Shown here: positions 1 to 32,000 of the stretch, piece by piece
How the letters are laid out: every line of letters begins with the position of its first letter
Position numbering within the stretch: position 1 is the first letter of the stretch
From: Gammaproteobacteria bacterium
GTDB lineage: Bacteria; Pseudomonadota; Gammaproteobacteria; Thiohalomonadales; Thiohalomonadaceae
NCBI GenBank assembly: GCA_041685115.1
Contig: JAWLGK010000017.1
Location: 27,712-59,711 of the forward strand
Length of the DNA: 32,000 bases
Reading direction: 5' to 3'
Made by a program: the position numbers and the translations under genes
Notes under the pieces: model-generated
What the model saw: only the letters and a program-made list of their open reading frames with translations
Databases searched by the model: none
Told to the model about the DNA's origin: nothing

Positions 1-258
1 CAGCTGCACCGGGGTTTCCAGCGTCTCCACCTCTTCCACTTCGTCTTCGACGCGCGGAGTGGGTTCGAGCAGGATGTCGCGGGTCACCAGGCCCTGGGCC
101 ACTTCGCGCAGCGCCACCACGGTGGGCTTGTCGTTCTCCCAGGGGATTTGCGGCTCACGGCCGTTCTCGATCTGGCGTGCGCGCTTGGTGGCGACCAGCA
201 CCAGCTGGAAGCGGTTGTCGACGTTCTTCAGGCAGTCTTCGACGGTAACTCGTGCCAT
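1..258 (-). CDS. rpoZ: DNA-directed RNA polymerase subunit omega (3' end runs off the window)
   Basis: Own reverse-strand translation from ATG at 258: [66 protein letters not shown]... This matches the E. coli RpoZ pattern ([29 protein letters not shown]...). It is absent from the ORF track because no stop lies inside the window. It sits downstream of gmk, as in the conserved gmk-rpoZ operon. Confidence 0.95.
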
Positions 259-314
259 GGGTGGGTTCCGGATGCGTCTGGGTCAATGCGGAATTGTAAT
301 CCATCGGGCGCCGC

Positions 315-1010
<696 letters not shown>

Positions 1011-1029
1011 TCATTCTGTTTTTCGTCTG

Positions 1030-1048
1030 GGTACACGCTTGGGTACAC
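1030..1048. repeat. Left copy of 19-bp direct repeat GGTACACGCTTGGGTACAC (putative att core / island boundary)
   Basis: Identical 19/19 to 15046..15064, read directly from the sequence. The repeat is itself two GGTACAC half-sites. Confidence 0.8.
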
Positions 1049-1091
1049 ACAATCGGGCCTCTTGAGATAGCGATCCGCATTGTGCCAGCCG

Positions 1092-1352
1092 TCAGCCTCT
1101 GCGGTCACGCGGTGGCGTCCGCCGGCGGCTGCCCGTGGCGATGCCCTCGTCCTTCAGCACGGCCCGGTTAATCTCGAAGCCCTGCCTCACGATCTGCTGG
1201 CAACACGGGCAAATGGTCTTGCCCTTCGTCCGCTGCAACGCCTGGTACACGGCCGCATTGCCTACGCCAACAGCCTCGGCCGCCTGATAGGGCTTCATGT
1301 CCGGGTTGTTCTTGAGCAGCTCAAGCGCCTGCTGGGTCTTGCTCTTCGCCAT
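1092..1352 (-). CDS. small putative HTH DNA-binding regulator with C-terminal CPCC motif
   Basis: 86-aa ORF with a strong SD (AGGAGG 7 nt upstream of ATG 1352). The segment KPYQAAEAVGVGNAAVYQAL looks like a helix-turn-helix. It is divergent from the plus-strand operon across an operator-like inverted repeat. Confidence 0.6.
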   Translation of the reverse strand: MAKSKTQQALELLKNNPDMKPYQAAEAVGVGNAAVYQALQRTKGKTICPCCQQIVRQGFEINRAVLKDEGIATGSRRRTPPRDRRG

Positions 1353-1375
1353 TCGTGAGCCTCCTGAGGCCGCAG

Positions 1376-1425
1376 ATTCTACACTCTCACAGACCTATTG
1401 AACCATTCTCACAAATGTGTAGAAT
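1376..1425 (+). promoter_or_regulatory. Sigma-70-like promoter (-35 TTGAAC 1398..1403, -10 TAGAAT 1420..1425, 16-bp spacer) overlapped by inverted repeat ATTCTACAC (1376..1384) / GTGTAGAAT (1417..1425)
   Basis: Hexamers and the 9-bp inverted repeat were read directly. The right arm of the repeat covers the -10 element. The site lies between the divergent 86-aa HTH gene and the 1458.. operon. Confidence 0.5.
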
Positions 1426-1457
1426 CAAGTCACCCCAACCACGAAAAGGAGCCAGCC

Positions 1458-1700
1458 ATGGCCCAGAAAGCCAAACCCGAGGCGGTCACGATGGAAGGCG
1501 CGCGCCTCGCCTTCGAATGCCTGCTCGAACAAGAGCAAGACGTGTTCGCGCTCATCTCGGCGATCAGGGGCCTCGACCCTGGCACCGATTCCACGTTGAC
1601 CAGGCTGATTGACATGGCGTGGAACCGGCTTGGAGAGCATGGAAACCAGTACACCCTTGCCGACTATTTCGGCGTAGACGCAACCGGAGAACAGGCATGA
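1458..1700 (+). CDS. hypothetical protein (80 aa)
   Basis: ATG 1458 is preceded by AAAAGGAG. It lies downstream of the predicted promoter, so the track start at 1398 would be upstream of the transcription start. Its stop overlaps the next start (ATGA at 1697..1700). Confidence 0.6.
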   Translation: MAQKAKPEAVTMEGARLAFECLLEQEQDVFALISAIRGLDPGTDSTLTRLIDMAWNRLGEHGNQYTLADYFGVDATGEQA

Positions 1701-1984
1701 ACAAGAAGACACCCGCGCGCCCGTGCACTGTCGCTTTACCCTTCGCCCGTCTCACCCCCGACCACCCACACCACCTGTTTCAGGTCAATCCCGGCGTGGA
1801 CGCCAGCCAGGCGCTGGAGGAAGCGTCTTTGATGCTGTCCGCCGCCTACGACATGGCGGGGGAAATCGCCCAACTGGAGGACTTCAGCGATGCGGTTTGG
1901 GGCATGGTCACCCTGATCCGGATGGCAAAGGCCGTGGTCGATTCCGTCTCTGCCGGCGTCTGTCGGCCTCCCGAGGAGGCATGA
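1697..1984 (+). CDS. hypothetical protein (95 aa), possibly DUF3077-like
   Basis: Translationally coupled to the previous gene (ATGA). The motif HLFQVNPGVDASQALEEASLMLSAA recalls DUF3077 proteins of Pseudomonas islands. That assignment is from memory only. Confidence 0.55.
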   Translation: MNKKTPARPCTVALPFARLTPDHPHHLFQVNPGVDASQALEEASLMLSAAYDMAGEIAQLEDFSDAVWGMVTLIRMAKAVVDSVSAGVCRPPEEA

Positions 1985-1985
1985 C

Positions 1986-2201
1986 ATGGGCGCCCAGAAC
2001 GTCGTCAGGTTGGCCGAGCGAAGGATTCAGACCGATGCGCAATGGCTGCATGAGAGGCAGCGCGCCGATGCGTTCTTCATCCCCGCGTGCGCCCTGATAA
2101 TCGCTACCGTCAACCGCGATCCGGAAGCCGTCGAAGCGAACCTGCGCAAGCTGCGCGCCGTTGCGGAGCGGGAGTTCGGTATATCGGGAGGCCCTGCATG
2201 A
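1986..2201 (+). CDS. hypothetical protein (71 aa)
   Basis: ATG sits 1 nt after the previous stop. Its stop overlaps the next ATG (ATGA at 2198..2201), giving an operon-like tight packing. Confidence 0.5.
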   Translation: MGAQNVVRLAERRIQTDAQWLHERQRADAFFIPACALIIATVNRDPEAVEANLRKLRAVAEREFGISGGPA

Positions 2202-2320
2202 ACGCGCGCCCGACCACCCCCGCGCCTGTTCCGCCCCTGATGGCGCTCGACCCCTCGCCACGTCGTCACCTCGCGGCGTGGCCCTGTCCCGATGCGAGGA
2301 GGTGTCACCATGGAAGTTGA
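2198..2320 (+). CDS. possible very small Pro-rich ORF (40 aa)
   Basis: Supported only by the ATGA coupling to the upstream gene. It overlaps the next gene by 11 nt. Composition is unconvincing. Confidence 0.25.
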   Translation: MNARPTTPAPVPPLMALDPSPRRHLAAWPCPDARRCHHGS

Positions 2321-2657
2321 CGAAGACGCGGCCCTTGTCCGCGAAGCCGTGGCGCTCCTACGCTCCGGCCGGCTCTACGGCACGTCCGGCGCGGCGGCTC
2401 TGGCTGCGGTGCTGCTGCACGCCTACAACCCAGCGACATGGCGGTTTGATGTCACGGACTTGTGCGTCTTGGATTCGCGCCTGGAGCTGCTGGCGTGGGC
2501 GGTGCTGCGCTACCGCGTGGCCGGGCATGAGCCCCAGCGCGCCCTTGCCGGCGGGGATGCCGAGTTCCGCCCCATCGCGTGGAGCTACGGGGCGGGCGCC
2601 TGGTGCGCTCCGGAGCCGTTCTCGCCCCACGACAAGCCGCCCCGGTGGGAGGATTGA
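2310..2657 (+). CDS. hypothetical island protein (115 aa)
   Basis: ATG 2310 is preceded by GAGGAGG. The protein begins MEVDEDAALVREAVALLRSG... No motif was recognised with confidence. Confidence 0.6.
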   Translation: MEVDEDAALVREAVALLRSGRLYGTSGAAALAAVLLHAYNPATWRFDVTDLCVLDSRLELLAWAVLRYRVAGHEPQRALAGGDAEFRPIAWSYGAGAWCAPEPFSPHDKPPRWED

Positions 2658-2661
2658 GCCC

Positions 2662-2916
2662 GTGACCGTCGATATCTCCCTGCCGCCGCTTTTCATCGAC
2701 CTCGACCAAGTGGCGACCCTGACCACGCTCTCAGCCTCGACCATCCAAAACATGGTCGCTCGAAACGAGTTCCCGGCGCCGCGCGAGCTGTCCAGCCGCC
2801 GCGTTGCCTGGTTGTACCGCGAGGTGATGGAATGGGCGGAGAGTCGGCCGGTTTCGAGCATCCTGCCGCCGCCGAACACTGGGGCCAAGAAGCCGCGCGG
2901 CGTGCCCTCAGCCTGA
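2662..2916 (+). CDS. alpA: AlpA-family phage/island transcriptional regulator or excisionase (copy 1)
   Basis: GTG 2662 follows GGTGGGAGG. The segment LIDLDQVATLTTLSASTIQNMVARNEFPAPRELSSRRVAWLYREVMEWAESR fits the AlpA/MerR-like HTH pattern (FP.P..L..R...W...EV..W). Only the last 84 codons of track ORF 2161..2916 are used. Confidence 0.8.
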   Translation: MTVDISLPPLFIDLDQVATLTTLSASTIQNMVARNEFPAPRELSSRRVAWLYREVMEWAESRPVSSILPPPNTGAKKPRGVPSA

Positions 2917-2953
2917 CTGAGGGGATTCCCGCAGATCGACCGCCTCTGAGTCG

Positions 2954-2997
2954 GTTACTGGAGTAACTTTTCCAGTAACTTTCACAGTAACTTTCTC
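2954..2997. repeat. Iteron-like array: GTTACT-GG-AGTAAC palindrome followed by AGTAACTTT x3 at 12-bp spacing
   Basis: AGTAACTTT occurs at 2962, 2974 and 2986. An inverted GTTACT lies at 2954..2959. The patch is AT-rich and sits directly downstream of alpA copy 1. Confidence 0.75.
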
Positions 2998-3371
2998 GTC
3001 CGCCCTCTCCTTGCTCGGGCCGCCGGCGGTAAGGACGCCCTGTTTCAGGGCTCCGTTGCAGGGGTTTCCGTTCCGCATTTCAAACGCGAAAGTTCCAAGC
3101 TCGTGGGGCTGTGGTGAGTGGCTTCCGGTGAACGCAGGGAGATATACGACTCGCCTGCGCCTACGCACCCTTGGCCTACACGGGCACGGCCAGGGGTGGG
3201 AGCGGAAGCCTGAAAGGGTGCGTTGGAGAAAGAGGGCAGCGCTGGGTGGAAGTAGCGGAGCGATGGGCTCAGTCGATGCCACTGACCACGGCCTACCCGT
3301 CCTACCCCCATCCGAGCCGTCGGATGGGCAGCGCTGCGGGAGCAAGTATAGGGGTGCCACGACCGGAGCGG

Positions 3372-3713
3372 TCAATCTCCGGTGAGAGGGCGGGCCCGCG
3401 CCATGTGCGTGTATTCGCCCGTGACTTCGATCACCGCCCCGTCGCTCCGTACAAACACCTGGGCCGCGTCCCCGAAGTGACGCTTCAGATCGACGGCGAG
3501 AGCAAGCAGGTACGCCCCATAGGCCGCCCAATCTGGTTCGGGATCATGGCTGCCAGGGTTGTACGTCTCGAACCAGTCCGAGAGGTAATCGAGCCGCGCG
3601 ACCAGCTCCTCCGGTAAGCCGAAGGTGTGGTGGTCGCAACTGGCCCAGCCCTCACCACTGCCGGGCACCCACAGGGAAGAACTTTCGAAATCCTTATCGA
3701 CGAGCAGCTTCAT
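3372..3713 (-). CDS. hypothetical small acidic protein (113 aa)
   Basis: ATG-initiated ORF with acceptable codon usage and a weak SD. I counted 19 Asp/Glu against 8 Lys/Arg, plus 4 Trp. No family was recognised. Noncoding DNA lies on both sides. Confidence 0.55.
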   Translation of the reverse strand: MKLLVDKDFESSSLWVPGSGEGWASCDHHTFGLPEELVARLDYLSDWFETYNPGSHDPEPDWAAYGAYLLALAVDLKRHFGDAAQVFVRSDGAVIEVTGEYTHMARARPLTGD

Positions 3714-3998
3714 TGGGCTTCAAAGCTTCGAAAATGGGGAATTAAGGGGTGTGCCCTGCGCCTGGAGCGAACGTCCAGGATTGCTCTCCGCAGTGGCAGC
3801 ATCCAAGAGGATGCCGGGTGCGGGTCACGGCTTCGCGCACTAAGCCGGGCACGGAACAAGCCGCCCACGGCCCGTACAGTTCCCGAAGGAACCACGTTCC
3901 CCAACCCCCTTCCGGCTGGGTCGCAGGGCACCCGGCCATTGTAGCGGGCGCGGTCGGGCATGGCACCGGGGCATTCACCCAGCCCATCCCGCCGGGGC

Positions 3999-4027
3999 TT
4001 GCCGAACTGTATCCCATTTTCTACAAT
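3999..4027 (+). promoter_or_regulatory. Sigma-70-like promoter of the toxin-antitoxin operon (-35 TTGCCG, 17-bp spacer, -10 TACAAT)
   Basis: TTGCCG at 3999..4004 and TACAAT at 4022..4027. The -10 ends 7 nt before the higB-like ATG at 4035, so the transcript could be leaderless or short-leader. Confidence 0.55.
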
Positions 4028-4034
4028 CACACCC

Positions 4035-4325
4035 ATGAAGACCATCCTCACCACCGACCTGTTCAACGAGTGGTTCGCCGGGCTGCGCGATAAGCAGGGG
4101 GCTCGCCGGATTCAGGCCCGCATCGACCGGGCCGAGGATGGCAACTTCGGCGACTGCGAGCCGGTGGGCGAAGGCGTGTCGGAGATGCGGATTCACTGCG
4201 GGCCGGGCTACCGCGTGTACTTCACGCAGCGCGGCATGGAGATCGTGATCCTGCTGGCGGGCGGCGACAAGTCCACCCAGCCCAAGGACATCAAGACCGC
4301 GCTGGAGCTGGCGCGGCAATTGTAA
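4035..4325 (+). CDS. higB: type II toxin, RelE/ParE-superfamily 'addiction module killer' (HigB-like)
   Basis: Protein: MKTILTTDLFNEWFAGLRDKQGARRIQARIDRAEDGNFGDCEPVGEGVSEMRIHCGPGYRVYFTQRGMEIVILLAGGDKSTQPKDIKTA. This is the typical killer-protein pattern, with a toxin-first gene order and the cognate antidote 12 nt downstream. Confidence 0.85.
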   Translation: MKTILTTDLFNEWFAGLRDKQGARRIQARIDRAEDGNFGDCEPVGEGVSEMRIHCGPGYRVYFTQRGMEIVILLAGGDKSTQPKDIKTALELARQL

Positions 4326-4337
4326 CGAGAGGTCACC

Positions 4338-4637
4338 ATGGGAACCATCAAGCTGCACAAGTGGGATAGCGCCGAACACCTCAAGACCGAGGAAGACATG
4401 GCGCAGTACCTGGAAGCCTGCATGGAGGAAGCCGGCGACGACGCGGCCTTCATCGCCAAGGCGCTCGGGAACATCGCCCGCGCCAAGGGCATGAGCCAGC
4501 TCGCCAAGGACACGGGCCTGGGACGCGAAAGCCTCTACAAGGCGCTATCCGGAGAGAACAACCCGAGCTTCGCCACCATCCTGAAGGTCGTGCACGCGCT
4601 GGGGCTGAAACTCCACCCTGAAGTCGCCCATCGCTGA
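4338..4637 (+). CDS. higA: type II antitoxin, addiction module antidote protein (HigA-family HTH)
   Basis: Motifs seen: HKWDSAEHLKTEEDMAQYLEACMEE, IAKALGNIARAKGMSQLAKDTGLGRESLYKALSGENNPSFATILKVVHALGLKL. This is the characteristic antidote-family sequence. Confidence 0.85.
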   Translation: MGTIKLHKWDSAEHLKTEEDMAQYLEACMEEAGDDAAFIAKALGNIARAKGMSQLAKDTGLGRESLYKALSGENNPSFATILKVVHALGLKLHPEVAHR

Positions 4638-4687
4638 TCCGGGAGGGGACCGGGCGCGGACAGTACGCGGGCCTTCGGGCGTTTGAA

Positions 4688-4713
4688 GGGGATCGCGTTT
4701 TGCGACCCCCTTT
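4688..4713 (+). terminator. possible intrinsic terminator after higA
   Basis: GGGGATCGC-gtttt-GCGACCCCC forms a 9-bp stem with one mismatch, followed by only TTT. It lies between convergent genes. Confidence 0.4.
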
Positions 4714-4741
4714 GCAGTGGGCGCGGATGGCGCCTTGCGGC

Positions 4742-5290
4742 CTACTCGGCGCCCGGTGCGTCGATGCCCAGGCGCTCACGGCGGCCCACAAGGAAGGCGT
4801 CCCGCTTGGCGGCCTCAGCCAATACCCGGTTGTAGAGGTCATCCAGCACCTCCTTGGGCGGGAACACGTTCAGGCTGATTTCCTCTTTGACCTCCACCCT
4901 GTCCCGCCATAGGTGCGGCTGGCGGTTGCGCAGCCATAGGCTCTGCGCCTGCACGCTGGGCGGCACCTGGCGCCGGAGCGGCCGGACAACAGCCCCCGAC
5001 CCTTCTCCCTCGGCAACTGGCCGTTCCTCCGTGACGAAGTGCCCGCCCACGGCGCTCCTGTAGAGGCTGTCCGCCACGTCGGAATCCGCCGCCATCTTCC
5101 CCGCCGAGATGGACGCGCAAAAATCGGCGTGAGCGCGCTTCCAACGGTTGATGGTCGCCTCGTCCACCCCGAAGAAGTCAGCCAAGCCCGCATCCGTCAG
5201 CCCCAACAGGCAGAGCTTCCGGGCCTGTTCGGCGAACTCCTCACGGTACTTGGTCGGGCGGCCTCGCCTACCCCTGGTCGTCGTGCTCAT
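4742..5290 (-). CDS. terminase small subunit-like DNA-binding protein (paralogue 1)
   Basis: Good SD (AAGGGGG). The N-terminus GRPTKYREEFAEQARKLCLLGLTDAGLADFFGVDEATINRWKRAHADF and the C-terminal LWLRNRQPHLWRDRVEV match the pattern I associate with phage TerS proteins (GRP.KY...HTH...W...hpeF...NR.P..WRD). The assignment is from memory and was not searched. Confidence 0.6.
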   Translation of the reverse strand: MSTTTRGRRGRPTKYREEFAEQARKLCLLGLTDAGLADFFGVDEATINRWKRAHADFCASISAGKMAADSDVADSLYRSAVGGHFVTEERPVAEGEGSGAVVRPLRRQVPPSVQAQSLWLRNRQPHLWRDRVEVKEEISLNVFPPKEVLDDLYNRVLAEAAKRDAFLVGRRERLGIDAPGAE

Positions 5291-5858
5291 CGGTCAGCCC
5301 CCTTTCTCGCATCACGGCCTGCTGCCGCTCGCGCGCCTGCTGCATGCGATCCTCGAACAGGCGCAGCAGCGCTTCACCATCCGGGCCGCTCACGGTCACA
5401 TCGGCCTGGTGCTCAATCCGGTCGCGCCACTTCTCGGGCTGCCGGTTCTTCAACCAGATGAACGCCGCCCCGGTGTCCGGCGGGTAATGCTTGGTGAGCG
5501 GGGTCAGCGTTACCAAGCCCTGATAGTTGGAGACGTGGACATCCGGGTGGGAGTAGCCGATGGCGCGCTGGTAGAGGGCAGCGGCCACCTTTGCGTCGGC
5601 ATCCGACTTGCCCTCTTTTATGGACTGCAAAAATTCGGGATGCGCCCCTTTCCAGCCGTGAAAGGTGCGCTCGGACACGCCGAAGAAGGCCGCCATCTCG
5701 GCATCGGTTTGCCCCAGCAGCGCCAGCCGGCGGGCCTGTTCGGCATAGTCGGCGCGGTAGAGCGTCGGACGGCCGCGCGCCGGCTTCTCCTTCGCCTTGC
5801 TGGTGCTCTTGCGGGCCTGCTGCGGCTGGCGCTTGGGCTTACTGGATGGCGTGGTCAT
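5268..5858 (-). CDS. terminase small subunit-like DNA-binding protein (paralogue 2)
   Basis: GRPTLYRADYAEQARRLALLGQTDAEMAAFFGVSERTFHGWKGAHPEF ... IWLKNRQPEKWRDRIEH is clearly paralogous to 4742..5290. The ATG at 5858 (MTTPSSKPK...) is chosen because upstream codons overlap ORF 5839..6045. The start is uncertain. Confidence 0.6.
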   Translation of the reverse strand: MTTPSSKPKRQPQQARKSTSKAKEKPARGRPTLYRADYAEQARRLALLGQTDAEMAAFFGVSERTFHGWKGAHPEFLQSIKEGKSDADAKVAAALYQRAIGYSHPDVHVSNYQGLVTLTPLTKHYPPDTGAAFIWLKNRQPEKWRDRIEHQADVTVSGPDGEALLRLFEDRMQQARERQQAVMRERGLTDEHDDQG

Positions 5859-6045
5859 TTTCGGGGATGGGCCTCTGCTCGACGGGCAGGTGGTGAAAGG
5901 ACGCGGCCAGCTCACCCAGGACAATCTCAGCCGCCTTCCGAAGGTCTGGCGAGATGTGCGGGGCGATGATGATGCCGCCCTGCTCGTGCAGGCGGGCAAA
6001 GAGCATCAGCGCCCACAGGATGCGATCTTCTTTCGTTTCGGGCAT
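5839..6045 (-). CDS. hypothetical protein (68 aa)
   Basis: Strong SD (AAGGAGCGGAG) before ATG 6045. The ORF is tightly packed within the minus-strand operon. Confidence 0.5.
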   Translation of the reverse strand: MPETKEDRILWALMLFARLHEQGGIIIAPHISPDLRKAAEIVLGELAASFHHLPVEQRPIPENDHAIQ

Positions 6046-6065
6046 GTCTCCGCTCCTTTGCTCCG

Positions 6066-6353
6066 TTACCGCTCAATGGTCGTGGGCACGGTCTCGTGCT
6101 TCGAGCGCACGCACCCCGCGCCGCAGGATGTGGTGTATCTGCCCAGCGTCTCGCCTTGGCAGTTCGTGAAGTAGTGGTAGCGCCCGGCGTCTCTGAACCG
6201 GAACACCGTGCAGCCGGCGTGCGTGAATAGCGTCGCCACCTCGAACTCAGGATTTCCGGTTTCGGTCATCTGTTCTGGGTCCTTCGCGCAGCCGACCACC
6301 AAAAGGCTACAGGCGAAGGCCAAGAGCAATGCGATCTTGGTCGGCTTCGTCAT
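6066..6353 (-). CDS. small lipoprotein (95 aa)
   Basis: The N-terminus MTKPTKIALLLAFACSLLVVGC has a signal peptide with an LVVGC lipobox. SD is GAGGT. The mature part is Cys-rich. Confidence 0.7.
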   Translation of the reverse strand: MTKPTKIALLLAFACSLLVVGCAKDPEQMTETGNPEFEVATLFTHAGCTVFRFRDAGRYHYFTNCQGETLGRYTTSCGAGCVRSKHETVPTTIER

Positions 6354-6360
6354 GGTTACC

Positions 6361-6585
6361 TCAGGCCCTTGGCGTGCTGAGCGGCACCGTCAACCGCCGG
6401 CGGGCTTCCTTTGCCCGCTGTTCCCTTTCCGCACTGATTGCCCGCGCGATGCCAACCAAGCAACGATTCCCGGTCTCCTCGGCGATCTCACGGCAGAGAT
6501 TGAGCCGGTCGCCGTGCTGTTCGGCCAACACCTCGTCAGAGGTCAGCGGCGCCCGGATGCGATTCGGTAGCAGCATCGCCTTCAT
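6361..6585 (-). CDS. hypothetical protein (74 aa)
   Basis: ATGA start/stop overlap with the upstream gene at 6582..6585. Confidence 0.45.
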   Translation of the reverse strand: MKAMLLPNRIRAPLTSDEVLAEQHGDRLNLCREIAEETGNRCLVGIARAISAEREQRAKEARRRLTVPLSTPRA

Positions 6586-7370
6586 GCCCGGAATCCCGGA
6601 TAGCGCAAGCTGCGCTTGCTACCTGATCGCTCCCAGTCGTCGCGATCAATGGCCGTAAGTGAACACAGTGTCATCGGAATCAGTAGCTCGACGAAGTGGC
6701 CGTCCTTGTCCACAGGCGAACTCAACGGCATGCCGATGGACTCGATCACCAGCGGCGAGTAGGTGCGCCCTTTGTATTTCATGGCGAGCCTCGCCGGCGC
6801 GTTGGGCGGGAGCGCTGCATATGCCATCGCCTCGTCCAACGGCTTTCCTTGCGCGAACTGCTTGATGCCTTCGAGGACCGCCATGATCGGGCCATCGTCC
6901 GCCAGACGCTCCGGCAGCGTCCACTTGACGAGCTGTTCAACCGGAGCTTCAACCTCTTTCGCTGGATCGCGCCACGCCCGGAAGAGCGCCACCACCTGAA
7001 TCTTCAGCGGCGGCATACCAGCGAAGACTTGGGTGGAGTTCAGCTTCGTAACGCCAGTGCGCCCCTCGAACTTGCCCATGAATTTCGAGAGCGAGCCACC
7101 CGGATCGGTGAATGCCTGTATCGCACCACTCGATAACATGGCCCTCATGGTTGGTGCCATGTTGCCGCTGTCCTCGAAAGGCGAGGACCACCCTAACTGC
7201 ATGTCCAAACTGCACTCGGTTAACGCAGCCTGAACCGTGGGAATGGGCCGCTCCTGACTGTCCTTCTCGATGCGCTTCCAGTACCTGGACGACCCTACGC
7301 GCTCCACCGGCCAAAAAGTGGCGATCAGGTGTGGCGAGAGCCCGTCCCAAAGCGAGGTCAACTCAGCCAT
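6582..7370 (-). CDS. hypothetical protein (262 aa), function unknown
   Basis: Uninterrupted ORF in the operon that overlaps the upstream gene by 8 nt. No motif was recognised. Confidence 0.6.
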   Translation of the reverse strand: MAELTSLWDGLSPHLIATFWPVERVGSSRYWKRIEKDSQERPIPTVQAALTECSLDMQLGWSSPFEDSGNMAPTMRAMLSSGAIQAFTDPGGSLSKFMGKFEGRTGVTKLNSTQVFAGMPPLKIQVVALFRAWRDPAKEVEAPVEQLVKWTLPERLADDGPIMAVLEGIKQFAQGKPLDEAMAYAALPPNAPARLAMKYKGRTYSPLVIESIGMPLSSPVDKDGHFVELLIPMTLCSLTAIDRDDWERSGSKRSLRYPGFRA

Positions 7371-7572
7371 TGCCGCCGCCCGCCGTTCCGTGCGCGTGGG
7401 CCAACAGCAATTCCGCCGCCTTCACCCGATCAGCCGGCGGCGCCGTGCCGTCGTTCGCGACCGCAACCAGTGTTGCGATGGCGTCCTGCGCGTGACGGCC
7501 CGCGCGAGTTCTGATGCTCGCGGCTCCCAGGGGCCGCCCGCCAGGGCTGGGCTGCTGAACGTTGCTGGTCAT
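7363..7572 (-). CDS. hypothetical protein (69 aa) with a TerS-tail-like motif
   Basis: SD GGAGAA lies 5 nt upstream of the start. AQDAIATLVAVANDGTAPPADRVKAAELLLAH resembles a helix common in small-terminase-type proteins. This is a weak recollection. Confidence 0.5.
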   Translation of the reverse strand: MTSNVQQPSPGGRPLGAASIRTRAGRHAQDAIATLVAVANDGTAPPADRVKAAELLLAHAHGTAGGGNG

Positions 7573-7699
7573 GCTGGTTCTCCGAAGGCGGCCGGGTCGG
7601 CCTCATCCGAACTGGAATTCAGCGGTGGCTATTCCCGTGACGTGCGGTCTTTTATTCGCCACGCCCGCCCGGCCATTGAACGGTTTGTGCTGCTTGGCG

Positions 7700-8365
7700 T
7701 TACATCACGGCCTGCATCGCGGAAACCGCCTTGTGCGCCAGCGCGGCAAAGCCAGTGAGGCGGGGAGCGGCATCGGGCACAGGCCGGCGCGAAACTGGCA
7801 CCGAGAAGCCGTGCGGCAGCTTGCTTTCGTCCTTGGTCTTCAGGAACTCCACCAGACAGGCGTTTTCGGCCTCCAGGGCTTCCCGTTTGGCGGAGAAAGC
7901 GGCGTAGTCGGGCGTTGGGGCTAGCCTCTCGACAACCGCCTTGTCCGTGACGCCCAAAGCCTTCAACTCCTCGCGCTTCCGTCGCATGGTGCCCTCCGCG
8001 CACTGGATCTCCCTCGGAATGCCGTTCAGCTTTCCGACAATCTCCATGTGGCGCGTCGCCGCCGCGTTGAAGACGGGAGCCAGGCGCTCGTTATCCGCCC
8101 GTTCCAGCGCGGCCATATCCTCGCTCAGGGCTGTGATGGTGCGCCGCGTGGCGATTGCTTCCAGGCCGAATTTTGTGACTGCCTGGAAATGGGTTTCGTC
8201 GGGGAATTGTTGGCGCACCAGCACCAGCAGCACCTCGGGACGAAGCTGCTTGACCGCCTGAGACAGGTCCTCGCGCAGTCGGACGGCGGCGCGCATGGCC
8301 TCCGTGTCATTGCGGATGGCGCGGAGTTCGTCAGCAGTGGGCAACGGTGGGTTGATCTTGGGCAT
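7700..8365 (-). CDS. hypothetical protein (221 aa), predicted helical/coiled-coil
   Basis: SD AAGGAGAA lies 8 nt upstream of ATG 8365. The central region is rich in E/K/R/L/A. No family was recognised. Confidence 0.6.
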   Translation of the reverse strand: MPKINPPLPTADELRAIRNDTEAMRAAVRLREDLSQAVKQLRPEVLLVLVRQQFPDETHFQAVTKFGLEAIATRRTITALSEDMAALERADNERLAPVFNAAATRHMEIVGKLNGIPREIQCAEGTMRRKREELKALGVTDKAVVERLAPTPDYAAFSAKREALEAENACLVEFLKTKDESKLPHGFSVPVSRRPVPDAAPRLTGFAALAHKAVSAMQAVM

Positions 8366-8419
8366 GGTGATGGTTCTCCTTTCGGTTTCTGTGCATTCTC
8401 GCCGGGGTTTTGAGGGTTT

Positions 8420-8737
8420 CTATCCCACGTTTTCCGAGTTTCCCGCACTGCCCGCCGGTTCGGCGCCGCGCAGTTGGGCGAGGCCCGCCACCTGCGATTT
8501 CAGCCACGAGTGCAAACGGCCGGCCACCCGCTCGGCGCGCTCGATGCGTGAAAGCGCGGCGAACGCGCCCGGTTCGCCCAGTTCAGCGGCGATCTCCTTG
8601 GCGGCCAGTCGCACGACAACTTCGGGCGTAGCAACGTTGGCGGATTCTCGCAGGGTGGCAATGCACGCCTGGGCGACGCCCATGACAATGCCGTCCTGCT
8701 CCAGGTCGGCGGTGATGGTGTGGTCAGTGGTGCTCAT
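8420..8737 (-). CDS. hypothetical protein (105 aa)
   Basis: SD AGAGGA lies upstream of ATG 8737. Confidence 0.55.
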   Translation of the reverse strand: MSTTDHTITADLEQDGIVMGVAQACIATLRESANVATPEVVVRLAAKEIAAELGEPGAFAALSRIERAERVAGRLHSWLKSQVAGLAQLRGAEPAGSAGNSENVG

Positions 8738-8819
8738 GATCTTGGTCCTCTTGTTGGTGGTGATGAAACTAGCGTCGTGGCCGCCTGGGGAGCGCGGCCG
8801 ATTTGATACGTTGGCCCGC

Positions 8820-9005
8820 TCAGTTGCGGCAGGTCTTTACCTTTCCGTCCTGCGTGTAGGCCACGGATGCGCCGCTCGTGAATTGGATGTACTCAACCCC
8901 CTCAACGCATACCTTCGAGAATCCGGTGGCCGTGGCTGTAACCCGGTCAGCCCAGCCACAGCCCGTGAGAATAAGTGCCGTGAGGAATCCCGCTGCAATC
9001 TTCAT
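8820..9005 (-). CDS. small lipoprotein (61 aa)
   Basis: MKIAAGFLTALILTGC carries an LTGC lipobox. A strong SD (GGAGGAG) precedes ATG 9005. Confidence 0.7.
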   Translation of the reverse strand: MKIAAGFLTALILTGCGWADRVTATATGFSKVCVEGVEYIQFTSGASVAYTQDGKVKTCRN

Positions 9006-9074
9006 CGCTCCTCCAATTTGGCCCGCAGGCCCACGGCGGCTGATATGAAACGAAACGATATGAATCCTCGCAGC

Positions 9075-9884
9075 TCACGCGGTCGCCCCTTCGGTCATGG
9101 CTTGCGCGCCCTCGGCAACGTCGGCGCCGCTGGCAATGTCGGGAAAGCGCCGGAGCGCCAGGGCCGCAGACTCGGCGGCTTCCTTGGCGCGCTCAACGGT
9201 GCTTACGAGCTTCGCGCCGGCCTTCATGTCCTCGAACTCCGGATTCAGTTCGGCGAAGCGCTCCAAGGCTGCGTGAGCCTCACGCTGGGCCGCTGAGACC
9301 GTGGCTACGGTCTGACCAAGGCACTCCATGCGGTCGTGCATCCGGCGCAGCCAGTCCATCTGCTCCAGCCGCGCCTGATCGAACTCGCGGAACATCCACG
9401 CGGAAACCTGCCGCTCCATGGTCATGCGGGCGCCCACCTCCCAGTCGTCCATGGCGCCGAAGAGGTAGTCGATGGAGACCTCGTAAACCTCGGCGGCCCG
9501 ACGAATTACCCACAACGGCAGCGACTCGCGATCCGCAGGTGCTTCGAACGCAGCGAGCTTGGCCTTCGTGATGCCAATTCGCGCGGCGGCCTCCCACTGC
9601 TTCAGTCCGGTCAACTCTCGGGCCTCAGTGAGGCGTTGCCCAACGATCTTCACGACCGTCGCCGCCCTCAGATGCCGACCGCCAGGGGGCGCTTCCACCC
9701 CTTCGCCCATCTGTTCGCCGTCCTCGGGCCGCTGAGGCGCTTCCTCCGGTACCGGGGTTGGTTGGTGCTCCAACATGCTCGTTCTCGCCTCCTGTACGGT
9801 GTGCGCTGGTCTGGTGTTGGCGATCATCGCGGCGCGAACGGCCGCCGCTGTCGGCTTTTTCTGAAAGGGGAAAAAGTCGCTCAC
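9075..9884 (-). CDS. XRE-family HTH regulator with extended N- and C-terminal regions
   Basis: The central IVGQRLTEARELTGLKQWEAAARIGITKAKLAAFE is a Cro/CI-type HTH. The GTG start overlaps the primase-helicase stop (GTGA at 9881..9884). The true start could be internal. Confidence 0.65.
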   Translation of the reverse strand: MSDFFPFQKKPTAAAVRAAMIANTRPAHTVQEARTSMLEHQPTPVPEEAPQRPEDGEQMGEGVEAPPGGRHLRAATVVKIVGQRLTEARELTGLKQWEAAARIGITKAKLAAFEAPADRESLPLWVIRRAAEVYEVSIDYLFGAMDDWEVGARMTMERQVSAWMFREFDQARLEQMDWLRRMHDRMECLGQTVATVSAAQREAHAALERFAELNPEFEDMKAGAKLVSTVERAKEAAESAALALRRFPDIASGADVAEGAQAMTEGATA

Positions 9885-11758
9885 CGCACCCCCTCCAGGT
9901 CATCGGCTTCGGCCTGTTCGATCTCGCCTTGGGTGTAGTCGTCCGCTATGGAGTAATTCACGTAGCGCCAGGGCCGCCCGTCCGGCTTGCTCAGAAATTG
10001 GTGGCTCTCCCGGTCGAACCACAGCGCCGCCCGTGGCTCGTCGTCGCCGTTCCGTTGCTTTGCGCAGATCAGCATTGCCCCCGGCTGCTCCTGGATTTCC
10101 AGCGGCGCCGGGATGCCGTCGGCTTCGGCGCGGCGGATCGCCTCCTCGCGTTTCTTGTTGCGCCAGCAGAGCAAGAGCGTGTCCGTCATATCCGAAATGC
10201 CGCCGGTGCCCTTCACGTCGAACTTGCCCGGAGGCTTGTCCTCGGACTCGCCCTTTCGTGTGTGCGCAACCAACATCACGTGGGCATCGTGTTCTTTCGC
10301 GAAGTCCGTCAGCCGGTCAACGAACCGCTTCTGGCCGTTGTAATCGTCTTCAGCGAACCCGCACTTGGCGAGGTTGTCGATCACGAAGAGGCGGATGCCG
10401 TAGCGGCGGCGGGCGTAGGCGAACACGTCGAGAATGCGATCAGCCTTTGCGGTGCCCACCACATCGAAGACCCAGAGCCGATCCGCGTACCACCGATGGA
10501 TCGCGCGAATGTAGGGCTCGGATGGTACGGCCATCGCCGCCGCCTGCCGGGTGAGCCTGCGAAGCCACTTGACCGGCTTGAACTCCATCGAGGCGATGCA
10601 CGCGCGCTCCCCCTGCGATAGCGCCCCCAGGGTGAGGTGGCCGGCAATCTCGGACTTCCCGTGTCCGTTCACGCCAGCAAGAACGGACACCTCGCCAGGC
10701 CGGAAGAGCAACAGGCCGTGCAGCTTCCGCCAGGGCGGCAGGAACCCGCGCTCGGCCTCATCGGCCGGATAGAACTCGCGCACCACGTCATCGGCGTACA
10801 GGGCGGCGGAGCGGAGTTCGTCGGGGTCCAGCGTTCGGGCCGCTGTGAGGAGGTTGCGTGCTTGTGTGGGCGTCCACCCTGCCCGCAGCAGGTCGTTGGC
10901 GTCCTTGTGCGGCGCCGGCATCGTGACGACTCGGCAACGTTCGCGCCCCAGCCGCTCCGCGATCACGGCGGTGGCCTCTTGGCCTGGGCCGTCGGCGTCA
11001 AGCGCCAAGTAAATCGTGTCGAACCGCTCCAGGTGCTGGAACTCGTGTTCGATCCACTGCTGCTTGGCTCCGCTGCCACCGCCAAACGGCACCGACAGGG
11101 CGGGAGCGCCAAGCTGAAACATGCTCATGGCGTCCACCTCGCCTTCGGTGATAGTCACCTCGCGGGCGTTGTCGGGGATGGCTTGCCAGCCGAACAGGCA
11201 CGGCTGGGTGTCCTTCTCCACCCGCACTTGCTTCTTGCCGTTGGGCCGGTCGAGGCCCAGATACTTCACCGCAATGAGGTCGCCATCGCGCAGGGAGGGG
11301 AGCACGATTTCGCGCCCCCGCTCGGCAACGCGGTAGGCGGCCAGGGTATCGGGGGTCAATCCGCGCTCGCGGGTGAGGTAGTCGAGCACGGGGGAGCCGT
11401 CGCGCGGGGCTTGGCACTTCGGCCGCTCAGGGCGCCGGTACTCTTGGCGCCGATGGCCGGCGAACTCGGGATCGCGCACGCCAAGATGGGCCTTGGCCTC
11501 GGCGATGGCCTGAGCCAGCGGAATCGACCGGCAGGCGGCCCAAAGGTCCAGGAGGTCGCCGCTCTCCCCCGTCGCGAAGTCACCCCACACACCAGTCTTC
11601 TCGCCGGTCAGGTGCACCCCCAAGCTTTTGCCGGCCTCGCCGTCGGTCGAGCCGGCGCGCCACTCGTGACCCTCGCGCTTGCCATTGGGCAGCAGCAGCT
11701 TTGCCACGGCCTCCGCGTCGCGGGCGAGCATGGCGGCAATGTCGCGCGCCGTCGTCAT
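9881..11758 (-). CDS. bifunctional primase-helicase (TOPRIM domain + DnaB/RecA-like NTPase)
   Basis: TOPRIM motifs are ITEGEVDAMS and YLALDADGPGQ. Walker A is LAGVNGHGKSE and Walker B is LFVIDNL. ATG 11758 overlaps the upstream stop (ATGA). N-terminus: MTTARDIAAMLA...GKSLGVHLTGEKTGVWGDFATGESGDLLDLW. Confidence 0.85.
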   Translation of the reverse strand: MTTARDIAAMLARDAEAVAKLLLPNGKREGHEWRAGSTDGEAGKSLGVHLTGEKTGVWGDFATGESGDLLDLWAACRSIPLAQAIAEAKAHLGVRDPEFAGHRRQEYRRPERPKCQAPRDGSPVLDYLTRERGLTPDTLAAYRVAERGREIVLPSLRDGDLIAVKYLGLDRPNGKKQVRVEKDTQPCLFGWQAIPDNAREVTITEGEVDAMSMFQLGAPALSVPFGGGSGAKQQWIEHEFQHLERFDTIYLALDADGPGQEATAVIAERLGRERCRVVTMPAPHKDANDLLRAGWTPTQARNLLTAARTLDPDELRSAALYADDVVREFYPADEAERGFLPPWRKLHGLLLFRPGEVSVLAGVNGHGKSEIAGHLTLGALSQGERACIASMEFKPVKWLRRLTRQAAAMAVPSEPYIRAIHRWYADRLWVFDVVGTAKADRILDVFAYARRRYGIRLFVIDNLAKCGFAEDDYNGQKRFVDRLTDFAKEHDAHVMLVAHTRKGESEDKPPGKFDVKGTGGISDMTDTLLLCWRNKKREEAIRRAEADGIPAPLEIQEQPGAMLICAKQRNGDDEPRAALWFDRESHQFLSKPDGRPWRYVNYSIADDYTQGEIEQAEADDLEGVR

Positions 11759-12501
11759 ACCGCCCCCACGAGCCAGTCGGGTCTCTCCGCTGGGGCTGGC
11801 GTGCCCCTCCGGCTTTCGAGGTACTTTCGAACCCACGGGATCGGTTCGCTGACATCCTCGCGTTCGGCGCGCTCGATAGCCTGGACCACGGCGGCGTCGC
11901 CGTGATTCTTCCGCATCAGGCCCAGAAAGCTACGTGCCCCCTTCGCCGCGCAGCCCTTCGCCGTCAGGAAGGCGAGGCAATCGCCAAAGATTGGATCTGG
12001 CGCCGGCGCGGTCGCTGTTGCTGGCGTTGCCGAATCCGAATTGCCCGGCGGCGCGGCGGCGCCAGCCGAAGGCGGAACCTCCGAAGGAGGGTTAAGGGAA
12101 TCAGGAATCAGTAAGAGGGAATCAGCCGGGCCGGTTCTGTGCTCGCCCTGGTCCTGTACCGTGCAAGCACTGTGCTCGCCCGGTGCCGGTATCGTGCTTC
12201 CCGATTCCCGGCAGTGCGGGTTCTGGTGCTTGGTGAAGTTCAGCACCTGGATGAACCGCTCATTTCCAACGTGGTAACGCAGGATGAAGCCGGCGTCGTG
12301 AAGCTCGCCCAGCATGTCGTCCACGCTGCCGTCGTCGTAGGGCAAGATTTCGGCGCGGATGCGCTTCGGACGGTCTTCGAGGCGGCCTTCGCGGTCGGCA
12401 AGGCACCAGAGGCCGGCGAACAGCAGCCGGGCCAGAGGCGAGCACTCCGCCAAGGTCTCGTTCTTGAAGAAGCCGGGCTTGATGTTGCGGGCACGGGCCA
12501 C
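11755..12501 (-). CDS. replication-associated protein (phage replisome-organiser-like N-terminal domain)
   Basis: GTG start with SD ACGGGGG. The N-terminus ARNIKPGFFKNETLAECSPLARLLFAGLWCLADREGRLEDRP is a motif I recall from prophage replication modules. The gene sits immediately upstream of, and is coupled to, the primase-helicase. The middle of the protein is a low-complexity Pro/Ala linker. Confidence 0.55.
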   Translation of the reverse strand: MARARNIKPGFFKNETLAECSPLARLLFAGLWCLADREGRLEDRPKRIRAEILPYDDGSVDDMLGELHDAGFILRYHVGNERFIQVLNFTKHQNPHCRESGSTIPAPGEHSACTVQDQGEHRTGPADSLLLIPDSLNPPSEVPPSAGAAAPPGNSDSATPATATAPAPDPIFGDCLAFLTAKGCAAKGARSFLGLMRKNHGDAAVVQAIERAEREDVSEPIPWVRKYLESRRGTPAPAERPDWLVGAV

Positions 12502-12503
12502 GG

Positions 12504-12674
12504 TCAGGCCCCCGTCAGGTGAGCGATCAGGTGGTCGCGGACCTGCCGGACTTCAGCGACCTTGGCCGCGCGGGTGCGCCGGGTGGCGACCATACGCGCG
12601 TGGTGGAACGCTGCGCGCAGGTGGGCAGATCGGGCCAGGGCGGCGGCCAAGTGATGGCTGTAGGTATTCCGCAT
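12504..12674 (-). CDS. possible small basic protein (56 aa; below ORF-track cutoff)
   Basis: Own translation: MRNTYSHHLAAALARSAHLRAAFHHARMVATRRTRAAKVAEVRQVRDHLIAHLTGA. SD is GAGGG. It exactly fills the gap between alpA copy 2 and the replication gene. Confidence 0.4.
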   Translation of the reverse strand: MRNTYSHHLAAALARSAHLRAAFHHARMVATRRTRAAKVAEVRQVRDHLIAHLTGA

Positions 12675-12685
12675 GCCGTGCGCCC

Positions 12686-12940
12686 TCAGTTGGCGGCGCC
12701 GTGGTTCTGCTCACGGCTCGCGATCCAGGTGCGGATGTCCTCGACCTTCCAGGCGGTGACTTTTTCAGAAAGCTTGATGGGCGCAGGGAAATCACCGCGC
12801 TTCACCATCCGCCATAAGGTCGGCGCGCTGAACGGGAAGATTCCTGTGGTGGCCGGGCGTCGCTTGCGGGCTGGCTTACTGACCAGTTGTGTTTCGCGGA
12901 GATAGCCGGTTTCGGGGATCGTTACGGGCCGCGATGTCAT
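12686..12940 (-). CDS. alpA: AlpA-family transcriptional regulator or excisionase (copy 2)
   Basis: FPFSAPTLWRMVKRGDFPAPIKLSEKVTAWKVEDIRTWI is the canonical AlpA HTH pattern. It is the first gene of the long minus-strand operon. Confidence 0.85.
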   Translation of the reverse strand: MTSRPVTIPETGYLRETQLVSKPARKRRPATTGIFPFSAPTLWRMVKRGDFPAPIKLSEKVTAWKVEDIRTWIASREQNHGAAN

Positions 12941-12944
12941 GAGA

Positions 12945-12971
12945 GGTCACCTGTAGTGTCGTGAGGTGACC
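12945..12971 (-). promoter_or_regulatory. 8-bp inverted repeat GGTCACCT / AGGTGACC covering the alpA copy-2 Shine-Dalgarno
   Basis: On the minus strand the sequence reads GGTCACCT-cacgacactac-AGGTGACC-tctc-ATG. The proximal arm contains the AGGTGA SD. It could be an operator or an SD-sequestering hairpin. Confidence 0.4.
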
Positions 12972-12997
12972 CGTATTAAATTGACGCGAGGTGAAAC

Positions 12998-13037
12998 AAA
13001 AAAGGCGTGTCCGCCGGAGACTGACCAGCCTCCGGCG
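12998..13037 (-). terminator. intrinsic terminator after the 189-aa cargo gene
   Basis: On the minus strand, CGCCGGAG-(10-nt loop)-CTCCGGCG forms an 8-bp stem. A short GGCG/CGCC hairpin and TTTTTT (12998..13003) follow. Confidence 0.6.
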
Positions 13038-13065
13038 TACAGTGTGCAGTCTCCGGCGGAGACTG

Positions 13066-13635
13066 TTACTTGCCGCCTGCCAGCTCTTTGGCTCGCTCAC
13101 GGATTGAGTCGTATGCCCACCGGTAACTCCGGGTTGCTCCATCTATGCGCTGTTCATCAAGCCAAATGAGAAGTTTTTTTGCTGCTTCAGGATGGCTCGC
13201 GAACTCGCCGCGCCTGCGCTCCCATTCCGCCAGGAAGACATCCTTCACTGCCCTATTTCTGTCGTGCCTTTGTTCATTCGCGTTATCAGAAGCCTTCTTC
13301 CTTCTGTCTTTCTCAATCTCGCCGAGAATGCTGCCTGTGCATGCAGATTCCTCGACCTTCGCGAGCTGTACCATTGAGTGAAGGACTTCCGGGCGAATGG
13401 AAATCTGAGACACCAGACTGGTCAGATCTCTATTGCGAAGCAACACGGTACGCCGACAGGAGTAATACAGCGCCACGGCAAGAAGCTCAGTGAAGCGGTA
13501 GCCGGTCAAGGCTTTCCATTCGTCAACCCAGGAATCAATGTTATCTCGCGATAACTCCAGTTCTCTCTGAACCTCCTCAGGTGCAAAGAGCAAGAGTTTC
13601 GCCACGTCTTCAATAGTCGGATCTCGAACCCACAT
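13066..13635 (-). CDS. orphan cargo protein (189 aa), unknown function
   Basis: ATG 13635 (MWVRDPTIEDVAKLL...) has SD AGGGGG. The upstream part of track ORF 13066..13875 overlaps the integrase 3' end and reads as junk. The gene is visibly more AT-rich than its neighbours and has its own terminator. No family was recognised. Confidence 0.6.
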   Translation of the reverse strand: MWVRDPTIEDVAKLLLFAPEEVQRELELSRDNIDSWVDEWKALTGYRFTELLAVALYYSCRRTVLLRNRDLTSLVSQISIRPEVLHSMVQLAKVEESACTGSILGEIEKDRRKKASDNANEQRHDRNRAVKDVFLAEWERRRGEFASHPEAAKKLLIWLDEQRIDGATRSYRWAYDSIRERAKELAGGK

Positions 13636-13732
13636 AGCGCCCCCTATCAGCGCACCCTTGAAGAGGAAGCCGCGCCGGCCGGGGAAGGGTGCCCCGGTTG
13701 TCTCCCCGTCGGGATAGGCGCGGCTGTACTCG

Positions 13733-14995
13733 TTACGATGCGGCCCGCGTCTCCTTGCGCAGCGGCACCACGTTCCAATCCTTCCCCTCCTCGCACGCCA
13801 CGATGAAGGTGGCCAGTTTCGCCAGGGCTTCCTTGCGCTCTTCGAAATAGATGTGCCGGTCGTAGATGCCCTCAACGCCCTTGATTTTGTGGTTCAGGCA
13901 TCGCTCGGCGATGTGCGGATCAGTTCCTAGTGCCGCGAGGTGAGTCCGGGCGGTTCGTCGGAGATCGTGGACGGTGAAAGAGGGAAGCCCATGCTTGACC
14001 TTCGCCAGGGCCACAGAGAGGGTCGATTCGCAGACGTGGGGAAGCATCCGGTTCTGCATCTTGCGGGCCGGCAATACCCAAGCGCTGTTGCCGGCGAAGC
14101 GTTTCAATTCTTTCAGCCATCCCACTGCCTGGGGCGGTAGCGGGATATCGATGGCAGTGTTGGTCTTTGTCCGCTCGGCCGGCAGATACCAGACAGCATT
14201 GTCCAGGTCGAACTCCGCCCATGGCGCGGCCATAAACTCCATCTTGCGCACCGCCAGCACCAACAGCAGCTTGACCGTCAGGCCGTTCTCGACGCTGAAG
14301 CCCTTGGCGTTACGCATGGCCTCGAACAGCGTAACCAGCTCGTCGCGGGACAAGGCGCGGTCGCGGGCCTCCTCCTTGCCGCCGGCGTCGTTCAGGTCGA
14401 AGGCAGCGGCAGGGTTGAATTCGATCATGTGCCGCTTCACGGCGTAGTCGAACATCCGCCGCACCCATCGCAGCACGTCGTTGGCGATGGTCGGGGCGCC
14501 GCGCTTGACGATGGTCTGGAGCATCGCATCGACGTGCAGCGGCTTCACGTCCTCGATGTTCAGCTTGCCGATGTTCGGCTTGATGTCCTTCTCGATACGG
14601 CTGCGCACGATGTTGGGATGCTTCCAGCGGCCCAGGATCATGCGCTCGAAATACTCATCCGCCAGTTGCCCGACCGTCACGGCGTGCTTCTCGGCCTCGA
14701 TCTTGGCCAGGGCCTCGGCCTTGCGCTCCTGCTTCTCGCCGGCCACGTCGTGCCCCAAGGCCACGCGGGCGGAAAGCTCTTTCGCCTGCTTGCGGGCATC
14801 AGCAAGGGACAGCTCGCGATAGCTGCCCAGGCTCATCACCCGCGCCTTGCCTCCGAAGCGGTAGCGAAAGCGCCACGTCGGAACCGCGTCATTCCCGCGG
14901 AACCGCAGGTACAGCCCATCGCCGTCGCCGCGTCCCTCGAACCGCTCGCCGGCCTTGATCCAGTTGCGGATCTGCACGTCCGTCAGTTTGCCCAT
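13733..14995 (-). CDS. int: tyrosine recombinase, P4-type (DUF4102 N-terminus) integrase
   Basis: ATG 14995: MGKLTDVQIRNWIKAGERFEGRGDGDGLYLRFRGNDAVPTWRFRYRFGGK is the typical P4-family N-terminus. The C-terminus carries HDLRRTARTHLAALG...LNH...GIYDRH, which supplies the catalytic R, H-x-x-R and Y. The 34 codons upstream in the track run through the att repeats. Confidence 0.9.
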   Translation of the reverse strand: MGKLTDVQIRNWIKAGERFEGRGDGDGLYLRFRGNDAVPTWRFRYRFGGKARVMSLGSYRELSLADARKQAKELSARVALGHDVAGEKQERKAEALAKIEAEKHAVTVGQLADEYFERMILGRWKHPNIVRSRIEKDIKPNIGKLNIEDVKPLHVDAMLQTIVKRGAPTIANDVLRWVRRMFDYAVKRHMIEFNPAAAFDLNDAGGKEEARDRALSRDELVTLFEAMRNAKGFSVENGLTVKLLLVLAVRKMEFMAAPWAEFDLDNAVWYLPAERTKTNTAIDIPLPPQAVGWLKELKRFAGNSAWVLPARKMQNRMLPHVCESTLSVALAKVKHGLPSFTVHDLRRTARTHLAALGTDPHIAERCLNHKIKGVEGIYDRHIYFEERKEALAKLATFIVACEEGKDWNVVPLRKETRAAS

Positions 14996-15011
14996 GTCAC
15001 CGCCTCGCCAT

Positions 15012-15034
15012 GTGTACCCATTCCCGTGTACCCA
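15012..15034. repeat. two GTGTACCCA direct repeats (15012..15020, 15026..15034), inverted relative to the GGTACAC half-sites of the att repeat
   Basis: Read directly. With 15046..15064 they form a cluster of four related 7-9-mers, two in each orientation, just upstream of int. These are likely recombinase-binding sites. Confidence 0.55.
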
Positions 15035-15045
15035 ATCCCTCATCA

Positions 15046-15064
15046 GGTACACGCTTGGGTACAC
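15046..15064. repeat. Right copy of 19-bp direct repeat GGTACACGCTTGGGTACAC (putative att core)
   Basis: Identical 19/19 to 1030..1048. It lies 51 bp upstream of the integrase start. Confidence 0.8.
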
Positions 15065-15108
15065 GCCCATTCTGAGATTTGGTGAGCCAACATGCAACGA
15101 CAGGAAAC

Positions 15109-15134
15109 AAAAAAGCCCGACAGCATCAAGGCTT
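15109..15134 (-). terminator. weak candidate intrinsic terminator downstream of yicC
   Basis: On the minus strand, AAGCC-(12-nt loop)-GGCTT runs into TTTTTTG. The stem is only 5 bp, so this is a low-confidence call. Confidence 0.3.
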
Positions 15135-15172
15135 ACCTGGCTTCCTGAGATAACGTGAGACTAGGTGAATCG

Positions 15173-16027
15173 TTATTCGATGTTTTGCACCTGTTCGCGC
15201 ATCTGTTCAATGAGAACCTTGAGCTCCACGGCCACGCGGGTGGTCTCCGCATCGGCCGACTTGGAACCCAGGGTGTTGGCCTCGCGGTTGAGTTCCTGCA
15301 TGAGGAAATCCAGCCGCCGGCCCACCGGCTGCATCTGCTCCAGCACACGGCGCACTTCGGCGATGTGGGTCTCCAGGCGATCCAGCTCCTCGGCCACGTC
15401 GATGCGCGTGGCGAACACGACCATCTCCTGTTCGAGCCGCTGCCCATCCAGTTCGGCCTTCACCTCGGCCAAGCGCTCCACGAGACGCTCGCGGAAACGC
15501 GCCTGCACCTCGGGGAGGCGCGCCCGCACCGTGGGCAACTGGGCGGTCATGGCGTCACAGCGCTGGCGGATGAGCTCGGCCAGCTTGGCACCCTCGCGGG
15601 CGCGGGCCTCGTTGAGTTCGCCGAGGGAGCGATCGAGCAGGGCGAGGGCGTCGGCGTGCAGACGCTCCAGATCGGGCGCCGGGGCCTGCAACACGCCGGG
15701 CCAGCGCAGGATGTCCATGGAGTTCACCGGCGCAGCGTCATAGACCAGGCCGTCGACCTCACGACTGAGCTGCGCCAGGGTGGCGGCCAGGGCGTGGTTG
15801 AGGGCGAGTTGGCCGGCGGACGCGGGCGCCGGCGTGAAACGCAGGGCGCAGTCCACCTTGCCGCGTGAAAGCGCCGCACCGATGCGCTCCCGCAGCGCAC
15901 CTTCGAGCACGCGCAGGTCGTCCGGCAGCCGCATGGAGACTTCCAGATATCGGTGATTCACCGAGCGCAGTTCGAGGGCCAGGACCCCATAGTCGCCGTG
16001 GGTCTCCTGCCGGGCAAAAGCGGTCAT
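15173..16027 (-). CDS. yicC: YicC-family stress-induced protein
   Basis: RSMTAFARQETHGDYGVLALELRSVNHRYLEVSMRLPDDLR aligns with E. coli YicC (MIRSMTAYARRE...MRSVNQRYLE). The C-terminal NREANTLGSKS motif is present. ATG 16027 is preferred; the alternative is 16069. Confidence 0.9.
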   Translation of the reverse strand: MTAFARQETHGDYGVLALELRSVNHRYLEVSMRLPDDLRVLEGALRERIGAALSRGKVDCALRFTPAPASAGQLALNHALAATLAQLSREVDGLVYDAAPVNSMDILRWPGVLQAPAPDLERLHADALALLDRSLGELNEARAREGAKLAELIRQRCDAMTAQLPTVRARLPEVQARFRERLVERLAEVKAELDGQRLEQEMVVFATRIDVAEELDRLETHIAEVRRVLEQMQPVGRRLDFLMQELNREANTLGSKSADAETTRVAVELKVLIEQMREQVQNIE

Positions 16028-16151
16028 ACTTCTCAATTTCGAGCTCTCCTGCGCGGAAAAGAGCGCCATGGTAACCGAAAACCGTCCCCCCGGGAGAAGG
16101 CCATCCGGCCCTGTGGTAGGCTACCGCGGTGGACCGGCGAACGGTCATGGC

Positions 16152-17120
16152 ATGGGCACAATGACGCAAGAAACCAAGGCGCGCGGCCTGCGCCCCGGCG
16201 CGCGTATCGATCGATACACCCTCGAACGCCAGATCGGCGGTGGCGGCTTCAGCATCGTCTATCTGGCGAACGACCCCGAGACCCGCACCCAGGTGATCGT
16301 GAAGGAGTACATGCCGCGCAAACTGGCCGTGCGCGGTGATGACGGCCGCACGGTGATCACCGTGGGCGAGGACGAAAAGTCGGTGGAACGCTTCGCCCAG
16401 GGCAAGAAGATGTTCTTCCAGGAAGCGGCCACCCTCGCCACCCTCAAGCACCCCAACATCGTCAACGTGACCAACTTCTTCCGCGCCAACGGCACGGTTT
16501 ACATGGTCATGGAGTACGCCCAGGGCATCAACCTTCAGGAATACATACGGCGTCACAACGGCAGTCTCAGCGAGAAGCTGATCCGCATCGTGTTCACGGC
16601 CCTGCTCGACGGCCTCAAGTGCATCCACTCACGTGGCCTGCTGCACCTGGACATCAAGCCCGGCAACATCTATCTGCGTAGCGGCGGCAGTCCGCTGTTG
16701 CTCGACTTCGGCGCCGTACACGAAATGATGCAGAGCCGCCAGGACCAGGCTTCACAGGTCATCACACCCGGCTTTTCTCCCATCGAACAGCTCACCCCCG
16801 GTGGTTACGTGGGGCCGTGGAGCGACATCTACGCCCTCGGCGCCACCATGCGCGCCTGCATCGAAGGCGTGGCGCCGCCGCCCTCACCCGAGCGCACCCC
16901 CGAGGACCACATGAAGCCGGCCACCGTGGCCTTCCGTCGCCGTTACTCCGCGGCGCTGTTGCGGGTCATCGACTGGGCCATGGAGGTGGACCCGTTGGCG
17001 CGCCCGCAGAACGTGGACCAATTGCTGGCCGCCCTCGCGGACGCGGAATCCGATGACCCGCCCGCGCCTGAATCCATGCTCGAACGCCTGGCCAACAGCT
17101 TCAACTGGGGCAGGAGCTGA
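16152..17120 (+). CDS. serine/threonine protein kinase (Hanks-type)
   Basis: Motifs seen: Gly-rich loop IGGGGFSIVY, VIVKEY (catalytic Lys), HLDIKPGNI, LLDFG, PGFSPIEQ. The start is ATG 16152 or 16161. Confidence 0.9.
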   Translation: MGTMTQETKARGLRPGARIDRYTLERQIGGGGFSIVYLANDPETRTQVIVKEYMPRKLAVRGDDGRTVITVGEDEKSVERFAQGKKMFFQEAATLATLKHPNIVNVTNFFRANGTVYMVMEYAQGINLQEYIRRHNGSLSEKLIRIVFTALLDGLKCIHSRGLLHLDIKPGNIYLRSGGSPLLLDFGAVHEMMQSRQDQASQVITPGFSPIEQLTPGGYVGPWSDIYALGATMRACIEGVAPPPSPERTPEDHMKPATVAFRRRYSAALLRVIDWAMEVDPLARPQNVDQLLAALADAESDDPPAPESMLERLANSFNWGRS

Positions 17121-17122
17121 TC

Positions 17123-18004
17123 ATGCAGTACGAAATCGGACAGGCCAACCGCCTCGGCACCCGCGCCTCCAACCAGGACCGTTTTGCGGCCCTGGACAGG
17201 GACGAGGCCACCGTACTGCTGGTGCTGGCCGACGGCATGGGCGGACACGCCGGCGGCGAGATGGCCGCGCAGATCCTGGTCGACACCGCCGCCGCGGCCC
17301 TGCACGCGGCCACCTTGCCCATCAGCGATACGACGGAATTCCTGGCCGGCGTGATCAGTCGCGCCCACCAGGCCATCCACGCCTATGCCAGTGAAAACGG
17401 CTTAGCGGCCTCGCCGGGCACCACCGGCGTGCTGTGCCTCATCCAGGACGGCACCGCGCAATGGGCCCACGTTGGCGACAGTCGGCTCTATCTGTTCCGC
17501 GACCAGTTGCCGCTGTACCGCACCCGCGACCATTCCTACGTGGAAAAGCTCTATCGTCGCGGTGAGATCCGTCGCAGCGACCAGTCCTTCCACCCCATGC
17601 GCAACCAGATCACCCAGTGCATCGGCTGCCTCCAGGACCTTCCCGAAGTGGAATTCGGCAAGCCGACCACCTTGGCGCCGGGCGACGTGCTGCTGCTGTG
17701 CTCCGACGGCCTGTGGGGCGCCCTCGAAGACATGCAGATCGGCGCCGGCGTAACCGCACCCGACCTGGATGCGGCGGTCAACCAGCTGGCCGAACAGGCG
17801 GAGCGCAACAGTTATCCGCATAGCGACAACATCAGCGTGCTCGCCCTGCGCTTCGTCTCGCGCACTCACTCACGGGCAGCGGCGAGCAACGAGGCACAGA
17901 ACACAGCAAAAGCGCCCCCGCGTGCACCGCGCGCGAAACTGGAGGACGCCATCGAGCAGATCGAAGAGGTCCTCAGGAAATACGAAAACGAGATGAACCG
18001 CTGA
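17123..18004 (+). CDS. PP2C-family Ser/Thr protein phosphatase
   Basis: Motifs seen: [44 protein letters not shown]. The start lies 2 nt after the kinase stop, with a GGAG SD. Confidence 0.9.
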
Positions 18005-18089
18005 CGGGCCCGGCAATCACTGCCCACGGCCCAGGGGCGTAGCGGCTACAATAGGCCGCTCTGAAGAAATCCCACAGGAAGGACTGCCC

Positions 18090-18809
18090 ATGCGCCCAAG
18101 TGGCCGCGCACCCGACGAGCTGCGCCCGATCCGCATCACCCGCAAGTACACCAAGCACGCCGAAGGTTCGGTGTTGGTGGAGTTCGGCGACACCAAGGTC
18201 ATCTGCACCGCCAGCGTGGACGAACGCGTGCCGGGCTTCCTCAAGGGCAAGGGCAAGGGCTGGGTGACCGCGGAATACGGCATGCTGCCGCGCGCCACCG
18301 GTTCACGCACCGCCCGTGAGGCGGCCCAGGGCAAGCAGGGCGGCCGCACCCAGGAGATCCAGCGCCTCATCGGCCGCGCACTGCGCGCCGTGGTGAACAT
18401 GGAGGCCCTCGGCGAACGCACCATCACCATCGACTGCGACGTGATCCAGGCCGACGGCGGTACGCGTACCGCGTCCATCACCGGCGGTTTCGTGGCATTG
18501 GCCGACGCCGTCCAGCACCTCGTCAACCGCAAACTCATCAAGACCCACCCGCTGCACGGCCAGGTGGCTTCCGTTTCGGTGGGCATCTACAAGGGCGTGC
18601 CCGTACTCGACCTGGACTACCCCGAGGACTGCAACGCCGAGACCGACATGAACGTGGTCATGAACGACGCCGGCGCCTTCGTGGAAGTCCAGGGCACCGC
18701 CGAAGGCCATGCCTTCCGCCGCGACGAACTGGACGCCATGCTCGCCCTGGCCGAAAAAGGCATCGCCAAACTCATCGCCCACCAGCGCGAGGCGCTGGAA
18801 AAAGCCTGA
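18090..18809 (+). CDS. rph: ribonuclease PH
   Basis: [42 protein letters not shown]...[16 protein letters not shown]...[18 protein letters not shown] matches RNase PH over its full length. Confidence 0.97.
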
Positions 18810-19014
18810 ACACGGGGGACACGGGGGACACGGGGAATACGGGGAATACGGGGAATACGGGGAATACGGGGAGAAGATTTCAGGTGGGTGTGGGAGCGAG
18901 CTTCCGCACGCGATACCTGGCCTGACCCAAGGCTGTCGCGAGCAGAAGCTCGCTCCCACATGCACCCGAAACATATTTCTCTTCTCCCCCCGTGTTCCCC
19001 GTGTCCCCCGTGTT
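18809..19014. repeat. MITE/REP-like palindromic element, copy 1 (18-bp TIR AACACGGGGGACACGGGG)
   Basis: Left TIR is 18809..18826 and the perfect reverse complement is at 18997..19014. The left arm is expanded into 7 tandem 9-mers, ACGGGG(G/A)A(C/T/A), at 18812..18874. An inner 15-bp inverted repeat GTGGGAGCGAGCTTC (18890..18904) pairs with 18945..18959. Confidence 0.85.
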
Positions 19015-19032
19015 AACTCTTGGATCATTCAA

Positions 19033-19629
19033 ATGAAAAAATTCGTGCTGGCGAGCGGTAACAAGGGCAAGGTGCGGGAGTTCAACGAGATCCTCGCGGA
19101 CCTGGATATCGAGGTGGTGCCGCAGAGCGAGTTCGGCGTGCCCGAGGCGGAGGAGACGGGCCTCACCTTCGTCGAAAACGCCATCCTCAAGGCGCGCAAT
19201 GCGGCGCAGCACACCGGGCTGCCCGCCATCGCCGACGACTCGGGCATCGAGGTGGATTTCCTCAAGGGCGCGCCCGGCATCTACTCGGCGCGCTACGCCG
19301 GCGTGGGCGCCGGCGACGAGGCCAACCTGCAGAAACTGCTGCGCGACATGGACGGCGTGCCCGAGGCCGAACGCGCCGCCCGCTTCCAGTGTCTCATCGT
19401 GTGCATGCGCCACGCCCTCGACCCCGTGCCGCTCATCTGCCAGGGCACCTGGGAAGGTCGCCTGGCCACCGCACCGAGCGGCGAGAACGGCTTCGGCTAC
19501 GACCCCATCTTCCACGTGCCCGAATACCACTGCATGTCCGCCGAACTGCCGCGCGAAGTCAAGAACCAACTCTCCCACCGCGGCCAGGCCCTTAGGCAGT
19601 TGGTCGCAGCGCTGAAGGCAAAAAGCTGA
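19033..19629 (+). CDS. rdgB: dITP/XTP pyrophosphatase (non-canonical NTP house-cleaning enzyme)
   Basis: [17 protein letters not shown]...[11 protein letters not shown]...[25 protein letters not shown]...GFGYDPIF...[10 protein letters not shown] is the RdgB/HAM1 pattern. The start is ATG 19033, not the track start at 18709, which reads through the repeat. Confidence 0.95.
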
Positions 19630-19755
19630 AACACGGGGGACACGGGGAACACGGGGCGAAGAAAACCTTTTCGATTGAAAAGCCTCGTCGAACATCGAAC
19701 TGCCCGCGATATTTTCGCCCATTCATAGAAGCCTTTTCCCCGTGTCCCCCGTGTT
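19630..19755. repeat. MITE/REP-like palindromic element, copy 2 (same 18-bp TIR)
   Basis: AACACGGGGGACACGGGG lies at 19630..19647 and its exact reverse complement at 19738..19755. The interior differs from copy 1. Confidence 0.85.
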
Positions 19756-20935
19756 AAACGTTTTTTCTTTCAATGCTCTCCCACCGCTGAGCCTGTACGT
19801 GCACGTGCCGTGGTGCGTGCGCAAGTGTCCCTATTGCGATTTCAACTCGCACGAGGCCGGTGACGGCATTCCCGAGGCGGCGTACGTGGAGGCCTTGATC
19901 GCCGACCTGGAGCAGGAACTGCCGGCGGTGTCGGGCCGCTCCGTGGTCAGCGTGTTCATCGGCGGCGGCACGCCCAGCCTGCTTTCGGGCGAGGCGCTCG
20001 ACCGCCTGCTCAGCGCCGTGCGCGCGCGGGTGAAACTGCTGCCCGAGGCGGAGATCACCCTGGAGGCCAATCCGGGCACGGTGGAACAGGGGCGCTTCCG
20101 CGAGTACCGCGCGGCGGGGGTGAACCGGCTGTCCATCGGCGTGCAGAGCTTCGCGGACGATATGCTCGCGCGCATCGGCCGCATCCATGGCGGCGCCGAC
20201 GCGGTGCGCGCGGCGGAAACGGCGCACGCCGCGGGCTTCGACAACTTCAATCTCGATCTCATGTTCGGCCTGCCGGGGCAGGACGTGGACGGCGCCCTGG
20301 CGGACCTGCGCCAGGCCATCGCGCTTGGTCCCACGCACCTGTCCTGGTATCAGCTCACCCTGGAACCCAACACCGCCTTCCATCACACCCCGCCGGTGCT
20401 GCCGGACGACGACCTGCGTTATGACATGCAGGTGCGCGGGCAGGCCTTGCTGGCCGAGGCGGGCTTCATGAACTATGAGGTCTCGGCCTACGCCCGCGAC
20501 GGTTTCCGCTGCCGCCACAACCTGAACTACTGGCAGTTCGGCGATTACCTGGGCATCGGCGCAGGCGCGCACCAGAAGCTGACACTACCGCAACCGGCAT
20601 GCATCGAACGCACGGCCAAGCGGCGCCACCCGCGCGACTATCTCGCGGGTGCAGGCGGCGCCGAGCGCATCGCGAGCCATGTCGCGCTCACGCGCGAAGA
20701 CACCGCGTTCGAGTTCGTCATGAACGCCCTGCGCCTCAACGAGGGCTTCGCGACGCGCCTGTTCGAGGAACGCACCGGCCTGCCGCTGAAGATCATTGAA
20801 TCACCGCTGCGCGAGGCGGAAGCGCGCGGCCTGGCAAGTTGGGATGTGCGGCACGTGCGGCCGACGGAATTGGGCAGGTCGCACCTGAACACGCTGCTGG
20901 AACTCTTCCTCCCGGCGCAGCCCGGGTCGATGTAG
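19742..20935 (+). CDS. hemW: radical SAM heme chaperone HemW (HemN-like)
   Basis: LSLYVHVPWCVRKCPYCDFNS contains the CxxxCxxC radical-SAM motif. The remainder, with GGGTPS and the rph-rdgB-hemW synteny, is HemW-like. The only in-frame starts upstream of the conserved N-terminus are GTG 19742 and GTG 19751, and both lie inside the repeat's right TIR. Confidence 0.9.
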   Translation: MSPVLNVFSFNALPPLSLYVHVPWCVRKCPYCDFNSHEAGDGIPEAAYVEALIADLEQELPAVSGRSVVSVFIGGGTPSLLSGEALDRLLSAVRARVKLLPEAEITLEANPGTVEQGRFREYRAAGVNRLSIGVQSFADDMLARIGRIHGGADAVRAAETAHAAGFDNFNLDLMFGLPGQDVDGALADLRQAIALGPTHLSWYQLTLEPNTAFHHTPPVLPDDDLRYDMQVRGQALLAEAGFMNYEVSAYARDGFRCRHNLNYWQFGDYLGIGAGAHQKLTLPQPACIERTAKRRHPRDYLAGAGGAERIASHVALTREDTAFEFVMNALRLNEGFATRLFEERTGLPLKIIESPLREAEARGLASWDVRHVRPTELGRSHLNTLLELFLPAQPGSM

Positions 20936-21009
20936 CCCGTATGAAGCGGAGCGGAATCCGGGACGCAGTGGTATGAGCCCCGGATTCCGCTCCGCTTCAT
21001 ACGGGCTAC
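20932..21009. repeat. 31-bp perfect inverted repeat (REP-like hairpin / possible terminator) overlapping the hemW stop
   Basis: GTAGCCCGTATGAAGCGGAGCGGAATCCGGG (20932..20962) pairs with its exact reverse complement (20979..21009) across a 16-nt loop. No U-tract follows. Confidence 0.85.
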
Positions 21010-21018
21010 GGTTGAGTT

Positions 21019-21210
21019 ATGTTCACCGAGCCCATCGAAGTGCAGTGCCCCTATTGCGGTTCCTGGTTCGAAACCGGGGTGGATACTTCCGCCGGCGACC
21101 AGGACTACGTGGAGGACTGCGCGGTGTGCTGCCAGCCCATCCGCTTCGTCATCCGCCTCGGCCCGGACGGCTGCGTGCAGTCCGTAACCACCACACGTGA
21201 AAATGACTGA
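21019..21210 (+). CDS. CPXCG-motif cysteine-rich (zinc-ribbon) protein
   Basis: 63 aa. CPYCG is followed later by CAVCC, giving four-Cys zinc-ribbon spacing, as in the small CPXCG protein family. Confidence 0.75.
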   Translation: MFTEPIEVQCPYCGSWFETGVDTSAGDQDYVEDCAVCCQPIRFVIRLGPDGCVQSVTTTREND

Positions 21211-21445
21211 CGACTACCGCCCCATCTCCTGCGAACGCCATTCCGAATACGAGCTGGCCATCCTGCGCCGCACGCGCCTTGCCCTGCGCTGGCGCGATGG
21301 CGACGGCACCGCGCACGAGGCGCACGTGCTGCCGGTCGATACCGAGGCCACCGCCGGCAAGGAAGAGTTTCTCATCGTGCAGCGGGACGACGGCCGCCGC
21401 GAGCGCATCCGCCTCGACCGCATCCTCGCCGCCGAACCGGCGTAA
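21203..21445 (+). CDS. rof: Rof-like Rho-binding antiterminator family protein
   Basis: MTDDYRPISCERHSEYELAILRRTRLALRWRDGDG...EEFLIVQRDDGRRERIRLDRI parallels E. coli Rof (YQPINCDDYDNLELAC...VEYLVVEAAGETRELRLDKI). ATG 21203 overlaps the upstream gene by 8 nt. The alternative start is GTG 21197. Confidence 0.7.
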   Translation: MTDDYRPISCERHSEYELAILRRTRLALRWRDGDGTAHEAHVLPVDTEATAGKEEFLIVQRDDGRRERIRLDRILAAEPA

Positions 21446-21472
21446 AATGGCGTCTTTGCCGGAACCGCAGCC

Positions 21473-21685
21473 ATGTCCGCAAACCTGTTCCTTGCCCTGC
21501 TGGTCAACACCGGCGTCGGCGCCTATCTCGCTTGGGGTTATCCGCGCGCCGTGGCCCACAGCTTCCGCGGCCGCGCCCTGCCGCCGGCGTTCGCCTGGCT
21601 GGTACGCGTGCTGCCACCCTTCGGCAAAGTGCTCATGGCCGCCTCCGTGATCTACGGTCTGCTGGTGAGCGCCGGAACCCTGTGA
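21473..21685 (+). CDS. small membrane protein (70 aa, two predicted TM helices)
   Basis: Two hydrophobic stretches: LFLALLVNTGVGAYLAWGY and VLMAASVIYGLLVSAG. The stop overlaps the next GTG start. Confidence 0.5.
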   Translation: MSANLFLALLVNTGVGAYLAWGYPRAVAHSFRGRALPPAFAWLVRVLPPFGKVLMAASVIYGLLVSAGTL

Positions 21686-22599
21686 AGCCCGGCAGGCTGC
21701 GCCTCGGCATCGACCTGGGCGGCACCAAGATCGAGATCATCGCCCTCGATGAGCAGGGCCACGTCCTTGCTCGCCACCGCATCGCCACTCCGCGGGAAGA
21801 CTACACCGGCACGGTGAATGCGATTGTCTCGCTGGTAAATGCCGTGGAATCCGAACTGGGCCGACGCGGCTCCGTGGGCGTCGGCATCCCTGGCGCCATC
21901 TCCCCCGCCACCGCCCTGGTGAAGAACGCCAACTCCACCTGGCTCATCGGCAAGCCGCTGGATCGCGACCTGGCCGCGGCCCTGGACCGTCCCGTGCGGC
22001 TCGCCAACGACGCCAACTGTTTCGCCGTGTCGGAGGCCAGCGATGGCGCGGCGCGGGGCGCGGAGGTGGTGTTCGGCGTCATCGTCGGCACCGGCACCGG
22101 CGGCGGCGTGGTGGTAAACGGCCGGCCGCTGCACGGCGCCAACGCCATCGCCGGCGAGTGGGGGCACAACCCGCTGCCGTGGCCGCGCGCCGATGAACTG
22201 CCGGGCAACGCCTGCTATTGCGGCCATCACGGCTGTATCGAGACCTGGCTGTCGGGCCCGGGCTTCGAGCGCGACTTCGCTGCGGTTACAGGCCGACGCC
22301 TGGGCGCCGCGGCCATCGTGCAGGCCGCTGAAAGCGGCGAAGCCGCCGCCGAGGCGACGCTGGCGCGCTACGAAGACCGCATGGCGCGCGCCCTCGCCTC
22401 GGTCATCAATCTGCTCGACCCGGACGTCATCGTCCTGGGCGGCGGGATGTCCAACATCGCGCGCCTGTACCGGAACGTGCCCCGGCTCTGGACGCAGTAT
22501 GTGTTCTCCGATCGCGTCGACACCCGTTTGCTGCCCCCGGCGCACGGCGATGCGAGCGGCGTGCGCGGCGCGGCCTGGTTATGGCCAGCCGGCGCATGA
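21682..22599 (+). CDS. ROK-family sugar kinase (N-acetylglucosamine kinase / fructokinase type)
   Basis: GTG 21682. Motifs seen: LGIDLGGTKIE, ANDANCFAVSEA, GTGTGGG, GEWGHN...CYCGHHGCIETWLSGPG (ROK zinc motif). Confidence 0.85.
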   Translation: MKPGRLRLGIDLGGTKIEIIALDEQGHVLARHRIATPREDYTGTVNAIVSLVNAVESELGRRGSVGVGIPGAISPATALVKNANSTWLIGKPLDRDLAAALDRPVRLANDANCFAVSEASDGAARGAEVVFGVIVGTGTGGGVVVNGRPLHGANAIAGEWGHNPLPWPRADELPGNACYCGHHGCIETWLSGPGFERDFAAVTGRRLGAAAIVQAAESGEAAAEATLARYEDRMARALASVINLLDPDVIVLGGGMSNIARLYRNVPRLWTQYVFSDRVDTRLLPPAHGDASGVRGAAWLWPAGA

Positions 22600-22674
22600 A
22601 GCGCTACATTCATAACGTTTTATTGATATTCGCGGCGCCGCCGCGATGCTCGAGAGGGATTTTCGGGAGAGCCC

Positions 22675-24615
22675 ATGAATCAGCGACTGGACCTGAGCGT
22701 CCACACGCTGGCAAAACCCCATGCCAGCGCCTTCGATACCCGGCCGCGCGCCGTACGGCGCTGGGTGGCGGAACTGCCCCCGGCCAACCTCGACGAAATG
22801 GCGCAGCGGCTGTGGCACGCCCTTGCCGAAGTCAACCACCTGGCCATCTCACCATCCCGACGCCTGCACCTCCTGGAGGCCTTCGGGCCCAAGGCGGTGC
22901 TCGCCCTCGGCCACCTGCGCCGCCAGTACGCCAATCAGCCCCTGCCGCTCGGGAGCGCTGCCGAACGTGCCGCACGGCAGGCCACCGATCTGCTGCGCGA
23001 ACTCATGCGCGGCTACCGCACCGTGTTGCGGCAGGTCGCCCCCGACAAGGCCATCACCCGCTGGCGGCGGCTGTGGTTCGGGCATGCCCTGCACGCGGCC
23101 CTGCACCGCTTCATCCACTACGGCGGGCACCTGCTCACGGTGTTCCAGGCCATTCACCGCGATGCGCCGCCGGGCCTTTGGAAACGAGTGAATCGCTTCT
23201 ACTACCTGGCCGAGGCCAACGGCTATGCCAAGGCCCGCCTGCCGTTGCCAGGGGAGTCCCGGCAGCGCACCACCCCCGGCGAGGAGTATCGAAGGCTGTT
23301 GCTGTCGGCGCTGTTGCCCGCCGATGGACTCAGCCCGGCGCAATATGGCGAGCTTGCCGCCAGCCTGGCCGAGTGGGTGCGACTGACACGCCTCACCCGC
23401 CCGCCGTTCCGGCCGGGCGAACAGCGCCACGTGGTGCGACTCTCGCGCGACAGCGGACCGCTCGGCATCAGCGGCATCGACGAGGCGGTGCGCACCAGCC
23501 CGAACAGCCGCGGGCTGCGCTTGGTCGAGCTGGAAAAGGTGCTGAAAAAACGCCTCGCGCGCGGCGGACGCGGCCGGTTCTGGCGCCGCGAGTCGCCGCT
23601 GTCACCCGAGACGCTGCGCTTCCTGGCCGACAACTGGTGCAGCGAGCATCAGAGGACGGAACGGCGCCATGCCGACGGCGGTGCGGCTGAGGTCATCGTC
23701 GGCCTGGCGGCGCTCAATCATCTGCTCGGTGGCCAGGAAGCGCCCGCCGAGAGCGCGACGGCGGCCCCGGCCAAGCGCGAGATCGGGCTCGCACCGGAGC
23801 CTGATCACCACGGCCATCTGGTCGGCTCAAGGGCCCCCAAGATCGACGTGTGGCAAAGCGTGTACATCGACCCCGCGCAGGTGAAACCGGCAGTGGCGCC
23901 GGTGCACGATTGGCGCCAGGAGAGCAAGGCGGACGCGACCTACCGCCGCGTCGCGGGACACCTGCTCGACAGCAGCAGCCACGGCTGCGGTGTGCGTGTG
24001 GCGCGCGATGAGGTGCCGCACGTGGCGGCAGGCATGCTGATCGCGGTGCAAAATGGCGGCGAAGACGTATGGCAGGTGGGCGTGGTGGCGCGGCTCACGT
24101 CGCAAGGCACGGACTTGGAACTCGGCGTGCGCCTGTTGGGCAAGGCGCCCGTGGCGGCCGCCCTGCATACACGCTCCCCACGCGGCGAAAGCCGCTTCCC
24201 GGCGGTGCTGATACGCGACGAACAGGGGCGCCGCCTACTCATCGGCCCGGCCGTGCCGGCGGTACGAGAGGGTGAACTGGCCGTGGAACTGGGCGGCCCG
24301 CGCATCGCGCTGAAGCGCCTGGGCAAGGGCGCCCACTCACCGCACGTGGCGGTCTTCGCCGTCGCCGCCGCGCAGGCCGACGAGGAGGCATTGCTGGAGC
24401 AGCATCCGGAGGCCGCCACGGTCGAACCGCCGCGCCCCCCGCCGGCGGAGGAGCCGGTCGTCGCACGCCCTTCCTGCGAGGTCCCGCCGACCGCACGGGT
24501 CGAACAGCTCATGACGGCCACCGGTATGACGCGCGAGGACGCAGAGTTCTTTCTCGCCGCGGAGGCCGCGCACGATCAAGACACGCCCCCACGACTCAAG
24601 GCCGGCGATCGCTAA
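22675..24615 (+). CDS. large conserved-looking hypothetical protein (646 aa) with possible C-terminal PilZ-like domain
   Basis: Clean ORF. The C-terminal third contains GHLLDSSSHGCGVRV, which matches the PilZ DxSxxG motif, then ...WQVGVVARL. No clear RxxxR lies upstream. The N-terminal roughly 300 aa is helical, and the tail is Pro/Ala/Glu-rich. Confidence 0.6.
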   Translation: MNQRLDLSVHTLAKPHASAFDTRPRAVRRWVAELPPANLDEMAQRLWHALAEVNHLAISPSRRLHLLEAFGPKAVLALGHLRRQYANQPLPLGSAAERAARQATDLLRELMRGYRTVLRQVAPDKAITRWRRLWFGHALHAALHRFIHYGGHLLTVFQAIHRDAPPGLWKRVNRFYYLAEANGYAKARLPLPGESRQRTTPGEEYRRLLLSALLPADGLSPAQYGELAASLAEWVRLTRLTRPPFRPGEQRHVVRLSRDSGPLGISGIDEAVRTSPNSRGLRLVELEKVLKKRLARGGRGRFWRRESPLSPETLRFLADNWCSEHQRTERRHADGGAAEVIVGLAALNHLLGGQEAPAESATAAPAKREIGLAPEPDHHGHLVGSRAPKIDVWQSVYIDPAQVKPAVAPVHDWRQESKADATYRRVAGHLLDSSSHGCGVRVARDEVPHVAAGMLIAVQNGGEDVWQVGVVARLTSQGTDLELGVRLLGKAPVAAALHTRSPRGESRFPAVLIRDEQGRRLLIGPAVPAVREGELAVELGGPRIALKRLGKGAHSPHVAVFAVAAAQADEEALLEQHPEAATVEPPRPPPAEEPVVARPSCEVPPTARVEQLMTATGMTREDAEFFLAAEAAHDQDTPPRLKAGDR

Positions 24616-24660
24616 GGACGTCAGTCTTTGCTGGCCGACAGCCGCCCCGCCGCGGCAGCC

Positions 24661-24864
24661 TCAGTCGCCCGCTGTCACCACATGCATACTGCGTCGGGCG
24701 CGCATGGCAGCGAGTTGATCCTGATAGCCGATGATCAGGCCTTCCAGGATACCCCGGGCGATGAGGGCGTCGGTACCGTGTGGGGCCCGCCGGGCCTCGT
24801 GCAGGCGGTCCCGCAGCTCCTCGATCTGGTCCTCGAACTGTGCTTCCAATCCCCTGTCTTGCAT
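24661..24864 (-). CDS. hypothetical protein (67 aa)
   Basis: SD AAGAAGG lies upstream of ATG 24864. The protein is helical and charged. Confidence 0.5.
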   Translation of the reverse strand: MQDRGLEAQFEDQIEELRDRLHEARRAPHGTDALIARGILEGLIIGYQDQLAAMRARRSMHVVTAGD

Positions 24865-24947
24865 AAGCCTTCTTTATCTTTCCGTGTGGGAGGCAAAGTC
24901 TGTAAGGTAGACCACTGCCATCCTATTACAAGCGGAGAAAACCCTAA

Positions 24948-25286
24948 CTACCCCAGGGCTTTCACCTCCACCGACCAGGCGGTCCCCGGCGCGGCGGCGG
25001 GTTCGTGCTCGTAGCCGTGCACCCGCCGACCCTCGCTGGCGAGACCGCGCGCGTAGTAACGCTTCGCGGCCGCCACGAGTTCCTCGGACACACCTTCCGG
25101 CAACGCGTCGGGGGTGAGCAGCTCCGCGTGCAACTCGTCCACCTGCGGCCGATCCAGATGCACGATTTCCACCACCACCGGGTCGTGGGCAAGACCGCCG
25201 CTGACGAAGCGCGCCAGCACCCGGCCGAAGTTCGCTCCAAGCTCCTGGCGTAGACGCAGGTTGGCGTCGTAAAAGGTGACCTTCAC
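24948..25286 (-). CDS. hypothetical protein (112 aa)
   Basis: The GTG start overlaps the upstream stop (GTGA at 25283..25286). No family was recognised. Confidence 0.55.
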   Translation of the reverse strand: MKVTFYDANLRLRQELGANFGRVLARFVSGGLAHDPVVVEIVHLDRPQVDELHAELLTPDALPEGVSEELVAAAKRYYARGLASEGRRVHGYEHEPAAAPGTAWSVEVKALG

Positions 25287-25492
25287 CGCTCCGGGTCCCG
25301 GGCCGGGATGGTGCAGCCCAGACGTTTCATGGCGATGACATCCAGCACGCTCATGCCCGGCACCTTTTCCAGTTCATCGATGTGGCGGAACGGCCGGAAA
25401 CGCATGATGGTGCGGGCCGTCACCGGGCCCAGGTCGCACACCTGCTGCATCTCGTCCGCACTCGCGCGATTCAGGTCTACGTTGGTCGACAT
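25283..25492 (-). CDS. helix-hairpin-helix DNA-binding protein (ComEA-like, 69 aa)
   Basis: MSTNVDLNRASADEMQQVCDLGPVTARTIMRFRPFRHIDELEKVPGMS fits the ComEA-type pattern (N.A..eL..l.GiG...A..Iv..R). SD is AAGAGGTG. Only the last 69 codons of the 701-aa track ORF are used. Confidence 0.7.
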   Translation of the reverse strand: MSTNVDLNRASADEMQQVCDLGPVTARTIMRFRPFRHIDELEKVPGMSVLDVIAMKRLGCTIPARDPER

Positions 25493-25954
25493 GGCGGGCA
25501 CCTCTTTATGCTCAAAGCCTCGTCCATCACGGCCGATCCGTACACGCCGCGGACCGTGAAACTCGCTCGGTCCGGGCGTGACGCAGTCCGGGGCCGGCGT
25601 GGACACGGCGTTGCTGGCTTCATTGAATCCCTGCCCGAAGACCACCCACGAGGCGGGAAGGATCCCGTCAGCGCCGCTATGGGGCTTCTTCAGGCGGAAC
25701 CGGGATCTCCGTGATGCGGGACACGGACCGTCCATCAGGCGAGGGACGTTATGGGTGGTAAGCGACTTATCAGTCTTCGTCAGCCCGGTTTCCACTTTCC
25801 CGCTTGGGTGCCGCCCTGCATCGACCGCTCCGGCGCCCCATGTCTTCCGGAGCCCTCTGCACGCATGCGGTAATGTCCGTGAAAACAGGCACTTACCGCT
25901 TCCTCTCAGCGTGCACTGGGCCCGCCACGGTGCCTGGCCAGGGGGGCGATGGCT

Positions 25955-25970
25955 TGGCGTGTAATTTGCA
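25955..25970 (+). promoter_or_regulatory. sigma-54 (-24/-12) promoter candidate for the hydrogenase operon
   Basis: TGGCGTGTAATTTGCA fits the consensus TGGCACG-N4-TTGCW with exact GG/GC spacing. It lies about 70 bp upstream of the hybO ATG. Confidence 0.55.
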
Positions 25971-26038
25971 GGACGGGGGTGATTTCTAGAGCCGTACTTA
26001 TCACTACACCGATTGAGCCAGGGGGCGGAGGCGAACGG

Positions 26039-27175
26039 ATGACCAGTCACGATCACTTCGAATTGCTTGAGCAGCGGTTGGGTATCAGCCGCCGTGATTT
26101 CCTCAAGTTCTGTACCGGCGTCGCCGCGACCATGGGCCTGTCCACCTCCGAGGCCATGGCCATGGCCGAAGCGGTCGCCACGCCCCGCAAGCGCCCCGTG
26201 GTGATCTGGCTGCACGGCCAGGAATGCACCGGCCCCACCGAGTCGTTGCTGCGTGGCCAGCATCCCTCCCTGGAGCGCCTGATCCTGGAGATGATTTCGC
26301 TGGATTATCACCAGACCCTGGATGCCGGCGCGGGTCATGACGTGGAGGCCGCGAAGGATGCCTCCATCGCCGCCAACAAGGGCCAGTATCTGCTGGTGGT
26401 GGAAGGTTCCGTCCCCACCAAGGACGGCGGCATTTACTGCAAGATCGCCGGCAAGACCATGCTCGAGCACACCCGCGAGGCGGCCGAGCACGCGGCGGCC
26501 ATCATCGCCTTCGGTTCCTGCGCCTCCTGGGGCGGCGTGCAGTCCGTCGGCCCCAACCCCACCGAGGCCAAGGGCGTCGGCGCAATACTGGCGGGCAAGA
26601 CCGTGGTGAACCTGCCGGGCTGCCCGCCGAATCCCTACAACTTTCTCGCCACGGTGATGCACTTCCTCACCTTCGGCACCCTGCCCGAGCTGGACGGCGA
26701 AGGCCGCCCGAAGTTCGCCTACGGCCGTCTGGTGCACGAGAACTGCGAGCGCCGCCCGCACTTCGACGCCGGCCGCTTCGCCAAGGAGTTCGGCGATGAG
26801 GGTCACCGCAAGGGCTGGTGTCTGTACAAGCTCGGCTGCAAGGGTCCCGAGACCTATGCCAATTGTCCGGCGGTGGAGTTCAACGACATCGGCGGCGGCA
26901 CCTGGCCGGTGGGCGTTGGCCATCCCTGCTTCGGCTGCGCGCAGGAGGGCGTGGGTTTTGCCAAGCCGCTGTTCAGCTTGGCCGAGGTCAAGACCCACAC
27001 GCCGCCCAACGCCTTCCCGTTCATCAACGACCGCGAAGGCGTCTCTGGCGTGACCGCGGGCGCGGCGGCGGTGGCCGGTGCGGCCATCGGCGCGGTGGTG
27101 GGCGCAAGCGCGGTGGCCGCCTCGAAGCTCGGCAAATCCGAGGACGAAGCGAAGAACAGCGACAGCCGCGATTGA
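26039..27175 (+). CDS. hybO: [NiFe] hydrogenase small subunit, Hyd-2 (HybO) type, Tat-exported
   Basis: Tat signal ISRRDFLKF. The protein is collinear with E. coli HybO: GSCASWGG, NLPGCPPNP, HENCERRPHFDAGRFAKEFGDEGHRKGWCLYKLGCKGPETYANCP, GHPCFGCAQEG, and a C-terminal TM anchor. The N-terminal motif reads ECTGPTES where ECTGCTES is expected. Confidence 0.93.
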   Translation: MTSHDHFELLEQRLGISRRDFLKFCTGVAATMGLSTSEAMAMAEAVATPRKRPVVIWLHGQECTGPTESLLRGQHPSLERLILEMISLDYHQTLDAGAGHDVEAAKDASIAANKGQYLLVVEGSVPTKDGGIYCKIAGKTMLEHTREAAEHAAAIIAFGSCASWGGVQSVGPNPTEAKGVGAILAGKTVVNLPGCPPNPYNFLATVMHFLTFGTLPELDGEGRPKFAYGRLVHENCERRPHFDAGRFAKEFGDEGHRKGWCLYKLGCKGPETYANCPAVEFNDIGGGTWPVGVGHPCFGCAQEGVGFAKPLFSLAEVKTHTPPNAFPFINDREGVSGVTAGAAAVAGAAIGAVVGASAVAASKLGKSEDEAKNSDSRD

Positions 27176-27185
27176 GGGGACTGCC

Positions 27186-28154
27186 ATGAAGCGTCGAGAT
27201 TTCCTCAAGGCCGCGGCCGGCACCTCCGCGTTATGCGGAATGGGCGTCGCCGAAGCGCGGCCCAACCTGGAGCCGGCACCGCAGGCGGTGGGCATGCTGT
27301 TCGACTCCACCCTGTGCGTCGGCTGCAAGGCCTGCGTCGCCGCCTGCAAGGAGACCAACGGCATGCCGCCGGTGGCCGATGGCGACATCGATTACTACGA
27401 CTCCGCCCGTGACCTCTCGGGCGATACCCTGAATGTCATCAAGGTCTACCGCGACGGCAACGGCGCCACCAAGGACGCGGTGCAGGACGGTTTCGCCTTC
27501 GAGAAGCGCAGCTGCATGCACTGCGTGGACCCGGGCTGTGTCTCGGTGTGTCCGGTGACGGCCATGCGCCGCGACCCGCTCACGGGCATCGTCAGCTACC
27601 ACGCCGACGTGTGCATCGGCTGCCGCAACTGCATGGTGGGCTGCCCCTACAACGTGCCGCAGTACCAGTTCGACAAGACCTTCGGCCAGATCGCCAAGTG
27701 TCAGATGTGCAACCAGCCCGGCGTGGAGCGCATCAGCAAGGGCGGCATCACCGCCTGCGCCGAGGCCTGCCCCACGGGCGCGACCCTGTTCGGCTCGCGT
27801 GAGGCGCTGCTCGCCGAGGCCAAACGCCGCCTGGCGCTGAAGCCTGGTGAGATCTACAGCTACCCGCTCGGCGACGTGCGCAAGCCCTACCGTCGCCACG
27901 AGAAAGCGGCGCCCGCCTACATGCCCCACGTATGGGGCGAGCGCGAGGCCGGCGGCACGAACGTGATGCACATCGCGGCCATTCCCTTCGACAAGCTGGG
28001 CATGCCGCCGCTCGGCGAGCGCTCCGCGGTGTCGGTGGCCGAAGGCGTGCAGCATGCGCTCTACAGCTACTTCGCGCTGCCCGCCATCGCCCTCGCCGGG
28101 CTCACCTACGTGGTCAGGCGCAACACCGACAAGAACGACGGAGGTGAGTCATGA
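27186..28154 (+). CDS. hybA: hydrogenase-2 ferredoxin-type Fe-S electron-transfer subunit, Tat-exported
   Basis: Tat signal KRRDFLKA. Motifs seen: LFDSTLCVGCKACVAACKE, CMHCVDPGCVSVCPV, CIGCRNCMVGCPYNVP, KCQMCNQ...ACAEACPTGA. The protein is collinear with E. coli HybA, including the C-terminal TM helix. Confidence 0.9.
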   Translation: MKRRDFLKAAAGTSALCGMGVAEARPNLEPAPQAVGMLFDSTLCVGCKACVAACKETNGMPPVADGDIDYYDSARDLSGDTLNVIKVYRDGNGATKDAVQDGFAFEKRSCMHCVDPGCVSVCPVTAMRRDPLTGIVSYHADVCIGCRNCMVGCPYNVPQYQFDKTFGQIAKCQMCNQPGVERISKGGITACAEACPTGATLFGSREALLAEAKRRLALKPGEIYSYPLGDVRKPYRRHEKAAPAYMPHVWGEREAGGTNVMHIAAIPFDKLGMPPLGERSAVSVAEGVQHALYSYFALPAIALAGLTYVVRRNTDKNDGGES

Positions 28155-29290
28155 GTGCCTATCGGCCGTTGGGCGGACGCATCCTCACACCCACCGTGCT
28201 CGGCCTCGGCGCGCTGGCCGCCATCGGGTTTTTCTTCCTCGCCATCCGCTTCATCAGCGGCATGGGCGCGGTGACCAACCTGAACGGCGGTTACGGCTGG
28301 GGCATCTGGGTGGTGTACGACGTGGTGGTGGGCACGGCCTTCGCGTGCGGTGGCTACGCCCTCGCCATCACCGTCTATGTGCTCAACAAGGGTCGGTACC
28401 ACCCGCTGGTGCGGCCGGCCTTGCTGGCGAGCCTGCTCGGCTATGCGCTCGGCGGTTTCGGCGCATTCTTCGACATGGGCCGCTGGTGGCAGTTTTACGA
28501 GATCCTGTTGCCGTGGAACTGGAACTTCAACTCGGTGATGCTGGAAGTGGGCCTGTGCGTGATGGCCTACATCGTGGTGCTGGCCATCGAGTTCTCGCCC
28601 GCCTTCCTGGAGCGCCTCGGCCTGCGCGACATCCAAGCCAAGCTGAACAAGCTGCTGTTCCTGTTCATCGCCATCGGCGTGCTGCTGCCCACCATGCATC
28701 AGTCGTCCCTGGGTTCGCTGCTCATTGCCATGGGCCACAAGGTCCATCCGCTGTGGCAGGCCATGGAGCTGATGCCGCTGCTGGCCATCGTCACTGCGGT
28801 GACCATGGGCTTCTCCATCGTGCTGTTCGAGGCCTCCATGGTCACGGTGGGTTTCCGGCGCCCCTCCGAAAGCCATCTGCTGTCGGGACTGGCGCGGGCC
28901 ATCACCGGCCTCGTCGCGGTGTACCTGGTGATCCGCTTCGGCGAACTGCTGGTGCGCGGCAAGCTCGGTCTCGCGTTTGCCTTCGACTTCGCCGCGCTGA
29001 TGTTCTGGATCGAGACCGCGCTGTTCCTGGTGCCGCTGGTGGTGCTGTCCTCGCCGGCAAAACGCAACAGCGGCCGCGCGCTCCTCATTGCCGCGGTCTC
29101 CATGTTGTTTGCAGGCGCGCTGTGGCGCTTCAACGCCTATCTCATCACCTTCAATCCGGGGCCGGGCTACAGCTACTTCCCGTCGGTGCCGGAGATCATG
29201 GTGACGGTGGGCATCGTGGCCTTCGAAGTGCTGGTCTACATCGTGCTCGTGCGCCTGCTGCCGGTGCTGCACGACGCCCGCCATGCCTGA
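28151..29290 (+). CDS. hybB: hydrogenase-2 integral membrane subunit (NrfD/HybB family)
   Basis: ATGA overlap with hybA. The protein is polytopic and hydrophobic. N-terminus: LTPTVLGLGALAAIGFFFLAIRFISGMGAVTNLNGGYGWGIWVVYDVV, typical of NrfD/HybB. Confidence 0.88.
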   Translation: MSAYRPLGGRILTPTVLGLGALAAIGFFFLAIRFISGMGAVTNLNGGYGWGIWVVYDVVVGTAFACGGYALAITVYVLNKGRYHPLVRPALLASLLGYALGGFGAFFDMGRWWQFYEILLPWNWNFNSVMLEVGLCVMAYIVVLAIEFSPAFLERLGLRDIQAKLNKLLFLFIAIGVLLPTMHQSSLGSLLIAMGHKVHPLWQAMELMPLLAIVTAVTMGFSIVLFEASMVTVGFRRPSESHLLSGLARAITGLVAVYLVIRFGELLVRGKLGLAFAFDFAALMFWIETALFLVPLVVLSSPAKRNSGRALLIAAVSMLFAGALWRFNAYLITFNPGPGYSYFPSVPEIMVTVGIVAFEVLVYIVLVRLLPVLHDARHA

Positions 29291-29317
29291 TAAAGAATTG
29301 CCAGAGGAGAGAGCAAC

Positions 29318-31021
29318 GTGACGACGCGTATTACGGTGGATCCGGTAACCCGCATCGAAGGCCATCTGCGCATCGATGTGGAAGTGGACAACGGCAGGGT
29401 GACCAAGGCCTGGTCATCGGGCCAGATGTGGCGCGGCATCGAGAAGATCCTGGTGGGCCGCGACCCGCGCGAGGCCTGGCTGTTCACGCAGCGTTTCTGC
29501 GGCGTGTGCACCACCACCCACGCCATCACCTCGGTGCGCGCGGTGGAGAACGCCCTCGGCATGGAGGTACCGGTGAATGCGCAGCTGGTACGCAACATCA
29601 TCCAGACGGCACACACCATCCAGGACCATATCGTGCACTTCTATCACCTCTCGGCGGTGGACTGGGTCGATGTGGTATCCGCGCTCAAGGCCGATCCGAA
29701 GAAGGCCGCCCAGCTGGCCGAGAGCCTGTCCGATTGGCACCTGAATGGCCCGCATGAGATGAAGGCGGTACAGGATCGCCTGAAGACCTTCGTGAACAGC
29801 GGCCAACTCGGGCCTTTCGCCACGGGCTACTGGGGCCACCCGGCCATGAAGCTGCCGCCCGAGGTGAACCTCATGGCGGTGGCGCATTACCTCCAGGCAC
29901 TGGAGGTCCAGAACTACGCCAACAAGATCGTCGCCGTGCTCGGCGGCAAGTCGCCGCACATCCAGAACCTCGCCGTGGGCGGCATCAGCAACGCCATCAA
30001 CATGAACAGCCAGTCGGTGCTGAACATGGAGCGGCTGATGATGATCAAGGGCTGGATGGACAAGCTCGAACACTTCGTAAAGTCGGTGTACCTGACCGAC
30101 GTGCCCGCCATCGGCGCCTTCTATCTGGACTGGGCCGGCTACGGCAAGGGCATCACCAACTACCTGGCCGTGCCCGATTGCCCGCAGGACAGCAAGGGCA
30201 CGGTGTTCGATCTGCCCGGCGGCTACATCGAGAACGGCGACCTCAGCACCTTCAAGCCCATCCTCACCCATGGCGACGCGTACTTCCGCGACGGCGTGGC
30301 GGAGAGTTCCAAGCATGCCTGGTATCACGGTGACCAGCCGCTGCATCCGTACGACGGTGAAACCGAGCCCAACTACACGGACTTCCAGGACGACGGTAAG
30401 TACTCCTGGGTCAAGGCGCCCACCTTCTACGGCAAGCGCGCTCAGGTGGGACCGCTGGCCCATGTGCTGGTGCTGGTGGCCGCGGGCCACGAGGGCGCGA
30501 AGCGCTACCTCGATCAGGCCATGGGCACCCTGCGTGCCGTGTCCAAGAACCCCAACATCCCGCTCGATGCGCTGCATTCCACCATTGGCCGCCACGCCGC
30601 CCGCTCGGTACGCGCCAGCATGATGCTCGACACCCTCGAGCAGCAGTGGCAGAAGCTCATCGACAACATCGCCACGGGCGACACCGAAATCTTCAATCCG
30701 CCGGTGTTCCCCAAGGGCGAGGTGCGCGGCTTCGGCTTCCACGAGGCGCCCCGTGGTGCACTGTCGCACTGGGTGGTCATCGAGGACGGGAAGATCAAGA
30801 ATTACCAGGCGGTAGTGCCCAGCACCTGGAACTCCGGCCCGCGCGACCAGAACGACGAGCTCGGCCCCTACGAGGCGTCGCTCATGGACAATCCGGTGGC
30901 GGATCCGAAACAGCCGCTGGAGGTGCTGCGCACCGTACACTCGTTCGATCCCTGCATCGCCTGCGCCATCCACATGGTGGACACGGAGCAGCAGGAAATC
31001 GTCAAGGTCAAGGCGCTGTGA
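29318..31021 (+). CDS. hybC: [NiFe] hydrogenase large subunit, Hyd-2 (HybC) type
   Basis: GTG start after GAGGAGAG. Motifs seen: DPVTRIEGHLRI, QRFCGVCTTTHA, HFYHLSAVDWVD, and C-terminal HSFDPCIACAIH followed by a 15-aa extension (MVDTEQQEIVKVKAL) expected to be removed by the maturation protease. Confidence 0.96.
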   Translation: MTTRITVDPVTRIEGHLRIDVEVDNGRVTKAWSSGQMWRGIEKILVGRDPREAWLFTQRFCGVCTTTHAITSVRAVENALGMEVPVNAQLVRNIIQTAHTIQDHIVHFYHLSAVDWVDVVSALKADPKKAAQLAESLSDWHLNGPHEMKAVQDRLKTFVNSGQLGPFATGYWGHPAMKLPPEVNLMAVAHYLQALEVQNYANKIVAVLGGKSPHIQNLAVGGISNAINMNSQSVLNMERLMMIKGWMDKLEHFVKSVYLTDVPAIGAFYLDWAGYGKGITNYLAVPDCPQDSKGTVFDLPGGYIENGDLSTFKPILTHGDAYFRDGVAESSKHAWYHGDQPLHPYDGETEPNYTDFQDDGKYSWVKAPTFYGKRAQVGPLAHVLVLVAAGHEGAKRYLDQAMGTLRAVSKNPNIPLDALHSTIGRHAARSVRASMMLDTLEQQWQKLIDNIATGDTEIFNPPVFPKGEVRGFGFHEAPRGALSHWVVIEDGKIKNYQAVVPSTWNSGPRDQNDELGPYEASLMDNPVADPKQPLEVLRTVHSFDPCIACAIHMVDTEQQEIVKVKAL

Positions 31022-31038
31022 AGCCGAGGAAAACCACC

Positions 31039-31623
31039 ATGCGCGTAATGAACAAGAAAACCATTTCCCGCGCCGCCGCACTGGCGTTGCTCACCGGCCC
31101 CACGCTGGCCTTTGCCCACACCGGTCATTACGACGGCGGCGGGCTGATGCACGGCCTGATGCATCCGCTGGGCGGACTCGACCACCTGCTTGCCATGGTG
31201 GCCGTGGGCCTGTGGGCCGCTTACGCGGGCGGCCGTGCGCTGTGGGCGCTGCCGGCGGCGTTCGTCGGCATGATGTTGGCCGGGGCCATGCTCGGCTTCG
31301 CCGGCATCGCCCTGCCGTTCATGGAGCCGCTGATCCTCGCCTCGGTGGTGGTGCTGGGCCTGCTGGTCGCCTTCAACGTGCGTATGCCGCTCATGCCGGG
31401 CATGGCGCTCATTGCACTGTTCGGGGTTTTCCACGGTCAGGCCCACGCCCTTGAGATGTCCGCGGGCGCGGGCGCGCTCGCCTATGCCGCGGGCTTCGCC
31501 AGCGTCACGGCGCTGCTGCACGCCAGCGGCATCGCCCTCGGCCAGTGGCTGCTTGCGGGTCGCGGTGCACGGCTCATCGGTCTCGGCATGGCCTCCGCGG
31601 GCGTGTTCATGGCCGTGGGTTGA
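31039..31623 (+). CDS. hupE: HupE/UreJ-family nickel transporter
   Basis: Signal peptide, then AHTGH and HPLGGLDHLLAMVAVGLWA, a second FHGQAH motif, and about 6 TM segments. Confidence 0.85.
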   Translation: MRVMNKKTISRAAALALLTGPTLAFAHTGHYDGGGLMHGLMHPLGGLDHLLAMVAVGLWAAYAGGRALWALPAAFVGMMLAGAMLGFAGIALPFMEPLILASVVVLGLLVAFNVRMPLMPGMALIALFGVFHGQAHALEMSAGAGALAYAAGFASVTALLHASGIALGQWLLAGRGARLIGLGMASAGVFMAVG

Positions 31624-31636
31624 CCTGGGGAGGGTT

Positions 31637-31944
31637 GATCTCGCCAAGGTGCGAAGATCGCCAAGATAAAGCGGAAAGCTTGGCTTAGCCCCCTCTCCCT
31701 CCGGGCTGTCTCTTAGTCACATCATTTCTAGGAGAGACAGAAGCTTGCGTCCCTTCTCCCTCCGGGAGAAGGACAGGATGAGGGGATCAATAAACCAACG
31801 GCCGCATCTGAATTGATCCCCTCTCCCCAGCCCTCTCCCGGAGGGAGAGGGGGCAAGAAGGACGGCTACAACGGAAAAATGTGACCAAGAGACAGCCCTC
31901 CGGGACATCTTCAACATTGGCGATCTTCGCGCCTTGGCGATATC
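31637..31944. repeat. about 310-bp nested-palindrome MITE-like element between hupE and hybD
   Basis: The outer TIR GATCTCGCCAAGGTGCGAAGATCGCCAAG (31637..31665) pairs with 31917..31944 with 2-3 mismatches. Nested inverted repeats are GGGCTGTCTCTT(A/G)GTCACAT and GAGGGGATCAAT...ATTGATCCCCTC, plus CCCTCTCCC/GGGAGAGGG palindromes. Confidence 0.8.
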
Positions 31945-31970
31945 CAAGTAATCAACGAGGAAAACTCACT

Positions 31971-32000
31971 GTGTCGCGCATTCTGGTGCTCGGTCTGGGC
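31971..32000 (+). CDS. hybD: hydrogenase maturation endopeptidase, N-terminal 10 codons only
   Basis: GTG 31971 after GAGGAA encodes VSRILVLGLG, which matches the HybD/HyaD N-terminus (MRILVLGVGN...). The gene is in the expected position in a hyb operon. Confidence 0.6.
   Translation, partial: MSRILVLGLG

What the first reader, a model, noticed from the sequence alone, without database searches (positions are those of the whole stretch)
1030..15064. 14-kb capsid-less, integrase-bounded, satellite-like island splitting the gmk / yicC neighbourhood at a non-tRNA site
A perfect 19-bp direct repeat (GGTACACGCTTGGGTACAC) brackets 14,035 bp. Inside are a P4-type tyrosine integrase abutting the right repeat, two AlpA regulators, an XRE regulator and a TOPRIM + DnaB-like primase-helicase with an organiser-like partner. 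There are also two TerS-like genes, HigBA and about a dozen ORFans. I could not recognise any capsid, portal, TerL, tail or lysis gene. That gene set is characteristic of phage satellites (PICI, P4-like, PICMI) rather than prophages or ICEs. The specific combination, and the intergenic rather than tRNA/tmRNA integration site, do not match a family I can name. Both flanks are core housekeeping genes.
Basis: partly seen in the sequence, partly recalled or inferred. Interest (0 to 1): 0.8.

Follow-up and report, generated by a model that had tools for sequence, protein, structure and literature searches.

The report
PICI-like phage satellite inserted in yicC
This is a real 14.2-kb mobile island that looks like a phage-parasitising "satellite", but it sits at an already known insertion hotspot (the last 19 bases of the yicC gene), and the striking 19-base repeat is an internal integrase-binding motif, not the insertion site.

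Summary
The perfect 19-mer is real: two copies in the window, none expected by chance. The island is real too. A 1.5-kb contig from a close relative (92-95% DNA identity) is an empty site. There yicC ends ...CAGGTGCAAAACATCGAATGA, its stop overlaps the gmk ATG, and the 19-mer is absent. The true junctions are an imperfect repeat of the yicC 3' end, at 949-965 and 15175-15193. The island is about 14.2 kb. The 19-mers lie 64 and 110 nt inside the junctions. Each holds two GGTACAC heptamers, so they are most likely arm-type sites for the integrase.

The integrase is 67% identical to that of an E. coli island at yicC whose gene content is PICI-like. The 3' end of yicC is a published hotspot for PICIs and mobilisable islands. 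The gene order is int, int-alpA RNA, AlpA, replication initiator, primase-helicase, regulator, two TerS, then accessory genes including HigBA. No capsid, portal, TerL or lysis gene was found. This meets four of the five PICI core components.

The gene labelled "head morphogenesis" instead has a tail-tube-initiator fold like phage P1 PmgG, and its role is unknown.

Verdict: a new member of a known kind. The claims of an intergenic site and an unnamed family fail.

The parts
315..950 (-). gmk (left chromosomal flank). Its ATG (948-950) overlaps the attL core.
   Evidence: Pfam Guanylate_kin 1.8e-54. The exact 211-aa product is on record.
949..965 (.). attL core, ATTCGATGTTGCACCTG. It is a remnant of the yicC 3' end and is 2 nt shorter than the attB/attR copy.
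   Evidence: L242 positions 92-1056 align to window 965-3. The shared block CAGGTGCAA(AA)CATCGAAT lies at both junctions.
966..1029 (.). Distal arm between the core and the 19-mer. It contains an imperfect GC-rich hairpin (about 976-1009).
   Evidence: Read from the sequence. Relatives have the equivalent order: yicC remnant, hairpin, 19-mer.
1030..1048 (+). Distal 19-mer (two GGTACAC heptamers 12 nt apart). Inferred arm-type integrase-binding site.
   Evidence: It is absent from the empty site. In Methylomagnum and Aromatoleum the spacer varies while the heptamers are kept.
1092..1352 (-). g01, an 86-aa small protein with a weak helix-turn-helix. It is conserved at the distal end of related elements.
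   Evidence: HTH_23 below threshold. 84% identical in L151 and 51% in L243.
1619..1984 (+). DUF3077 protein (accessory).
   Evidence: Pfam 1.7e-10. phrog_6327.
2292..2657 (+). DUF7673 protein (accessory).
   Evidence: Pfam 5.7e-9. phrog_6694.
2662..2916 (+). Second AlpA/excisionase-like regulator. The start codon is inferred.
   Evidence: phrog_2790 3.6e-10 and phrog_66 2.5e-9 on the C-terminal part of ORF 2161-2916. Translation shown.
2962..2997 (.). Three tandem 12-mers, AGTAACTTT(T/C)NC. Candidate operator or iteron.
   Evidence: the repeat finder family D7. Function not tested.
3960..4637 (+). HigB-like toxin (3960-4325) and HigA-like antitoxin (4338-4637).
   Evidence: Pfam Gp49 8.3e-6; dnstrm_HI1420 1.3e-30 plus HTH_3.
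4742..5290 (-). TerS2, small terminase paralogue (182 aa).
   Evidence: phrog_309 1.1e-42. The exact product is on record. 42% identical to TerS1.
5268..5999 (-). TerS1, small terminase paralogue (243 aa; start uncertain).
   Evidence: phrog_309 7.6e-53. 51-55% identical to annotated TerS of P22-like and CUS-3 phages and 46% to a Pseudomonas phage TerS.
6066..6585 (-). g11 (95 aa; near-threshold DUF4884 match, phrog_6360) and g12 (74 aa). Function unknown.
6582..7370 (-). g13, a protein with a tail-tube-initiator / baseplate-tube-junction fold (P1 PmgG-like). Role in the island unknown.
   Evidence: phrog_1114 5e-44. AF2 pLDDT 81.6. Foldseek 9ay5_G and 9vzk_2, E about 1.6e-9, TM 0.75-0.79 relative to the target, plus contractile-injection-system and T4 tube initiators. 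734 homologues.
7363..8737 (-). g14 (69 aa), g15 (221 aa, coiled coil) and g16 (105 aa). With g17 and g13 they form a block found in the same order in related elements.
   Evidence: The same order is seen in L243/L244 and L249, and partly in L151. The g15 model is helical and has no informative fold match.
9075..9884 (-). g17, an HTH_31 (XRE-type) regulator. Possibly a late-operon regulator.
   Evidence: Pfam HTH_31 4.2e-7. A 49%-identical homologue lies directly upstream of the terminase gene in an Achromobacter prophage.
9881..11836 (-). Toprim + DnaB-like primase-helicase (start uncertain).
   Evidence: Pfam Toprim_2, AAA_25, DnaB_C. phrog_239 2.7e-122. More than 600 homologues at 45-55% identity on 30-60-kb viral contigs.
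11755..12501 (-). Replication initiation / organiser protein.
   Evidence: phrog_16167 3.4e-57. The exact product is on record.
12686..12940 (-). AlpA1 regulator / recombination directionality factor candidate.
   Evidence: Pfam Phage_AlpA 1.1e-5, above the cutoff.
13066..13641 (-). g22, a 191-aa ORFan in a low-GC (57-59%) segment between the integrase and AlpA. This is the accessory slot.
   Evidence: No hit in Pfam, PHROGs, PADLOC or NCBIfam. GC profile. Different genes occupy the same slot in relatives.
13655..13724 (-). int-alpA RNA motif (Rfam RF02996). It ends 13 nt before the g22 start codon.
   Evidence: 66.9 bits against a gathering score of 35.8; full-length match. Also present in relative L130.
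13733..14995 (-). Tyrosine integrase of the P4/CP4-57 type (420 aa).
   Evidence: Arm-DNA-bind_3 2.9e-21, Phage_int_M, Phage_integrase. 2897 homologues; more than 120 clusters at 70-86% identity. 67% identical to the integrase of an E. coli yicC island.
15012..15064 (.). Integrase-proximal arm sites: two inverted heptamers (15012-15018, 15026-15032) and the proximal 19-mer (15046-15064).
   Evidence: The same layout is found in E. coli, Methylomagnum and metagenome relatives.
15065..15174 (-). Island-borne segment that supplies the new yicC stop codon (TAA, 15173-15175), a terminator-like hairpin with a T-run, and a promoter-like TTGCAT-N17-CAGAAT facing the integrase gene.
   Evidence: It diverges from the empty site immediately after ...CATCGAAT. 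The motif ACATGCAAC...AAAAAGCC is conserved in relatives. The promoter and terminator roles are inferred.
15175..15193 (.). attR core, ATTCGATGTTTTGCACCTG, which is the last codons of yicC.
   Evidence: L242 positions 1-113 align to window 15284-15172 at 95% identity.
15173..16027 (-). yicC (right chromosomal flank).
   Evidence: Pfam YicC-like_N and YicC-like_C. The start codon was chosen from the translation.

Best explanation
The feature is a site-specifically integrated element of about 14.2 kb (window about 966-15174 plus one core copy). It is best read as a PICI-type phage satellite.

Shown:
- It entered by recombination within the last 19 bp of yicC (attB CAGGTGCAAAACATCGAAT).
- The island supplies a new yicC stop codon.
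- The duplicated core keeps the gmk ATG and its Shine-Dalgarno-like AGGTG.

Inferred from the T-run difference between attL and attR:
- Strand exchange lies in the (A)TTCGATG part of the core.

Inferred anatomy:
- The two perfect 19-mers, together with the inverted heptamers next to the integrase gene, are arm-type sites. The integrase's N-terminal Arm-DNA-bind_3 domain would bind them on the two arms of attP.

Inferred life cycle, by analogy with characterised PICIs:
1. A helper-phage signal activates AlpA.
2. The integrase, probably with an AlpA-type directionality factor, excises the circle.
3. The initiator and the primase-helicase replicate it.
4. The two TerS paralogues redirect a helper large terminase of a headful (pac) phage to island DNA, which is packaged in helper-made particles.
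5. HigBA stabilises the element.
6. g22 and the DUF genes are accessory cargo.

The conserved block g17-g16-g15-g14-g13, which includes the PmgG-like protein with a tube-initiator fold, probably acts on the helper. How it does so is unknown.
For: Empty site and junctions.

yicC and gmk are directly adjacent in about 60 of 80 gammaproteobacterial species.

Arm-site reading:
- GGTACAC occurs 9 times in the window against 1.3 expected. Six copies cluster at the island ends and one more lies near the left end.
- The 19-mer is absent from the empty site, from 80 yicC loci allowing up to 4 mismatches, and from E. coli K-12 allowing up to 3.
- In relatives the two copies keep the heptamers but differ in the spacer.
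- Tandem junction L120 has two 19-mers with a yicC remnant between them.
- Every gmk-side junction carries a yicC remnant about 65-80 nt from the 19-mer.
- The integrase has an Arm-DNA-bind_3 domain.

Satellite reading:
- The gene order is integrase, AlpA, initiator, primase-helicase, then TerS twice, with no capsid, portal, TerL or lysis gene.
- The TerS genes are 46-55% identical to phage TerS.
- The 14.2-kb IMG/VR contig L151 has the same late genes in the same order but a different integrase and replication module.
- The PICI definition is taken from PMC10085698.
- An E. coli yicC island with PICI-type content has a 67%-identical integrase.
Against: - No helper phage, excised circle or packaged form has been observed.
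- The fifth PICI core component, capsid morphogenesis, is not present. The only candidate has a tail-baseplate fold.
- Homologues of that gene in phages lie outside structural modules, so its role is open.
- Other islands with the same integrase carry no TerS. The integrase/att module therefore does not itself imply a satellite.
- SatelliteFinder's own profiles could not be run.
- The attL core is 2 nt shorter than attR. This could reduce excision if the difference arose after integration.
- No binding assay supports the arm-site assignment.
Confidence: 0.65

Rival explanations
1. It is a decayed prophage remnant. A temperate phage integrated at yicC and lost its structural and lysis genes, leaving the integrase, replication genes, TerS genes and one tail-related gene.
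For: - The replication module is common in 30-60-kb prophages.
- TerS, g13 and g17 all have homologues in true phages.
Against: - All called genes are intact, compactly arranged and mostly co-oriented. There is no insertion sequence or pseudogene.
- The same gene order recurs in independent elements of about 9-15 kb with different integrases (L151, L243, L249).
- TerS is kept without TerL and is duplicated, which is what satellites do.
- The size and order match PICIs.
Confidence: 0.15
2. It is an integrative mobilisable element, like the known yicC-specific MGIs (MGIVflInd1, MGIVmi1, SGI1-like elements), moved by a conjugative plasmid or ICE rather than by a phage.
For: - It uses the same target (the 3' end of yicC) as published MGIs (PMC8409611, PMC8978831).
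- A toxin-antitoxin pair sits near one end, as in GI21.
Against: - No relaxase, MobI, mating-pair or Tra family was hit in any ORF.
- The island instead has phage TerS genes and a phage-type replication module.
- An oriT mimic cannot be excluded from sequence alone.
Confidence: 0.08
3. The 19-mer is the true crossover core, and the attB is intergenic.
For: It is a perfect 19-bp repeat at both ends.
Against: - The empty site in a 92-95%-identical relative lacks the 19-mer and has no intergenic space at all.
- Copies in relatives differ in the spacer.
- The tandem junction has two 19-mers flanking a yicC remnant.
Confidence: 0.02

Closest known systems
PICI (phage-inducible chromosomal islands) of Proteobacteria, as defined for SatelliteFinder (PMC10085698) and in PMC6092414
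   Same: - Integrase, AlpA regulator, primase/replication module and TerS in the canonical order.
- Accessory genes between the integrase and the regulator and after TerS.
- No capsid, portal or lysis genes.
- Size of 14 kb.
- A specific non-tRNA att site.
   Different: - No recognisable capsid-morphogenesis gene.
- Two TerS paralogues.
- The replication module is an initiator plus a Toprim/DnaB-like primase-helicase.
- A conserved five-gene block containing a protein with a tail-tube-initiator fold.
- The host is an uncultured, high-GC gammaproteobacterium that is probably sulfur-oxidising.
- Helper dependence is untested.
[quoted passage not shown]
   Same: - The integrase is 67% identical over its full length.
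- The order is the same: yicC stop, then about 110 nt containing a terminator, then the GTGTACC-N5-GTGTACC motif, an inverted heptamer and the integrase gene.
- A variable gene and then an AlpA-like helix-turn-helix protein follow the integrase.
   Different: The cargo is unrelated. The E. coli island has an antirepressor, an Icd-like protein, C4/isrK RNAs, a P4-type primase, SSB, ProQ and PerC, and no TerS.
yicC-specific mobilisable genomic islands (MGIVflInd1, MGIVmi1, GISpuPO1, SGI1-like IEs; PMC8409611, PMC8978831)
   Same: - The target is the 3' end of yicC.
- The att repeats are short (21 bp reported for GISpuPO1).
- A toxin-antitoxin pair lies near one end.
   Different: - Those islands are mobilised by conjugation (oriT mimic, MobI or Tra genes).
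- None of these genes is found here.
- The relatedness of their integrases to this one was not tested.
Pseudomonas satellite-like prophage AH14b (PMC4936722)
   Same: - A capsid-less element of about 17 kb with a P4-type integrase, AlpA and its own primase.
- It carries an isolated homologue of a helper tail gene.
- It is packaged as multimers by headful packaging.
   Different: - AH14b integrates at a different site (an 18-bp repeat).
- It has no TerS.
- No sequence relationship to this island was tested.

Membership tests
PICI (SatelliteFinder definition, PMC10085698) | Integrase | tested here: met
   Pfam Arm-DNA-bind_3, Phage_int_M and Phage_integrase.
PICI (SatelliteFinder definition, PMC10085698) | Regulator homologous to AlpA, MerR or Stl | tested here: met
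   Phage_AlpA above the Pfam cutoff at 12686-12940. A second AlpA-like gene lies at about 2662-2916.
PICI (SatelliteFinder definition, PMC10085698) | Primase-replicase module | tested here: met
   phrog_239 primase/helicase 2.7e-122 and phrog_16167 initiator 3.4e-57. This was tested with the PHROG and Pfam libraries, not with SatelliteFinder's own profiles.
PICI (SatelliteFinder definition, PMC10085698) | Capsid-morphogenesis gene | tested here: not met
   The only candidate (phrog_1114, labelled 'PmgG-like head morphogenesis') folds like the P1 PmgG baseplate-tube junction protein. P1 PmgG is a tail protein (PMC9024508).
PICI (SatelliteFinder definition, PMC10085698) | Small terminase subunit | tested here: met
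   Two paralogues hit phrog_309 at 7.6e-53 and 1.1e-42. They have phage TerS homologues.
PICI (SatelliteFinder definition, PMC10085698) | Absence of forbidden components (tail, holin, portal, head-tail connectors) | tested here: inconclusive
   No holin, portal, connector or capsid hit was found. However, g13 has a tail-baseplate fold. Whether SatelliteFinder's tail profiles would match it was not testable.
PICI (SatelliteFinder definition, PMC10085698) | Conserved order: integrase, regulator, replication, packaging, accessory | tested here: met
   Coordinates on the minus strand run from 14995 down to 4742, followed by the accessory genes.
PICI (functional definition, PMC6092414) | Helper-phage-dependent induction, replication and specific packaging | not testable with these tools
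   This needs an experiment or virome reads.
yicC-targeting integrase / att module | Integration into the 3' end of yicC with a short duplicated core | tested here: met
   Empty site L242 compared with the window junctions.
yicC-targeting integrase / att module | Integrase homologous to those of other yicC islands | tested here: met
   67% identical to the E. coli OkiPb01679 yicC-island integrase. 73-75% identical to the integrases next to yicC in Methylomagnum and Aromatoleum. Similarity to the MGIVflInd1 and MGIVmi1 integrases was not tested.
Mobilisable genomic islands (MGI / SGI1-like) | Mobilisation genes or oriT (MobI, relaxase, TraG/TraN, RdfM) | tested here: not met
   No such Pfam family was hit in any island ORF. 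An oriT mimic cannot be tested from sequence.
P4-like satellites | Psu, Delta, Sid, epsilon (Ash) and the alpha primase | tested here: not met
   No hit to these proteins was found in Pfam or PHROGs. Only the integrase and AlpA are shared.
cfPICI | Own capsid, portal, head-tail connector and HNH/TerL genes | tested here: not met
   None was found, and no unassigned ORF is longer than about 220 aa.

The most novel reading that the evidence does not exclude
The block g17 (HTH_31) - g16 - g15 (coiled coil) - g14 - g13 (tube-initiator fold) is conserved in small islands with different integrases. Its g13 also sits in immunity or early regions of prophages. The block could be a new module in which a mimic of a baseplate-tube junction protein poisons or reprograms the assembly of contractile tails. 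That would be either a satellite hijacking or interference mechanism aimed at tails rather than capsids, or a prophage- and satellite-borne anti-phage defence. The duplicated TerS could let the element exploit two helper terminases.
Probability: 0.15. Interest if true: 0.7.

Novelty: new member of a known kind. Interest (0 to 1): 0.35.

Why it matters
- **Extends the known range.** PICI-type satellites at the yicC hotspot are known from E. coli. This extends them, with the same integrase/att module, to uncultured high-GC Gammaproteobacteria and to many Betaproteobacteria. The integrase/att module is highly conserved and travels with very different cargo.
- **A warning for boundary calling.** The longest perfect direct repeat around an island need not be the crossover site. 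Here it is a pair of internal integrase-binding motifs, and the true core is a shorter, imperfect repeat inside a gene.
- **A testable lead.** A widespread protein family (about 730 homologues) with a tube-initiator fold occurs in satellites and in prophage early regions. The PHROG label 'head morphogenesis' for it is misleading.
- **A consequence for the host.** The insertion separates the essential gmk-rpoZ genes from yicC. In the empty site the yicC stop overlaps the gmk start codon.

Tried and rejected
1. Exact-protein look-ups of gmk, yicC and the integrase found no contig. The empty site was reached only through a cluster mate of gmk.
2. A GTDB scan with YicC found no close relative (best 62% identity). 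It could only show that yicC and gmk are usually adjacent and that the 19-mer is absent.
3. I first read the TTGCAT-N17-CAGAAT motif as the chromosomal gmk promoter and the 19-mer as the gmk 5' UTR. I dropped this once L242 showed that the whole segment is island-borne.
4. The idea that the 19-mer is part of a tRNA or known RNA gene was tested. ARAGORN and Rfam found nothing at the 19-mer in the window or in the loci searched, 36 by ARAGORN and 10 by Rfam.
5. A literature search for the 19-mer sequence returned only unrelated papers.
6. E. coli K-12 lacks the motif.
7. PADLOC, NCBIfam and relaxed Pfam scans of the ORFans gave nothing.
8. A homologue search for g15 found only one relative. The resulting 2-sequence AF2 model (pLDDT 72.8) is a coiled coil with no significant fold match.
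10. Sequence search of TerS1 against the PDB found nothing.
11. I could not determine the target gene of the low-GC marine group that carries the same 19-mer. The 189-aa flanking ORF has no Pfam hit.

Full report
**1. The observation**

The 19-mer GGTACACGCTTGGGTACAC occurs exactly twice in the window, at 1030-1048 and 15046-15064. No further copy appears with up to two mismatches, and none is expected by chance. The window has no tRNA or tmRNA. The only Rfam match is an int-alpA RNA motif at 13655-13724 on the minus strand, scoring 66.9 bits. The flanking genes are gmk (315-950) and yicC (15173-16027), both on the minus strand. To the right of yicC lie a Ser/Thr kinase, a PP2C phosphatase, rph, rdgB, hemW and a NiFe hydrogenase operon.

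**2. The gene inventory**

The genome is 65% GC, so I picked ORFs by third-position GC and scanned them with Pfam and PHROGs. On the minus strand, running from yicC towards gmk, the order is:

- a tyrosine integrase with Arm-DNA-bind_3, Phage_int_M and Phage_integrase domains (13733-14995)
- the int-alpA RNA motif
- a 191-aa ORFan in a low-GC stretch (13066-13641)
- AlpA (12686-12940)
- a 56-aa ORF
- a replication initiator (11755-12501, phrog_16167, 3e-57)
- a Toprim/DnaB-like primase-helicase (9881-11836, phrog_239, 3e-122)
- an HTH_31 regulator (9075-9884)
- three ORFans (8420-8737, 7700-8365, 7363-7572)
- a protein matching phrog_1114 (6582-7370)
- two small ORFs
- two TerS paralogues (5268-5999 and 4742-5290; phrog_309 at 8e-53 and 1e-42; 42% identical to each other)

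The left part holds HigB/HigA-like genes (3960-4637). It also has a plus-strand set of DUF3077, a 71-aa ORF, DUF7673 and a second AlpA-like gene at about 2662-2916, and a small helix-turn-helix gene (1092-1352).

No capsid, portal, TerL, holin or lysin family was hit, even among shadow ORFs on the opposite strand. No unassigned ORF exceeds about 220 aa.

**3. Where the island really ends**

In about 60 of 80 gammaproteobacterial species representatives, yicC and gmk are directly adjacent. None of these 80 loci contains the 19-mer, even allowing four mismatches. E. coli K-12 lacks it too.

The exact 19-mer does occur in 68 metagenome contigs and in no viral contig. Wherever its context could be read, it lies at the end of an island.

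The first clue came from relatives. Every gmk-side junction has a short remnant of the yicC 3' end about 65-80 nt beyond the 19-mer. A tandem junction (L120) reads: integrase, 19-mer variant, terminator, a 24-nt yicC remnant, hairpin, exact 19-mer, next island.

The decisive result came from a cluster mate of the window's gmk (at least 90% identical), on a 1.5-kb Logan contig, L242:

- L242 positions 1-113 align to window 15284-15172 at 95% identity.
- L242 positions 92-1056 align to window 965-3 at 92% identity.
- In L242, yicC ends ...GAACAGGTGCAAAACATCGAATGA, and its TGA stop overlaps the gmk ATG.

This is an empty site, and it has no 19-mer. The block shared by both window junctions is CAGGTGCAA(AA)CATCGAAT. 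It lies at 949-965 (17 nt) and at 15175-15193 (19 nt). The island is therefore about 14.2 kb (966-15174, 64.1% GC against 66.5% in the flanks).

The island gives yicC a new TAA stop codon and leaves the YicC and Gmk proteins unchanged. It does separate the two genes, whose stop and start codons overlap in the empty site.

attL carries the shorter T-run and attR the attB-type one. This is what is expected if strand exchange lies in the ATTCGATG part of the core and attP naturally has two fewer T residues. That is an inference.

**4. What the 19-mer is**

The heptamer GGTACAC occurs nine times in the window against 1.3 expected. Two copies lie in each 19-mer, and two more lie inverted between the right 19-mer and the integrase start codon.

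The spacing from the core is 64 nt on the left and 110 nt on the right. The 110-113 nt distance from the yicC stop codon recurs in metagenome relatives, in E. coli, and in Methylomagnum and Aromatoleum.

In Methylomagnum and Aromatoleum the two copies differ from each other in the spacer but keep the heptamers. A crossover core would not tolerate that, but protein-binding sites would.

The integrase has an N-terminal arm-binding domain. I therefore read the 19-mers as arm-type integrase sites on the two arms of attP. This is inferred and no binding data exist.

The same exact 19-mer also lies at island ends in low-GC (38-46%) marine contigs. Those contigs have no yicC or gmk nearby, and one of them carries an integrase only 24% identical.

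**5. The integrase/att module is a known one**

The integrase has 2897 homologues at E<1e-30. More than 120 clusters are 70-86% identical to it, from Methylomagnum, Methylocaldum, Aromatoleum, Nitrosospira, Gallionellaceae and others.

In both complete genomes I examined, the integrase gene follows yicC by about 175 nt. An 11-kb contig starts too close to the integrase gene to show yicC. The cargo differs in all three.

In E. coli OkiPb01679 an integrase 67% identical to this one follows yicC, with the same terminator, heptamer pair and inverted heptamer. The cargo there is an antirepressor, an Icd-like protein, C4/isrK RNAs, a primase, SSB, ProQ and PerC regulators. That is typical E. coli PICI content (compare PMC11773190).

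About 1230 of 5425 complete E. coli genomes lack a match covering 80% of the query. In the partial matches listed, similarity to K-12 ends at or near the yicC stop codon.

The literature already describes the 3' end of yicC as a target of mobilisable islands (PMC8409611, PMC8978831). [quoted passage not shown]

**6. What kind of element it is**

SatelliteFinder's PICI definition lists five core components: integrase, AlpA/MerR/Stl regulator, primase-replicase, capsid morphogenesis and TerS. They occur in that order, and tail, holin and cfPICI genes are forbidden.

This island has four of the five, in the right order, and its size is typical. The TerS genes are 46-55% identical to TerS of P22-like/CUS-3 phages and of a Pseudomonas phage. 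This suggests a headful-packaging helper. The replication module is common in 30-60-kb prophages.

A 14.2-kb IMG/VR contig, L151, carries homologues of the HTH_31 regulator, g15, g14, g13, TerS and the small distal helix-turn-helix gene in the same order. Its integrase is only 32% identical and its initiator is O-like. Contigs L243/L244 and L249 share the HTH_31-g16-g15-g13 block; L243/L244 also have g14.

No conjugation or mobilisation gene was found. I therefore favour a PICI-type satellite (confidence 0.65) over a prophage remnant (0.15) or a mobilisable island (0.08).

**7. The 'head morphogenesis' gene**

phrog_1114 is labelled 'PmgG-like head morphogenesis'. However, P1 PmgG is a virion baseplate-tail tube junction protein similar to T4 gp48 (PMC9024508).

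An AlphaFold model of g13 (45-sequence alignment, pLDDT 81.6) matches PmgG in two P1 baseplate structures. The Foldseek E-value is about 1.6e-9, and the TM-score normalised to the target is 0.75-0.79. The model also matches tube-initiator proteins of contractile injection systems and of T4.

The family has 734 homologues. In Xanthomonas phage Rb1 the homologue, 46% identical, lies near the capsid and connector genes. In Acinetobacter phage ABMM1 it follows the repressor gene. In an Achromobacter prophage it lies beside the immunity region, far from any tail genes.

Its role in the island is therefore open. The capsid-morphogenesis criterion for PICI is not met.

**8. Verdict**

The repeat and the island are real, and an empty site exists. 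But the repeat is not the att core, the site is not intergenic, and both the site and the element type are known.

It is a new member of a known kind. Two points have some wider interest. First, an arm-site motif is conserved across very different integrases and hosts. Second, an uncharacterised conserved module is built around a tail-tube-initiator mimic.

Noticed in passing
L081-L148 (metagenome contigs), e.g. L103, L114, L105, L096: The exact 19-mer occurs in 68 metagenome contigs. Many are low-GC (38-46%) marine contigs with no yicC or gmk nearby. One (L103) has an integrase only 24% identical; another (L142) has one 27% identical. In L103 a second heptamer pair and an inverted heptamer sit just upstream of the integrase gene, about 230 nt from the first pair, which looks like an attP or a tandem junction. 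An identical arm motif is thus shared by very divergent integrases that use another, unidentified target.
   Followed up: partly
L103 8431-10113 (CRISPR array next to cas9-cas1-cas2) versus L114 about 9653-9682: A 30-nt stretch of a type II CRISPR array (66-nt period, about 25 units) is 100% identical to the sequence 75-104 nt downstream of the 19-mer in L114. These island ends therefore appear to be targeted by CRISPR immunity.
   Followed up: partly
L120 2440-2900; L130 12960-13090: Islands sit in tandem or as remnants at yicC. L120 has two 19-mers about 190 nt apart with a terminator and a 24-nt yicC remnant between them. L130 has a truncated second integrase N-terminus and a degenerate motif next to yicC.
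   Followed up: yes
E. coli genomes, yicC 3' end (L236, L245, L248): About 1230 of 5425 complete E. coli genomes lack a match covering 80% of a query that spans the yicC 3' end. In the partial matches listed, similarity to K-12 ends at or near the yicC stop codon. One such strain has a roughly 16-kb island with PICI-type content there. The site appears to be a major hotspot.
   Followed up: partly
window 6582-7370; PHROG phrog_1114: The PHROG annotation 'PmgG-like head morphogenesis' conflicts with experimental and structural data showing that P1 PmgG is a baseplate-tail tube junction protein.
   Followed up: yes
L246 19211-19918 (Achromobacter xylosoxidans prophage): A 49%-identical homologue of the island's HTH_31 regulator (g17) lies immediately upstream of the prophage terminase gene. 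This hints that g17 is a regulator of late or packaging genes.
   Followed up: no
window 13000-13650: GC falls to 57-59% here, against about 65% elsewhere, over the 191-aa ORFan between the int-alpA RNA and AlpA. Relatives have different genes of about 190-250 aa in this slot, so it looks like an accessory or defence hotspot. The RNA motif ends 13 nt before the ORF's start codon.
   Followed up: partly
window 2962-2997 and 13007-13063: Three tandem 12-mers (AGTAACTTT...) follow the second AlpA-like gene. A 17-nt near-perfect inverted repeat lies between AlpA1 and the ORFan. Both are candidate operator, iteron or terminator elements.
   Followed up: no
window 948-1048: In the empty site the gmk start codon overlaps the yicC stop codon. 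After insertion, gmk-rpoZ has 14 kb of island upstream and no obvious sigma-70 promoter in the left arm. Expression may depend on read-through from the island gene at 1092-1352.
   Followed up: no
window 22627-24615 and 28148-29290: A 662-aa ORF in a 70% GC stretch and a 380-aa ORF inside the hydrogenase cluster have no Pfam hit at E<=1e-5. The hydrogenase cluster resembles a hynS-isp1-isp2-hynL arrangement (the resemblance is recalled from memory, not tested).
   Followed up: no
L151 7984-10665; L249 4089-6641: In the closest relatives of the g13 module, a protein of 850-893 aa of unknown function follows g13. The two are 47% identical to each other, and the L151 protein has a weak 'tail-associated lysin' PHROG hit. 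This gene is absent from the window island.
   Followed up: no

Follow-up and report, generated by a model that had tools for sequence, protein, structure and literature searches.

A TerL-less, PICI-like island carrying two tandem small-terminase homologues with different C-terminal tails

Two overlapping minus-strand genes, terS-A and terS-B, lie in tandem within a mobile element in the window, by which we mean the whole 32,000-nt stretch of DNA analyzed here. Their products, A and B, share 42% identity over 165 residues (BLASTP, E 3e-40), far beyond chance, and both genes have a third-position GC content of 0.83 to 0.85, matching what genuine genes show in a window of 65% GC. The genes overlap by 23 nt, and a Shine-Dalgarno-like sequence, AGGGGG, is found 8 to 9 nt upstream of terS-B, within the end of terS-A. 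The first-pass annotation had described tandem, overlapping, diverged paralogues resembling small terminase (TerS) at these coordinates, and the ORFs, the overlap and the similarity all bear this out. Its sequence motifs were also recovered, A carrying GRPTLY...WKGAHPEF...IWLKNRQPEKWRDRIE and B carrying GRPTKY...WKRAHADF...LWLRNRQPHLWRDRVE. The two genes and their parts are as follows.

5858..5268, minus strand: terS-A, the upstream small-terminase paralogue, 196 aa, ATG start (phrog_309, E 5.8e-53)
5643..5777, minus strand: GRPT motif and HTH DNA-binding domain of A, residues 28-72 (AF2 helices 37-47, 52-59, 63-72)
5271..5414, minus strand: C-terminal tail of A, residues 149-196, presumed TerL-docking module, ending ...ARERQQAVMRERGLTDEHDDQG
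5290..4742, minus strand: terS-B, the downstream small-terminase paralogue, 182 aa, ATG start (phrog_309, E 1.1e-42)
5132..5266, minus strand: GRPT motif and HTH DNA-binding domain of B, residues 9-53 (AF2 helices 18-28, 33-40, 44-53)
4745..4897, minus strand: C-terminal tail of B, residues 132-182, presumed TerL-docking module, EVKEEISLNVFPPKEVL...GRRERLGI

TerS proteins as a class have an HTH, a central oligomerization domain that forms an 8- to 12-mer ring and a C-terminus that binds the large terminase (TerL), and their gene lies just before that of TerL. Both A and B match the TerS family phrog_309 with high significance (E 6e-53 and 1e-42) instead of falling into a non-terminase HTH family, and weaker matches to four or five further TerS phrogs were obtained. 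The TerS proteins of CUS-3 and P22-like phages are 51 to 55% identical to A. Pfam returned nothing above cut-off for either protein, only sub-threshold HTH_23, Xre-like and CII matches; this is a gap in the Pfam coverage of phrog_309-type TerS and not support for a regulator. Sequence searches of the PDB ranked Sf6 gp1 and other TerS proteins best, at suggestive E values of only 0.05 to 0.5. The AF2 models (pLDDT of 80 for A and 77 for B) display the same architecture, consisting of an HTH, a long helix, a beta-hairpin, a helix and a C-terminal helix, and the HTH in both is a three-helix unit with pLDDT above 90. The HTH of A can be aligned to the DNA-binding domain of Sf6 gp1, and that of B aligns to Sf6 gp1 residues 6-77. 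The top Foldseek matches were 2AO9 and Sf6 gp1 (3HEF) for A, and the same two together with SF6 G1P (3ZQQ/3ZQP) for B. Matches to solved ring-forming TerS had probabilities of 0.75 to 0.99 but weak E values (0.03 to 0.6), and the solved TerS proteins among the structural matches include an oligomerization domain.

Gene context points the same way. At about 130 phage or prophage loci there is one relative, followed immediately by a TerL-sized ORF (420 to 590 aa), and a Pfam scan identified TerL domains in five of eight such downstream ORFs. Across about 170 loci with relatives, a 420- to 590-aa ORF follows directly in nearly all distant relatives, while the closest relatives constitute a TerL-less island clade. 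The island in the window likewise has no TerL gene next to the pair, and this defines A and B as satellite TerS. Taken together, the profile matches, the predicted structures and the loci of the homologues support the assignment of A and B as small terminase homologues.

The element that contains the pair is 14,016 bp long, has perfect 19-bp direct repeats at both ends (1030-1048 and 15046-15064) and is inserted with gmk on one side and yicC on the other; outside it, the window consists of host chromosome. The RNase PH gene points to a host resembling Thiohalomonadaceae. Besides the two terS genes, the following features were located.

1030..1048, no strand: putative att repeat, left copy (GGTACACGCTTGGGTACAC), a perfect 19-bp match to 15046-15064
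2668..2916, plus strand: AlpA-family excisionase or regulator (Pfam Phage_AlpA, E 3e-11)
5839..6045, minus strand: 68-aa ORF overlapping the terS-A start by 20 nt; relatives have a 65- to 73-aa ORF in the same position
6582..7370, minus strand: PmgG-like "head morphogenesis" protein, 262 aa (phrog_1114, E 5e-44)
7363..7572, minus strand: 69-aa ORF coupled to the PmgG-like gene (phrog_15261, function unknown, in 9/9 members)
9075..9884, minus strand: HTH_31 regulator (Pfam HTH_31), first gene of a long minus-strand array whose last two genes are terS-A and terS-B
9881..11836, minus strand: Toprim/DnaB-like primase-helicase, 651 aa, the island replication gene (Pfam Toprim_2, AAA_25, DnaB_C)
13655-13724: int-alpA RNA (Rfam, 66.9 bits)
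13733..15097, minus strand: tyrosine integrase (Pfam Arm-DNA-bind_3, Phage_int_M, Phage_integrase), with its true start probably downstream of 15046
15046..15064, no strand: putative att repeat, right copy, a perfect 19-bp match to 1030-1048

A replication-initiator-like protein of 248 aa and a toxin-antitoxin pair are also encoded by the island. The first-pass annotation had called the element devoid of a large terminase, and this holds. The integrase and the primase-helicase are its only credible ORFs of at least 300 aa; the remaining long ORFs are antisense to called genes and failed the codon-position GC filter. ORF calls and profile searches revealed no TerL in the island or in the rest of the 32,000-nt window, profile searches of the island yielded no capsid, portal, tail or lysis genes, and the window contains no helper phage. 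We applied the PICI criteria of de Sousa et al. 2023 (PMC10085698) and found an integrase at one end with flanking att repeats, a regulator of the AlpA/MerR/Stl type (the AlpA protein at 2668-2916), a primase-replicase module (the 651-aa Toprim/DnaB-like and 248-aa replication-initiator-like proteins), and two terS genes with a PmgG-like gene, unaccompanied by TerL, lysis genes or further structural genes. The order of the genes departs from that of typical PICIs, with alpA placed at the far end and encoded on the opposite strand. Its gene content identifies the element as a PICI-like phage satellite that lacks TerL. Two close relatives (L090 and L091) are present in the IMG/VR viral collection as contigs of 13.5 and 14.2 kb, an occurrence only suggestive of helper-dependent transfer.

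Several neighbors of the terS pair belong to a conserved, so far unnamed module that can now be defined (HTH_31 regulator, 105-aa, 221-aa and 69-aa proteins, PmgG-like protein and TerS) and that is carried by a family of islands of roughly 8 to 15 kb in uncultured Proteobacteria. Members of the family are also present in assemblies of Pigmentiphaga, Alcaligenaceae, Propionivibrio and Zoogloea (L012, L015, L017 and L020), each of them so far with one TerS gene. PmgG-like homologues occur at 16 related loci; every TerL-less island inspected has one, and the inspected phage loci with a linked TerL lack them. The gene is a conserved core gene of the island family. The HTH_31 regulator is homologous (E 1e-56 to 1e-54) to the gene that directly precedes the long terS in phages of TerL clade 1, described below. 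On the minus strand from 9884 to 4742, a simple consensus scan detected no sigma-70-like promoter and no terminator-like site. The 69-aa ORF is a real gene, conserved in 13 related loci, and had been proposed to carry a TerS-tail-like helix. This proposal was not supported: the TerS-like match, to phrog_641 (E 0.026), appeared in two of nine members, at only E 0.01 to 0.03, all nine match phrog_15261, and no TerS appeared among the PDB profile matches. The 68-aa ORF is conserved in position only, since no sequence similarity to the 65- to 73-aa ORFs of relatives was detected, and its interpretation as a split-off N-terminal domain of phage TerS was rejected because no similarity was found. Near 2954-2997 the repeat AGTAACTTT is present three times, and nothing links these iterons to packaging, so their earlier designation as a candidate pac site is not sustained. 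A sliding-window analysis of synonymous conservation, aimed at a pac site inside the terS genes, gave 0.8 at homologous codons (71-90 in A, 51-70 in B) versus 0.6 overall, from too few sequences to be trusted. The terS genes themselves, at these codons, and a conserved element at 3735-3945 are candidate locations for pac.

Divergence between A and B is concentrated in particular segments. The HTH domains are 64% identical, and identity falls to 12% in the N-terminal tails, 23% in the beta-hairpin, 31% in the C-terminal helix and 27% in the C-terminal tails, in agreement with the strong terminal divergence remarked on at first reading. A has a K/R-rich N-terminal arm, a beta-hairpin core of ancestral type and a tail termed "A-type", and B combines a derived beta-hairpin with a tail of the phage clade-1 type. 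The core of A is 66 to 71% identical to phage cores, and in the A genes of the window and of the related island L001 the core DNA is 72 to 78% identical to that of phage.

In phages, the class of the tail tracks the lineage of TerL. B-type tails were found in five independent phage lineages with TerL proteins of 506 to 508 aa (clade 1, for example L013 10542-12062; 71 to 87% identical among themselves), and A-like tails in three lineages with TerL proteins of 521 to 525 aa (clade 2, for example L092 7742-9313; 73 to 78% identical among themselves); between the clades, TerL identity is 35 to 40%. There are no exceptions among these eight independent lineages, even though TerS cores are up to 81% identical across the TerL clades (L013 versus L266). 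The tail of B is 51 to 69% identical to those of the long TerS proteins of clade-1 phages (phmmer E down to 1e-23), and the B tail of island L004 matches that of phage L268 at 85% in both protein and DNA, with core DNA at 73%. The tail of A is 33 to 42% identical to those of the long TerS proteins of clade-2 phages (phmmer E 1e-8 to 1e-6), against a background of 22 to 33%. Because this match is weak and mostly confined to the last ~22 residues, the TerL partner of A is uncertain, and it could belong to a third lineage. Islands carry at least four tail types, one of them nearly identical to a phage TerS tail.

All tandem pairs found are in islands that lack TerL (the window, L004-7, L008/9, L105, L172/3 and L270), representing at least five lineages. 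L270 was the only further probable tandem in a scan of JGI metagenomes with a B-clade profile, in which contigs were mostly 1 to 3 kb, and in a scan of GTDB genomes the 80 top-ranking loci contained no tandem. Apparent doubles at L049 and L051 were rejected as one gene in two adjacent short ORFs, probably through a frameshift. The duplication recurs among related islands; in most of them, TerS is encoded by one gene only. The second gene of every tandem is B-type, while the upstream partner comes from subclade I or III with B unchanged; the genes overlap by 29 nt in L004 and by 4 nt in L008 and L172. Each type also occurs alone: L170/171 have a B-type gene without A, and L001/L090 have an A-type gene without an intact B, retaining a 22-codon remnant of it. 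No B remnants were detected behind the single A-type terS of L010, L011, L012, L017, L020 and L091. Values of dN/dS of 0.19 to 0.30 for A and 0.16 to 0.38 for B indicate purifying selection on both genes, and a ratio of about 0.2 holds across lineages whose dS reaches about 1 or higher. The occurrence of A-type and B-type genes each on their own argues that each is a self-sufficient TerS.

The reading that we prefer, with a probability of about 0.5, is that A and B are two independent satellite TerS adaptors that would dock onto different helper terminases. The satellite would rely on a helper phage for capsids and TerL and would supply its own TerS, which would steer the helper TerL motor onto satellite DNA. 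In each protein, the HTH would bind a satellite pac site, the oligomerization core would form a ring, and the C-terminal tail would dock onto TerL. C-terminal docking onto TerL is known for P22 gp3, lambda Nu1 and Sf6 gp1, and by analogy we infer that the tail serves as the TerL-docking module in phrog_309-type TerS. Since the two tail classes track two TerL lineages in phages, the pair would be able to recruit the motor of either helper lineage, and access to both would widen the helper range of the satellite. The strongly diverged beta-hairpin of B may prevent B rings from forming mixed assemblies with A or with the TerS of the helper.

An alternative is that A and B are obligate partners in one hetero-oligomeric ring that recognizes pac and recruits a single helper TerL. 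The overlapping genes suggest translational coupling and co-expression, A always precedes B in the five or more lineages with a tandem, and the HTH domains are alike. We nevertheless consider a mixed ring unlikely, since some related islands keep the rest of the module with an A-type or a B-type gene only, L001 has lost B with A still intact, and the upstream partner changes subclade while B stays the same. The presumed oligomerization beta-hairpin is, moreover, the most diverged structured segment, so mixed A/B rings are not favored.

Somewhat less probable still is a division of labor in which one paralogue serves as the functional TerS of the satellite and the main role of its partner is to interfere with the helper. 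The ancestral phage-like core of A could, for example, co-assemble with helper TerS rings and poison them, or the phage-mimicking tail of B could take TerL from helper TerS. The phage-like core and hairpin of A and the near copy of clade-1 tails in B are compatible with such roles, and satellite proteins directed against helper TerS or TerL have precedents in Rpp (PMC6739421), Ppi (PMC5052747) and PLE Gpi (PMC11417361). Several observations speak against such a division: HTH, core and tail are complete and conserved in both proteins, purifying selection on them is similar, and some islands, which must be packaged all the same, have only one of the two types. This scheme is only partly distinct from that of two adaptors, because competition for TerL is inherent to any satellite TerS. 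Among the options first raised for the pair, dual helper (TerL) specificity is favored by the domain-level evidence, while a hetero-oligomer and a TerS/anti-TerS pair are weakened by the related islands with one type alone.

It is improbable that the duplication is redundant or decaying, with both copies doing the same job or one being lost. The disappearance of B from the L001/L090 lineage and the single TerS of most related islands could be read in this way; however, at 42% identity both genes are intact under purifying selection at high dS, tandems have been kept in at least five lineages, and divergence lies in specific modules rather than being evenly spread. That A and B are HTH transcription regulators of the island and not terminase subunits is very improbable, for the sub-threshold Pfam matches and the label "XRE family regulator" given to a homologue by one source are outweighed by the strong phrog_309 matches, the position of homologues before a TerL-sized ORF and an architecture past the HTH for which TerS proteins are the top structural matches.

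Extending the two-adaptor reading to the island family, it is tempting to regard TerS as a modular adaptor with a near-constant DNA-binding head and a swappable TerL tail, where tandems extend helper range and the hairpin of B insulates the rings; we hold this broader model only tentatively. If it is true, the island would be the first satellite with more than one TerS, and carrying two differently tailed adaptors would be a genetically simple way to broaden the range of helpers. For most phages, little is established about what determines TerS-TerL specificity, and the island family would provide a natural series of same-head, different-tail chimeras for locating these determinants. Helper choice and switching are central to satellite biology and bear on the spread of islands with defense or virulence genes.

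Literature searches returned no satellite or phage with two TerS paralogues. SaPIs and other PICIs redirect helper packaging with a TerS of their own (TerS_S of SaPI1/SaPIbov1, and the terS of PmCI172; PMC6092414, PMC10085698). The island in the window resembles them as a TerL-less, presumably helper-dependent element with its own TerS homologue and in its architecture (int, alpA, primase, a morphogenesis-like gene, and terS ending the late module); it differs in having two tandem diverged terS genes instead of one, with tails of two classes that are matched in phages to different TerL clades. With TerS of the Sf6 gp1/CUS-3 type (phrog_309; PDB 3HEF, 4DYQ), A and B share an N-terminal GRP(S/T)xY motif, an HTH and a helical core. 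The CUS-3-type proteins, close as they are to A, are encoded directly before TerL, whereas the island genes have no adjacent TerL, and the sequence similarity of Sf6 gp1 itself to A and B is marginal (E 0.05 to 0.5). The closest phage TerS proteins (270 to 314 aa) have an N-terminal domain of ~55 aa and a K/S-rich linker, both of which A and B lack.

Rpp of E. coli PICIs mimics the TerS DNA-binding domain and binds helper TerS (PMC6739421). This satellite protein alters the DNA specificity of helper packaging, as is proposed for A and B, but it has no TerL-docking tail, while the homology of A and B to TerS extends over the full length and each has its own tail. In the Vibrio cholerae satellite PLE, GpsA and GpsB specify packaging of the satellite genome by the TerL of the helper ICP1 and work together with the TerL inhibitor Gpi (PMC11417361); the genes annotated in the island include none resembling Gpi. 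PLE and the island described here would be alike in dedicating more than one satellite protein to the packaging of their own genome; GpsA and GpsB are not reported as mutual TerS paralogues (PMC11417361), whereas A and B are clear paralogues of the phage TerS type.

The island carries two adjacent genes for small-terminase (TerS) paralogues. They overlap, as the first-pass annotation had reported from the sequence, and the motifs quoted there are present in both proteins, which are 42% identical across 165 residues (E 3e-40).

5858..5268, minus strand, terS-A (protein A, 196 aa)
5290..4742, minus strand, terS-B (protein B, 182 aa)

The overlap is 23 nt, a ribosome-binding-like AGGGGG for terS-B lies within the 3' end of terS-A, and both genes show the codon-position GC pattern of real genes (window GC 65%). 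Pfam returned only sub-threshold HTH matches for A and B. PHROGs placed both firmly in phrog_309, "terminase small subunit" (E 5.8e-53 for A and 1.1e-42 for B), and tblastn against phage genomes found 51-55% identity to annotated TerS of CUS-3, P22-like and other phages. About 170 loci holding relatives (L-numbers below) were fetched from GTDB genomes and IMG/VR. An ORF of 420-590 aa begins at or just past the stop codon of nearly every distant relative, and five of the eight downstream ORFs scanned contain Pfam large-terminase (TerL) domains. AlphaFold2 models of A and B (pLDDT 80 and 77) share one architecture, running from a three-helix HTH through a long helix, a beta-hairpin, the WL(K/R)NRQPxxWRDR helix and a disordered linker to a C-terminal helix. 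For both models, Foldseek ranked solved small terminases first (2AO9 and Sf6 gp1, 3HEF), and for B it also matched the SF6 G1P oligomerisation domain; probabilities for TerS were 0.75-0.99, with weak E-values. The phrog_309 match, the TerL-adjacent relatives and the TerS-like models with solved TerS ranked first thus speak against a non-terminase HTH family lacking an oligomerisation domain, and there is good support for reading both proteins as satellite TerS.

A perfect 19-bp direct repeat, GGTACACGCTTGGGTACAC, within which GGTACAC occurs twice, marks both ends of the island. The insertion lies between gmk and yicC, and there is no tRNA close to it.

315-962, guanylate kinase gene gmk
1030-1048 and 15046-15064, repeat copies, 14,016 bp apart, likely att sites
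13655-13724, minus strand, int-alpA RNA (RF02996; Rfam score 66.9 bits, gathering score 35.8), directly downstream of the integrase gene
15173-16069, yicC

Since the right repeat copy falls within the longest integrase ORF, translation of the integrase probably begins further downstream. The island encodes a tyrosine integrase, a replication-initiator-like protein, a Toprim/DnaB-type primase-helicase and an HTH_31 regulator, then several small conserved proteins, a PmgG-like "head morphogenesis" protein (phrog_1114) and both TerS, and lastly a Gp49/HI1420 toxin-antitoxin pair and AlpA. Its only credible ORFs of at least 300 aa are the integrase and the primase-helicase, so that, as first thought, the element has no large terminase; nor does it hold capsid, portal, tail or lysis genes. 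Other long ORFs were ruled out as genes, being antisense to called genes and failing the codon-position GC filter. Outside the island, the other 17 kb of the window are ordinary chromosomal sequence with kinase and phosphatase genes, rph, rdgB, a ROK kinase and a NiFe hydrogenase. The RNase PH of this uncultured host falls in one cluster, at 90% or more, with that of a Thiohalomonadaceae MAG. The island fits published criteria for PICI-type satellites (PMC10085698), with an unusual position of alpA.

Just past alpA, three AGTAACTTT copies at 11-12-bp spacing (2962-2997) look like an origin or regulator-binding array; these iterons had been put forward as a possible pac site, and no link between them and packaging was found. 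In P22, pac is embedded in a gene. In a scan of orthologues covering only five sequences per gene, synonymous-site conservation rises to ~0.8, against 0.6 overall, at terS-A codons 71-90 (5589-5648) and likewise at the homologous terS-B codons 51-70 (5081-5140), a weak lead towards a cis element, for example pac, within the terS genes.

A non-coding element of ~210 nt (3735-3945, minus strand) recurs in the island L001 (10650-10895) and turned up in no island type other than these two. Two of its blocks are 97-100% identical between them, and the flanking terS-A is only ~80% identical in DNA. In L001 it comes straight after terS; in the window it is separated from terS by the toxin-antitoxin pair. 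It folds as a closed multi-stem structure with one compensatory change (CCUGG/CCAGG to CCGGG/CCCGG), has a sigma-70-like promoter just upstream (3966 to 3938, minus strand) and no Rfam match at E <= 0.1. It may be a novel small RNA or act in cis within the packaging module. The island HTH_31 protein (9075-9884, minus strand) is homologous (E 1e-56 to 1e-54) to a gene immediately upstream of the long terS in phages of one terminase lineage (clade 1, TerL of 506-508 aa; L013 9039-9656, L268 7328-7981, L028 8920-9657). The satellite thus has its own copy of a regulator that in phages is linked to the packaging genes; it might activate late genes or sense the helper. A conserved gene string (6582-8737, minus strand) encoding proteins of 105, 221 and 69 aa and then the 262-aa PmgG-like protein is island-specific: it occurs in 13-17 fetched related loci, including all inspected TerL-less islands, and in none of the inspected TerL-linked phage loci. 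The island L004 has a 763-aa protein with a Glyco_hydro_19 domain in place of the PmgG-like gene.

Identity between A and B is 64% in the GRPT and HTH segment, 46% in the long helix and 55% in the WLKNRQP helix, against 23% in the beta-hairpin, 17% in the linker and 31% in the C-terminal helix. Searched segment by segment against all collected homologues, both proteins proved to be mosaics. The A hairpin is of the ancestral type common to essentially all phage TerS of the family; that of B is derived and confined to islands. The B tail, EVKE(E/D)I(S/N)LNVFPPKEVL…GRRERLGI, is that of the closest phage relatives. The A tail (…ARERQQAVMRERGLTDEHDDQG) is mostly island-specific; its similarity to the tails of another group of long phage TerS is weaker yet significant (phmmer E 1e-8 to 1e-6). 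The closest phage TerS (270-314 aa; L013 9608-10552, L268 8001-8918, L092 6833-7738) have a low-complexity K/S/V-rich linker and a further conserved N-terminal domain of ~55 aa, MAAKPKL(T/S)PE(Q/E)W...GW, perhaps a second module for DNA recognition. This domain is missing from all island TerS, and the K/S-rich linker is likewise absent from the island proteins.

The TerS tail is established as a TerL-specificity module for P22 gp3 and lambda Nu1. It is also discussed as such in PMC6739421. In a small sample of 14 phage loci with long TerS, representing eight lineages at least 13% apart in TerL, B-type tails go with clade-1 TerL (71-87% mutual identity) in all five lineages that have them and A-like tails with TerL of 521-525 aa (clade 2; 73-78%) in all three of theirs, the two clades being only 35-40% identical. 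Across tail classes, the TerS cores of L013 and L266 are 81% identical and their tails 33%. Such co-variation would be expected of a tail that determines TerL specificity. With clade-1 tails the window B tail shares 51-69% identity and with clade-2 tails 16-27%; for the A tail the figures are 33-42% with clade 2 and 22-33% with clade 1. We regard B as well assigned to clade-1-type terminases and A's partner as less certain. The B tail of the island L004 is 85% identical to that of the phage L268 in protein and in 158 bp of DNA, and the gene outside the tail 73% in DNA, an indication that satellites and phages exchange tails. Subclade III proteins of the TerS tree and the B copy of island L172 have further tail types, so that every tandem pair combines two different tails.

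The mechanism that we consider most likely, at an even chance (about 0.5), is that the island, with its two TerS tail classes, uses helpers of two terminase lineages. After excision and replication, the island would express the minus-strand string from the HTH_31 gene to terS-B, along which a consensus scan of that strand found no sigma-70-like promoter or terminator-like site. A and B would each form an oligomer, presumably a ring, and use its HTH to bind a putative pac site on satellite DNA and its tail to dock onto helper TerL, opening helpers of both lineages to the island; the divergent hairpin of B may keep the rings from mixing.

The survey of related islands proposed in the first-pass annotation showed that the tandem recurs. 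Among the relatives collected, pairs are confined to TerL-less islands (the window; L004-L007, one island seen in 14 contigs; L008/L009; L105; L172/L173; probably L128 and L270), and no second TerS is present at any of the ~130 TerL-linked loci. A neighbour-joining tree places the island TerS in a clade of their own, which splits into subclades I (A-type), II (B-type) and III. All tandems pair a subclade I or III gene with one of subclade II; the B-type member always comes second and overlaps the first by 4-29 nt. Such coupling and fixed order would suit an obligate hetero-oligomer of A and B, which we nevertheless think unlikely given the divergent hairpin and the many relatives with a single TerS, whether A-type (L001/L090, L010, L011, L091) or B-type (L170, L171). 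In L001/L090, moreover, the first 22 codons of the B gene (…KRGRPTKHRRAKFDE*) persist directly 3' of A; the pair is thus ancestral in that lineage, and B was deleted later. The phage-like core of A and phage-like tail of B make it plausible that one paralogue is the working TerS and the other an interference factor, but both proteins are complete and each type is also found alone, and we hold this to be somewhat less likely still. Both genes are under purifying selection (pairwise dN/dS 0.16-0.37, dS about 0.5-2.5); that the copies are redundant or decaying is poorly supported and improbable, and that A and B are transcription regulators, likewise poorly supported, is very improbable.

In the literature searched, we came across no account, for either a satellite or a phage, of two tandem TerS paralogues such as those proposed here to serve two helper lineages. 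Known satellites also redirect packaging through Rpp (PMC6739421), Ppi and cos mimicry (PMC5052747) or, in PLE, Gpi with GpsA and GpsB (PMC11417361). A satellite-encoded TerS, the feature of the window island, is shared with SaPIs and some Gram-negative PICIs, well-known satellites with a TerS of their own (PMC6092414, PMC10085698).

Follow-up and report, generated by a model that had tools for sequence, protein, structure and literature searches.

The gene analysed here, ORF189, lies between an integrase gene and an AlpA-family gene, and its closest precedent is the iolg/icg gene of the PICMIs of Vibrionaceae (Barcia-Cruz et al. 2024, PMC10803314), to which we liken it by position and architecture. 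In both cases, a single co-oriented gene stands between int and alpA within an int-alpA-primase backbone. The PICMI genes belong to 13 unrelated families in 35 subfamilies and are absent in 3 of these 35; deletion of iolg, known from PICMI115 only, abolishes excision and transfer, complementation having used int and iolg together (PMC10803314). PICMIs are, however, about 6 kb long and adjoin fis, whereas the present island is about 14 kb long, adjoins yicC and carries TerS-like genes. Moreover, iolg usually overlaps int by 1-13 nt, whereas here a 70-nt structured RNA intervenes.

A similar position is held in Gram-negative PICIs by the 5' accessory region, which comes after int and before alpA in an int-alpA-pri satellite and is variable in content. 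It has been described as an int-proximal immune hotspot (Fillol-Salom et al. 2022, as cited in PMC11364771). As far as that citing account describes them, such hotspots hold recognisable immune systems in variable gene number, whereas here we find one gene with an RNA leader and no known defence system among 54 occupants. The position of EcCIMP1_002, the slot gene of an E. coli PICI, also matches; this gene gave no phenotype in its sole test, UV rescue of a uvrB mutant (PMC11773190). No master repressor is known in Gram-negative PICIs, and the helper signal that switches on alpA is unidentified (PMC6092414). P4-like satellites, for their part, have a hotspot between int and psu-delta-sid that is likewise integrase-proximal and exchanges cassettes via conserved flanks (Rousset et al. 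2022, PMC9122126; PMC13586616). Unlike the slot studied here, it lies on the other side of int from the regulatory genes, is often multi-gene and rich in known systems, and has no link to an AlpA/Vis gene or to a leader RNA.

A parallel can also be drawn with Stl/Rpr of Gram-positive PICIs (SaPIs), which resemble the slot gene in being int-adjacent and highly divergent between related islands, and which share with the role proposed below the logic of a variable sensor domain joined to a DNA-binding part controlling induction. Stl contains a demonstrable HTH, represses an operon that is transcribed divergently from its own gene and binds known phage proteins. The slot gene, which we call X when any occupant is meant, differs from Stl in being co-directional with alpA, although repeats lie between the two.

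The island and ORF189

The window, i.e. the whole stretch of 32,000 nucleotides that was analysed, contains an island of about 14.0 kb between 19-bp direct repeats, located between yicC and gmk in a 65% GC host. The parts needed here are the following.

1030..1048, no strand: second copy of the 19-bp direct repeat, gmk-side island end
12686..12940, minus strand: alpA (AlpA-family HTH; Phage_AlpA E=1.1e-5, above the Pfam cut-off), directly downstream of ORF189
13066..13635, minus strand: ORF189, ATG start, 189 aa, occupant of the variable int-alpA slot
13733..14995, minus strand: P4-type tyrosine integrase (Arm-DNA-bind_3, Phage_int_M, Phage_integrase)
15046..15064, no strand: 19-bp direct repeat GGTACACGCTTGGGTACAC (att), yicC-side island end

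Besides int and alpA, the island carries a replication-initiator-like gene (PHROG E=3e-57), a primase-helicase gene with Toprim and AAA_25/DnaB_C domains, two TerS-like and one PmgG-like packaging genes, and several ORFs without a match. As in PICIs, the integrase is terminal, direct repeats bound an element in the range of about 10-15 kb, and alpA is followed by rep/pri, co-oriented with int. Judging from this gene content, we treat the island as a putative PICI-like phage satellite beside yicC. A mobilisable element of the PIME type was also considered and set aside, since TerS-like and PmgG-like genes are present and neither tra nor trb was found.

ORF189 has the integrase on one side and the AlpA-family gene on the other. 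Its GC content is 52.6% (GC3 0.57) against 61.6-67.2% (GC3 0.74-0.84) for int, alpA, rep and primase, and a 500-nt GC profile dips to 0.552 at 13001-13500. A Shine-Dalgarno sequence, AGGGGG, is found at -10..-5. The position between integrase and alpA, the AT-richer composition and the good Shine-Dalgarno had all been pointed out by a sequence-only reading of this DNA and hold true, as does its statement that the protein has no recognised domain: Pfam, PHROGs, PADLOC and NCBIfam gave no match, and weak matches to JAB and Sigma70_r3, under the cut-offs, were discarded.

The same reading had called ORF189 an orphan, which is right for close relatives and wrong for remote ones. A word-indexed search of 5.8 billion clusters yielded no close relative, nor did phage and plasmid records contain a tblastn match. 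A scan of viral contigs for the family found nothing, and none of the loci reached via the integrase, 79 in genomes and 17 viral, carries the gene. A word-indexed search with the family profile returned just two known members. On the other hand, ORF189 has 23 remote homologues of matching length, with 26-42% identity and a best E-value of 1.5e-17. Its AlphaFold2 model (pLDDT 89.9) predicts an all-alpha protein, in which an acidic N-terminal helical domain (residues 1-80, pI 4.8) would be followed by a 66-residue helix (residues 82-147) and by a basic two-helix tail (residues 148-189, pI 9.3). The model of the homologue P0001, with a pLDDT of 93.8, ends in a basic three-helix unit instead. The homologues and the quality of the ORF189 model establish that ORF189 is a real gene and not a chance ORF. 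One would otherwise wonder whether it is a chance or pseudogenised frame kept merely as a spacer between int and alpA, in line with its atypical composition, its lack of close homologues and the absence of X from one related island (L036). The intact frame of 189 codons, the length-matched homologues, the two high-scoring models and the conserved translation-initiation leader make such decay hardly credible.

Unfortunately, a DNA-binding domain is not demonstrable in this family. Neither the family nor its C-terminal tail has a credible match in Pfam, among PDB sequences (where both the family profile and the C-tail profile found nothing) or with Foldseek, for which two high-confidence family models were compared with BFVD and PDB and every match had E>1. 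The fold search on ORF189 thus yielded no significant relative; the matches to Stl, Pf4r and homeodomains were low-ranked and insignificant (E of about 6-8 for the Stl chains) and were not retained. The best hint of DNA binding is a weak HTH_23/HTH_28 match in one member only. With a hhalign probability of 0.1% between the ORF189 N-domain and the AlpA profile, the protein does not qualify as an HTH_17/AlpA-type winged helix (about 60-90 aa) either.

Exchange of the slot between related islands

The slot was surveyed in the 52 loci with both int and alpA among the 79 genome loci found via the integrase, the other 27 being left out because alpA was not detected by tblastn. These 52 loci mostly hold one co-oriented ORF of 160-370 aa in the slot; several hold a shorter ORF only. 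Slot GC is under flank GC in every locus, by 7-17 points in most, so that low GC characterises the slot in all hosts and does not signal recent import here. The slot proteins form at least 15 BLAST-unrelated clusters. Even among island pairs with integrases at least 95% identical, 19 of 29 have BLAST-unrelated slot proteins, the alpA N-terminus being identical at a median of 100%. L051, L065 and L014, for example, are sister islands whose int is 98% identical and whose alpA N-terminus is the same. Homology between islands stops at the start codon of X and restarts 33-40 nt before alpA, and each X has a private 3' region of 55-125 nt. The int-alpA slot is exchanged as a cassette.

Comparison across homologous islands thus reveals variable occupants between conserved int and alpA. 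Conservation in all of them, which the sequence-only reading had named as evidence against its proposal of swapped defence cargo, is seen for the slot and not for the gene. The swapping itself therefore stands, whereas neither a peculiarity of this island nor ordinary defence cargo is supported, for the reasons given below.

The two E. coli relatives examined share the yicC-side insertion and have the order int, hypothetical gene, HTH gene. The arrangement also has variants: L036 is without X and has three tandem terminators between int and alpA, and in cluster C3 some related loci have the slot gene abutting int. Three resemblances were examined and rejected: E. coli K-12 yfjH lies between intA and alpA but on the opposite strand, CFT073 c1499 and c1500 turned out to be capsid-like, and an analogy with integron cassettes (a CDS with a 3' imperfect palindrome) lacks an IntI-type integrase and, on visual inspection, a GTTRRRY core at the boundaries.

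Within the ORF189 family, all 13 recovered contexts have an AlpA-like gene immediately downstream of the homologue. Its own upstream neighbour varies, being int, a small ORF, a Type IIG restriction-modification gene, or int with a Type ISP restriction-modification gene. In L105 and L106, restriction-modification genes adjoin family members and are placed between int and the homologue; L106 is a Mob_Pre mobilisable element with no evident phage helper. The slot proteins are also mosaic: what the L030 protein has in common with the ORF189 family is limited to a C-terminal module of 65 aa (hhalign 98.5%), and its first 40 aa recur in other slot clusters. Of 58 slot proteins, 36 combine an acidic body with a basic stretch over the last 60 aa; among control island proteins, 7 of 64 do. 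No universal domain was found across the slot families. A single C-terminal HTH tail common to all slot proteins was rejected, the iterative HMM recruiting only the GKY...STARKAL subgroup and L030 and not ORF189; tail-against-tail hhalign of the slot proteins was negative except for two pairs, and an AlpA-like N-terminal module in the largest slot cluster is too weak (hhalign 39%) to be claimed.

These data bear on the candidate role put forward by the sequence-only reading, namely that X is single-gene anti-phage or superinfection-exclusion cargo and the slot a hotspot of defence genes expressed under a conserved leader. Low GC and an extreme turnover of content within nearly identical flanks are typical of defence hotspots, PICIs have been reported with immune systems at their 5' end (PMC11364771), restriction-modification genes adjoin the family in L105 and L106, and new single-gene systems often have no database match. 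However, PADLOC gave no credible match for any of the 54 slot occupants and Pfam for just one, whereas in the P4 satellite pangenome the share of known defence genes is 34% (PMC13586616); were one third of the families recognisable, finding none among 15 would have a probability of about 0.002. The slot nearly always holds a single gene and never a multi-gene system, with fixed orientation and leader. The restriction-modification genes stand upstream of X and do not replace it, X staying with alpA. Finally, the occupants have modules and a charge architecture in common, which suggests one functional class. Given the single gene with its fixed RNA leader, the empty PADLOC search, the constant linkage to alpA, the location of the restriction-modification genes elsewhere and the role of the analogous PICMI gene in excision, we do not uphold the defence proposal, which seems to us somewhat unlikely though worth keeping in mind.

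RNA leader, repeats and alpA leader

The sequences on either side of ORF189 contain the following elements.

12945..12971, minus strand: alpA leader hairpin GGTCACCT-N11-AGGTGACC, with the alpA Shine-Dalgarno as its 3' arm, 4 nt before the ATG of alpA
12998..13003, minus strand: U6 run, 7 nt after the second stem, terminator-like but non-canonical
13015..13064, no strand: four copies of the 8-mer AGTCTCCG/CGGAGACT, three exact and one with a single mismatch, forming two palindromes
13049..13063: palindrome GTCTCCGGCGGAGAC, after the ORF189 stop
13637..13653, minus strand: mini-hairpin GCGCT-GATAGGG-GGCGC, whose loop and 3' arm present the Shine-Dalgarno and whose end is 1 nt before the ATG
13655..13724, minus strand: int-alpA RNA (Rfam RF02996), 66.9 bits against a gathering score of 35.8, a full-length three-way junction directly upstream of ORF189

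The 97-nt gap from the int stop to the ORF189 ATG is occupied by RF02996 and the Shine-Dalgarno hairpin. This copy of RF02996 had gone unnoticed in the sequence-only reading.

An RF02996 leader is present in 35 loci, where the slot start codon is always 12-18 nt past the end of our model R1, which ends at window position 13650, 5 nt beyond the Rfam match. Compensatory changes are seen in 16 of its 17 pairs, and 94.8% of the alignment cells are paired against 30-44% in slid controls, the alignment having been fitted to the model. In L030 and L032, extra DNA separates int from RF02996; together with the constant spacing before X in the 35 loci, these insertions tie the RNA to X and not to int. 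Rfam files RF02996 as an sRNA, and the window copy likewise lies between int and alpA, but here and in the 35 related loci the RNA abuts the start of a variable ORF. This points to a conserved cis-acting 5' leader of the slot gene, instead of or besides a trans-acting sRNA. A hairpin equivalent to that around the ORF189 Shine-Dalgarno is found in 31 of 34 distinct leaders, against 29% of shuffles, and its arms covary.

On the 3' side, the separate palindrome noticed earlier after the ORF189 stop is indeed there, as part of the repeat array. Exact copies of the 8-mer AGTCTCCG/CGGAGACT are confined to one 50-bp stretch within the 32 kb window, and these repeats are candidate operator sites and/or insulating hairpins. 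The clear intrinsic terminator announced at this place is confirmed only in part: the 3' RNA does form two strong hairpins (z = -3.45) and a U6 run follows, but this run is 7 nt off the stem, and a scan of 12400-15400 detected nothing terminator-like on the minus (coding) strand. Of 34 cassettes, 21 exceed 95% of shuffles in the inverted or direct repeats of their private 3' region, and only 2 have a canonical-looking terminator there. Repeats as striking as those of the ORF189 cassette are lacking beside the homologues in L001, L002 and L003. No promoter-like site was found in 12400-15400, so X appears to be co-transcribed with int. The alpA leader hairpin, at which homology between islands restarts, has covarying equivalents in enteric relatives.

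A possible control partner of AlpA

Our analysis establishes the slot architecture, the cassette swapping, the strict linkage of X to alpA in the ORF189 family and the lack of known defence domains among the occupants. ORF189 is more likely to serve the on/off control of the island than to be a typical anti-phage defence gene. We tentatively propose that X is a life-cycle control factor acting with AlpA, of the class of PICMI iolg/icg, probably binding DNA at the repeats of its cassette; this is a serious possibility, still short of an even chance. The unit would read int, RF02996 leader with its Shine-Dalgarno hairpin, X with its own 3' region, alpA leader hairpin, alpA. The basic C-terminal helices of X would bind cassette-specific repeats (here the four AGTCTCCG half-sites at 13015..13064), which would stand just upstream of the alpA promoter and leader, while the acidic, fast-evolving N-terminal domain could read a partner, a protein of the helper phage for example. 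X would thereby gate the expression of alpA and, through it, island excision and replication, and the RF02996 leader would set X translation.

Several observations weaken this proposal: no DNA-binding domain is demonstrable and no domain is universal to the slot, L001, L002 and L003 are without equally striking repeats, EcCIMP1_002 is without a phenotype in its one test, and the restriction-modification neighbours in L105 and L106 can be read as an association with defence. The repeats could also simply be insulating hairpins, as the three tandem terminators of L036, which has no X, would suggest. Moreover, since loss of iolg abolishes excision in PICMI115, a positive cofactor fits better than a repressor.

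Alternatively, one could assume that X is an architectural or adaptor protein that would work with Int and AlpA at the att sites, in a Xis/Vis-like manner, and would not regulate alpA. Supporting this idea, deletion of iolg in PICMI115 abolishes helper-induced excision and transfer, and an Int-IOLG-AlpA complex has been proposed (PMC10803314). X also lies between two recombination genes, its apparent co-transcription with int would fit, and a protein with the predicted basic tail and long helix could bend or bridge DNA. However, X proteins are unrelated even where the integrases are at least 95% identical and the alpA N-terminus is the same, so that a specific interface with Int or AlpA would have to be built anew at every exchange, and the X proteins have no detectable interaction domain in common. 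In addition, exact copies of AGTCTCCG occur only at 13015-13064 and not at the att ends, and X is dispensed with in L036 as in the three PICMI subfamilies mentioned above. Such an excision cofactor would be unlikely, in our view.

Another hypothesis is that X acts on the helper phage, as a derepressor of the helper prophage like P4 epsilon or Ash, or by interference, and diversifies with helper variants. Hypervariability without change of position would suit a protein that has to follow diverse phage targets, the body that varies is acidic, and functions of the Ash, Ant or Icd type are found elsewhere in such satellites (PMC13612085). On the other hand, ORF189 has no similarity to any PHROG, anti-repressor or known interference protein, and an action on the helper would leave unexplained both the strict linkage to alpA and the family member in the Mob_Pre element L106, where no phage helper is evident. 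We consider this improbable.

Returning to a control factor acting with AlpA, a bolder version of it, and a distinctly doubtful one, would be that RF02996, X, the repeats and alpA together form the helper-sensing switch of Gram-negative PICI-type satellites and mobilisable islands, the X families being Stl-like sensor-regulators. In each family, the acidic variable domain would then recognise a different helper-phage or helper-plasmid protein, and the basic tail an operator of its own ahead of alpA. By exchanging cassettes, islands would be redirected to new helpers, and translation of the sensor would be controlled by its leader, the int-alpA "sRNA".

Being integrase-proximal, AT-rich and variable is not by itself proof of defence. 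If X were nevertheless a defence gene, at least 15 single-gene systems, all entirely unknown, would be housed in this slot. The hypervariable gene with its covarying RNA leader and cassette-specific repeats before alpA is a candidate for what switches on alpA in Gram-negative PICIs, and we re-read the Rfam "int-alpA sRNA" as the 5' leader of the slot gene. One architectural rule links enteric PICIs, betaproteobacterial islands, a mobilisable element and the Vibrio PICMIs.

The gene between integrase and alpA

Four features of the window frame ORF189, the gene under study:

1030..1048 and 15046..15064, 19-bp direct repeat bracketing an island of about 14 kb between gmk and yicC
12686..12940, minus strand, AlpA-family gene of 84 aa, downstream of ORF189
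13066..13635, minus strand, ORF189, 189 codons with an ATG start
13733..14995, minus strand, P4-type tyrosine integrase (int), upstream of ORF189 in the direction of transcription

After alpA come a replication-initiator-like gene, a Toprim/DnaB-type primase-helicase gene and an HTH protein gene. In addition to int, alpA and its replication genes, the island encodes two TerS-like genes, a PmgG-like gene and a HigB/HigA-like pair, which gives it the gene content of a PICI-type phage satellite. The two adjacent terminase-small-subunit-like genes (phrog_309, E=1e-42 and 8e-53) and the PmgG-like head-morphogenesis gene (4742..5999 and 6582..7370, minus strand) probably form its packaging-redirection module. 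The HTH protein encoded after the primase (269 aa, 9075..9884, minus strand) matches PADLOC capH (E=6e-9) and RstR-type phage repressors of NCBIfam (E=1.5e-7), and it may be a further island regulator.

In E. coli, too, relatives of the integrase adjoin yicC; they are followed by a hypothetical gene, an HTH gene (alpA), Ant, Icd and a P4-family primase. As two such islands (L021 and L022, with integrases 69% identical to that of the window) lie directly beside yicC, the integration target appears to be conserved across very different hosts. Outside the window's island, beside yicC, a Ser/Thr-kinase-like ORF is followed by one that looks like a PP2C-type phosphatase (16068..18004, plus strand; judged from the translations). 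Enteric relatives (L004-L011, L003) carry isrK and the C4 antisense RNA with its a1/b1 targets 2-4 kb downstream of alpA, near Icd-like and Ant genes, a region resembling the P1 immI module; the RNA family scan found no isrK/C4 antisense RNA in the window.

The sequence-only reading, which proves largely right, had described ORF189 as an AT-richer gene with a good Shine-Dalgarno and no recognizable domain. Indeed, its GC content is 52.6% (0.59, 0.42 and 0.57 at the three codon positions) versus 61.6-67.2% in the flanking genes (third position 0.74-0.84), the 500-nt GC profile falls to 0.552 at 13001-13500, and the motif AGGGGG lies 4 nt 5' of the ATG. No credible match was obtained in Pfam, PHROGs, PADLOC or NCBIfam, nor any match in a word-indexed search of 5.8 billion clusters or by tblastn of phage and plasmid records. 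An exhaustive phmmer search of 1.84 billion representatives did recover 23 homologues of 150-239 aa (26-42% identity, best E=1.5e-17). ORF189 is thus a genuine protein-coding gene, and that it would be junk is hardly credible.

The AlphaFold2 model, built from the alignment with the homologues, is all-alpha (pLDDT 89.9), with a domain of six helices at the N-terminus, then a helix of 66 residues and finally two helices at the C-terminus; that of the homologue P0001 (pLDDT 93.8) ends in three short helices. Foldseek, a check suggested with the sequence-only reading, gave no significant match for either model in the PDB or BFVD, and the family profile had no match among PDB sequences. The charge of the protein is split between an acidic N-terminal domain (pI 4.8) and a basic tail (pI 9.3).

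A conserved slot with exchanged genes

Integrase scans recovered loci from Beta- and Gammaproteobacteria, 17 of them on viral contigs and 79 in genomes, with integrase identities mostly of 61-83%; a handful at 33-39% were excluded from the analysis of the int-alpA interval, hereafter the slot. This analysis covers the 52 loci where int and alpA were both located, leaving out 27 of the 79 genome loci, which have no tblastn-detectable alpA, and the slot ORFs were called mechanically. The int-alpA gap is usually 0.9-1.3 kb and holds, in most of the 52 loci, a single co-oriented ORF of 160-370 aa. In each of these loci the slot is poorer in GC than its flanks, by 7-17 points in most and independently of the host GC; over all slot loci the difference is mostly about 5-17 points. 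For example, slot genes have 32-45% GC in enterics of about 50%, 46% in a betaproteobacterium of 59%, and 52.6% here at 65%. Because the offset tracks host GC, low GC belongs to the slot itself and does not argue for recent import.

By BLAST, the occupants form at least 15 mutually unrelated clusters, none of which includes ORF189, and next to the closest integrase (83% identity) lies yet another unrelated ORF. Among pairs of integrases at least 95% identical, the slot proteins are unrelated in 19 of 29, with an alpA N-terminus that is 100% identical in the median. The comparison across islands thus bears out the variable slot that had been suspected. Homology between islands stops 5-10 nt inside the slot ORF and restarts 33-40 nt 5' of the alpA ATG, from which it follows that the exchanged unit is the slot CDS together with 55-80 nt of private 3' sequence. 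Some features recur: 36 of 58 slot proteins combine an acidic body with a basic stretch over their last 60 aa, a pattern seen in 7 of 64 island proteins from outside the slot (the sequences are non-independent, so that the Fisher test, p of 4e-9, overstates the significance), and the slot protein of locus L030 joins a C-terminal 65-aa module of the ORF189 family (hhalign 98.5%) to 40 N-terminal aa common to other clusters.

RNA leader and downstream repeats

The 97 nt between the int stop and the ORF189 ATG contain a match to int-alpA RNA, RF02996 (13655..13724, minus strand; 66.9 bits for a gathering score of 35.8), which Rfam files as an sRNA and which the sequence-only reading had missed. 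This family or our own covariance model was found in 35 loci, and in all 35 the slot ORF has its first start codon 12-18 nt past the model end, which is itself 5 nt beyond the Rfam match. Even where extra DNA or an ORF separates int from the RNA (L030, L032), the latter still abuts the slot ORF. Its three helices show covariation in 16 of 17 pairs, and 94.8% of cells are paired versus 30-44% in slid controls, in an alignment fitted to the model. The interval between RNA and ATG forms a 4-6-bp hairpin with covarying arms that presents the Shine-Dalgarno, in 31 of 34 distinct leaders versus 29% of shuffles. RF02996 therefore looks like a cis-acting 5' leader of the slot gene. The leader extends over 13637..13726 (minus strand) in the window and is recorded also for loci L004-L019 and L021-L103. 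The slot is thus a conserved, single-gene, recombinationally swapped site with a structured RNA leader.

A clear intrinsic terminator had been read after the ORF189 stop. Two strong hairpins are indeed present (z = -3.45), as is the palindrome quoted at 13049..13063, but this region is only terminator-like, because the U6 run begins 7 nt past the second stem and a terminator scan of the minus (coding) strand over 12400-15400 found no terminator-like site. More generally, only 2 of 34 private 3' regions fit a canonical terminator, and in 21 of the 34 distinct cassettes the repeats they hold, inverted or direct, exceed in length those of 95% of shuffles. The strongest example comes from the window, whose 32 kb contain exactly three copies of AGTCTCCG/CGGAGACT, always inside 13015..13064, and a fourth copy with one mismatch lies at 13027..13034, the four forming two palindromes that share one arm. 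A terminator does not require two separate hairpins with identical arms, whereas repeated protein-binding sites do look like this. Against this reading stands L036 (Zobellella maritima), which alone among the related islands lacks a slot gene: there int and alpA are separated by three canonical intrinsic terminators in tandem (6260-6520; GCCCGC...GCGGGTTTTTTT). This suggests a need to shield alpA from int transcription, and protection of alpA from read-through may therefore be what the 3' region was selected for.

Directly 5' of alpA, a conserved and covarying hairpin includes the alpA Shine-Dalgarno (12945..12971, minus strand, GGTCACCT-N11-AGGTGACC); those of enteric relatives read CCCGTAAC...AGGAGTTACGGG, CCCCTAAC...GTTAGGGG and similar, with covarying arms. 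This hairpin sequesters or presents the Shine-Dalgarno, and homology between islands restarts exactly there. In the islands of cluster C3, where the slot gene abuts int without RF02996, AT-rich spacers of 260-490 nt precede alpA (L009, L018, L034, L079-L083, L091, L098) and contain four or five iteron-like repeats of the TTTCAATAGA or TTAATGGAAT type.

Possible roles of the slot gene

Immune systems are stated to lie at the 5' or 3' end of PICIs (PMC11364771), and 34% of the P4 satellite pangenome consists of known defence genes (PMC13586616). ORF189 had been put forward as candidate defence or accessory cargo. The exchange stands, but ordinary defence cargo is improbable. PADLOC (2023 release) gave no credible match among 54 slot proteins and Pfam only one, a DUF, so that by sequence neither ORF189 nor any other occupant resembles a known defence protein. 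An AlpA-like gene lies immediately downstream of the ORF189 homologue in 13 of 13 recovered contexts while the upstream neighbour varies: the strict linkage of the family is with alpA and not with int. In two loci (L106/L107), a 1669-aa Type ISP restriction-modification enzyme is encoded between int and the homologue, within a mobilisable element that has a Mob_Pre relaxase (L106:939-6573), and upstream of the homologue in a third (L105), on the opposite strand, there is a Type IIG restriction-modification gene; defence cargo thus inserts upstream and the family gene stays with alpA. The leader fixed at the start codon, the lack of PADLOC matches, the linkage to alpA and the common modules and charge pattern make the slot unlike a defence hotspot. 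For the same gene to be a novel single-gene defence or exclusion protein is rather unlikely. As accessory or defence cargo, the HigB/HigA-like pair (3960..4637, plus strand) is a better candidate than ORF189; in it a toxin-like gene (3960..4325, phrog_3445) precedes an HTH repressor-like gene (4338..4637, phrog_4268), both on the strand opposite to the island operon.

A parallel can be drawn with the PICMI satellites of Vibrio, whose int-alpA gene, either iolg (overlapping int) or icg (contiguous), belongs to 13 unrelated families of unknown function (PMC10803314). ORF189 can be likened to them as the slot gene of a different satellite lineage, by position and description and not by sequence; the RNA leader and the private repeats of the slot gene are described here for the first time. 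Deletion of iolg in PICMI115 abolishes helper-induced excision and transfer, and complementation used int and iolg together (PMC10803314). It seems unlikely to us that ORF189 assists excision as a cofactor of Int and AlpA. In E. coli EcCIMP1, the function of the slot gene is unknown (PMC11773190). PICIs of Gram-negative bacteria have AlpA as activator and no known master repressor, and it has not been identified which helper signal switches on alpA (PMC6092414). A factor manipulating the helper is quite improbable for ORF189.

We tentatively propose that ORF189 is a life-cycle control partner of AlpA. The weakest link is DNA binding, because no HTH could be demonstrated in the family by sequence or fold. 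The basic tail would bind the cassette's own repeats and the acidic variable domain would read a partner, so that ORF189 would gate alpA and, through it, the excision and replication of the island.
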